A stretch of 64,000 nucleotides of DNA from Enoplolaimus lenunculus (lineage: Eukaryota). Both the position numbers and the translations under genes were made by a program. This document shows positions 1-64,000 of the stretch, piece by piece; position 1 is the stretch's first letter; each line of letters begins with the position of its first letter. The notes beneath the pieces were generated by a model. That model had not been told where the DNA came from and ran no database searches. It saw nothing but the letters and a program-made list of their open reading frames with translations. The stretch covers positions 310,001 to 374,000 of the forward strand of contig JASANG010000611.1 in NCBI GenBank assembly GCA_030248215.1, given 5' to 3'.

Positions 1-1221
1 CATCCGTCAGTCTTTTATACTTTTGAAAAACAGGTGAATATATGCACGCCTCGTGTTGGCAGAAAAAACATTTATGAAACTTTCAATATCCGTTTTCCGT
101 ATCCGTTTTGATCACTATCCTTTTCCGTTATTTTTACTATCCGTTCACACCCTGCCAAAAACTAATAGCCAAACTAATTATATTCTTAATAATCAAATTT
201 TGAAGCAGAAATTTTTTGTATACTTTCACACTATAGTTAAATACAGCAAACTATTTTTACCGTACAAGCACACGAACTACAAAATAGGCCACGTATGACA
301 AAGACTAAAACTTCAAAAAATAGTACAGGTAAAGCCAAAATTAGTTCGACATTGGTAAAATATTTTGACATTTTAACGTATATTAGCATTACAATATTGG
401 TCATAAATTACTCGGAGTAAGAGTAAAGTTTTGGAGATGTACTTTAGGCACTAAACAGCAAAAACATTACAGACAAGATTTATTGGCAAGTAAAAGACAG
501 AAATTTAGAAAATTGTTGTCCTGAATTATCTGAGGTTTTCATGAACCCAGTCATATAAGTAATATACACGACAAAAGTATAATTTTGCTAGTATATACAT
601 ATCACAAACCTAACACAATAATTTAGCAAACTAGTCACAGTACAGAATCACCGGATTATAATCAATACTGAGTAAAAAAATAAAAAAATTAAAATAAAAA
701 CCTTGTTCGCATTTTCTCTCTCTCAACCATCCTGTCAGTAGCAATAGCATCCAATATGTTTCAGCTCAAAAAATTAAGATAAATTTTTTGGCGAAGCCGA
801 ACAGGAAATATGAAGAAAATTTTCGTCAAAAGTAGCAAATTTTACTGTAGATAAGTAAATGCAAAACCAAAAATGAAAGGGAAAAAATTCTATAGCTAGT
901 CAATAAAATGTCCCATTTTAGTACCGAAATTCTATATCAAATGCTACCTCCAAAAACCAGGCATAACCTTTAATTTTATATCCATTTGTGTCGCAAGTAT
1001 GTTTGTTGTAATTTCTATCCTGAATATTTCGTACGCAATTTTTAACTAACAGCAATGATAGACTCTGTATAAAATTAAAACACTTCACGTTTACTTAATA
1101 TAATGTTACTCTCGTTTTGACCGTTGCTCATTAAAAACCACTCAAATCATCAAAAATAAAATCAAAATGCTTTAAACTCGACAAATCACATAGAAAGAGC
1201 AATATAAAAGCAAATTATTGA

Positions 1222-4200
1222 TTAATCAATCGGACGAAGTGTCAACTGTAACAGCAAACTATCATCCGTAATGAGTTGTGAATTGTTACACAACAGCTCG
1301 TCAAGTGATATCTTTTTCTCGACTTCCATATCAACAGAATATCGTGTTTTTGAGAAATTTTTCCGACCTAAAACCAACCATGCTACATGATAACACGGTA
1401 CTTCATTAATTCCCCACTAGTGCCAGTTTAATAAAAAGCGAAAGGCTTCCAGCGCTTAGATTCTTACTCGCATGCTTAGCCTCACGTTCGTTATGTGTGC
1501 AGGGAACATTATGTGGGGGCAGTATCGATAACACACCTTACTTTTAAAAAACTGACAGGTTTGTGTTAAACAACGACCCAACAGCAGATTTAATCCATTT
1601 CTGCTGAGCCAAAAGAGCAACAACTGCTCTAAAATTACCCATTTCGGTTCAGCGTCAGCTCTATATCTCAGTGCCAGATTATGATACATAACCAAATCGA
1701 CGAAAGAAGGAACCTCAATAATATTACTCACCCGACACTGACTTAATAATGCGCCTATCATCAACAATCGAAAGCAAATACTCGATTGCTCGCGTTTGAT
1801 CTAGAACAAGATTCGATGCTAGAAGGTGAGCGCGGAATTCATCTTGATTTTGTGAATACCCTTTTGGATGGATCTAGAAAACAAAATACATCTTACAAAT
1901 AAGAGCCGTGTATGATAAATGAAAAGTGTGACTGTAACGTAACAGCCAAATTCGTTTCAATCCATTAAAAAGACTAAAAATAAAACAATAATCGTATTCG
2001 ATAAATTAAAAGTACAATTCAAATAATCACGACAATAAAAGCAAAAAAATTAAAAAAATCTAATCAGAATAATTTTCTTAACACAAAAATGAATGTTTTG
2101 AACGTGAGAGGGTAATTTAAACGGTCGTATTGCAAAAATGCTTTGGCACAGAACATTTAAATAACGTTGCACACTTAACTGCGTAAACCTGCGACTCAAC
2201 TAACCTTTAATTCCCAGTCCCAACTTTGTTGTGGAAATGCACACGCTCTAGTTGTCAATCGCAGTGTGACTTCAGTAAACCGTGGGATTGATGCAAAGTT
2301 TGGAATTTCGAGTCGTTTATCCCACCGCATCTCGGTGTAATTTCTATAAAAACCTGTTAATGGCTATTATGTGCTTTTTATAACATAACATAAGATCATA
2401 AACAAATAACAATTACCCGTAATTAAGGGTAACGGAGGCCGCAAACCGATAGTAAATATCATTTAAACGGAACTCAAAGCTGAGAAAATGCATTAAGGTG
2501 TACTACTGCAACCAAACAGTGTGGAAATATCATTTCCGCATGGGAACAGAACTTCCGGTTTCACCACGACATAAGCAGACAATGATGCAACGCTGCATAT
2601 CTGTTTACGCTCCGTTCGTAATAATTTTGTCAACAGAGTCTCAAATTTTCTACAAAAAAGATTTACCACGAGGTCTTAAAATGAACTGATTTATAACAAA
2701 TCTTGTTACACTGTTATCAAAATTAATGTGAACTTAACGTAATCGACAAAACAATAACACCATCGGAAATTTGTACTGATCCTCACCTGAGCATAAATTG
2801 TTGCCCGGAAAACTCTTTCATCGACGACCGTGTCGCAAGTGGCAGTGAATTGAATTTATAAGCCAGCATTAGTTGAGGGTTGAATACTTTCGGACACTTT
2901 TCGACGAGCGTCGAACGTTCAACAGAAGTTAATTCGTCTGGTGTCATTAAGGGAAATCGAACCAACGGCACCAATTGATTAAGGTTTTTCTCAAGAACTG
3001 ATCCTTGACGTTCAGGATGCGATGCAGCTTGTATCCATTTGACCAATGCTTGCCAAATTTCATGTTCGTCTAATCAATGAAGAGCAAACTTTAAATTCAC
3101 CCTATACGGCATAAAACTCGCCACTGTTCAACCATCACCGGATTAAGTTTATAATATGAAATTATAACCAATTTTCAAAAATAAAAATCAGCTGTTAAAG
3201 CATTAATGAAGTTCTCGAAAATAATTGCACTCGTACTTGCAACATATAAGTCGGAACTTTTCAAAAGTTCAGCTAATTGATCGCGATCAAGGCTGAGCCA
3301 TTCACGTTCCCATTCTGATGATGTTATTATTTCCTGAAACACCACATAAAATGGACATATACACCGCAATAAATACTTCGAGGAATTCTAACAGTATGGT
3401 GAAAAAGAGCAGCAAATTCACCTTACACGAACAAACAAATTAGTACTACAACGGGACAATACTTATAGTGTTACATAAAATATGACAATTGGAAAAATGC
3501 TGAGATAAAGCTTAAATGCCAATAATGTGGCTAGACAGTACGAATTACGCCGCGACATGATCCATAAGACGACAATTGAAAACCCACAAAATGTGCGAAC
3601 AATATCTTACCTGGAAATTTTGCGACAGAACACTGATACAAGCTTGAATGAGCCCTTGATGAAAACACTTTGTTCCGTACTGATACCAAACATGAAACAC
3701 TTCTTTCTGCGGCAAATTTGGTATAATATTGTCCATTGCATAATTTAAGCATACCTGAATATGGTATACAACAAAATTGACGCTTATTTTACGGTAAACA
3801 AAAATTGGAACAATATTTTTAACGTTATAAACTGCAAGCAACCATATTAAAAAATATAACAATGTCTTAGAAATCAATGTCGTGTTTTTTTAATTTATTG
3901 CAACTAAAATAATACTAATTGCAGCACAGATTGATGTGCTTAATTACTTACGTTCCTCATAATTCCAAAACCCATTGACAAAACTTGCCAGCAACTGACG
4001 TTTAGCGTAATTCTAATTTTAGCGTAATTCAAAAACTCTACCTTTCGCAAACTGACAACGTTGTATTTATCGGCAAGTATGAGAACAGGCAATGTATTGT
4101 CATAATGCAGTACTATATGTGACGTATACAGGAATCGTAGAAAAGCGGGGAATACACGAATGCATAAGCGATCTTCGACCAATTCAACTTCCTAAAACAA

Positions 4201-7200
4201 ACAATAAATTATATTAAAATATGTAAAAAATTTGGAAGTCTTGTTTAAATTTTTCCATATGGAAACTACGCAAGCAGAACATGCTTGATTAGAATGTTGT
4301 TATTTACTACGTCTTTGATCAACTGATTTTGGTTTAACGCAATAGCAAATGATGTCAGCCAATCGGACAACATTATTACGTTTGTATCATGAACAAAACC
4401 CATTACGGATGAAAATAATATACACAGAAAAAATGCGTCACGATATGCTTTGACCAACTTCAAACGTGTAGGGTGCACGCTGCATGACACAAAACCTCAG
4501 ACGCAGACTAACATCAACCACTATTACTTAATTTAACAAGCAGGTTTACAATATTATTATCAAGCAAGACACACACAGCCTACCACAAAACACACATTGC
4601 AGCTGCTAAACGAACGATTCTGCCGAAATGCATAATATAGAAAAATGACCCTTATGCCTTCTCTTGAAGGTCATCGAAGGCAAAATATTTAAACGTGCAA
4701 CTTTTGCTACATTAAGACGAAATTTATTGCAAGCACGGGAGACATTAAGGAACAAAAACGGTCATTAGTTAATTGTATTTTCCTTTTATACTTTACAAAA
4801 GGTGCGATTAAAAGTTATAGTGCACACTGGTGGTATTCAAAATAAATTACATAGTAACAGATCTGGTTATGTGATTGCATAAGTTAATTCCGACAAATCA
4901 CTGTAGTACACAATAACAAAACTCCATACTATAGTATTATTTGACTAAAATCACAATATTTGGCTGCGAATTTTTTTTAAAATGATAAGTGTAAGTACTT
5001 CGACAGTTAATACTACGACCTTTGTAGAAACAATACAACTGACGTCCGTTTATTGTTAACGTTGAGCAGAAAAAACGGGAACTTGTCTTTATCCTTTGGT
5101 CTCGGTTTGAAATCTACCGAGACTCAAAAAATCGAGACCGAGATAGCCAAATCGCGAGAGTTACCGAGACCGCAAATTTCTGCTCCTGAACCAGATATTA
5201 AGGTATCCGACTTCAGTTACGTCATTCAATTGAGCACTGATATAAACTAACTTTTTTATTTTCTCCACTCCATTGCTGGCTAAGCATACGTTCAAACACT
5301 TCGCTTGACTTAATTAATATCAATTTATGCGCGTAGAAGCTATAATCAAAACAATCTTATTTAAAAGCTTTTACTTGTGAACAATGGCGCATCCGCGAAT
5401 CCAAAAATTACTAAAATGGGAGACGCGCTAGGTATAATACTGTAAAAAGTCGCGATAGAACTGATCGAAAAGCTGAAAGCCATTTTAGTTTGAAAATACA
5501 AAATTGTGGTTTTGATTCCTGTTTGGGAGTTTAGATCAGAGTGGCCTCCCTTGTAACTGTTAGTGTTTGTGAACCGAAACATATATGGTTGCATCAGAAA
5601 TCAAAGTTAATCATCACCAAAACAGCATGGCCTGCCCAGGCCAGTCGCTGTGTCCCCACTAATTTAAAAGGTACGTACTGAAACATCCAGGAAACTGCGA
5701 AAATTAACGTTACTCAAAACTACAGAATATTTGAGATAATCATACTGTAGTTCTGGCGACAGGGTTTGTTCCAAATCGGACCTAGCGCCCAAACAAATTT
5801 TTTAATTTAGTTCATAAAAACATGAGTCTAATGAGAAAGCAAAATGAACAAGCGCTACATCTAAACACACTGCGTTTAAACTGCAAGCTGAGGTAAAACA
5901 ACATTTCTGTGTTAAAATCATTGCAGAACACACCAAGTAATGTTATTTTGCACCAAACAAAGCCTATCCTAATTTCGTACTGTTTCTTTAAACAATGATA
6001 CACTGTGGGCGAGATACATGCGGTACAACCTAAATAAAGGATTACTTCAGCTCTGTGCTACGCAGTTTTATGACTTGAAATTATCGTTTAAGTATTGTAA
6101 TTGTGCTCAGAGATATCCATTTACTTAAATACTTTTGTGTTTCGAGTATAGGCAACATTAAAATTCGCTATGAAAACGAATACATTTAATGATGCTACTA
6201 ACGTTAAATGTTCAAATAAAGTTAACAAAAAATCAGTTGCATTTTCATTTTCAACATAAAAACCGGCAATTATCGCATCAGACAAAAAAGCATACTTGTT
6301 GCAATAAAATATAAGGCATATTTTAGGTTTTTCCCATACAGCAATTTAAACTTTATAAAGTGCCTGGTAAGTTAGCATATACGATTTGTTTCAAACCTGT
6401 TCCCGATGTTAAAATTGCAGCCAAGCGCATATGCCGTTTGTAAAGTGAATCTGCGCTACCTACTGACAAAAATGAGTTACCTACATACACTTACACTAGC
6501 ACATCAATTGTTTCACTGAATTGTTCTCGTGTACAATTTGGATTGGCAGCGGCGGACCCCATAATATACACAATTAAAATTAGCGTTCGTAAAATTCGAA
6601 GAATATTATCATTGACGGACGACTAAACACAAACTATGCATAAGAACATGTTTAACGAACGCATAATAACGCGTACCTATCATCACCGACTGCAAGCGTA
6701 ACATCACTGAGCTGTGGATTATTGTAGAACCGTTCAAAATCAGTTAAAGCTTCTCGTTCGTCACCATAGCAATCCATTCCTAAAGTGTATGATTTCAGTA
6801 TATATTTTACACAAACAAAAACATGCGTGAGCCGAATTGCTCAAGAGTTTGCCGAAACTGGGAAAGCCCTCGCCAAATATGATATTCACTTCTGTCAAGT
6901 TTACAATCCGGACTCAGCTTATATACTAAAGACCGCGCCCAATTTGCTAATTCTGTCTTCAAAACCGATATTTTAGACTTTCATTGCGCTCACCAGTTCA
7001 AATTTTTCGGTTGTATGTCACTGGTGCCTGGAAAAATTAAATATGGCAACGTGATGCATATTAGCAAGCGACATCAGCGTTAGTACTTGTTCCTTTTGAA
7101 TGAACGACGTTATATGCTCAACCCATTCATCCGCCCTATGCATTTACGAGCTTACTTGTGATATTACGCACCTCAGGACGTCATTACTATGTATGTCGCT

Positions 7201-10200
7201 ATTCCAAAAGTTCAAACATGCAAGAAACCTTTCAACCAACTCGCCTGTTTATAAAAAACAAATAAAAATTTGAAACAGTATATATTTTCAGCTCTTGTTA
7301 AAAATGAACACCTTTTCCGTTGTATAGTGTTTAAAAATTTTAATATTAATTGCTCACCCAAAATGCTTACAGTTGAACCGCCTCCAGTGCCTGGTTCTGC
7401 CGTTGTAGACATTGCAAAATATTTACACAATTTATATACGTATATAGCAGACAGTATCGATATTTAGTTAGTTATAATACAATAAAACCACTAGTCTGAT
7501 TGGCATATCATGTGCGTGTATATTTCGAAACAAGAACAAGAAACCAATTTTTACATTCAGCTTAATGTTTGTTTTCAAATATGTAATAATAAACTCGCGT
7601 TGACAATGTAACCCAAACTACTTATGGTCTCATCGCAGGCGTATACATACAGCCTAGAAAGCCGCAGTCCTGCTGTCCAGAGAGCAAGTATGAAAATTGT
7701 TAACAGCAGATCGAGGATCATAAAAACTGAAAGTTTACCCACAAATTATACGGTACTTGCTTCCCGTGAATGGGGTTAGTACGATTTGGGTGACCGAGAC
7801 TGCAACGAGACTGAAAGTAATGGAAAAGAAATCACGTTTTCAAAAACAGTTTAAACGACAATCACCACAAGTAACTTATAAATGGTAGTAATCCGGTAAA
7901 ACAAGACATAACTTACACACACTGTCGGCAGTGTAAAACTCGCATTATCATCATTATTAACCGAAAAATACACAACTCTCACAGCGTCAAAAATTAAAAC
8001 ACTACGTAAAACATTTCTAGACGTACGTTATTATATACAACATATACTCAATGAGAGCAGTCAAATTTTACACATCGTAGACGCACAGCTGGGCACCGAA
8101 AGTACAGAAACACTATAATGGTTGAAGTACTACACACGTATGAATGTTCAAAAAAACAATTTCATCACACCCGTGTTACCAGGAAAGTATTAAAGGGAGG
8201 ATGAGGCAATCTATCCCGTAAAATTTCTGCAGAGACAACAACATAAGCACATTTAACAGCTATTGAAGAACTTTCAGAATCTCAGAAGCCAAATATTTAC
8301 TTCTCAGGTTATTTTCTATTGTGAAAAAATACTGGCTATGCCAATGCGCCTGTTGCCGTACAGAATTCAATTGAATAAAACTGTGTTACAAAAAAACTTT
8401 TCGTTTTATGCGAAATACAAACTATTATAGTTGTGTCTGTTGCGATGATCACAATAATTCAAAATCTGCAAAAAATCTCGACATTTGTTTACGTACGAGC
8501 ACAAACAATAATATCGTTGCAAAACAATCATAATGTATTCACGTTTGCGTAGGTTATGTTATGGCTACGCAACATTTTCGTAGGTAACAATAGTTTTACA
8601 TTGTGAAAAGTACACTACACACTACTGTCCTATTACCATACGTAGGGCCCACTTACTTACAGTATGGCCAAATGTAATAATCAGTGCTGTTAATAATGGT
8701 AATTAGCGAGTATCCTACTAATAATTTGAAGGTATAGAATGTTTTGAGAAACATACGTAAGTGTTTATCCAGAAACCCAACGGAACATAGTTTACATAAA
8801 CAAAACCAATATATACATTTAAAAATATAATGCATTCAAGTGCTAGCATATGTGATGTGTTGTCATTTCTAAACGCTATATTTAAATTTCTCATGCCCGA
8901 ACGAAAACCCTACAGCCAATAGTGCACAACAAACGTTTATAAAAATGATACATTCGCAACTCAACTGCCATAGTTTGCATACCTAGTATGTAGATTAGTT
9001 ACTAGCTAGCTATTCATTTATCTGTGCTGGATTTTTGTAAACAATTCAGTCAGATTCCTCGCACCCAAAAACCCTTTACTACTGTAATCATATCACATGT
9101 AATCTTAATAAACAGTAAAATAATTTCAAAAGTACAAAGTCAGGTTCAGTAAATTAAGTTAATATGCTAATCATTTAGTAGATATATTCATTTTATCTGC
9201 TTTGGAGACTTAAAAACGTTAACTTCAGATGCCTCGCACCGAAAACCTCTTGGTACTGAAATTGTATTGCTTGTAACTCTAACAATTAGTGAAATAATTT
9301 AAAAAGTGATGAAATAATGTAAAAAGTATATAAAGTACTAATTTAGGTATAACCAATTATTCAAATTAGCCTGTAGCTTATAAACGGCTTACAATTTTGA
9401 AATACCAACGGGGTTAACACCACAGGATTATAAGCTTTCAAACAAAACAGTGTTTGTCAAAATCGGGTCTGCGGTTTCTGGAATTTTCCTCGAACAGCCA
9501 TCCCCCTTTCGCCACTCCCCTAGTACAAAACATAACACGCTTCGCTAAACTCCAAGCTTTTCTCTATAAAGCACTGCACATATACAACATAAGTTGTTTT
9601 TTCAGCGTCTATTTGCCGCAATTGTTTTAGACCCCTTAAAACATATAGACCCCTTAAAACATTTTACCGTATTTCAGTAGGCCAAATAATACCCGTTTAC
9701 TAAAGTGTGTGTTTTAAATTATGACGAAAACCATAGAATATTTCCGAAACAGTCGGTAGAACTTGTTAAAGCCCAAGAAATCTAGCAAAGTTTATTGCAC
9801 GCGGCAACTGTTTGAAGTTGCAAGTCTACCGGATTTTTGTAAATGAAAAGAAATTAAATAAAATAAACAATTTACAAAGGCTACAGTTTTACATAACCAA
9901 TTAGATTAATGCACAAGAAGGCGAATAATTGATGCATTATACATAAGCAACAACTGAAGTCAAACCTTACTACACAACTGCGGTCTCGTTAAGTCTACGT
10001 ACGGTAATCACCCGGCTTAATATAATATATACAAGCTAAGTACAATTGATATATTATTAACTATTTACGCGTAAACAAAACAAGATATACTAAATAGTTT
10101 GTGGAAAATAAGTTGAAAAAGCTTTATCCACTCAAGCACAAGATAGTTTAAATACAACCAACTCGTCGCCGCTCAATTAAAATCAGAAGTTAATGCAAAT

Positions 10201-12968
10201 TTCGTCTTATACATACATACTAGTTAGGTTTCTGAAATCTTACTAAAGTATTCAGTTAATTTTCGCTTAAATACTTACTTAAGTTATGGCTTAAGTAAAT
10301 ACTTAACTATGTAGAAAAAACCAGGAATTGCAGATTATGGGTCCGTGCCATAACAAACAAGCCCTTAGATTTGCTTCATGCTAAGCAGGTTCGATGACTC
10401 TACAATATCAATTGAAAAAAGGGCAGTATGCCAGAACAGAAGTATTTACATACTTAACATAAAAGTACGTTTTGAAACCATAAATTGTTTATTGCTTAGC
10501 AGCTACTTAAGTTTGACTTTGAAGTCGTACTTAAACTGGGTTTCAGAAACCCAGCTAATATTTGAAAAAAGAAAATAATGGCTGGGTTTCTGAAATCGTA
10601 CTTAAGTATCAACTTAAGTGTTGCTTAAGTATTTATATGCTTCTAAAATCGTACTTAAGTATCAACCTAAGTGTTGTTTAAGTATTTACTTAAGTAGTCG
10701 TTGACTTAAGTAAATAAAGACTTAACTTTTTAGATAAAAACAAAGAAATGTCAGCTTTGTGCCAGTGCGAAAAGATCGAACGTACAATTTTGTTTTAGGT
10801 ACCTTGAAACTGCATCTTTATTAGACATAGGATAATAATCTAGAAGCATTCGCCTGCAACAAACCAAAAACTTTCAGTTGCTTAAGTATTTACTTAACTT
10901 AAGTACCCTTTAAGAAACGTTACATTCGTTAAGTAATTGCTTAGCAAATGCTTAAGTATAATGTTGCACTTAAGTAAGGTTTCAGAAACCCAGCCAATAT
11001 GTAATACATTACACTTCACCGTTGATTTTTCTTGACTACAACTGCCTATTTTAATAAAACGGCTTTGAAAACCGCACGCAACGACAGCCCTCTTCGACGA
11101 GTATGAACCGGTTGGTGCTGGTGCCACCATCCTAGGACGCCGATGACGTTGTCAAATGGAGGCAAAGAAACGTTAAATTCGTTAAGTAATTGCTTAGCAA
11201 ATGCTTAAGTATAATGTTGCACTTAAGTAAGGTTTCAGAAACCCAGCCAATATGTAATACATTACACTTCACCGTTGATTTTTCTTGACTACAACTGCCT
11301 ATTTTAATAAAACGGCTTTGAAAACCGCATGCATCGACAGCCCTCTTCGACGAGTATGATCCGGTTGGTGCTGGTGCCATCATCCTAGGACGCCGATGAC
11401 GTTGTCAAATGGAGGCATGAGAATTAGAAAAAATAACCATATCGCATAACTTGTTTGTACTCGAGGCCAGTTATGCGTCGTTCACAAATTTTTTGAAAGT
11501 CTACCACCGATTTGTACAGGTGTTGGGTTGCCAAATGTACGATGTAAAAATTGAATAGTCGTTAACCCCATCTTATCACAATTTTTTTGTTAACATCATC
11601 TTAACGAGTGTCACAACGCATACAAAGTATACATTGTTTTACAAGTGTTATAGTAAAATTAACAAAGAAAATATATATACGCTTTTATATCTGTTAATAG
11701 TCCAGAATCTGCTTAGGAGTCACTCTATTTTCAATCAAATTTGGCGATGTTTATTAACTAACATATATACCTTCATCAGTTCTTGAATATGTTGTCAACG
11801 ACATCGTGCTTTCGGACACACCTGTCAGATTGGTATTTGCGTCACCAAGATCCTGTGACTTAGACTGTATCCCATCTCGTCCGCTAATATCAACGCTATT
11901 GCTAGCGTCAAACTGATGAGTGGCTCTCGCACGATTTGCGCCACTTGCACTGGAGTCTCCGCCACTGCTATCACGTCGAGGTCCGCTATTAGTTGATATA
12001 GAGGCTGGCGGTCGTGTGTAGTCATCATATGACCCACGATGATTGTACGAACGGTGACGTTCAGTTGTTGACGAAACATCAGACTCGCGATTTTCATTAG
12101 TTGAGCTACGCGGCTGGTGCGATGCTGATTGCTGACCACAAGATGCATCATCACTGCAACAGGTGTCATCTTGGCCGGATGACTAAAATGGAAAAAATTT
12201 GCGCTAGCAGCAAAACTCACAAGCATTGAATGATTATTAGGTGCCCGTGAAATCCTTTCATGTTACGCAAAAAGATTTCTCAAATAAAGAATCCAAACAT
12301 AGTTGTAGACAGCATTAATAGAGTGTACTGTCAAAGCATCACTTTTGTGAGCCCAACCAATCAGGTGAACCCCTCTTAAGTTGTTGTCTGAATCTGAAAC
12401 CTGAAACTAGATCAATGAAGGCAACGACAACGGTGTTCGCAATTGAAATTAAAAATTTGTATTTTCAGTGTTGTGTTTAACAGTTAGACTGCCAAATTTA
12501 ATAATCTGCCAGTTTTCTGACATGCAAATGTGAAAAGCTAGAACTTATTTGATATCGCAAGTAATACCAATTTCGTTTGACTCACACGTGCGTGGTAATA
12601 CAGAGATAAAGTCTGAAGTTAAATAAAGCAATCTTCTTTCTTAGAAAACCTCTAAAAACTTTACATATATATTATATATAACAAAACAAAAAAGTATACG
12701 AGAACTAAAGCTATACTCCGATTTTGTCTATTGAAAATAATGTATAAATTGTAATGTCAAAAAAATTGTTACATAATAACGTAATGCCACAGACCAACTG
12801 TTTTACCTGATCCAAAGCAGCTCTATCAACAATATCCACACGACTTCGAACACCATCAACAATTCCAGGCCGATTTAGCAAAAATCGTGGAAATCCGGAT
12901 GTGTTGCTTTCATTAGCATGATTCGTGCCAATATAGCGATAATCCGGAAACCGACGGTGATAAGACAT
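1222..12968 (-). CDS. BTB/POZ + BACK domain protein (BTBD17-like architecture) with low-complexity N-terminal extension; 11 exons
   Basis: Exons (minus): 12968-12807, 12182-11771, 6779-6677, 5339-5252, 4191-4042, 3754-3611, 3333-3237, 3069-2787, 2343-2205, 1873-1732, 1367-1222. All are GT-AG and phases are consistent. BTB motifs LSDVTLAVGDD/FYAHKLILIKSSEVFERML/FLRFLYT..LADKYNV; BACK motifs WLSLDRDQLAELLKSSDL..NEHEIWQALVKW..VRFPLM. TAA stop at 1222-1224. Linkage of the two 5' exons rests on phase only. Confidence 0.85.
7358..7412 (-). CDS. Possible alternative first exon of the BTB gene (MSTTAEPGTGGGSTVSILG)
   Basis: ATG at 7412; G|GTGAGC phase-1 donor at 7358 splices in frame onto exon 6779-6677. 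Confidence 0.3.
10580..10995. mobile_element. MITE, PIF/Harbinger-like
   Basis: TIR GGCTGGGTTTCTGAAA...TTTCAGAAACCCAGCC, AAT on both sides, internal CTTAAG repeats; decayed sister copy ~10224-10557. Confidence 0.7.
10912..11417. repeat. 253-bp direct tandem duplication
   Basis: 10912-11164 is nearly identical to 11165-11417; includes the MITE right end plus flank. Confidence 0.9.
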
Positions 12969-13594
12969 GGCAATGTATTATATCGCTCATATACCAGCGT
13001 AACTAAATGTGGACTTTCATGTAATCGTGCTGATACCAACCTATTACGATTGCATACCAAAAGCAACATTACATTCCTACTAACGAATACATAAGTACGT
13101 AAGCTTTATCAGAAAAAGTTCAAAGTTAATTTTTAAACTGCGGCTGCCTGACGGCGAGGACGAACAGGGCCAGCTTTATAGCTGTTGACAGTCTTAAATG
13201 TGTTTGGAGAAGTTAAGTTATTCAGGGTCATGCGGCAGAAGCAGTTCGAAAACAAATTTCAATACTTTGTTTCCATGTCGCGCGCACAATTTGCAAAATT
13301 TCACTAGAATATTTGTTTTGCGTGAATACACTGGTAATTCAATTCATGGATTTACACTTGAAATGTGCTGGTATAACAATAAACAGCGGCCAAGTTCAGC
13401 TGTAACATAAATTTTACAAGAAATCTCAGACGTAGAATTTAATTTAAGAAACAAAAATAACAAACGGCCTTATTATCACGAAACTAAAACTGACGGATAA
13501 CAAAAGAGCACAGATATAAAAAACCCGGTTCCGATTTTTGTAATGTTTGATATGCGGTCGCATCCATATATATACTTATGTCCTTATTGCCAAG

Positions 13595-13961
13595 AGTTGT
13601 ATGCACATGCAATATAATGCAGTGCGCGGCATGTATGCTAGCCGGCAGCATACGATCGACAAATTACTTGAGTCGTGCAAAAGTATACGTTTACTGAGTT
13701 GATATTAATTTCTAGCTCGGATTTTTTATTTTTACTTTAATATAGAAATATTGCCAAGAGAGCATCATATTATTGCGATATCGGTCCAAACATTAGGCAT
13801 GCTGGCCAGTTGTATGCACATGCAATATAATGCAGTGCGCGGCATGTATGCTAGCCGGCAGCATACGATCGACAAATTACTTGACTCGTGCAAAAGTATA
13901 CGTTTACTGAATTGATATTAATTTCTAGCTCGGATTTTTTATTTTTACTTTAGTATAGAAA
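13595..13961. repeat. ~154-bp direct duplication (offset 213)
   Basis: 13595-13748 is nearly identical to 13808-13961. Confidence 0.9.
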
Positions 13962-14416
13962 ACTTAAGCTTCTTGACTTGCCGGAAAATGTAATCGGGGC
14001 AATTATTTAATATGTCCACTTGTAAAAAATCAGTGTAATGAAATTCAAGAACACAACCGTAGGAACCGGATATGGATATCAGTTTTTCGCTATTAAACCA
14101 GAGCCGGATACCCGATCGCAACGTGACCACTGCCTATGTGCCACGACTCTGCCACCGCTGACCTGAGCACTGGACATTATAACATTAGACTAAACGCCAA
14201 TACTAAGTCAACTGATAAGTGTTTCCTTGCATTGTCTAAATGCTTGCATTTTTAATGCAAAACACCGCCGAAATCAGGTTTTTTACAAACTCTAGAACCC
14301 ACAGAATACTGTAAGTATGTGAGACATACTTGTCCTTGTGCATATGCAATAAATGCAGTGCACATTGTGGTGTACGGTCGACAGATATAGTCGACGAAAC
14401 GGGCAGTTGGAGAGGC

Positions 14417-14490
14417 GGGCTACGTGGCGCAGTGGTAGAGTTCTCGCTTAAGGATCCATAGGCTGAGAGTTCGATCCCCGCTCTAGCCCG
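14417..14490 (+). pseudogene. Degenerate tRNA-like sequence / SINE head
   Basis: A box TGGCGCAGTGG, B box GTTCGATCC, GGGCTA/TAGCCC acceptor pairing; anticodon and T arms are broken. Confidence 0.6.
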
Positions 14491-14541
14491 CTTTTCCAGC
14501 TGCTTAGTTGTGTGAGTATACGCGGCTTGTGTATGGATATC

Positions 14542-14614
14542 GGCCGCGTGGTGTAATGGGTAGCGCGCTTGACTCGCGAGCGAGAGGTCCGAGGTTCGAT
14601 TTCCGGCGTGGCCA
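14542..14614 (+). pseudogene. tRNA-derived SINE head / pseudo-tRNA (CGC anticodon, Ala-like)
   Basis: Acceptor GGCCGCG/CGTGGCC-A, D arm GTGT/GCGC, loop CT-CGC-GA, TTCGA loop; mismatched T stem and no T-run terminator. Confidence 0.6.
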
Positions 14615-14827
14615 TATCTTTCGGAGAAATTTAGGAGAAAAATCAAATATATTCGCAGTACTTCGGAGGAAGGGGTCGTCCCGACCGTGCAGTTCTGACA
14701 TGGAGGTCCCACCGAGACGGGCGCTGTAAATTGCAGGCCCATGGATTCGGATAGTTTGGATTCGCGGTCCGGGGCGACCGCCTAAAGAAGGGGGAATGTG
14801 AGTATACGCGGTTTGTGTATGGATATC

Positions 14828-14900
14828 GGCCGCGTGGTGTAATGGGTAGCGCGCTTGACTCGCGAGCGAGAGGTCCGAGGTTCGATTCCCGGCGTGGCCA
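14828..14900 (+). pseudogene. Second copy of tRNA-derived SINE head (CGC anticodon)
   Basis: Copy of 14542-14614 at offset 286 with the same upstream ~30 nt and downstream ~85 nt. Confidence 0.6.
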
Positions 14901-17599
14901 TATCTTTCGGAGAAATTTAGGAGAAAAATCAAATATATTCGCAGTACTTCGGAGGAAGGGGTCGTCCCGACCGTGCAGTTCTGACAAGTTGAAAGGTGTG
15001 AGGTCCCTTGGTTCCTACCTAGACTGACAAATACAATTATTTTATATGAATGCACCGGTACTTACAGGCCTCTTTCCGCTGCACACCGGCCTCCCCTATG
15101 ATTCACTACAGAGGCTATCCATCCTTCCTCTGAAATACATCTTTAGACTTCCAACCTTGTAGAGTTCCGCGGCCCGTGAACAACTAGCTAAACAATTAAG
15201 TGTTATTCATTTGTTCCGGAAACTGTACTATTGTCCCTTTTCCCAAATCAAAACTTGTAGTGAAATTTGAATCGAAGTACTGATCAAGAGACGGAGATAT
15301 GAAATTTTTGAAAAAATATAACAATGAAACACCGGGAATTATGCCATACTGTTTGATCAGCTCCTGCCTTGAGAATTCAAGCATAACGGGTTTATATATT
15401 GAAGCAAAGAATCGGATAAACCAACGCGAAATTAATTAAGCATTCTCTTTGAAAAGCCAGTGAACCTCAACCTAAACCTTAAGGCGTTTGAAAACGTTGA
15501 CCGTATAAAAACATATGACAGGGCTTTTGAGGCGAAACTGCTCTGTGCATGTCTTTAAACGCTGGTTGCGGCGTCCAGCCAGCTGGTGGAATAGTACTGA
15601 CATGACCAATGCTAGTTTTGGCTAATAAAACCGAGAAATTAAAAAGTAGTGAATACCGCTAGTTTTACTAATTCTGCCTGCAGATAGCGATTACTGAGTG
15701 CTGCTATCTTGTCACTTCACAGACAATTCATCAAGCATAACAATTCCCATAAACCCTTGTTTAATTACGATGGCGTTAAACAATTGGGATTTCGTCAACA
15801 AAAACATGCGTGCACATCTTCTCTACTGCGTCAAGGCAATGCCTATGACAAACGACAGGTGCTATATTGGCTCTGGTATCGCGCTGCGTATGATGCGCCC
15901 ATCACTTAAACGATATAATACACAATTTTGTGGTGTTATTTTTACCCAAACATTTTTATTTTATGCATTTTCTCCAAGCATACATATGCAGCAGTGAGCA
16001 TTCAGGTTGTCAAACGAATCTACTCCAACTATAGTTTTATGCGCGGGAATCAGTGGCTTCAGAAACTTGTCACTTGTACATAAGAATGTCAGACTGGCTA
16101 CGCTACTAATGTTAAACATAAATTGATTCGCTCGCTGCGCTCGCTTGCAAACACCTACGTAAGTATATATTTAAAAGAGGTGATATATTATACTGTCCCG
16201 ATGTGAGAAATCCTCGCTTCATCCCTTGCTGAAATTCACGTGCTGTGACTATTAAAAGTGGCGTGCATGCGCGCCTTTCGCATTGCTTCGGTTTCTTATG
16301 TGAACAATGTTTCAGCTTTGTATGTAAAATATGAACCATTAAACCATTACGACAAAATGTCAAAACAGTTTGTGTGCTTCGCGCGAATTGTAGAATGCAA
16401 GGTATGGGTTTACTGTTCTTCGCTCAATCTCGGGAGAATCTGCCAAAAATATATCCTGAGGACCTGAGAGGAGATCCCTACCTTTTGAAATAACACTCCG
16501 CCGCAGGGTTGTATTACACCTTGTAGAGAATGGTTGATGAATGTTTAAACTGTGACAAAACGATGTTGAAACATCTATGAAATTGGTTTTTTCATGCCAT
16601 CCATCGGGAACAAAGTCTCGCTCAAGTGTCAGGGGCGCTGATTTAGGTTTTGTAATACCTATTCGATTAGATTTAACATGGGCTGCTTTTGTTACCTGTA
16701 GCCTAGATAAACCTGAACCTGGGGCAGATGTAATGTCTTTTGCATTGAAAAGGCATGATTTTAATCGACATGTTTTGGCTAACTAATTCTTGGATCATTA
16801 ACTATTAACTTGCCATCCACGTTATATTGTCTACAGTACTGAAAAAATTATACCCACATTCGAGTCCCTAAGTTCGTAGTTGCAGTGTTTCCAAATTTGA
16901 TATCCAAAAGTCTCCCACATCCAGTGTGCACCCACCTGACAACTGGCAGACCCTCTAAACGGCGTATACTTCGTCTTATAATTGCACATACACATGCCAT
17001 TTTGTCAATACGTCAAAGAATGGACAACTGTTTTGTCCTGAATCTGTCAGAAAGGTCTCTGCTTTTTACACTCTGTGTAGCAACGTATCGAGAAATTCGT
17101 CAAGTGACAACTCGTGGACCGACAATGGACGACTCGTCGACTCGCAACTGGTCGCTTGTCAGTAGGTACGACTACTCTTCGTTCCGACAGGCGATGAATT
17201 GTCAGGACGACGAGTTGTCGGGGCCGACGAGTTATCGGGGTTACAAGTTGTCACAGGGTCGACGAGATGTTGGTCGTTAAGCTGTCATACGACGAATTGT
17301 GGTAGACTCGCTTAGGGATTATACTGTCTCTCCGAACGAACTCCTACTGTGCCTAAAAGTCGAAACAGTATTTACGTTATCACGACGAGCTCCGAAGGGA
17401 CAACCGGCAAAATACATTAACTTTACTCGCTATTTAAAATCCTAAATATCACATGAATATTACTTTGTACTCCCCTTGCAGCAACGCGTGTGGAAACTTT
17501 TTTACAGCAGCGTAGACAGTATAATCGTTGTTGTTCCAGCTTTAAATAATATATTATATCTGCAAATATAGAACATAAACCATATTAAATCTATTAACA

Positions 17600-17794
17600 A
17601 TGATGCTAGAGAGTTTTATTCGAAAACTCAGATACGTTTCGCATCCTCGTGGTGAAGATTTCATTGATCGGCTGCATTATTTGTTTACCGCAAATGTTAT
17701 AATTGCACTCAGTGTTGTAATGAGTTACAAGACGTTCGCAAGTAAACCTATCGAATGCGCGTTTGTATCTGTATTTCCAAGCGCTTGGGAAAGT
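17600..17794 (+). CDS. Innexin alternative first exon A (N-terminus, TM1, start of EL1)
   Basis: MMLESFIRKLRYV..DFIDRLHYLFTAN..KPIEC..FPSAWES, then GTAAGT donor, phase 0, 65 codons. Confidence 0.85.
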
Positions 17795-20700
17795 GTAAGT
17801 TTTCTTTACATTCGACTTGAAAGACCAGTGATTGTTTGCATACCTCAATTTGATCTGTAGTAAAAAGTAACATATATGTTTTAAAGCTTTATACTTTAAA
17901 TATTTTTTCCGTTTCCATTATTTTGACCACCGGTTTCATTTTCTGAGCAGAATTTGACGCTGGAGGAGTCGAATTTTGACTCAGTTTGTGTAGTCAGAAA
18001 AAGCCTATTTCGCAGAGAGTCAATTTGACTCACCACTTTTTGCAGTGTAGGTATCATTTTGAAACTTTAGCATAGATATACCATATAGCTAGCAGATGCG
18101 TACGGCATATAAATGAAAAACTGAAAACAGATTTTAATAAATATCAAATGTAGACCGCTGTTTTCAGTATATGCTAGCATCCGGGTTTAAACAGTTGATG
18201 GTAGAAATGAAAACAATTGCTGCAACACAACACCCAGCATGGGATTTTGGTGATAGAACTATACGATTATATAAAATTTCAAATTAAATTTAGCCATTTG
18301 CCGGGTTTGGTTGCATAAATAATTTCGGTATAAATCAAAAATTTAGCGCTTGCTATCAAACTGCTGTGGAATTTGGTTTGGAATTGTGTAAAGCTCTAGT
18401 TCGTTTGTTCTATGCATTGATACAGCCGTGTAATCATGACAAAACCTGATCTTCACAAGGCAAGTCATTTTTCATAAAACCTAAAACTAAAAAATACATA
18501 AAATATAATTTAACTGCGATGGTTCTGCCGAATATTGCCATGATTTCTTAAAATATAGAAGTAAAAAAGTACGGCAATGGTTTATAAATTGCAAAAATTA
18601 GCAAATTCAGCATTAACTGCATAATTTTGTCACACCTTCGGCCGTAATTCCAGTTGCGGCTCCAACCCATTTGCTAAATATCCGGCTTTGGCTCCGGTAT
18701 TTTTTAATTTCGGATTCTCGCTTTTTATACTTTTCTGATCAATTGTCAAATAGAATATACCTAAAACTTAAAATACAGAAGTAACTTCTTTTTCTTGGAA
18801 CATTAATATGACTTTCAATTTTGACGTTTGTGCTTGGCCCTGGTTCTAATACAATTAGACTGGGACTTTAAACGCGGGTAAACGCGTGTCGGGTAAAAAA
18901 TTTCAGCCAGCGGCTTGTATTTACCCACGGGTAGAAGATTTGTATCATGCGGGTGAAAAATTGACATTTTTTACCCGCGCAAAATATTTAAGAGCTAAGG
19001 TGCATCACATACGCTACTAACTTTACTTACCCAGTCCGTGAGCGTTGAAAAGCAAAAGTTCTGTGTTTTATAGTTGGGTTTGAAATTACGTTGTTTTTAG
19101 TAGGCTGTGCTGTGTAAAATTCATTGGAGCTATAACGCAAAACTACATTAAATGCAAATTACCAGCGATCTTTAAAATACTGGTTTAACTTCACGTGCGA
19201 GTAAAAAGTGGGTCGTCTATAGTTCTTTAAGTGTGGGTAAACCCGCGCGTAAAAAATTCTTCATTGCCTGGGTGAATGCGTGCCGGGTAACAAATCCTTA
19301 CCCACATGCCACTCTGCTTGCAATGACTCATTGAATTCATAAAGTACAAGACATAAGCATAATCCGATTTTATCAATTCAATAATTTCAAGTACCCCTTG
19401 TGACCATAATCTTTGCGTTCTTTGTCGCAAACTGCGACAGAAGAAAAGCATTAAAGCTTGCTGCATTTACGGTTCTATTTGCATTGCATCACCACCGTTT
19501 GCAGAAAGACTCTCACTGTAAGCTACTACTGCTTTGAATTGCTTTGCGCTCAGGGGCGTACCTACAACAGGAGAAATAGCGGCCAGCGGGGATATAACCC
19601 CAATCGAAATGTGTTTAACGACGGCGAAATCACATTTTAACAGAGTTTATACTAACTCTATACATCCTGCACTGATGGTATATAATCACTCGAACTGAAA
19701 TCCTGGTTACACCTCTGATAGCGCTCCTGCAAGACTTGCAAAGCTTTAGAACGCATTCTGCATTCACAACTTTTTTACTTTGCAAATTATATTTTGTTTA
19801 CTCGAAGCGAACGTAATTTTTGTTTAGTTTTTTTGTGTGTGCTTTCAAAGTGTTTAATATAGAAGGTTACTTTGCTGTTTTAAAAATCGTAGCCTGCAAT
19901 CCAATTGGCTCTTCTATGTCATGGATTTATAGGCAGACCGCCTAGCTTGCTCAGCATGCTTTGCTGGTATTAGGGGTCAAAAATTCAGGTCAGGCGTGCT
20001 GGTACTTCTTGTGAAAAAATAATCGTATTCAGTAACATGCATAAAATCGGACAATCAGTTTTACATTAGCCATCGCAATAGTCAAGCACACACAACTTTG
20101 AAACATGTAGAGGCCTGCAAGTTAACGACGTGAGCCAGATCACCTTGTTAAAAAAGGCTAAAAATTTATAGAATTGGCATACAAGAGTTTTCGTTGATTT
20201 ACAAACGAGGTAGAAATTTCAATAGTTGTAGTTCATAACGTTTCCAAGAAGGGCTTGCATCCTCCGGCCCTAGTCTGACTTCAGGCCCAAAATTCTGTGT
20301 CATAAATGTTAGAAAGAACAAAAAGCTATAACAGCAAGCATTGTTGTTTCAAATTAATACTATAGTTAAGCATCATATAGTAATGAATAAGTTTATTTTC
20401 CTAGGTACCATTTGTAGGTTTGGTTTGTTGCACATCGAACATCGGAAAACGTACTATGAAATTTTGAGTGTCGTTATTTTAAGTTTATGTAGTCAAAAAA
20501 TCCATTTATATTTTATATTTGTTTCACTCCAGGGGGCACTTTGGTATCCAAACACTGCAGCCATATGCGGTGGATATTTTTTATAAAACTAATTCATGTA
20601 CAATATTCATATATTTTTTAGGCCAAACAGCTAAAACTTTTTGAAATGTTTGCAACTGGTAAGGCTGCGTTGGTTGGTTATGTTCAACTGGAAACATTTA

Positions 20701-23700
20701 TTTTTACGTTTAGTGTAGATTAAAATTGGTTTCTTATAACGTTAGTCATACGAGCAATATATATTATATTGGGTTGGAACGGGCCAGGTATTTTGCCCAC
20801 CATACTCAGCCCAGGCCGGGCCGCTTGGGCAAGGGTCCGCGAATTTCATATAGGTTTAGAGCAGAAAACAATCTTTTTCACCAAATACTGTTCAGTCCAG
20901 CTTCCTTCAGAGGAACAAGAGCTCCAACGACAGACAAATGCAAAAGGATGCTAGTCCCGGTTACTACGTTGCCACTGTTGGACAGCTACCCTTTCGGCCA
21001 ATGTTACTCTGAGGGGCGTCCCGTTTTCCCGCGGGACAGCAACATTCCAGCACTCCTGCCCATATATTTGGGCTTGGACGGAGGGACAGCTTCGAACCTG
21101 TGTTTTTGCAAGGTCGGGCGGGAAAGCAGACAGCTTCGAGCATGTGTGTTCTGGTTGGGTCGGGCGGGACAGCCCGGACACCTTCGAGCCTATGTTTTTG
21201 CTGGGTTGGGCGGATAGCCCGGACAACTTCGAATCTATGTTTTTGTTGGGTGGGGCGGGACAGTTGGGACAGCTTCGAGCCTATGTTTTTGCTGGGTTGG
21301 GTGGGATAGCCGGGACAGCTTCTGGCCTATGTTCTTGCTGGGTCGGGCCGAGACACCTTCCAGCGTGTGTTTTCGTTGGGCCGGTCGGAACAGCTGGGAC
21401 AGCTTCGAGCCTATGTTTTTGCTGGCTCGGGTGGAACAGCCGGCACAGCTTCGAGCCTATACGATTTTGCTGGGTCAGGTGGGACAGCCGGGACAGCTTC
21501 GAGCGTGTGTTTTCGTTGGGTCGGTCGGGACAGTCAGGACAGCTTCGAGCCTATGTTTTTGCTGGGTCAGGCGGGACAGCCGGAAAAGCTTCAAGCCTAT
21601 GTTTTTGCTGGGTCGGGCGGACAGCCGGGACAGCTTCGAGCCTAAGTTTATGCTGGGTCGGTCGGGACAGCTGGGACAGCTTCGAGCGTGTGTTTTCGTT
21701 GGGTTCGTCGGGACCTTCGAGCGTGTGTTTTCGTTGGGTCGGTCGGGACAGTCGGAACAGCTTCGAGCCTATGTGTCTCCTGGGTCGGATGGGCCAGCCG
21801 GGACCGCTTCGACCATATGTTTTTGCTGGGTCAGGCGGGACAGCCGGGACAGCTTCGAGCGTGTGTTTTCGTTGGGTCGGTCGGGACAGTCAGGACAGGT
21901 TCGAGCCTATGTTTTTGCTGGGTCAGGCGGGACAGCCGGGAAAGCTTCAAGCCTATGTTTTTGCTGGGTCGGGCGGGACAGCTGGGACAGCTTCGAGCCT
22001 ATGTTTATGCTGGGTCGGTCGGGACAGCCGGGACAGCTACGAGCGTGTGTTTTCGTTGGGTCGGTCGGGACAGTCGGGACAGCTTCGAGCCTATGTTTTT
22101 CCTGGGTCGGCGGGCAGCCGGGACCGCTTCGACCCTATGTTTTTGCTGGGTCGGGCGGGACAGCCGGGAAAGCTTCAAGCCTATGTTTATGCTGGGTCGG
22201 TCGGGACAGCCGGGACAGCTGCGAGCGTGTTTTCGTTGGGTTCGTCGGGACACCCGGGACAGCTTCGAGCGTGTGTTTTCGTTGGGGTCGGTCGGGGCAG
22301 CCGGAACAGCTTCGAGTCTATGTTTTTGCTGGGTCAGGCGGGACAGCCGGACAGCTTCGAGCGCGTGTTTTCGTTGGGTCGGTCGGGACAGCTTCGAGCC
22401 TATGCTTTTGCTGGGTCGGGCGGGACAGCCGGTACAGCTTCGAGCCTATGTTTTTGCTGGGGCGGTCGGGACAGCCGGGACAGCTTCAAGCCTATGTTTT
22501 TGCTGGGTCGGGCAGGACAGCCGGCACAGCTTCGAGTGTGTGCTTTTGCTGGGTCAGGCGGGACAGCCGAGACAGCTTCAAGCGTTTATTTTCGTTGGGT
22601 CGGTGGGGACAGCAAAGACATTTTGTACCCTATGCTTTTGCTGGATTGATCGGGACAACCGGGACAGCTTGCAGTTCACTCTTGCGTTATGCAGTGTACC
22701 TCAACCTGTAAGTAGTGTAGAGGTAATGAAATTTTTTTAGATCCAGTAGTCGTCCGCTTCTTTTAGGTATATTGTTGCAAAATATAAATAACAGGGATCT
22801 ATCATTCCTGTTTGCAACGATGTAGCGATTTTTAAGGCTTAGCTGTTTGAAAATGTATTTGAAACACAATAACAGTGTTAATACAATTTCGACATATGCG
22901 TAAGTTGCCTAGTGCGTGTGTGGGTTGGAGGGGCACAACCCCTTTGAGAACACAATAAAAGACAATTTCCTGAGGTAAAACCTTCCATTCTCTGCATGGA
23001 CAACTTGTTAAATTACGTTCTCAGGGAGGCTCGCAACATTAAGGGACCCTAAGCAGGATGGGAGCTACCGCCCCAAGCCCCTCGCACTAAGCGGTTCTCA
23101 CACTAAGCTGCAAAGACAAAGTCAAAAAATTTTGCTATGAATTGCTTTGTGTGGGGTTCGGGGGTCGACATCCCATGGAAAACGCAATAAAAGAAAATGT
23201 TTTTGTGTCAGGGTTCTATACATGGGCCTGGTCCACGCTGCCCCGGCTGTCCCAACCGACCCAGCAAAAACATAGGTTTGGAGCTGTCCTATCTGTCCCA
23301 AAACACCCAGCAAAAATATAGGTTTTAGCTGTCCAGGCTGTCCCGACCGACCCAGCAAAAATACGGGCTCGAAGCTGTCCCGACCGACCAAGCAAAAATC
23401 GGGCTCGAAGCTGTCCCGACCGACCCATAACAAACAGGTTGAAGCTGTCCCGACGAACCCAGCAAAAACGGCTCATGTATTTAAAGTTCGAGGATAGGGT
23501 GACATTCGATCGAATCTCTGTTGCAATGGTTTTAAACCAGCCGAAAATAAACCAAATCAACTTAATTTCAGGGGGCCAAAGCAAGTATTTATTAGTCAGT
23601 AACAATCTTCTAAACGAAATACCTAGAACTATTAAGGCAGTTGTATAATGAATAACGATTTCTACAATTGTATGCCTTTACGCTCCCAACAATCACCCTG

Positions 23701-26700
23701 TATGTCAGGGAACTTCCTTTAGCGCAACAAGTTAAAACAAGTGCTTAAGAAACAAAATTGAGGTTCGGAAACCCAAAAACACAAAATCGAGTTTCTGATA
23801 TCAAATAAAAAATTTAATTGCAGATATCCTTATAAATATCCTGCAAGAATTGCCGGATATCTGGATACGAAAAATACCCGATACATATCACTACTGTCAA
23901 TCGTTTTGGAAGCCCGTCAAGTTTTTGTTTTGCAACAGTGGGGGGGCGAAAATGCCTACCACGTTTTATACTCAAAAACTGGGGTGAACAGTAGACACCC
24001 AACCCCCACGAGATCGGCACCCATAACATGAGCTACGATATACTTAATAGCAGTATTGTGACTAAACAGTGTGAAAATAAACAACTTAATATTGTGTAGT
24101 GTATACAGCAAACCATGGAAAAATATAAAAAAGCGATGAATAGTCATTTATTGTAATTTTCATATTTTTGAATCGAAAACCGATCGTGTGATAAGGTTGT
24201 TTTTCATGCGTATCAATTATGAATGGTATATAAGAAATGGCACCGGTTGGTTAGGCCCTGACAAATAACGTGCTGGCTCCGGCTCCGGGATCGGAGCCGG
24301 GGCCCGGCCGCGCCATTTGCAACAACCACGACGCACCGGAAGAAGATATAGAGACTAGGGCGTCCCCACGGGGGGCACTGGGGGGCCGTTCCCGCTCAAA
24401 TATAATTTTCCTACGGACGCCCTTGTGAGACATTAGATTCAGAAAGGTCGATTCATGACATACGCGCAACAAGGAAGAGGCAAAGCTGCCCCCCCTTCAG
24501 GGTACCAACCTGAAAAATTTGGTTTGTGATGTTTTAATGATTAAAGATCAATTAATATTGCAATTTCGGTCGATTATATAAGATTGGACTCGGTCACATC
24601 ACAACAATATACAAATGTTTAAGATTTCCAAATGCTAGCGAATATAGGCACTTCTGTACAGCAATGTAGGTATGATTTATGCAAGTACATATAAAGTTTG
24701 TACATCTAAAATTTTTTTTGCATTTATTAACGGTTTGGAGAGGCAGGTTTCTGATCGTATTAAATGCTTTACGGAGTCCTCGTTGACCATCCTCGTAGTT
24801 ACATTACGCACGATACCGGAACACTATTCAGATATACTGGCATAAAAATGATTCAAAATTTCTAACGTCTAACGTATACTGAAACCTTAAATCTCCGAGC
24901 TTTCCGCCCTGTGAAATACGATATACAATCACCAACAACGTCATACATTCAACGAATAAACAGTATTGGGCCAAGATCACGACACGGAGTTGTATGTTTA
25001 CAGAGCGACAAGTATTTTTATATGGTGGCAAGAAAAAACATTTCTAAGATAGAATTTTTTATTCTGTCGATAAACTTTTCGCTTTGTTGAACGAAGACGT
25101 TCGTACCAAAAACGGCGGTTCACCCTCTGCCCGCTTTGTCGCGCCCGCCACCGTTTATCGATAGCTTGCCGCCATGCCTGGGCATACAAAAATTCGATCT
25201 GCTGTGAACGCTCAAATTCTACCGTTTTTTTATATATATATAGTACGCTATCTAAACAATTTTTAAAAAATATAAGGCTGGTTTAACGCTTTGATGACAG
25301 CGCTATTTAATTCATATTGATGTATTAGTTTGAATTTAGTGCAACATGCGATAGATTACTTTTAAATTTTAGATTTAATAATATATTCGGTTGTCAATGT
25401 TTTTCCGTGATGCTCTACGATGTTTAGCCGCATGCTGTAGAAACGCTATGGACTGCAAAGGTCCGGAGCCGCCACCCCCATAGCCCCATTCACGAGGACC
25501 GCGGACCCCCGCCCTGGAGTTTGGGGGCAGCCACCACCCCACCTCTGTTCCGGCACTGCCTATGGTTAAACTATATACACTTTAAATTGGTTATGAGGAA
25601 CTTTTTTACGGACACATCAATCCCGATGTATCAAATGTATGAAACGGTCTCCTGTCCCCCGAACACAAAACAGAACATAGGTAGACATACCGAACATAAA
25701 TATAGGCGACGCACAATTAATCCTAGCAAGGGCAGCAGCGGATCAACAAATTTTTGATGATGAGCTCGCAATACATAGCTACCGAAAGTTCGCGATCGAG
25801 AAGCCAAACGCTATTTTAGTAATAAATTACCAATACAAAACGTTGATTTTGCCGTCGGTCCTAAAGGAAATTCAGATCCCTTGATAACACGCGCCCTTTG
25901 TTTTTAAGCGTTTTACATTCTGTGAAGACGCAGTAAGGAACCGATATAGGTAGAAATGTTCATCTGCGAAAAACCAGGTGAATTTTTTTATTAAATGTAT
26001 GGGCCAATATATGAAATACTAATAAGTACTTTTGGCTGGTTTACTGTTTGGGATACGTCCAAATATAAGTAAAATTAAGTAATTAGCTAAACAGAGGTTA
26101 CTTATGCAATGATACAAATTGCCTCTTTTGTGCAAGATAATAGTTTGTCGACCTTAACCCCTTCTCACATTGAGTTGCCTGTAGGCAACTCAGCCCAGTG
26201 TATATACGTTAAATAATTTATATCGCACGGTGTTTAACAATTGCAACACGTAAACATAGTACTAAATCACCTCAAGACGGGAGAGCCCCCTCGGGTTCGA
26301 GCGTCAAGCTCATATAGCTGAGTGATGATGGTATACGCCTCCCACTCCAGTCACTGGAGTTCAAATCCTAGCATAAAAGTAGGCCTCAGGCGAAATAGAA
26401 AAAATTCATGAGAAAGGGTTAATAGTGGATTTAATCGATCCCTAGATAGGTTGACGAAACTCCAGGATGGGGGCTTCAAACTCGCGAGCGAGAAGCCAGA
26501 CGCTGGAGCTTCCCCACATGGGATGTATGGGGTGAGGTGGCTGCTCCTGCGCTGACAGTCCCTAAAAGTGCCTTTTTGGGGGTTTTATCGCGCCCTTGAA
26601 CGCGCCCTGCAGATCTTAGGATTTTATCGGTGTAAAACGACTGTTTCTTTTGCGCTTAATCGTCTACTATTGTTCACATTAATACACGGTAGTGAGTGGA

Positions 26701-29700
26701 AGCATTAATTCCGATAGTCGATCGATAGTATTATTGTGTACACACTGCACTTGAATAAAATTCAAGTTTTTTTCGCTATATTTTAAACAATTGTTACACT
26801 ATTGTATGGGTACGATTTTAGTTTTTGTCCTGTGAGAGGAAACGCAACATAGTTTTCGTTGTGCGACGACAGCCATTTTTATCAAAGAGTTTGAAGAGCT
26901 ATGGTGTTGCAGTTTGCTACTGTGATTTATGCTTCATGCGATATATTATAACACGACAATTCATCGCATGACAATTCGTGTATCGGCAACTTGTCATTCG
27001 AAATTTCATCGACTTGCCAATTCGTCGCATCATTATGCTTGAAGTTATGCTTAGGCTTACAATAAGGATTACGCGTAGATTTTTCATAGGCTTTAGGACA
27101 CTGTTGGGTAACAAGTTGTCGATCGGTGAATTTTCAAACAAAACATTTATATCTGGGATTATGTAAGTATTTGTCAATCCTCTAATATCACCGTTGTTTT
27201 GTTTATTTTCTTTCTCGTGCGCTCTCCCACAAGCTTAAGGTTAAATCTAAACCTAAAGAAAAGTCTGACCCCAATCAAAACTTAATTGTAAGCCTAAGTT
27301 ATGCGAAAACCTAAAAATTTCGAATACACACAACATAAATAGTCTTGAAACTTCAAGACACTTAAATACTTTCTGGAATTTTCAAGACAACTGTTGTATT
27401 TCAGACATTAATGGCGTTAGACAACTCAGAAATTTATGTCTGAAATGGTTAAAACCAAAATACCTTATATTAAGAATTTACTGTTGCCAATTTATAAGAC
27501 ATCTGTATTTCTGTCTTTCAAGAAACAGATGTCTTATATTCAAGAATTGATTTTTTGATTTTCATGCATGTAAAAATGTTGCTCCGTTTATATTCTTAAG
27601 AGAGTATATAAATAATCGAATTTATATTCAAGAATTAATTTTCTGATTTTTATGTATGTTAAAATGTTGCTCCGTTTAAATTCTTAAGAGAGTATATAAA
27701 TAATCGAATTTATATTCAAGAATTAATTTTCTGATTTTTATGTATGTAAAAATGTTGTTCCGTTTATATTCTTAAGAGTGTATATAAATAATCGAATTTT
27801 AAAGATATTTCGGGTATTTATAAGACATATATTTCTTTCTTTCGAGAAATATTTGTCTTATATTCAAGAATTAATTTTCTGATTTTTATGTATGTAAAAA
27901 TGTTGCTCCGTTTATATTCTTAAGAGTGTATATAAATAATCGAATTTTAAAAAAATTTGGGGTCGAGCGTAGGCTCCCCCAACGAAAATTAAAGTGTTTG
28001 GTTGAGTCTTAGCGCCCGATTTTGGAGTCGCTTCCCGTGGACATAATTTGTCTTATATTTCAGAAGTATTTGTCTTAATCGTTCATGAAACAAAGTCGTA
28101 AATTTCGGACCTTAATTTTTGAACAATTTCAACCCCAATTTAAGAAATAAAAGTCTGGAATTCAGGAGATATATGTCTGGAGTCTGTATCAAAACATTAG
28201 TCTTAAATTTCAGACAGTATTTCTTGAATATAAGACGATTTATTTTGTGTGTAGGAAACGGAAAATGTACAAGAGTGCTCCTATTCCGTTATAGCCAATC
28301 TTTCTGCATGTTGCATGCCAACAAGAATTCTTGAATATTTTGAATAAAATTTTTGTCCTAAACTTTGAGACGATAAAAATCGGAATAATTCACACTTCGT
28401 ATCAATTCAAATTTTGGTATCCAATGTTCAGGTGAAGTCACAAGAAATTATGTAACTTAACGAAAAAGGCCCAAAAGTTTTACTCTGCGTATTGTTACTG
28501 TTTAGGAATTTTTTGCAGTTACGATGCTAGATATCAGCCAAAACCTAGACTCACTAGAATGGAGCCGCAGGTGTCATTCGGTTCTATAGACCTTGTTTTT
28601 ACTTTAATATGTAACTACTAACGAACTTTGCAAATAAGGTTAAAAGATTGTCTGTACTTAGTGCTACTTCTGTTTTAATTTAAAATAGCGTTTGTACATA
28701 CATATGTTTAAGCCCTTAAACGTGGGAGAAATGTATTTGTTTAGAAAACTCAGGGGGAGGACGAACATGCACTTTCTTGCGCATGCGTACCGGAGCCCAT
28801 CTCTGTAACCGCCACCTATACGTATAATGTCGGGTTCTTAGCCGTTGCAAGACTTATTTAAGCTCAATATTTTCCTTAACGTTTAGCGAAGCCCGAACTT
28901 AGTTTTAACCCTTAATGTGGGTGGAAGTGTACGTGACTTGACCCTATTTCTGTATATACACTTTCAAAAGGCTTAACCTAACTCGATTTTAGCTTAAGCT
29001 AATCTAGCAGTGTGAAACGAACTTTCCAGATTAACTAAACACTAACTGGTAAGTTATGCTTAAACTCATTTGAAATACGACATGTTTTTAGTTTAATCTA
29101 AATTTAGAGAACTCTAAAAATTACATACTTTTTTGAGCAGCACTTGTACCTGAAACCAAAAGTAGAGATTAGCTTAACCTCGCACTAAACTTAAAAATAT
29201 GTTAGTTTAATTTAAACTTAAAATTCTAGCTTAAATAGTCCGTCCTGCCATTTAAGTTTTTTATTTAATCTCACATTTAACCTTAGTTAAGCTATAACAT
29301 AAGTTTTAGTTTTTCGTATTTATATGTAATTTTATATTTCGATAGTAGTATGTATGACCTGCAAATATAAGCTGATGTTGGTGTTTTTAAACTTTTAAAA
29401 CACAATTGCTAACGCGTTTTCGCCGTCTCCGTACAGTATATAATAATAATAATAATAATATAATGATTGAATCGTTGATCTCAGCGGTTGCTTCGTTAAC
29501 GAAAACTAACGACGATGACGATATTGATCGATTACATTATTTTTTAACCAGCAATTTACTAATTGCACTTGCAGTGTTAGTTAGTTGGAAGCAATTTGGC
29601 GACGCACCAATTGAATGTGCGCTGCCACCGCGTATTGATGGATATGAAGAGGTAACGATGATACATACAGTCGAAGTTTTGACACTTTTTACTTGCCCCC

Positions 29701-32700
29701 CCACGCACAGAGGAAAACTTTGATGCCACAATAATGAACCTATAGGAAGTTCAATGAACCCTACGTAGGATAAGGGTTGTCCGTCCCCAAATATCCCACA
29801 CTAAGCTATTGATTATTGGAACGCTTTAAAGTTCTAACGAAGTACTTTTAGACTGGTTTTTTGCGTTCTATGAGAACCGCTTTGTGCCGGATTGGGAGAC
29901 GGCAGCCCCCATCCTGCTAAGGGTCCCTTAGAGCGGTCAGTGGGTCGGTAGTCTTGAATTGTAAGCAAAAAAAGTACCCCTACTGCACTACTTATTCAGA
30001 TGTTCTATTGAAGTACGTTCGTTGTATTTTTATATTGACAACGGAAAATGATCTGAAAATTTCCGCCCATTTCAGTTGTGTGGGGACAAGGAGACGTTAA
30101 ACTGCCGAAAATTTTTGGTTACAATTTTTGGCATGGAGTGTAGCCAGGATTTTGGTTTGCTGACGATGTTACAAAATGTATCATTTTCTAATAGTTTGTG
30201 CGTAACTCATAGGTTTCGTTATATAATGCATGCGTATTAAAAGAATAAATTATTTGAAACCGTTAAAGGGGGTCGCTGCATCATTGAACGACATTATGGT
30301 TATGATCTTGAGTTTTGGGCACCTGTTTATTTGCTCCATCACACACTAGTATTAATTTGACAGAAGAAAAAACTTACCCAATATAATACCACTGTTTTCT
30401 TGAACGCAAGGGTTAAGCAAGACCTAAGTCTAAGAATCAACATAATCCTAAGCTTATTTGATTATTTCACTCATTATATTGGTCGAGGTTACGTATGATC
30501 GAAACTGTGCTTTTCAGAGGCTTTTGTTAGCTATAAGGTGATGCCCACTAAGCATTAACCTAAGTCTAAACGCAAGTCACAAGATGAGTCTAATCCTAAA
30601 CCTAAGCTTAAATCAACCCGGCCCAAAATTTACCAGTTTCCCTGTCTCCCACGGCAAACCATATAGTTGACATCCGCCTCTTTAGTAATTCGTCTATCCA
30701 CGCGAATTTTGTCACATTTTGGTGTCTATCTATATATTAAAGCAGGAACGCCCCACATACGTATTTTGGGCCAATTTCCAGCATTACTTTTCTTACATGG
30801 ACTTCTTAAAACATAAACGTGATTGTTGAATGGAAAGAAAATCTGCGTGAAAATGTATGTGTACTCGATAACTTTTGCGCATTGCGCAAAACCGGCTGCC
30901 TGGTATAATAAAAAGCTGGTCACAATGCAACCTTTGGGTATGGCGCCCTGAAAATTTTAAAACTTGACATTTTCTTTTCGAACAACTGTATTAAAATGCA
31001 TCCTACTCCGAAATAATATTATATGTTTAAAGAAACAGTTTCAAACATCTGGTTGTGGTTTTTTCAAATTTCTAATTGTATTGAACTAGAAATTATTCGT
31101 GCGAGTACAATTATCGGAAAAATTGTGTATTGGGAGCGAAGTTTTTCTGTTAATACCCGGTAAACTCTGAACTAAGCTTCAAATAAGCTCTTTTGTATTT
31201 CCCCCATATATTGTTAAAGCTTGGTCTTAGGCTTAGGCAAAGGCTTGGTCTTAGGCTTAGGCAAAGGTTTGGTCTTAGGCTTAGGCAAAGACTTGGTCTT
31301 AGGCTTAGGCAAAGACTTGGTCTTAGGCTTAGGCAAAGACTTGGTCTTAGGCTTAGGCAAAGGCTTAATGTTAGGCATAGGCAAAGACTTGGTCTTAGGC
31401 TTAGGCAAACGCTTGGTCTTAGGCTTAGACAAAGACTTGGTCTTAGGCTTAGGCAAAGACTAGGTCTTAGGCTTAGGCAAAGGCTTGGTCTCAGGATTTA
31501 GCTTAAGTTTAGGTGTGGGTCTTAAGTAAAGGCTGAGGCAAAAACTTAGGCTTAGGCTTGAGTCAAGCCTTTCCCAAGCCTAAAACTAATCCTAAGCTAC
31601 TGAGGAAAGTGTTCAAGAGCCTTACAGACGTTTTGAAACATTGATACATTGTTTAAAAACCTTATCGTTACATGGGAACACCAAATTTCGCTAAAAGTAC
31701 AGAAATTCTGAGTTGAAATCGTTGAACTGTTTACGATTTTGTTTGTGTAATGATTTGTGGTTATACGAAACAGTGTAAGTTGTTAGAGTTGCAATATTGA
31801 AAAATGAAAATACCTGGACCCGAACCCGGACCCGAATCTTTCTGGAAGAAAAACCCTGACCCGGACGCGGATGCAACTCAATAAGTTGCGCATAAAAGCT
31901 GTTATTTTATGAAACTTTTATCAGCGAATGCCCTGCATAAATACTCCTAAGATAAGATATGTTGTATATGAGTTACCCAATATATGGTTAATATGAACAA
32001 TTCGCATTTTCATTACAATATTCAGTTTGGTGATTCTAGTAGTCGAATTATACAGCTCTATAACACAATCAGTAATATCAGTTTTAATTTGGAGTTTCAG
32101 TTTAATTCATTTTATACGGTTTGGTCAAATCTTATGTATCTTACATACAAATATCACCAACTTGAAAACTGTTGAAGTCCCGGTACTTTTTACCTTCGTC
32201 ACACAACTAAAATGTGGGCGGGCCCACAGTCAACTCACCTTGCTAGGGCGGGGATTCAAAATTTTTTCAGGAGGGCACAGAAGGGTTTTCGATGACTTAC
32301 AAGCAAGATTAAAAAGTTTCTACCGGGGAAAAAAATTCTCCCAGAACGGGCTGAGCCTCACATGGCTCGCTCTGGCTACAGGCTCGAATGTGAGGTCAAA
32401 CTAGCCGGCTCAATAAAACACAAACAATCTTCTGCAACCGAACGTCTAAGTTTGCAATGTAGTATGGACGCTTTTTCACTTTCCATTTCTGTCACATGTC
32501 TGAACCCTTCCCCGATTTCAGGGAACGCTAACCAGATTGGAGGTGTTGCCTCGTTACCTTTCGCGCTAAGCGGTACTCAAACCGCATACTAGGACGCTAA
32601 AAACGCAGTCTAAAAACAAAGTACTTCGTTAGAAGTTTTAAGTGTTCCAATAATGAGCTGCTTAGTGCGGGGGATTAAGCCGGCGACAGCCCTTGAGTAA

Positions 32701-35700
32701 CCAATTAAAAAAATTTTCTATGTGGAAAAGAAAGTTTGTACAACCAAGTGGTCTTTTAAACAAAATTAGGCTCTTGTACACTTTCTACCTTACTGGCTTA
32801 TGGCTTAGGCTTATATTTCCGAAAGGGCTTACCTAATCTTATTTCTGTGCATATAAGCCTTTGCCTAAGACTAATCTTTAACCTTAACGATGGGGGAAAG
32901 TATAAAAGATCGTAAAACGAACAAATTCCGTCGTCGTAAAAATATTTTTCGATTAAAACTTCGTTATGAAAGCATCTTTAATTGAAATTCTAAAAACACT
33001 GGTTTGTCCATATCATTCGGATCATTTAAATACTTTAAATCATGCTATCACATCAAACTTGTTGGTCGCAATTGCGATTGGCGTAAGCGCAAAACAGTAT
33101 GGCGGTAAACCAATTGAATGTATGGTACCAAAACGGTTTCCGACAGCGTGGGAAGAGGTGCGTGTTTCAAACGCCCGCTAAAACCCTCTGAGAAGCATAT
33201 ATAGGAATTGAAAAAATTATTGCTGAAAATATTCGCCACATGCTTGCGGCGTTGTTTCAAGAAGATTTTTTAATTTTGTTTTGTAGTATTTCCGTAAAAA
33301 AGGTCGGCGTTTGTGCACTTTGTCACATGGGCTTACGCTCACACTCAGGATTACACTATGCTTAGATTACGGAAAAGGCTTGCCGAAGTCTAAGGGTTGC
33401 GCTATACTTTTATTGACGACGTGCGGCGCGGTCCGTCACCCGCACGGTACCGTATGACGCCGTCCGTTGCCCGTATGGCGCTGTCCGTCCCCCGTACGGC
33501 GCTGTCCGTCCCCCGTACGGCGCTGTCCGTCCCCCGTACGGCGCTGTCCGTCCCCCGTACGGCGCTGTCCGTCCCCCGTACGGCGCTGTCCGTCCCCCGT
33601 ACGGCTCCGGCCGGCATCCGTACGGTGCTGTCCGTCCCCCGTACGGCGCTGTCCGTCCCCCGTACGGTACCGTCCGTCACCGTGCGGCGCCATCGAACGG
33701 CGCCTGACATCAAGTATAGCGTAACCCTAAGTCTAAGCCTCTGCATAAACTTTTTCGTAAGCTTAAGCCTATGCCTAAGCCTTAACTATAATAAATGTAG
33801 CGGGAATTGTACTAGAGCCAAAAGGCGTTTAATGGCAGAAATAGTTTTTGGCACTTGTATAGTTCCTTAGTCTCTCCACGCACTAATAAATATGAGGGGG
33901 GTGGCTTTATAGACAATTCATTATGGAAACAGCCAGTGGCGGATCCAGGATCTCAAAATGGGGGGCCATAATTTCACAGGTAATATAATTTTTGTCGAGA
34001 TGCTGTTGGGGGGGGGGGCACGGCGGGGGTGCCCCCCCCCCGTGGATCCGCCATTGGAAACAGCTAAAATTTTTAATAAAGTGCTTTGGGATGTTTTTTA
34101 GCGCTGGGAGGCTGAAATTGCGGTAGACACCATCCTGTTTCGTGTTCTCTGAAACTGTGTGTGGGGTTTCTGGGATGTACAAACGATACCCCCACTTTCT
34201 GAAACTATGGGGGGGCTTTCCCAGCCTGGTAGAAAACTACAAAAGTGCCAGTTTTTATGGCACATTTTACCAAACCGATATATGTTTGAAATGTTAGAAA
34301 TCTGTTTCTGTCTACTACAACTAACCAGTACTTAAAGTTCACTGTTTAGTTGAAGCCTGTGTGCCGCACAAAGCTAAAGCTCTATTCACACGTGCTAGTT
34401 TTTGCAGCAAAACCTTGCATGTGTAACTTGCACGCGCAAGTTTGGTCACAATGCAGCTTTAAAGTTCTTGCAGCTACAAATTATTATTTAATTTAATTAG
34501 CACCAATGAACGCAGTTGCAAGTCGTTTGAGTCTCTTGTACCTGCAGTTTGATTGGTCAATCGGAACGTTCCTTTGAAAATACTTGCAGCTGCAAGTATT
34601 TCGTGCAAGTTACAGCTGCGGGTTCTCGCTGCTAAAAGATGCACTTGTGAATGGCTTAATTTTACGTTGAATTCGCAAATGATTAATTTTGTTCAGTTCA
34701 AACGCATACTCACATTTCTACTATTGAAGCTATGTATAATCAGAAAGTTATCTGTATTAATGTTCTACTTCAAATATATATGCATCGCTTTAGATATTTG
34801 TTTCGTATATCATCATTAATTAAACTGCATACCAGAAATTCGGGATCTTGTTCACCTCCTCCTATTTAAAGTTAACTCTTTTGCTTTGGTTCATGCTTAG
34901 GCTTAGGAAAAGATTTTAAGTTTAGGCTTGACACATCGGGTGTTAGGATTTTTAGCTTAAATTTGGTTTTATAATACGCGCAAACCCAGTATAGTTATAG
35001 TAGCTTTTTTCGTGTCTTTTCTGTTATCTGTCCCCCAGCCTGCGTTTGCCCAAAAATAGTTGGATTTTGAAAACTTTTGCATATTTGGGCTTCTCACGGC
35101 CTCCGTTGATCATTCCATGCCCAAATTTGATTTTATTTGAAAAATTCAATTTTTAAGGTTCTAAGGCCCCCCATGGGACCCAAAAAACTTTTGCGTCATA
35201 AAGTTATATATACATAAGTTATACATCATTCGACGCAACATGCAGAGCTGAGTCGAATGGTGTTAAATTTTTCTTCATCAGACATCTGGCTAATGAGTTA
35301 TAATTAAATAACTGATTTGGCGCCGTGCAAAAACGTTGGTAGCGCGACAAATCAGCTATTTGACCATAACTGGCTAACCAGACGTGTGATTGTGGAGCAT
35401 TTAACACCATTCGACTCAGATCTGCATGTTGCGTTGAATGGCGTATAATTTATCTAACTTTTCGAAGCAAAATTTTTGGGTTTCTAGGGGACCGTAGGAC
35501 TTGAAAAATCGAATTTTTCATAAATTCAAATTTGGGCGTAAAATAATCAGAAGAGGCCATGAGAAGCCCAAATATGCAAAAACATTCAAAATTCAACCGT
35601 TTGGGGTAAACGCCGGCTAGTGGGCGGATATACAACCGAAAACACCCCTTTTTCGTATTATTAGTTTCAATTTACAGCTTGTGCACAAAATGACTGAAGC

Positions 35701-38700
35701 ATATATATTAACGTTAGCGAAATTTAGAAGTTAAAGACGTGGCTGAATTTTTTGCATATTTTTATTTCTTAGAATTTCACCTGATTTGTTCGCAATGTAA
35801 ATTATACAATTTGTGTGCAATTGTTGTGTTTTTTGACGTTTCAGTACGCTGAAAACTATTGCTGGGCAAAAGACACGTACTTTTTGCCGTTTTCACAGGC
35901 GACAGTGTCAAGTGACGAAAGTGTTCGCACCGAGCATCGAATCTCGTATTATCAGTGGGTTCCGTTTTTCTTACTTTTCGAAGCTGCTTGCTTTCGGTTA
36001 CCCAGTTTGGCGTGGAAATATTTCGCTGGGCATTCTGGTTAGTTGAAAGTATGCTTACTGAGGAGCTATCAGCTCATACGGGTAGGTCAATATTTCAAAA
36101 ACCTAGCTATGTGCAACATTATATTTTCTGTTGGTATCCATATTGCTATTTAATTGCAGCAATGGGCTCTTATATGTATGTGACTAGTATATACACTTAA
36201 CGTTAATCGAATAAAACCTTGTATATTTTTGAAAAACATTTTTATTCTAAGCTTAAGCATTTGTGCCAAAATAAGAAAATTTCGGAACATGTGGGAAACG
36301 TATATACAAGAACTAAAAGGTGATTGGTATTGAGTTGAACGTGTGATAATTAGGCTTAGGATTAGGTATATCTAAACTTAGCTAAGCTTAGGTCCGGTGG
36401 GAGAAGTGTGTAAGCCAGTGTATTTATTTTCTCTGTGCAGAATTTGCGCATTCATCTGACAATATGCCAATACGAGTAAAAACATCGTAACATTCCGAAT
36501 AAAGTCCAAAAGTAAACCATCATTAATTTTCCATGACTTCTGGTTTTATCAAACTGAAATTGAAACTTTTGATAAACGCGCAAAAAATTTGGTACAGAAG
36601 AAAAAATACATCGGCTTACGCTTCCCGCCACAGACCTAGGCTTAGACTAAGGCTTAGGTATAGGCTTAGGATTAGAAATAAACTGAACGCTACATCGAAC
36701 CCTAAGTATTCTCATATACCTTAGTCTGAGATAAGAAAGAGCCTAAACCTAAATACAAACTTTCAATACGGAAGGAACGTTTGCAACAGACAAACATAGT
36801 CACAATTGCTTCAAATTCATATTGGAGCCAAAGCTTCCTGATACATTTCTTTCGTAAATTCATTAGAACCAAAGATTCCTGATATATTTCTTAAATTCAT
36901 TTTGGAACCAAACCTTCCTGATACATTTCTTTCTTAAATTCATTAGAACCAAAGATTCCTGATATATTTCTTTAATTCATATTGGAACCAAAGCTTCCTG
37001 ATATATTTCTTAAATTCATTTTGGAACCAAACCTTCCTGATACATTTCTTTCTTAAATTCATTAGAACCAAAGATTCCTGATATATTTCTTTAATTCATA
37101 TTGGAACCAAAGCTTCCTGATATATTTCTTAAATTCATTTTGGAACCAAACCTTCCTGATACATTTCTTTCTTAAATTCATTAGAACCAAAGATTCCTGA
37201 TATATTTCTTTAATTCATTTTGGAACCAAACCTTCCTGATACATTTCTTTCTTAAATTCATTAGAACCAAAGATTCCTGATATATTTCTTTAATTCATTT
37301 TGGAACCAAACCTTCCTGATACATTTCTTTCTTAAATTCATTAGAACCAAAGATTCCTGATATATTTCTTTAATTCATATTGGAACCAAAGCTTCCTGAT
37401 ATATTTCTTAAATTCATTTTGGAACCAAACCGTCCTGATACATTTCTTTCTTAAATTCATTAGAACCAAAGATTCCTGATATATTTCTTAAATTCATTTT
37501 GGAACCAAACCTTCCTGATACATTTCTTTCTTAAATTCATTAGAACCAAAGATTCCTGATATATTTCTTTAATTCATATTGGAACCAAAGCTTCCTGATA
37601 TATTTCTTAAATTCATTTTGGAACCAAACCTTCCTGATACATTTCTTTCTTAAATTCATTAGAACCAAAGATTCCTGATATATTTCTTTAATTCATATTG
37701 GGACCAAAGCTTCCTGATATATTTCTTAAATTCATTTTGGAACCAAACCTTCCTGATACATTTCTTTCTTAAATTCATTAGAACCAAAGATTCCTGATAT
37801 ATTTCTTTAATTCATATTGGAACCAAAGCTTCCTGATATATTTCTTAAATTCATTTTGGAACCAAACCTTCCTGATACATTTCTTTCTTAAATTCATTAG
37901 AACCAAAGATTCCTGATATATTTCTTTAATTCATATTGGAACCAAAGCTTCCTGATATATTTCTTAAATTCATTTTGGAACCAAACCTTCCTGATACATT
38001 TCTTTCTTAAATTCATTAGAACCAAAGATTCCTGATATATTTCTTTAATTCATATTGGAACCAAAGCTTCCTGATATATTTCTTAAATTCATTTTGGAAC
38101 CAAACCTTCCTGATACATTTCTTTCTTAAATTCATTAGAACCAAAGATTCCTGATATATTTCTTTAATTCATATTGGAACCAAAGCTTCCTGATATATTT
38201 CTTAAATTCATTTTGGAACCAAACCTTCCTGATACATTTCTTTCTTAAATTCATTAGAACCAAAGATTCCTGATATATTTCTTTAATTCATATTGGAACC
38301 AAAGCTTCCTGATATATTTCTTAAATTCATTTTGGAACCAAACCTTCCTGATACATTTCTTTCTTAAATTCATTAGAACCAAAGCTTCCTGATATATTTC
38401 TTAAATTCATTTTGGAACCAAACCTTCCTGATACATTTCTTTCTTAAATTCATTAGAACCAAAGATTCCTGATATATTTCTTTAATTCATATTGGAACCA
38501 AAGCTTCCTGATATATTTCTTAAATTCATTTTGGAACCAAACCTTCCTGATACATTTCTTTCTTAAATTCATTAGAACCAAAGATTCCTGATATATTTCT
38601 TTAATTCATATTGGAACCAAAGCTTCCTGATATATTTTTAAATTCATATTGGAACCAAAGCTTCCTGATATATTTCTTAAATTCATTAGAACCAAAGATT

Positions 38701-41700
38701 CCTGATATATTTCTTTAATTCATATTGGAACCAACGCTTCCTGATATATTTCTTAAATTTATATTGGAACCAAACCTTCCTGATACATTTCTTTCTTAAA
38801 TTCATTAGAGCCAAAGATTCCTGATATATTTCTTTAATTCATATTGGAGCCAAAGCTTCCTGATATATTTCTTAAATTCATTTTGGAACCAAAGCTTCCT
38901 GATATATTTCTTTCTTAAAATTCATTAGAACCAAAGCTTCCTGATATATTTCTTTCTTAAAATTCATTAGAACCAAAGATTCCTGATATATTTCTTTAAT
39001 TCATATTGGAACCAAAGCTTCCTGATATATTTCTTAAATTTATATTGGGACCAAACCTTCCTGACATAATTCTTTCTTAAACTCGTTAAAACCAAACCTT
39101 CCTGATATATTTCTTAAATTCATTTTGGAACCAAAGCTTCCTGATATATTTCTTTCTTAAAATTCATTAGAACCAAAGATTCCTGATATATTTCTTTAAT
39201 TCATATTGGAACCAAAGCTTCCTGATATATTTCTTAAATTTATATTGGGACCAAACCTTCCTGACATAATTCTTTCTTAAACTCGTTAAAACCAAAGCTT
39301 CCTGATATATTTCTTAAATTCATATTGGAACCAAACCTTCTGATATATTTCTTAAATTCATATTGGAACCAAACCTTCTGATATATTTCTTAAATTCATA
39401 TTGGAACCAAACCTTCTGATATATTTCTTAAATTCATATTGGAACCAAACCTTCTGATATATTTCTTTAATTCATATTGGAACCAAACCTCTTTAAATTC
39501 ATATTGGAACCAAACCTTCTGATATATTTCTTTAATTCATATTGGAACCAAACCTTCTGATATATTTCTTAAATTCATATTGGAACCAAACCTTCTGATA
39601 TATTTCTTAAATTCATATTGGAACCAAACCTTCTGATATATTTCTTAAATTCATATTGGAACCAAACCTTCTGATATATTTCATTAATTCATATTGGAAC
39701 CAAACCTTCTGATATGTTTCTTAAATTCATATGGGAACCAAACCTTCTGATATATTTCTTAAATTCATTTGGGAACCAAACCTTCTGATATATTTCTTAA
39801 ATTCATATTGGAACCAAAGCTTCCTGATATATTTCTTAAATTGATAGGAATTAAAATCCATGATATTGTCCGTGTGGCAACTGATCCCAGCACAGTGGAC
39901 GCTGAAGGACGCCGCCAGAGCTTACAATCGTTGACACTGCATTTACAAAATGCGCTCAGGTAACTGTTTTTGGTACAGTCTCACCCTCCACAACACAAAT
40001 ATGAGGGGATTTGTCCACTTGTAACATAAAAATGCTTTGTTTTCTTGTTTAAAAAACTAGTTTCTAATGCGAAAATGTTTCGTCAATTTTGCGTTATGTA
40101 TTTAAGGGGGGCTGCGGTTTCCTGCAATTTGAAGGGATACTGAGCAGGACCAAGCCCCTGAAGTAAGCATTTTATTTAAAGAGCGAAAATTATTGAAATA
40201 GTTTGAAATGTATTAGCGCGTAAGTATGAGAAGCGGTTAGTGCGGAGGGGGGACTTGGAAGGCAGCAGCCCCCATCCTGCGTAGTGTTCTTTAAAATCGC
40301 AAGAAGTTCATGGGGGCATCAGTCCACCTGAAAACGAAATTGTTCGGACGGGGGAACTTTTCCACTGTGAGGGGGCAACTACAAAAGTGGCATGTGTTTA
40401 ATATTGAAATAAAATTTAAAATTTTTATTGGAAAATGTGAAATTAAATCTTTTTGGTTATGTACCATTCAAAGTTTCGTTCTTAAAAGCAGGTCTGCGAT
40501 CGTTGTTTGGAATAAGGCGAAAATCTTTACTATCACGAGGCAAATATATCGTCGCCGCTGTACATTTTTGTTAAATAAAAAATCGCTCTTCGGAACAGAA
40601 CTGCAGTGTATCTAAAAGCAGGGTCTTTTACGCCTTATCTTTGTATATAGCAGGGTGGCACCGAATCTGCGATTTGACCGACTCCGAATCCGAATCCAGT
40701 GCTAATTTGCCGAAACCGAATCCGAATCCTGCATGTTACAAATTTCAGATATATCTATAATTTGTTTCAGAATATCAACGCACTGCCAGTCGTATAACTT
40801 TTAATACGTTAATATATTTCGTCCCGACGTCAGTTCTGAGATTTCTCACCTAAAATAAAAAATATTGATTTTTATAGCAAAGTATTTAAAAATTTTATTG
40901 CTTAAAAATGAAAAAACATATTGCCGAACTTTGTTGGATTCAGCTTTTGGATTCGGCATTTTCATAACTGAATCCGAATCTGAACCTCAAATTTTTGCCG
41001 ATTCCGAACCTTTGTTGCCACCATGGTATATAGGTTAAGCTTTGGCGCATAGTATGTCATTTACTACACCTAAGCTTAAGCGTAAATGTGGGTAAAAAGT
41101 GTACTAAAACGATAATCACGCAGGCCAATGTATAGAACAGGTCTGTAACAGTAGTATAAGTATATTCCTAACACCTAACTCTAAGCCTAACGCCTAAGCC
41201 TAAGCGCAAGAATTAGGTAGTTTATACCTAAGCCTAAGCCGAAGCAAAAAATAAGTCCAAAGCGTAAGCTTACTCTATATGGCATTTAGTCAGACAAACG
41301 TTCCTCCCCTGATCTTTACATGGGCCATTACATTTGATGTCTCATTTGGAATTCCTTTTGGATTTCAGATTTCATCGCCGCGTTATTAAGAAAAGTTTTC
41401 GGCCTCATAAATATTTGATTCCACTCAATTTGCCGTACACTGCCGGTTTTGTCACATTCATGTACTTGTTTGTTAAACTAATGTATTTGGCGAACGTATT
41501 CCTACAACTTTACCTTATGTCAATTTTTCTGGGTTCTGAACATTATTCGCACTTTGGAACCGATGCAATTCAGCAGCTATTTGACGGATCATCGTGGGAA
41601 CATTCAGGATTTTTCCCACGCGTCACGTTATGCGACTTTAAGGTAGTTCATTTTAACGTTAAAGAGCATAGACAGACAATTATAGCAAAATGACAAGTTT

Positions 41701-43858
41701 GAATGGCTGGAACAAGACTATTTCGGAAATAAGCAAAGATGTTACGAATACATTCTCTTCAAGTTGGTGCGTTTTCTAACGCTAAGTTTTTTAACTTTAG
41801 CTGCTGTTAACTACTCGCCGCACGACTTTAAATAATTTTTGTTGATTCAAGGATGACAAGAAATCTCAGTTTGGCAGAAATTATAGCCGATTGGGTCACA
41901 AAAGGGGTGCTGTACGCTGCAACCAAACCTACGCCTACGAATAAGCCCAACTTAGGCCAAAATATAAAATTTCGAAAAACGAAATGGAAGCGTACAAAAG
42001 CTAACAAATCCATTATCTCTCAACGTTATTGCGCATTTTATTTCAATGAATGACTGCGCTGTACCTCAAGATACCGAAAATACCGTAACCTGTTTGCGAA
42101 TTTAATTTCAGGTGCGCGCCCTTGGCAGCAATGTCCAACGTTACACTGTCCAGTGTGTGCTGGTTATAAATATTTTCAACGAGAAAATATTTGTTTTCCT
42201 TTGGTTTTGGCTTGCAATTTTGGCTGCGCTGACGTCGCTGTCAATCTTATACTGGACCATAATAATGCTATTTCCACCGTTTTCAAGGTGGTTCATTTCC
42301 AGGTAGTCATTTTGTTCGTTATGTCGATGATGACACTTTGAGCAAGATTGTACAACTTTCTCGAACCAATACGCTTGGTGTAAAAAGTACCACCGCGCGT
42401 TGCGTTTTGCCTACACCAGCCTCTCATTTAAGTTGGAGTCAATTTCATACAGAACACAGCTACACTGGAATTAAGAATATAAACAACGGACGTTTTACAC
42501 TGTGCATCGCAACAGTGTTTGTCGGCTTTCAACGTTTCAACATCCTCTAAATCAGGGTGTAAGGCAAAAACGCAACGCGTGCGGGTACATTCTCTCCTAT
42601 AGGTACATTCTCTCCTATACAAAATGTTTCCAGTTACATACTCTTGTTGACGTATTCATCATCTACTCTTGTTAATACGGAGTAATATTTTATTGATAAC
42701 TGTCGTGATGGGATTGTTTGACTGGCACTATTCTTTTAGACTGGTTTAGATCTATGCGGCGTGTAAGCGAAAATTTTTGAGACGTACGGTGCCATCCGAC
42801 GCCCTATGTATGCAAGTTGCTGTGAAACTTGTAGTTTGTGGAGTTTTTTTAGACATCTGGAACTATCCGAAATGCCATTCGATCCACATGGTAACCGCAA
42901 AGACGTGGAACGCTTTGTTGTTGGCTATTTGAAAACTGACGGTGTGTTCCTTTTGCGTATGATTACATTACACGCCGGTATCATTTACGGCACAGATTTG
43001 GTGCTCAATTTATGGAAAGCGTTCTACGGAATTGAAGCGGTTGTCAAAAAGAAATCCCTCGATTCGGCGGCGGGCGGAACTGCGCCAACTTTGACACCGT
43101 CAATTAGTAAGACCCCATCGGCAGCTGGGCCTATACCGACGAAGCCTGAGGTCAGTGTTTTAAACATCTTTAGACGACGCCGTCGTCAATCTAAATCACC
43201 AACGCAACCACTTCAAACTGTTTATCCGATCGCACTAACTTTGCGCGCTTCTGATCAGAAGCTCGGCAAAGGCAACCGCACAACAGATGGAGGTGCAACT
43301 CAAACCAATGCTACAGAATTGGTCAAAGTACTAATTCCTGACGGTTCAGGAGGTATAACTGAAGCGTACGTGTTGCGCAGTGCGTTAGAAGACGGTGGCG
43401 ACGATGAAAATAACAACAACAGCAACAGTAAAATTGGCGGGTCAGCAAAAGCAAGTGAGGCTGTCTGTGACTCAGAGGATGGCCAAGCGCAACCGAAAGC
43501 GCTAAAATCAATATCAGTGAAAGAAGACAGGCGGCGAGATACTCCACGGCTACGTCGACGTGTTATGTCGCAATATTCCGCAATGGATCCAGGCGACACT
43601 GGTGAAGAACGGTTTGGCAAAGCGGCGCCAACCGCTGTAAGAGCGTTAACTGGCACCGGGCGAAGCGGTTTAAGCCAAGAAGATGATGGCGATGGTTATA
43701 GTTCAGATGAACATTCAACAAAGCAACAACGAGTGTCAAGTGGTAGCGGGGGACTGGCTAAATCAGTGGGATTGCTTTCGGTCGAACACAGTACGCACGA
43801 TGAAGAGAATAACAACAAAAGCGATGATGATCAGAAACTGCTGTTAAGTAATGTTTAA
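17600..43858 (+). CDS. inx-10: Innexin (gap junction protein), INX-10-like; three alternative first exons + five constant exons
   Basis: Constant exons 35845-36037 (YAENYCW..YYQWVPFFL), 39848-39959, 41369-41642 (FPRVTLCDF), 42112-42302 (QCVLVINIFNEKIF), 42853-43858 (YLKTDGVF, long tail, TAA). Phases 0/1/2/0/2 are consistent. The gene symbol is from recalled similarity to C. elegans INX-10 and is less certain than the family call. Confidence 0.9.
18856..19316. mobile_element. Old hAT-like MITE
   Basis: TAGACTGG...CCACTCTG ends, internal ACCCG/CGGGTA subrepeats; same family as 43903-44308. Confidence 0.5.
19551..19717. mobile_element. Short hAT-like MITE
   Basis: CAGGGGCGTA...TACACCTCTG TIR; degenerate 8-bp TSD tttgcgct/atagcgct. 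Confidence 0.5.
21065..22670 (+). repeat. GC-rich satellite, ~45-bp unit with two interspersed variants
   Basis: Unit CAGCTTCGAGCCTATGTTTTTGCTGGGTCGGGCGGGACAGCCGGGA and variant CAGCTTCGAGCGTGTGTTTTCGTTGGGTCGGTCGGGACAGTCGGGA. Confidence 0.95.
23236..23470 (-). repeat. Inverted block of the same satellite
   Basis: GCTCGAAGCTGTCCCGACCGACCCAGCAAAAA is the reverse complement of the unit above. Confidence 0.9.
26158..26418. mobile_element. piggyBac-like MITE
   Basis: TTAA|CCCCTTCTCA...TGAGAAAGGG|TTAA. Confidence 0.65.
27327..28251. mobile_element. TA-flanked MITE with internal tandem repeats
   Basis: TA|CACACAACATAAATAGTCTT...AAGACGATTTATTTTGTGTG|TA; ~90-bp tandem units at ~27535-27950. Confidence 0.7.
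29463..29651 (+). CDS. Innexin alternative first exon B
   Basis: MIESLISAVASL..DDDDIDRLHYFLTSNLL..KQFGDAPIEC..GYEE, then GTAACG donor, phase 0, 63 codons. Confidence 0.85.
31219..31500 (+). repeat. 24-bp minisatellite built from TTAGGC hexamers
   Basis: (CTTGGTCTTAGGCTTAGGCAAAGA) about 11-12 copies. Confidence 0.95.
32966..33157 (+). CDS. Innexin alternative first exon C
   Basis: MKASLIEILKTLV..DHLNTLNHAITSNLL..KQYGGKPIECMVPKRFPTAWEE, then GTGCGT donor, phase 0, 64 codons. Confidence 0.85.
33394..33727. mobile_element. PIF/Harbinger-like MITE with internal 21-bp minisatellite
   Basis: TAA|GGGTTGCGCTATACTT...AAGTATAGCGTAACCC|TAA; (CCCGTACGGCGCTGTCCGTCC)n at ~33470-33670. Confidence 0.8.
33934..34056. 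mobile_element. 123-bp hAT-type MITE
   Basis: CAGTGGCGGATCCA...TGGATCCGCCATTG with perfect 8-bp TSD GAAACAGC. Confidence 0.85.
34377..34656. mobile_element. Palindromic MITE
   Basis: ATTCACACGTGC...GCACTTGTGAAT inverted ends and internal TAACTTGCACG/CGTGCAAGTTA. Confidence 0.55.
35010..35650. mobile_element. Foldback element with ~300-bp imperfect inverted arms
   Basis: TTTTGCATATTTGGGCTTCTCA/TGAGAAGCCCAAATATGCAAAA; ACGCAACATGCAGA/TCTGCATGTTGCGT; TGAGTCGAATGGTGTTAAAT/ATTTAACACCATTCGACTCA. Confidence 0.75.
36810..39843 (+). repeat. 3-kb intronic AT-rich satellite with 119-bp higher-order unit (37+39+43), 38-bp monomers at the 3' end
   Basis: Monomer TTCATATTGGAACCAAAGCTTCCTGATATATTTCTTAAA and variants; register shifts 1 nt per 120 nt. 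Confidence 0.97.
40651..41025. mobile_element. hAT-type MITE
   Basis: CAGGGTGGCA...TGCCACCATG, perfect 8-bp TSD GTATATAG, CCGAAT subrepeats. Confidence 0.85.
41123..41326. mobile_element. MITE family carrying GCCTAA (telomere-type) tracts
   Basis: GGCCAATGTA...TACATGGGCC ends; homologous copies at ~44692-44868 and ~53888-54093, partial at ~57840-57945, reverse at ~48890-49076. Confidence 0.7.
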
Positions 43859-43902
43859 TACAGTAACCAGAACTGCGACAATGAAACAATCAGTATTAGG
43901 AT

Positions 43903-44308
43903 TAGAGTGGGATGACGGCATTGATTTTTGGTCTGACCCACGCTTAACCAGCGCAGGTACCAATTTTTTAACCCGCGGGTATGCACGCGTTAAAAACTTT
44001 ACCCGCGTCCGACGTCTTCCGAGCATTTTACAAAAATCGTTGCAGCTACGTTTTGGTAATGTTTCCTGTTATTGCTCCAACGAAATTACACATGAAAGTT
44101 TATCAAAAACTACAAAATGTCAATCCCAAACTAAATTAAGCGACAGAATTGTATTTTTTGCAAGTCATCTTTTAAAATTTGGAGAGGGTAAAGGCTATTA
44201 TAATAATTACCCATGTGATACAAAGTATTGCCCGCGGTTTAACCCACGTCTGAAATTTTTATCCAGCCTTCGTTAACCGCAGGCATCTGCAAGTTGAGCT
44301 CCACTCTG
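43903..44308. mobile_element. hAT-type MITE just 3' of the innexin stop codon
   Basis: TAGAGTGG...CCACTCTG, TSD ATTAGGAT/ATTGGGAT (7/8). Confidence 0.7.
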
Positions 44309-45964
44309 ATTGGGATTATGAACGCTGGAGAAATACTGACAAGTTATTTGGTGAATATATGAGGCAGGCAAGGGCTATCTTTGTAATGTTCTGCAGAAAC
44401 GAGATAAAAAAGCGCTTATAGCGGTAATATATTCCTCGCTCGCATGTAAAAAAAGTCTGCTACATGAAATTATTCACGCCCGAAATGAAATCCATGGCGA
44501 CGCTCTTAGAGGTTTTATAGGTCAATATTAACGGTTTTATTGATGAATGTGACGGAAATTTAATTCCGGATCAGTGTGAAAAAATGAAATGATCTGTTGT
44601 GCTTGCGTAACGGTTGATTTGTTTGATATCAGTGCGTTAAACTTTTCAGCAACCTGTTCGTTACGTCTATGTCAAATGTGTTAGCAATTCAGGTCGTTGT
44701 ATAGAACACGGCCGTAACAGCAGAATAAGCATATTCCTAAATCTAAGCCTAAGGCGCAAGAATGAGCTTATACCTAAGTCTAAGCCAAAGCTAAAAATAG
44801 TTTAAAGCTTACGATTACTTTGTTGCAGTACCGCAGAAAAACGTCCGTCCCTTATTTTTCCATGGGCCGCAAGTTGAATCGCTGTAATGTATATTTCACA
44901 TAGGTTTGGATGTTTACGGTAACGTATTGGGTTTATAAAAAATGTACAAGGCAAATCAAAAATACTGATCGTATTTTAATAATTCAAACAGTAAAAATAA
45001 TAAATAACAAAATTGAACATTTTTAATTAACTCGTGCGTCCCAGTTTGAGTAGGATTACTTTTACGAAAACAACAATGCATTGAGGAATTTTAGGAAAAC
45101 TTGAATATTTTAGTTTGAGATCAAATTTGCAAGATTCGTGCAACTTTAAGTTCTTTTGACAGAAATTTAGTCAAGTTTCTATACTTTAGCACATCGAAGT
45201 GTCAACATTATATTAAATAAGTACTTCAACGATCAAATTACAGTAGGAGTATCTATTTCGCACTTACATACTTTACACACTGCAGCCCACTAGCTTAAAC
45301 CTAAACCCAAACCTGACGACCGTATACGAAAGCCTAAATATATGTAAGCCTAATTCTAATCCTAAGTTATGCTAAAAAGCTGCAAAAATGTAAGAAAGTG
45401 AAATTGGGCAGGTATTACTGCAGTTCATTTTTACCATCCAGTTAACAGACTGTCTTAGAAGTAACACCACGTTGAGTATTCCATACAGTGAACAAGCAAA
45501 ACTTCAAACAAGCTTGTTTAACTATTTTACTGTAACTCTATTTGAATACAAAAGCCTAAATCTGTTTCTGGTACTTGTTTACTTTCAAAAATGTCTGATA
45601 TTTAACTCGATAGCAGGCAAAAGGCACCCTTGCTATAAAACGAAAGCTTCAACTTTTGTTAAATGTGGGAGACTTTATATTGTGGAGGGACAGTAAACGA
45701 ATACATTTCTAAATTTTGGTGTATTTATACTATATATTATAGAATCTCACCGGATATTTGGACACTTATAAAAAGTATCCGGATATGCGTGTAAAAAAAT
45801 TTTGGAACGATTTGCATTGCAATGTTTCACCACAAAAAATTTTAGCTGGAGCTAACGAAAAAGCGAGAGTATTGACGTGACAATTTCTATGAGTACACAC
45901 ACAACATTTTCTGATATCATTATGTTTAGTTATTTTAGCAAATATCTGCCTGTTTACATATGCA

Positions 45965-46146
45965 CAGGCCCCATCTGTCCCAACTGTTCTATCTGTCCCA
46001 ACTGTCCATCTGTCCCAACTGACCCATCTGTCCCATCTGTCTCATCTGTCCCAACTGTCCCGCTGTCCCAATTATATTTTTGGAATGTACTCCTGGTACA
46101 TTGCTGTCCTGGGAAAACGGGGCGGCCTTTAAAGTAACATTGGCCA
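45965..46146 (-). repeat. Short relative of the 21-kb satellite-bearing element (GGGACAG repeats)
   Basis: Reverse complement begins GGCCAATGTTACT..CCCGTTTTCCC..GGACAGCAA, as at 20996-21041, followed by ~9-bp GGGACAG repeats. Confidence 0.6.
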
Positions 46147-46370
46147 TATATAGTACATGTCTGAAAAATCTAAATCTTCAACGGAACCTCAAACTTTGCT
46201 GGCTGCTTGCTCAGAGATGTGACTGTTTACTAACCAATCGATGTGTGGCGCTATACTTTGCTGTGCCGGACGTCGCTGCGCGCCGCCACGCTATAAAGTA
46301 AAAATCACCACACTACTACGCAAAAAGGGCGCTGAACAAAACACTCTATATACATTGCTGCACTAAGTTA

Positions 46371-46589
46371 CACTGCAAAAAATTGGGAGTCAAATTAACT
46401 ATCTGGGAAATAGGCTTTTCCTGACTACACAAACTGAGTCAATTTTCGACTCCGCCAGGTCAAATTTGATACAGTGAATCGCTCAGTGAGTCGTATTTGA
46501 CTCTGGCGGAGTCGAATTTGACTCAGTTTGTCTAGTCAGGAAATGCCTATTTCACAGAGAGTCAATTTAACTCCCTGTTTTTTACAGTG
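46371..46589. mobile_element. TA-flanked palindromic MITE
   Basis: TA|CACTG...CAGTG|TA with ~100-bp inverted arms; half copy at ~17948-18049. Confidence 0.8.
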
Positions 46590-46751
46590 TATTACACCAG
46601 TGACATATCCAAGCATGGTACCCAGGCCTAGCTCTATAACAAATTTATCGTAAATTAGTATTAAGATTTAGCACTAAAAGTACGTTTGGGTTTCTATGCG
46701 AGCAATTCTCACAACGTCACGCGTGCCCTGTAAATAATTCTGGATCAAAGG

Positions 46752-49700
46752 TTAAAGTGTATATCGATTAGTAGCAACGTGTCGGTAAAAATTTTTAAAT
46801 TCACGGTGTAACAACGCGCCATTGCTACTAAGTCTCCGGTCAGAATCCCCGTAGCTATTTTTCGTTTTCGTTGCAGTTCTGGCTTGAATAAATGACGAAG
46901 TTCGAGTGTTTGTGTTTGTTTTCAAATCATTATCTTGGTTGAGAGAACTTAAGGTTTCTTCGCTTGACAATGGGCTATCGTTTAGTGTTGGTTGATGTTC
47001 GACGTTCAGTGGCTTGAAATCATGGTTTGCTGGTGAGGTAGGTCTATCTTGATCAGCACGATTCTGGCGATTCAACGGGTTAGAGGCGCGACGTCTTGCT
47101 GTTCTGTACGGTTGATGGGAATGAGGTTTATATCGCGATGGGGGATCGCGGTACGGTACGTGGCTTATTTGATGGCTAGGGTCACACACACCGCACGTGA
47201 CTCTACAATTCCAATTCATGTAGAAAATGCTGTCAGTGGCAGTGCATTTACCGTGAGCACGCCAGCGGTCACACTCACCGGCGTGTAATTCGTAGTCACG
47301 GCACGATAACTCTGAAAAGAATTACAGTGTGTCGATTATAACACCATTGTTAGGACTACCGGACTTTATAGTGGTCTCGTAATAGAGCCTGTGCGCAGTA
47401 TAACGTGCATGGCACATAACTGACAATATTAAATGTTCAATCTTTGAATACTGTAGTGACTGGAATAAGAGAGGGGGGCGGACTAATATTTATTTGGCCT
47501 CTCCAAAAGGTACCCCCTTGTTATTCGGTTACGGACTGTTATTTATTTTTAACCCACTCTCCGCCGCCCTTCGTTACTGATATATATCCGGTACTGCAAT
47601 TATCCGTTGAATTTAACGTTTGTCTCGTGTCAATAGCTTGAGCGATAATATAGGGTTTATACTTAGGAATGTACTTTCAAAATTTAAGCACGTTTTAAAG
47701 TTTCGAACTCAAATTATTTGGTCCTGGAGTAATTTATGCGCTACAATTATGGTTAATTGACATTTATGCGTGATTCAGTGTTATAATCGGGGCAGGCGGA
47801 ACAAGGTTTGTCCCATGTTGATTCACGTCAACGCTAAAATTCGAGCACTCATATCGGGTGAACAGGCAAAACTCCAATTTCATATGACATTTACTTACAT
47901 ACCACCGCTCTTAGAAGATCACTAGTGCAACCCAATAGGCTAATAGGGACAAAATATATCCCAAACTGCCCCGGTTATAACGTGAAGCCCGCATTATGGA
48001 CTCTAATTAGGGTTTAGGGACTCAATCCGCTTACGGACTCTTATTAGGGATACGGACTCCTATTGATTCGGACTCAAAATGGGAACCCCCGCTCTTATTA
48101 CCCCCTCTTACTCGGGTCAGTACAGGACCGTAAGCTGGATGGCTTCCATTAATCAGACTGCCGAAATCGAAGCTTGCTGAATAATTAAAGTTCTTACCAG
48201 GAAAAAGCGTAACTTTCGGACAAGCTAAACACGATCCACGACATGCCTTCATCATCCAATGTGGGTTGTTGTAACATTCACCGATCAGTGTCCAGAACGG
48301 GCACAAGGGATGCTGATTGTAGCAATCTGAAAAATCGAATAAGATAACGTTGAAAGTTACCCAGGGCTTTCAAAGTTCAACAAGAAATTGCTGAATTGTC
48401 AGTAATGAACTAAGCCTATGTTAATTATTCGGTCTGGCTTACTGCTGCTAAAGCTAAACCCAAAGCGTAATCGTAAGCCTAAGCCTATGCCTGCCAGTCT
48501 ATTAGTCCTCCGGTACCGTATCTTTCAATGAGTAGGTCCCCAGGGTTAACATGGTCCGTGAATGTTTAAGTAATATTTCGGCGGTTAAAGCTTTTAGCTC
48601 GTCTTGTTTTTGAATTAAGGAAATGCCGACTTTTTCACTGGTATCCCTTTCCTTTCAATTGTAATCTATGTGGAATAGACATTGCCTTTCCATATCCCGT
48701 CTATTCGAAAATGTGATGCTAAGAACGAAACACCGTGTGATACGAATGACATCACATACCGAAACATGTGACCTCTGAAAGGCTATGTGATACTTTTCAC
48801 ACCTATAAAATTAGTGTTGTCGCAAACAGACCTTCTTGAAAACGATGAAACGCATATTGCCACTCTTTATGATCTAACAGCTATATATCAAAAGATAAGT
48901 GGCGGAACGTATTTTTGCGGGACTGCAACAGAGTAAGTTTAAGTTTTAGACTAATTTTTTGCTTTAAGTTTAGGTTTAGGTTTAAGCTCATTCTTACGCT
49001 TAGGCTTAGGTTTAATAGGCTTGGGCTTAGGAATATGCTGATACTATTGTTACGGTCCTGTTCTATACATTGGACCGTTTTGCCTTTTAATATTGTTATG
49101 TTACGTATCAGGGTTCAACCAAAAGTGAACAATACCAGAGCAGGAGCCGGAAATCAACATAACTTGCCAGATCCGTAAATGGAGATGAAACCGGAGTTGG
49201 GTCGAATTTCTGTAGTTAAACTGATGTTTTAAAATTGTTGGTTTTAGGCCTCCGGTTGAACCCTTTCACATATAATCAAGCAGAAACACTTTCTGCTTAA
49301 GACTTACGGTGTTCCGGAACCGCATACTCCGGTTGTCCGTTGGTTCCATACTTGTTCGGCTGTCTATAATGACCCATAGCACCCTTAGTAGCAATATTGG
49401 CCATCGCTGCAAGCGTTACATAACGCGCTAGATTTTGATTTGACGAAGATTTCGTTTGGTGATAAGTAGGTGGTACTGGACCAGATGGTTGGACTACTAC
49501 TTTCGGTCTGGTAGTTGTTGTTGTTGTCGTCGTAGTTATGCTTGGAATCGGACAGTCGGAGTTTCCTATACAAATTTTATAATGCAAAATTTTGTCGAGG
49601 TCAGATAAATAATCCGTTGCGAATGACCAATATACGCTCAGCAGTAGTGGTGAGCGTCAAATATTTTTTATCCGGGTACCTGGTAGCTCTCGTCAGATAA

Positions 49701-52700
49701 ATTTTCGGATGTCCGGATATATTTTTCGGATAGATATCCAGAAACCGGATGTCTGGATATAGATGTTTTTTATACTCTCGGATATCCGAATAATCCGGTG
49801 TCCTTTTGTACGACAAGCAGGCACCATAAGTATGTGAAGAAGATAGTATAAAGCGCTAAAAGCTATAGACATGTTACATTGCCGCGAAATATTTCGCACC
49901 TGACGTTTTGAAATCAAAACTTTGCCTATTAAGGTTCTAACCGGATAGCATCTGCAAAATTAGTTATAAATCATGTATATATCTCGCGATATTTTAGTAC
50001 CGAAATGGTAGGTAGATTGGTTCAATATGAAATAAAAATTATGAAATTAAAATTGAAACTTTTATGCTTCAATATCCGTTTTGCGCTTTCATCATTTTTA
50101 CTGCTCATTTACACGTTGCACCTATTTAAGCAATGCAATCTTGATTGTAGTTGAGAGTCAATACTGTGTCCGAAACCAAGGGAGGCGCTTAGAATACGAT
50201 TGAAGTAGAACTTATAATGTCATTATGCTATAGCTATACTACAGCTCTCATACCAAAAACAGTTTGAAACGTTTTAAAATCAATACAATTTGAAATTAAT
50301 TAAACTATATTTAACGTATCAAATCAGATACTATGTTCTTAACACCCACAGATTGTTTACGTCGATTTTAAAGATTAGAACTCATTTTAAAACATGAATT
50401 GTGCTAGTGTAGCTTACCGCATAACATAGTAGTCTGACAATTTGTCCTGTCTGGACATTCACTGCAAGCTGGTCCTTCGTTGTACGGCAACTGATTGTCA
50501 ATGTTTCCTCTGAAAAGTAAAAGTTAACTTCCATTCCAAAACTAATGTACTTCTGAGAGGCGGATCCAGAAAAAAACTTAAGGGCGTTAACAGGTTGGGA
50601 TCCACCGAACCAAAACATTAATTTTGACGCGCCTTGACACTTCACTGACGCTGATCAGACTTGAAGAATTTTTCCATTTCTTATTTGACAAAATTTTTTG
50701 CTCATTACGAAGAAGGTTCCCGGAGACCGAACGAACCGCGTTATGTTATCCTCCGCGGACATGTTGAATTAAATATCACATTCTTGGTCCATGCATAGAT
50801 CATGGCCGGACAGTTTAAATGTGGAACAGCAATGGAGACGGCGTAACCGTTCGACTATATCTTTGCTTACTTCGGCTTTAAGGTTTACGCTTTGGTATAC
50901 CCTTATCATTACGCTAAGGCTTAGCCTTAAGCTTCAGTTTGTGTATATGCTTATAGCACTGTTACAGCCCTCATCTATTATATTATATGGTCAGATTCTT
51001 TTCTGTAGGCAAACCGTGTCTTCGTTGCAATGTATGTGCAGCTTTAAGTGACAATACTGAGGTTCAATTTTGCCGATTTTATCCGTGTTCGTGAGCTTAA
51101 ATCAAAGTAATTTATCATTTAGCGTACCCTGGACCATAATTACAGAATAGTATGTATCCATCAGTGACCCCACGACCATGCTCGATGAAATCGCAGGACG
51201 CCGCTCCACATCCTATATGGCACGTTTCCGACCACACCATCTAAGATCAAATAAATGCACACTTGTTGAACATAAAGTACTTTCATTCGGCCAACATCTC
51301 ATTCAACCAACAGTCAAATTTGACATTAATTCATTTCTTCGAAGAGGAAGTGGTCAGGAATACATGGTCAAAAACTGTTTCGCTTCCTCTCAAAGCTTTT
51401 GTATATATATTCTACAAACACCGCAGAAAGTTAACTAATTACTGCTAACCCAAAAAGCATTTGGCCGAATGAAAGCAAACCGATGAATATTTGTAGGTAG
51501 AAAACCTGCAGAGAGAGGGGATGCCGCTCAGCCCCCTCACTTGTGAAAAGTTTCAGACCCACTCTTAAACTTGACAACCTCAAGCTCCTAATAAACTGTT
51601 TTGCCCCCTATCACCGTTGTTCTGGGCAAGGGCTTGCATAGAAAATTATTAATCCGACACCATGAGCGCCAGTTGGCAATATTATGGAGGCATAAGACCC
51701 AAAATTTAAGCTGGACGATTTATACCTTGCCTACGTTTTAATCTGACGTTACTAATAACTTTCCTATTGAACTATCAATTCGGTCACTGATCTAAATTTC
51801 GAATTTTGCTAATAAAAGTCAAAACGGTATAAACGTTCTTTACTGCGATAAGTATAATGTTAACTATACGGGCCTGCCCACTTAGCTTAAGCTTAAAGTC
51901 TATGCTTGAACATAAGCCTAAACATTTGCCTAAGCCTAGACTTAACTCTGTCTGTCTTCAAGTATTAAGTCATCCTGTCTCTGAGTAGGCAGCAGAGCCA
52001 CACACTCCACTCGGACAACCGCGGGTTCAAGGTACATAGCTAAGGTTTAATCTGCGTTAATTATGTGATGTTACATTTTTTACTTAACGGTTTGTTTTGG
52101 AAGTTATTCTAAAAATTTTTTTACAACGTAAATCCAGCGACTAAACGTGAATGCAACAAAATAAAATTTCCGCGGGTAAAGCGCATCACATTTAAAAATA
52201 GTTTACCCACTTACACCTCGGATGTGCAGACCTCACTATATTTTCATTGCCTTTTAAATGTGTCATCGATGAGTGCTTTGGTAAAATGTCCACAACCAAA
52301 TTAGAAGACTGCTATCTTATCTTAATATCACACATTGAGTTTTGTCATAGTTGTATATGGTTTAGTGAGCATTCCAAATCCTCAAAAAAGAATTAACCTG
52401 CGTATAATGACCGCACACTTGGCCAGCCGTGCAGCCGCCTGGGAATGGTCGACCATATGTATAAGATCGGCGTTCACCAGCCCACGCGTCTGCGACCAGA
52501 GTCACATCAGGCAATGCGCTTCCGTTACCCCATGCGTGATTTTCGCCAATGTACAAGTACGGATTGACGTTGACTCGTTCTGATGTTGGCCGATTGCTAG
52601 CGTCGCACTTTTCAGCTTGTCGTTGTGCCAGATCAGCTAGACCTGGATCCCAAGTCTGAATAGGCAACCATTTGTAATTTATTTTACAATCGAATCACGA

Positions 52701-53044
52701 AGTATTCAGTTTTGCAGCATTTGTTTTTCTGTAATACCTTTTAATACGTATATATAAATTTCAAACAAGAGTTGATATATCCTAAACAGTCTTCGCAGCC
52801 ATTTTCAGCTAGAGTTTATATCTCTGGTTTAAAATTGAACGCCAAAATATGGTTTATTTGCTGTTTGTGGCACATTATAAACTAAGTACCGAATATTGAC
52901 TGGTTAAAGTTTAAAAGGAAACGACACAGTGAAAACATACCAGTGCTCTCATATTGGACGAACCAACTGATCTGCGGAGTCGATTATGACGTTCTAATAT
53001 CTGTTCGATTTGTGTCTCTGAGAAAGGTTGTCGTGAACGCAACA
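46752..53044 (-). CDS. CAP/SCP/TAPS (venom allergen-like) protein with Thr-rich linker and two ShKT domains; 5' exon not located
   Basis: Exons 53044-52941 (ILERHNRLRR), 52655-52398 (WDPGLA..GENHAW..CGHYTQ), 51240-51128 (MVWSETCHIGCG..CNYGP), 50509-50418 (GN..PYNEGPACSECP), 49565-49308 (poly-Thr), 48326-48198 (ShK1), 47311-46752 (ShK2 + tail, TAA); phases are consistent. Confidence 0.88.
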
Positions 53045-56000
53045 CTGTAAAATACAGAACAAATATTAATCCGGTAAATAATTTACAATCTTCCAAAAAT
53101 TCGTCCACAAACAATTGCAAGTCCAATTAATATATTGGCACACAGGAGCACCTTTTTTGGCAGTGAACACAGTCCGTTCAAAATAAACTTGGGCTGCTCG
53201 TTTAGTTAACGTTAAAATCACATTTTTCAATTTCGTCTTTGATCTAATTTTTAAGTCATTTTCACGGTGACAATCCATGTTAATCCAAATTTTAGGCACA
53301 CTTACATAGTGGAAGCAGTGCCAAAAACTACAAGAGTGAGGGCATAAGATTCCCGTCTTTCTACAGCAGTCTCACCCACCCTTAACCTAAAAATTTTTTT
53401 ATGAAAAAAAGTTATTGCGCGTTCGTATTCTTCCCCTTTAATAATTGCTGTTTTTGTATATATCTAAATAATTTTCGTTTTGAAAAAAATGGCAGCAGGG
53501 CCAGGAGTAAATAGCGCCTTTCTCATATGACATAATATTTGTTCTTTGGTTTAAAGCCGTGACTATGGTTGCCGGAGACACTTCGAAAACGAAACTTCGT
53601 ACCCTTTAGCATTGGCGAATCAAATATTTTTGTGCACAGATCAGGGTTTCAGATACTTCTGCTCTAGTTGGCTAGGGAGTCAACCATTCGTGTTATCTTT
53701 AAAACCACTTGCGGATCCAGACGAGAGGAACGTACCCGTCCCCTGCCAGAAATTTTTTGTGATAATTTAGTAAGGTTCCTCTTACCTTACAATTTTTCTC
53801 ATCAGAAAATTTTGTAGCAAAAAATACAATTTTTGCCCTCAGAATATCTTTTGTGGCAAAATAATAAAATCGCTAACTACAGTTTTTGCCAATGTAAAGA
53901 ATAGGGTCGGGATAGTATTATAAGCATATTCCTGAGCCTAAGCTAGCCTAAGCCTAAGCGTAAGAATGTTCATATTCCTAAGCCTAGCCATAACCTAAGC
54001 CTAAAAGCCGAGCAAAACAAATAGTCTAAAGCTTAAGCTTATTCCTTTCTTGTCCCACAGAAAAACATTCCGCCGCGGATCTTTACATCGGCCCAATTTT
54101 TGAACCTCAGAAAATTTTTTGACGATAAAATGATAAGCTCCCTACCTTGCAAATTTTGCGTTTCATATCGCTTGAAAGTCCGCTCCCCTATTTCAAACTT
54201 TTTTTGGATCCGCCACTGTATTACAGCCGCCAAAATATTTACTATAGCATGGACCCTACCAAATCGTACCTGTGTGACGAACAGTAGAAAAAACCCGGGT
54301 AATTAACGCCAATGCTATATTTTTTGGTATATCGACGGTCAAACGACGCTTAAGACACAGAAGGAAACCACGCGAGCAAAACGAACAACAAGCCATCAGG
54401 CGCAATTTTAGTAAATCCCATCGAGACACAAACAGGACAGTTATTACTCTTGTTATGAAAAAATTTCACCTGCTGAATTGAAAACAAAATTTATATATCG
54501 AAAGGTGAAATTTATCAAACCAAAACATTTTGAATGCTTCTTTCTTTCAAACCCGGCTATATTTTCGCTATTTATTAAATAATTACGGCGCTATAGTCAT
54601 CTTGTGGCGCCCTCCGCAAGTCTAAATGAAAATAGTACCCTAACTTGCCTCCGTCTCCTCGCAGCAGCAGAGGCCAAATTATAATCACGATCAAAAACTG
54701 TAACAAATAATTATGATTCATTGAACAGATAACACCAGTCATGAGTGCAACTTTTTTGGACTAAAAAATTGTATAAATTAATGTTTAACGCTTTTAGAAT
54801 TGAGTAATTTTCATTTATTCTGCAAAAAATAACTAAACATAAATTAACTTTAGGTGCATCGCGGTAAATGATCTTAATCCTTTTAGGAGTGGTGCTCGCC
54901 ATAGGGCACTACCTATGGCTTTTTTGCACGGCTAACTGTGAGGGCATGTACAATTTAGGTAATCTGGTTATAGACTATACAGCATATAGTGATTATATGA
55001 AGCCAGATGCTTAAAGATCAAAGATTTAGAACTTGAGCCCATTTTTGTCAGATTGTCAATTTTATGAAACTTCAAAGTTTCTTAATGGATACTTCAGATT
55101 AGGCCAATAACGAAATATTAAACCACTTGAAACCAAGCACTGCTTTCTTTCTTCCAAAAAGCTTTAGTTTCATTTTATTACACCAGGCTAAGCCGGATCG
55201 TAAGCCAAAACCTAAGCCGAGCTCTCGGGGGCATTGTCCGACACCTAAGTTACGCTAAAAAGAACCCGCGGTGAAAGTGGACTGGATCCTGATTTCGCAA
55301 TCAACTCATACAACGAACCAATAGGGCATGGGTTCATGCTCACAGGAATACATGAGGAAGGACTTTATTGTCATGTTGAAAGCTGTAAAAAACCTTTGTT
55401 ATATTAATTATAAGCTTAATTTTATGCACTGTTTCAAATCAACAATCTTCGTAATTAACAAAAATCACGACTACAAACCATGTTTGTATTTAAACTGGCT
55501 AAATTTTGGCGAATATTAAAATTCGAAACAAAACAAAACGCGAGGATATTCCGCTCATTCTCACGTATAGTTTGTATTCTGAAACGCATATGAGTTGTGA
55601 TATTCCTGAAGAAATTTGTTTTTGTCTCATCTTGTAAAGTGGAACAGTTATATAAAATGTAATAGGAAAAATCAAAAACACTGCACAATTTCCGTCAAAA
55701 AAATGCATTATATATACAAAACTCAGGTATGAACAGTGTTGTGTGTAAAATTTAAACGCGTTTGACAAACTGAAATTGGAAGTTGCAACATTTTAAATTG
55801 ACGATGTGGTGGTGTAAAGTAGTATTCTACAGCAGTCGAATAATTTGAATTGGATAGAAAGAAAGTTCATTGAACAAACTTGAAAAGATAGTGAATTGCG
55901 TCATACAACAAACTGTCGATTGAAAACGAATGTACCTACCTCATTCATTAAATCAGGAAAATAAAATTTTAACTTTGCGTTCAATTCATCACCAACGCTT

Positions 56001-56462
56001 AGAGTTTCACAATGGTTCACAACAGAGATTTCTTTTCACTTCCCAACATCCATCTAAAAATCATTACTAGCGTATACTTTATTTTCTTCAAAATTTAATT
56101 TTTATTTTTGGCCCAATCTATGGGAATTGGGCATTGGATTCAAAAATTTTAACACAATTTACACTGGCGTGTCGTCATGGATTTTCCATAACGGTAGGTG
56201 TATGTAAATGTCTTTATTTTATGCAAAAACAATCTTTGAATTGTGGGGATCTTTATTCGTCTTTTATGGCTCAAAAAATTACTTTTGCTGTATTTCAATA
56301 TCAGAGCATTTAAGCCGCAAGTTAGACGAGATTAGGTACAATTCAAAGCAAACACCAGGTTTGACGGAAGCACTTAAAACCTGAAATACGTGTACTGTTA
56401 GACCTACGACATAGTGCATGTGAAATGTTTAACTTTAGATTATAAGTTTACAGGAACTATAA

Positions 56463-56714
56463 CACTGTAATTCCAATGAGTTGATAATCTACTCAGCTAG
56501 AGAGTTAGTGTTTTCTGAGTTGATAAAACAGTATAAACGTTTGCTCACTCAGAGTTGAGCTTATTCCCATCTGAGCAGCTGATTTCGGATGAGTTGAATC
56601 ATTAACTCATAGTGAGTTTTTTGATTCAATTTTGAGTTCTGAAAGTCCTAACTCAAACTGATTCATTCAACTCATTCAGAGTTAAAATCAACTCTCACTT
56701 GGATACTTACAGTG
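56463..56714. mobile_element. Palindromic MITE
   Basis: CACTGTAA...TTACAGTG ends with GAGTTGA/TCAACTC subrepeats. Confidence 0.6.
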
Positions 56715-58642
56715 AAGAAAACCAAAATATGCATTTCCGCAGTGACAGTTTGTTAGTGCGCGAAATTGTCCATATTCTGACAACCGCGACGAAATGTAGC
56801 ACCAGTGAAAAATGATATCGAGACAAATACGACTCGTTGCGGTAGGAAAGATTTTCTACTAAAATTATACATTACTAAAATTAATGTTGTTTCTCATGAA
56901 TTTTTGTTTTGAATAGAAGCAAACACTGTTGAACTGCTGAAACTGATCAATAGTGTCGTTGAAACATTAAACGAATTGTTTACAAAATACGCTTTAAATA
57001 TCAATCGATCTGCGATGGCAGACAACTTCTTTTGTGAAGACAGTTAATACCCACATACAAAACGAACTTTTTGTCTAGAAATATTAAGATAGCGTAATGA
57101 ATGACTCTTTTAATTTAGAAAAGGATCCTGAAGAGTGTTATTGCTGCACCAAAGCTTGTGTTCATTTCGACTGAAGCAAGTATATATTGGCTATTTTGAC
57201 ATTTCCAGCTTACAATTTGATGTAATCATTACTTGCATCAGCTGTGCTAAATGTTTATTATATATGCAGCAGGCAGGGTGCAACCGGAATTTCAGTTCCG
57301 GTAGGGAAATCTAGTATTTTTCACTATCCGGTTCCGGTAAAAGAAATCCGGTATTTTTTCACCGAAATTTTTCGGTATTTTCGGTATTGAAAATTATTTC
57401 TCATTCAAAAATTTAAGAAAAATTGGACGATAAAAGTTTTGTCGGAGGTTCAGGCAATTTCGGTAGTAAAATTTTACATAGTTTTGCAAAATTTATTCGT
57501 TTGGCACGTTGCGTTTTAACATTTGGCATAATTTTGAGGAAAGAATCAAGATTTTGCAAAAATAAGCAGAAAACCAAACGATATAACAAACAATTTATAC
57601 GTCATTTTAACTACCTAACTTCGCCTCACCTCCGGCTTCACCTCCGGCTCCGTCGTTTTGTTGTCCTCCGGCTCTTTTATTGTTCACCTCCGGCTGCACC
57701 GTGGTACGCAGTTCCGCATTGTTCTGAACGACGGTTTTCTCGAAATGTCGTAAGTCAGGGTGCAGTCTGCGGTGAAAACTGGAGGCACATCAGGTCAACA
57801 TATTTTGTCTTATCCGGAACCGAAGCTGGAGGTGTAACAAAATTAAGTCTACCCTAAGCCAAGCAAAAAAATCTGTCTAAAGCTTAAAGTTACATTTTTC
57901 TAGTCCCACAGAAAAACATTTCGCCCTAGATCTTTACATGGTCCAAAAGTATTAAATATGTTTTTGTCTGCCATCACATTTGCGGCATGCAAATATTCAC
58001 CGTGCTTTCTGAAAATTTAATAATGGGAAAATGGCGCTTGCATTAAAATTTTCACGATTTTGGAAGAATTAGCGAATATCCCCCTTTACACAAAAGCTCG
58101 AAAGCTCGCAACCCCAGGTGCTGCCAGTTTATCAAAATTTTCGACTCATAGAGTTACGGCTGTTTCTTGAGTTAAGTCCAAAATTGTATTAAGTGAAAGG
58201 TCCTGTGTCTCTGTAAACTTTAGCCATTGTGATCCATTTGTACTCTATGTTTCATTCAAAAAGTTTGTGCTTTTATTTTGCGACTAGTTTATTGGACATA
58301 TGAACGCCTTTAAAGCCCATTTATATTTTGAGTTCCTGTTGGAGTATAATTAATCTACGGTGGTTTTGTAGAATCGAACTATACAAAATAGATTGTAATT
58401 ATGCGAATAAATATTCACAAACCATCAATAATCAAAAATTCACAACCACTGAAATCGTAAATTTTTAACATATCCAGATTATTAAATGTTAATTCAAGCG
58501 TTGCATATTTTTGGCTTGTTTCGTGTATTTATAATCATAACTTCCGTTTTGTTTATACCTAAATGACCATTCACGTTGCAGTGGTCAACTTTTTGTTTGC
58601 GTTAATTCGTTAGCTAGCGAACATATTGCCATCAGTTTCATC

Positions 58643-61600
58643 ATGCCTGGAAGTGGTGTAAGTTTGAAATTCTGTTCTATGTTACCTGTTTATCAACGCA
58701 ACTGAATTTGGGGGATGAGAAGGTATCGAACTATTTGCCGGTTGTTGCTACAAAGTTTTAATCAATAAGTCTACGTATGCTGACAACAACCACACAATGT
58801 GCCACTGTTGAGGTTGACTTCTGTCGAAATCAAAAACTACGGGGCAGAAGCAACAAACTAAAAACTGGACCCAGTTGAAGTCATAACATCTTCCAAAGCA
58901 ACTGATCCGTGTTGTTTTATTTGTGGCAATTGGATTTATGTACCTAGGATAACGCCTTTGAAGTGATTATTTTATTTAATCTACGAAGTGTTTGTTTCAG
59001 AAATTATATGGTCTTCGCGACAGTTTTCGCACTCATCGCATATTAGTTGCAGCCGAATATTCAGGCGTTAAAATCAATCTTGATAACAGTTTCGAACTCG
59101 GAGTTACAAATGCCGATGAGAAGTTTTTGAAGAAGTTTCCGTTTGGACAAGTAGGAGAGGCGGTTTTTTTCTGTCGCTGTCGGGGCTGCGTAGTGTAATA
59201 CAAGAAGTGGTTTTATGGGCATGTCAGCCAATTAATTAAACGTTAAAAAATTATCTCCCGTGTTTTTCGACAATATTCTTGTAACAACTCCTTAACGGGT
59301 GGACCAAATGTGACGATCGTGGTTTCAGTTTACTCCCACAATCAATAAGTGTTAAAGATTTAACTGTATTATTGTTAACATGTTTTTGGTTTGCACTGCC
59401 ATTGAAGGTTGAGTTCGATAATTAACAGTGTTATGTTAGTACGTACTGTACTATTACGTATATTTATACCAATGGTTGTATATTTCACTGTGCGTATAGA
59501 ACGTTTTCCGATTATTGATAAATTTAAAGAATCGTATCATGAAATACGATTCTTGTTAAGCTCCATATCATTGTAGGTTCCAGCGCTTGAAGATTCCGAC
59601 GGAAAAACTCTTTGTGAAACAAGTGCAATATCACAATATGGTAAGTAAAGTATGCGTTGCTTCAACAGACTTGAAAGTTATTTTATTGGTTAAAACTAGT
59701 ATTTGTATTTTTCAAATATTATTACAGATTATGCGCCGTTCACAATAATTTTGTCAACGGTGCCACAAAATATGCCATAGCCCAAGGCTATCACGAGGTC
59801 ATTTTCAAAATGACCTCGTGATAGCCTTGGGCTATAAGCGAAATCGCTTATAGCTCAGGGCTATCACGTGTCAGCACCGTCCTCGAAACTCGTGATAGCC
59901 CTGAGCTATCACAAACCACCTCGAATTTAGCCACACACACCACATACACAAACACAATACAAACGCACACAACGCAAATTAACACACAAACAACACACAA
60001 ACCTATCAAGTTACACATCTTAAAATTTGCAAATATTCGTTTTAGCCCTGAACTAGGGCAAATTTTGTGGCACCGTTCGATTTTTAAAATTTTGAGGAAG
60101 ATGGAAAATTTTATTGTACTAAAGATATACCTAGTCCATTTACCCTTTACTGCTAGGTCAGTTGGCCGGTCAGCTAGTTTTACTGCTAAAGATATGAAAC
60201 TGCATATGAAAGAGGGAGCCAACTGCGTGTCAGTCGCCCACAACTGATTTGGATCACGCGTTCTGAAAATAAAAGGCCCATGTATAAAGAGCAGTGCACG
60301 ACTTTCAGCAAATTTTGTAGACACTCCATAAAACGCCTGAAAATATTTCTAGACACCCTTACGCCTGAAAATTTTTTCCACTTTGTTCAAAATATTTCTA
60401 GACACCCTACGCCTAAAAATTTTTCAGTCTGTAAAGCGTGAAAATTTTTCCAAGTCCACTCAGTGTTTCAAAATTTAAGGTTTGCCACAAAACTCCTCAT
60501 AGCACTGAGCTATCGTGCAGAGCAGAGGATTAAAATTTTAAAATTGAATTTGCTGGTATCACGTTTCATAACACACATAAACATATGTGTGTTATGAATA
60601 TAAATATATAGAAGAGGAAATTTTGCGATAGCTCAGGGCTATCACGAGTTTCGAGGACGGGGCTGACACGTGATAGCCCTGAGCTATAAGCGATTTCGCC
60701 TATAGCCCAAGGCTATCACGAGGTCATTTTGAAAATGACCTCGTGATAGCCTTGGGCTATGGCATATTTTGTGGCACCGTTGACAAAATTATTGTGAACG
60801 GCGCATTAGTGTTTTATATGTATTGTAAAATACTTTTGTGCAGCCGGATGCCAAAAAATATCCGGAGCCGGATAATCTAATATACGGCCGTGAGCCATAT
60901 AATTAATTCAAATCTAATACTAGAGGACATTCAAGTATCATAGATATTATTCAAACTGACTGTTATGTGCAAAGTAATTTGTTGAAGTGCCGATGGCGAT
61001 ACTCACGAAAACTGCCGATTATTACCGACGCCGATGCCTATCAATCGGCTCGGCACATCCCTACAAATAAATTATATTTGTGATCAGTTGGAATGTTGTT
61101 TTAGTGCTTTGAGGTGGGACATTGCTATTTTTTCGTCTCTCAACACGGTGAGTTAAGATGTATCAGTATCGGCATTCTTTCAAAACAGGTGTAAAGTAAA
61201 TCTGAGAATCAGTAAGTTTTATTTTTGACTGCTTTGTCGTAATGACGAAATAACAATCTAGCCAATTGCCGAACAACATATTCGTATGCAGTATATATAG
61301 GCGTATGTCATTGAACAAACTAATACACGTATTTGCGTTGCGAATATTTTCTGACATGTGGTCCTTAGCGGCATATGTATGTTTGCTTTGTTTTAATGTA
61401 GTTGGTTACAAAGTCGCTGGATCGGATGAACTAACACGAGCTCAAATTCAGCAGTGGGTCAGCCTGGCTGATAATGAGTTTCTTCCGGCAGTACTTGGTT
61501 GGGTGTTGCCTTCGGTTTCAGCAATGCAGTTCAACAAACAGGTCTGTTTTTGCTGTTGAAGTAAATTGTTCAAATTTGCTGTTGCAGTCTGTCTTCAAAG

Positions 61601-62879
61601 TGCAGATTGTTATCTTCAAATTTTAAGTCGATGTTGAAGACGATAATTAACATGCTATTCGAGCACAAGATTATAACAAAATATTAAGATGCAAATGTGC
61701 TTATTCCTATCTACAGAAAATAAATAGTATGTATTTTTGCAGGCGGTCGATGCGTCAAAAGTGCAGCTTTTGAAACTGTTGGGGACGTTGAACGATTATT
61801 TGTTGACACGAACCTATTTGGTCGGCGAGCGTGTTTCACTTGCAGATATCACGTTGTCTTGTAATTTGTTGCTTGCATTCAAACATGTGAGTTGTGAGTT
61901 GCGTGCTGTAAAATCGATTAGTTCTCAGCAATTCATGATTATTGTTTTAAAATGACAATAAATTTATTACAAGACAGAATTACGAACAAATAATGAAACG
62001 TAACACTCTGGTGAAGTCTTGTGTTTTGTCCATCGGCTATAGATTGAGGTAGTCGGGTTTTGCACAGTGAAGTACTGAAAAATTCGAATCGTTGTGATTG
62101 TTGTTTAGGTGCTCGATCCGGCAACTCGCCAAAATCACGTGAATGTCACCCGATGGTTCAACACATGTATTCATCAACCGCATTTCAAGGCTGTCCTGGG
62201 TGATGTTCAGTTGTGTGACAAGCCAACCGAATTTGATGGTATGGGTGTCGCTATACTTATCGTGCGGCGTCGACCGTCACCGTGTTGACGTACGGCGACG
62301 GACAGCGCTAGAAAACTTTAAAGAATTTTATAAAGTAGAGCGCGGCAACGCAAATCCATAAAGTTAGAAAGTGAACTTAAAACGGTATGAAAACGCTGTT
62401 ATCAAAATAATCAGCAGTAACACGATTGTTTGTTGATATCCAAAGTTCAAATCAAATTTCGGATCCGAAGATCCGGTAGTTTATATTACCGGATCCGGAT
62501 CTTAAAAATTGCAGAGATCCGACCCGGATCCGGATCTCGGATCCGGTCGATACCTGCTCCATATTCACGGAAGCGTAATCTACCTTCGATGGTATATTTT
62601 CGGCGATTGTCAGATAATATACGGATGAAATATATTTAATTTTTATTGTCATTTTTTAATAAAATATCTTAATTTCTTAATTCCGGTAAAAATTTACCGG
62701 AATCGTAAAGTCAAAAAAAGCCGGAACCGGAATTCCGGCTTATCCTGTTGATATCCTGTAAGGTTACTACACGTGTTTCGGAAAAGTTGTGTTTGTGATA
62801 TATCTATCCGTTTATTATGTTTTAGCCAACAAGTTTAAAAGTCTTCAAGCAGCTGCTGGATGTGCGCATGGCAAACAAG
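58643..62879 (+). CDS. eef-1G: Translation elongation factor 1-gamma (eEF1B-gamma), GST-like N-terminal part; continues beyond the window
   Basis: Exons 58643-58657, 59001-59150 ([15 protein letters not shown]), 59577-59640 (VPALE), 61402-61541 ([14 protein letters not shown]), 61743-61886 ([17 protein letters not shown]), 62109-62238 ([20 protein letters not shown]), 62826-62879. Confidence 0.92.
59732..60805. mobile_element. Young non-autonomous DNA transposon with ~180-bp TIRs (Harbinger-like TTA TSD)
   Basis: TTA|TGCGCCGTTCACAATAATTTTG...CAAAATTATTGTGAACGGCGCA|TTA; arms are nearly identical. Confidence 0.88.
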
Positions 62880-63595
62880 GTAAGTTCTACTTATTAGTGT
62901 TTTAATGCTCTGACAAATGGAAGAGTTGGCTTGAAAAATAGAAGTTTTTAATGTATACACCTGCAATGTGTTACACTGACCAATGTTGCTGGATAACCTT
63001 ACCATTCAACAGGAAGTCAAAGCCGAATTTGTGTGTGTGGTACACACAGTAAATCGGGGTATTTTCAACCCAACTAATTACTCGGGCAACCAGTTTGTAA
63101 TGGTAATTGTGGAGTTCATTTATAACATGTATCTATCTAATATCTAGCTATATTATTAAAACTGCAACACCCCACATACGTATTTTGGGCAAAGTTCCAC
63201 CATAGAACAAATAAGTTTGTTTCAGCGACCTTTGTATATTATTCTGGTTTCGAAAATTAACAGTACATTATATCGGTAGAGACGGACATATTAGTAAAAC
63301 GTGACACATTTTTCATGCTACTTGGACACTATGTCTGTTTCACGTGCATTGGGATATTGGAGTTGCAAACCATGCGCCCAATTTGACTAGTTGGTGTAAT
63401 TTCGCAACGAATAATCTTGAATTTACGTCACCTTCAACAAATAGAGAAAACTCAGATTGCAATAATTACTGAAAGCTAAAGTTTATTTACATTTAAGTGA
63501 AAGTGTGCAGTTTGTGAGTCAGACGCTATCTAAAACGTTTATTAAGCTGAATAGGTCTCGTTTGAAGCTTTTTCATAGTAATTGTGTTACACCAG

Positions 63596-63706
63596 ACGGT
63601 CGCAATCGTCGCAGTTCACATCGTACGTCTATGCGTCTATCGCAGTGTTCTGAAGGTGGTGGTTCCGCTGACCATGACGATTCTTGGGGTCGCAAGGGCA
63701 AAAAAG
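63596..63706 (+). CDS. Probable additional (cassette?) exon of eEF1-gamma linker
   Basis: CAG|AC GGT...AAA G|GT, 111 nt, phase 1-1, open in frame with the previous exon: DGRNRRSSHRTSMRLSQCSEGGGSADHDDSWGRKGKK. Confidence 0.5.
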
Positions 63707-64000
63707 GTTCAGTGCTCTTTTTATAAGTGCACAGGGTTGCTGTTTTTGCTTCATAGTGTTCGGCTGTGCTGTGAGCGTGCGTTAAATAACTGGAGTCATT
63801 CAGTTTTGCTATGTTACAATTAGTGTTGCATCTGTGTAGCTTAGTTTTCACGCCAGCATTCTGAATTGTAACTGTGCCGATCAAAATTAAGTAGGCTAAA
63901 GAATTCATCGAATGGCTGCACAACGCTAGCCGTGTGAAATACATCGGATACAACAAACTCCCGATGTCTCTCAAGACAACACCGTTAAACGTAAACTGAA

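What the first reader, a model, noticed from the sequence alone, without database searches (positions are those of the whole stretch)
17600..43858. Innexin locus with an array of three variable first exons spliced to one constant region
Seen: three intact ATG-initiated exons (17600-17794, 29463-29651, 32966-33157) of 63-65 codons. Each has the innexin motifs D..(D/N).L..T.N..K.(F/Y)...PIEC and ends in a phase-0 GT donor at the same codon just before YAENYCW. Only one exon 2 (YYQWVP) and one copy of each later exon were found in the window. Exons A and B are only roughly 40% identical by eye, yet none of the three has a stop or frameshift, which suggests old duplications kept by selection. Known: the innexin N-terminal helix and TM1 line the pore (C. 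elegans INX-6 cryo-EM), and Drosophila shakB uses alternative N-terminal exons to build rectifying heterotypic junctions. Inference: promoter choice, as in clustered protocadherins or UGT1, would generate gap-junction channels with different pore, gating and docking properties on a common body, possibly acting as a cell-type code for electrical coupling.
Basis: partly seen in the sequence, partly recalled or inferred. Interest (0 to 1): 0.88.

Follow-up and report, generated by a model that had tools for sequence, protein, structure and literature searches.

The report
Three swappable innexin pore-lining exons
One nematode gap-junction (innexin) gene carries three different intact first exons in a row ahead of a single shared body, so it likely makes three channel subunits with different predicted pore linings, a layout that gene models of several other nematodes also show.

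Summary
Observation confirmed. Exons A, B and C (63-65 codons, 34-43% identical) each match Pfam Innexin and end in a phase-0 GT at the same codon. They precede one stop-free five-exon constant region (591 aa); the window holds no fourth first exon and no second body. Synonymous sites are saturated (pS 0.72-0.82 vs pN 0.40-0.47): old duplicates kept by selection. Splicing here is untested.

New support comes from relatives. Haemonchus and Bursaphelenchus each have two database proteins with the same body (388/389, 507/507) and different first modules (28/65, 28/64). Five gene models (Trichuris, Elaeophora, Dirofilaria, Rhabditophanes, Aphelenchoides) fuse two such modules. One alternative module forms a supported clade across Rhabditida, but A-C are not placed in it. 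The gene sits unresolved at the base of the inx-10/inx-11-like/inx-5-like group.

The exon maps to INX-6 residues 1-70 (N-terminal funnel, TM1, first E1 cysteine), so gating and permeation likely vary more than docking. It works like Drosophila shakB. Ten paper searches found no description in nematodes. The scan earlier noted a nine-exon innexin array in Owenia (unchecked). New variant of a known kind.

The parts
17600..17794 (+). Variable first exon A (N-terminal helix, TM1, start of E1 with first cysteine); 65 codons; phase-0 donor GTAAGT; 18,050-nt intron to exon 2
29463..29651 (+). Variable first exon B; 63 codons; donor GTAACG; acidic N-terminus (net -4 before TM1); 6,193-nt intron to exon 2
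32966..33157 (+). Variable first exon C; 64 codons; donor GTGCGT; N-T in place of the D-R of the DRL motif; 2,687-nt intron to exon 2
32901..32908 (+). TATA-like box (TATAAAAG) 65 nt before the ATG of exon C; candidate promoter element, function untested
29427..29436 (+). Only AG in the 83 nt before exon B's ATG; candidate trans-splice or leader acceptor. Phase-0 read-on from it hits a stop within 9 codons, so an A-to-B join there gives no fused protein
35845..36037 (+). Constant exon 2 (YAENYCW ... YYQWVP; rest of E1 and TM2); TTTCAG acceptor
39848..39959 (+). Constant exon 3 (cytoplasmic loop)
41369..41642 (+). Constant exon 4 (TM3, start of E2, FPRVTLCDF)
42112..42302 (+). Constant exon 5 (E2, CVLVINIFNEKIF, TM4)
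42853..43858 (+). Constant exon 6 (conserved C-terminal helices plus a long low-complexity tail) with stop codon

Best explanation
A single nematode innexin gene of the inx-10/inx-11-like group carries three duplicated, diverged first coding exons, each likely used from its own transcription start or trans-splice site and likely spliced to the same exon 2, which would give three subunits predicted to differ only in the first 63-65 residues. Those residues correspond to INX-6 1-70: the N-terminal helix that forms the narrowest pore funnel, the D25 tether to the cytoplasmic dome, TM1, the flexible hinge and the first E1 cysteine (mapped by alignment of a homologue). The three isoforms would share the E2 docking hairpins and the cytoplasmic dome, and so could likely dock and co-assemble with each other. 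They would differ in voltage gating and permeation; net charge before TM1 is +1, -4 and 0. Cells that express different isoforms would form asymmetric, possibly rectifying junctions, as shakB isoforms do. Shown: the anatomy, the intact frames, the signature of selection and the same layout in gene models of other nematodes. Inferred: splicing in this species, separate promoters, cell-type use and channel properties.
For: Anatomy. Selection: pS 0.72/0.75/0.82 against pN 0.41/0.47/0.40; second codon positions identical at 37-42 sites against 22-25 at third positions. Simulated neutral drift of 0.2 substitutions per site leaves each exon intact only 7-11% of the time, and 0.5 leaves about 0.5% (no indels modelled). 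Same-species proteins with one body and two first modules: Haemonchus P0098/P0119 (388/389 and 28/65) and Bursaphelenchus xylophilus P0025/P0061 (507/507 and 28/64). Two modules fused in one gene model: 4 of 138 proteins (P0001, P0002, P0028, P0091) plus P0139. The switch point is the same codon before YAEN[YF]CW in all of them. Of 78 near-full modules among 141 unnamed representatives, 40 run into a valine at that codon, as read-through of a GT donor would give. An alternative-module clade of 13 rows has support 99/98. Structure mapping. Precedent.
Against: No transcript evidence exists for this locus. The database isoform pairs are gene models whose RNA support I could not see, and P0025 carries an internal duplication that marks it as a flawed model. 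A, B and C are not placed within the conserved alternative clade or as one clade (AU p 0.475 and 0.188; A lies outside the 99/98 clade), so orthology to the relatives' exons is not shown. The layout is not universal: L007, an inx-10-like genomic contig with 5 kb upstream, has one first exon and an intron a few codons later. None of 80 metagenome loci showed a tandem array, though most are short or distant. Only C has a TATA-like box. C lacks the D-R of the DRL motif. The simulation cannot exclude very recent loss of function.
Confidence: 0.8

Rival explanations
1. A, B and C are mutually exclusive exons under one upstream promoter and a shared non-coding leader, so the choice is made by splicing, not by promoter. 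The three proteins would be the same.
For: Acceptor-like sites lie 61-119 nt before A and 27 nt before B. In nematodes these fit either SL trans-splicing or cis-splicing from a leader (established knowledge).
Against: C has a TATA-like box at -65 and no good pyrimidine-rich acceptor within 150 nt. Each exon has its own ATG at the homologous position. No leader exon was identified.
Confidence: 0.08
2. Only the nearest exon, or only one or two of the three, is used now; the others are recently silenced copies or orphans of tandem paralogues that lost their bodies.
For: Tandem innexin paralogues with different first modules exist: Plectus P0042/P0057 share only 333/394 of the body and are separate genes. 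Recent silencing leaves a frame intact about half the time at 0.05 substitutions per site.
Against: No remnant of exons 2-6 lies between A and exon 2. All three keep ATG, frame, donor and a hydrophobic TM1. One-body, two-module models recur in seven species.
Confidence: 0.09
3. Assembly artefact: A and B belong to other innexin genes and were joined here across repeats.
For: Tandem repeats lie at 21083-23468 between A and B, and at 31216-31495 between B and C. No reads could be checked.
Against: The window has no N. Two independent misjoins would each have to keep exactly one same-strand first exon and drop its body. The layout recurs in other nematodes.
Confidence: 0.03

Closest known systems
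Drosophila shaking-B (ShakB Lethal, Neural, Neural+16)
   Same: One innexin locus makes isoforms with different N-terminal parts on a common body; heterotypic pairs rectify (PMC5412853, PMC7455501, PMC6193117; passages).
   Different: In shakB the differences run to TM2, covering all of E1. Here the variable part stops 12 residues after the first E1 cysteine (11 in B). There are three homologous modules, in a nematode gene of the inx-10/inx-11-like group.
C. elegans unc-7 N-terminal isoforms (UNC-7a-j)
   Same: A nematode innexin with isoform-specific first exons and promoters; UNC-7b confers rectification (PMC7455501, passages).
   Different: [quoted passage not shown] Here a whole homologous module with TM1 and part of E1 is swapped.
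C. elegans inx-10 and inx-11
   Same: Closest characterised relatives. The constant region sits unresolved at the base of the group that holds proteins named INX-10 and the clade I call inx-11-like (the inx-11 and inx-5 labels are recalled, no call names them). Both act in body-wall muscle coupling. Extra inx-11 cDNAs, one from a newly found conserved exon, were cloned (PMC3793928, passages).
   Different: The passages read do not say whether that exon is an alternative first exon. inx-10 isoforms are described as differing at the 3' end (10.1101/406207, passages). One-to-one orthology is not resolved.
Variable-first-exon clusters (clustered protocadherins, UGT1, GCNT2)
   Same: A tandem array of homologous first exons spliced to common constant exons (PMC1885805, search listing and start of abstract only).
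   Different: Three exons instead of up to tens; the variable part is a pore-lining module of a channel; stochastic promoter choice is untested.

Membership tests
Innexin (PF00876) | Profile match over the family domain | tested here: met
   Exons A, B, C, 2 and 4 pass the curated cut-off and exon 6 matches weakly, E 0.0032; exon 5 passes; exon 3 is found by a homologue profile only (no Pfam hit).
Innexin (PF00876) | Two cysteines in each extracellular loop and the YYQWVP motif | tested here: met
   PIEC in each first exon, YCW and YYQWVP in exon 2, TLCDF in exon 4, QCVL in exon 5; INX-6 pairs C58-C265 and C76-C248.
Innexin (PF00876) | Forms gap-junction channels or hemichannels | not testable with these tools
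   Needs expression and electrophysiology.
Nematode inx-10 / inx-11-like / inx-5-like group | Constant region groups with these proteins against unc-7/unc-9-like innexins | tested here: met
   Quick tree of 61 rows: inside the 58-row group (SH-aLRT 98); best identity 58% to Soboliphyme P0004. Long end branch; the careful search did not finish; the outgroup labels are recalled.
Nematode inx-10 / inx-11-like / inx-5-like group | One-to-one orthology to inx-10 or inx-11 | tested here: inconclusive
   Unresolved at the base of the group.
Variable-first-exon array (protocadherin/UGT1 type) | Tandem homologous first coding exons with same-phase donors ahead of one constant region | tested here: met
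Variable-first-exon array (protocadherin/UGT1 type) | Each variable exon is spliced to the first constant exon | not testable with these tools
   No run was available to lay on the locus; indirect support from gene models of relatives.
Variable-first-exon array (protocadherin/UGT1 type) | Own promoter for each exon | tested here: inconclusive
   TATA-like box before C only; acceptor-like sites before A and B.
Variable-first-exon array (protocadherin/UGT1 type) | Stochastic or cell-type-specific promoter choice | not testable with these tools
   Needs single-cell or reporter data.
shakB-type isoform system | Isoforms form rectifying heterotypic junctions | not testable with these tools
   Only charge differences were computed: +1, -4 and 0 before TM1.
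Conserved Rhabditida alternative first exon (defined here) | A, B or C falls in the alternative-module clade | tested here: inconclusive
   A plus that clade is not rejected (p 0.475), but A lies outside the 99/98 clade in the larger tree; only 65 columns.

The most novel reading that the evidence does not exclude
[quoted passage not shown] This worm keeps three; Trichuris keeps one module of each of two types on one body; Rhabditida inx-11 keeps a conserved second module; and later gene duplications partly parcelled the modules out as separate genes. C. elegans inx-11 would be an overlooked case: its 529-aa model (PMC3920094 table) is 63-86 residues longer than nine single-module proteins of that clade (443-466 aa), about one extra module. 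With shakB in flies and the unchecked Owenia array, swapping the N-terminus/TM1 module would be a recurring way to build asymmetric electrical synapses from one gene, testable directly in C. elegans.
Probability: 0.35. Interest if true: 0.78.

Novelty: new variant of a known kind. Interest (0 to 1): 0.58.

Why it matters
How cells tune the direction and strength of electrical coupling is an open question, and the innexin N-terminus is a known determinant (PMC7455501, PMC5412853). A natural set of three pore-lining modules on an identical body is a ready-made structure-function series. The layout appears widespread in nematodes, parasites included, and gene predictors mis-annotate it as fused two-module proteins or orphan fragments. 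Promoter reporters and rescue constructs built on a single start site could miss isoforms. If C. elegans inx-11 shares it, isoform-specific knock-outs and paired recordings can test the idea at once.

Tried and rejected
No whole genome is held for this window, so copies outside 64 kb and other innexin loci were not searched. No RNA holder was listed for the last exon, so no reads could be laid; this is no evidence on expression. The cluster-member look-up could not be made, so accession-level isoform lists were not seen.

The metagenome scan kept 80 of 296 confirmed stretches. 65 of 80 had a first-exon module and 4 had two hits, none read as a tandem array on one body: L051 is one exon split by an intron, L055 and L067 have hits on opposite strands, and L059 has two weak hits not examined further.

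The first-exon profile alone did not find INX-6 in the PDB sequences; mapping was done with homologue P0004. The ESM Atlas gave no usable hit for exon C. The Plectus pair P0042/P0057 was rejected as isoforms (333/394 body identity, so paralogues).

The idea that exon A's K-T-F motif marks it as orthologous to the Rhabditida alternative exon was weakened: 27 of 78 modules lack K-Q, and group profiles scored A higher on the standard inx-11-like set than on the alternative set (85.2 vs 71.8 bits). Spliced isoforms were not folded.

Literature searches found no paper describing duplicated first exons in a nematode innexin; the library lacks most subscription papers. Altun et al. 2009 was not held. 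No supplement of PMC3793928 could be read; it or the GenBank records might show the inx-11 exon. Passages of 10.64898/2026.08.12.744261 and PMC10349088 had nothing on this.

Full report
Observation. Each starts with ATG, has no stop, and ends in phase 0 before a GT donor at the same aligned codon. All pass Pfam's Innexin cut-off, and exon 2 continues the profile at position 48. I defined five constant exons with canonical splice sites: 35845-36037, 39848-39959, 41369-41642, 42112-42302 and 42853-43858. They give 591 codons without a stop. Profile searches of all six frames found three first exons and one set of constant exons, and nothing else below E 0.33. None of 56 longer ORFs scanned between 13 and 36 kb hit Pfam. 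TTTCAG acceptors and 61 TTAGGC/GCCTAA hexamers fit a nematode (established knowledge). All close homologues with a source name are nematode proteins.

Age and selection. The exons are 34-43% identical as protein. Synonymous sites are saturated (pS 0.72-0.82) while pN is 0.40-0.47, and second codon positions are kept far better than third. At DNA level only a 56-nt stretch of A and B aligns; the B-C hits come from overlapping flanks and repeats. A substitution-only simulation leaves an exon intact 7-11% of the time after 0.2 neutral substitutions per site, but about half the time after 0.05. The copies therefore diverged under purifying selection, and only very recent silencing is left open.

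Relatives. Among 138 homologues, 4 gene models hold two first-exon modules in a row: Trichuris trichiura P0001, Elaeophora P0002, Aphelenchoides besseyi P0028 (second module partial) and Rhabditophanes P0091. Dirofilaria P0139 is a fifth. Two TM1 segments would invert the topology, so these are best read as predictors fusing alternative exons (inference). A pairwise screen (body at least 80% identical over 300 aa, first module at most 62%) listed 17 pairs. Two are same-species pairs with one body: Haemonchus P0098/P0119 (388/389 and 28/65) and Bursaphelenchus xylophilus P0025/P0061 (507/507 and 28/64; P0025 also has an internal duplication). A third same-species pair, Plectus P0042/P0057 (333/394), is two genes. 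Cross-species pairs show the same switch: Ascaris/Parascaris 316/330 and 27/65; Ancylostoma/Necator 364/389 and 28/65. The switch always falls just before YAEN[YF]CW. Of 78 near-full modules among 141 unnamed representatives, 40 run into a valine at that codon, 16 continue into exon 2 and 22 do neither, which fits a widely shared intron. These are gene models; I could not see their RNA support.

Against generality. L007, an inx-10-like genomic contig with 5 kb upstream and another gene there, has one first exon and an intron a few codons later. None of 80 metagenome loci showed an array.

Phylogeny. In a quick tree of 61 bodies (a selection of the homologues held; the careful search did not finish) the window gene is unresolved at the base of a group with Dorylaimia 'Innexin-10', Rhabditida INX-10, and clades I label inx-11-like and inx-5-like from recall. 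Its best identity is 58%, to Soboliphyme. That suggests an early-branching nematode. In first-module trees of 65 columns, the alternative modules on inx-11-like bodies form one clade: 92/76 with 6 rows and 99/98 with 13 rows (bootstrap not settled). This points to an old exon conserved across filarial, ascarid, strongylid and steinernematid worms. A, B and C are unresolved. Neither 'A with the alternative clade' (p 0.475) nor 'A+B+C one clade' (p 0.188) is rejected, and A lies outside the clade. The two Trichuris modules fall apart, one near the inx-10 type, but their union is not rejected (p 0.104). Whether the array arose once or several times is open.

Mechanism. Alignment of homologue P0004 to INX-6 puts the exon boundary after INX-6 residue 70. 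The variable exon thus covers the N-terminal helix, D25, TM1, the I52-G53 hinge and C58, while C76 and all of E2 are constant. In INX-6 the N-termini form the narrowest constriction, D25 ties them to the cytoplasmic dome, E1 helices form a second constriction, both loops contribute to docking, and the E2 hairpins insert into the opposing hemichannel (PMC5146279, passages). Each exon keeps a hydrophobic 19-mer at residues 24-43, and net charge before TM1 is +1, -4 and 0. I infer three subunits that can likely dock with one another but gate and conduct differently. C has a TATA-like box at -65; A and B have acceptor-like sites upstream that could serve SL trans-splicing. A join of A to the AG before B meets a stop within 9 codons. 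Splicing, promoters and channel properties are inferred, not shown.

Comparison with what is known. [quoted passage not shown] C. elegans UNC-7 isoforms differ before TM1, and UNC-7b confers rectification (PMC7455501, outline and passages). C. elegans inx-10 and inx-11 act in body-wall muscle. The authors cloned two new inx-11 cDNAs, one from a newly found conserved exon, and warn that 5' variants were probably missed (PMC3793928, passages; supplements not readable). A review table lists INX-11 as 529 aa (PMC3920094, passage), against 443-466 aa for nine single-module proteins of the inx-11-like clade. [quoted passage not shown] Ten searches returned no description of duplicated first exons in a nematode innexin; the library is incomplete. 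The scan's own notes hold an unchecked report of nine such exons in an Owenia innexin, and no look-alike by sequence.

Verdict. The feature is real and probably functional (0.8). It works like shakB and is built like a small UGT1/protocadherin array, with a shorter swapped module that is mostly pore-lining. It is not a peculiarity of this genome: the layout recurs across nematodes. That lowers the surprise of this one locus but raises its testability. New variant of a known kind; interest 0.58.

Noticed in passing
window:36805-39842: A 3-kb tandem array (periods 80 and 119 reported) fills most of intron 2 and runs to within a few bases of the exon 3 acceptor.
   Followed up: no
window:35025-35630: A 600-nt imperfect palindrome (76% self-complementary), MITE-like, about 200 nt before exon 2; a similar one at 46369-46591 has a partial copy at 17944-18049, just after exon A.
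   Followed up: no
window:21083-23468: GC-rich 46-nt tandem repeat (35 copies) with long open frames, plus a shorter inverted block of the same unit, between exons A and B.
   Followed up: no
window:46755-53126 (-): Gene with a CAP domain and at least two ShK-like domains downstream of the innexin on the opposite strand.
   Followed up: partly
window:58980-61952 (+): GST_N and GST_C pieces that look like elongation factor 1-gamma (name recalled), with a 185-nt inverted duplication at 59731-59915 / 60622-60806.
   Followed up: partly
window:2786-4191 (-): BTB/BACK-domain gene.
   Followed up: partly
window:42853-43858: The C-terminal tail is long and low-complexity; predicted isoforms are about 655 aa against 477-494 aa for the nearest single-module homologues.
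   Followed up: no
P0007, P0013, P0015, P0016, P0018, P0021: Strongylid inx-5-like gene models are fused to ribosomal protein S25 (PF03297), probably a neighbouring or operon gene merged by predictors.
   Followed up: no
P0025, P0028, P0220: Aphelenchoidid inx-10 has its own second first module ending in LPF[IV]G, distinct from the inx-11-like alternative module; possibly an independent duplication.
   Followed up: partly
window:14504-15061: A 190-nt direct duplication (14511-14700 / 14797-14986) whose sequence looks tRNA-derived by eye; not scanned.
   Followed up: no
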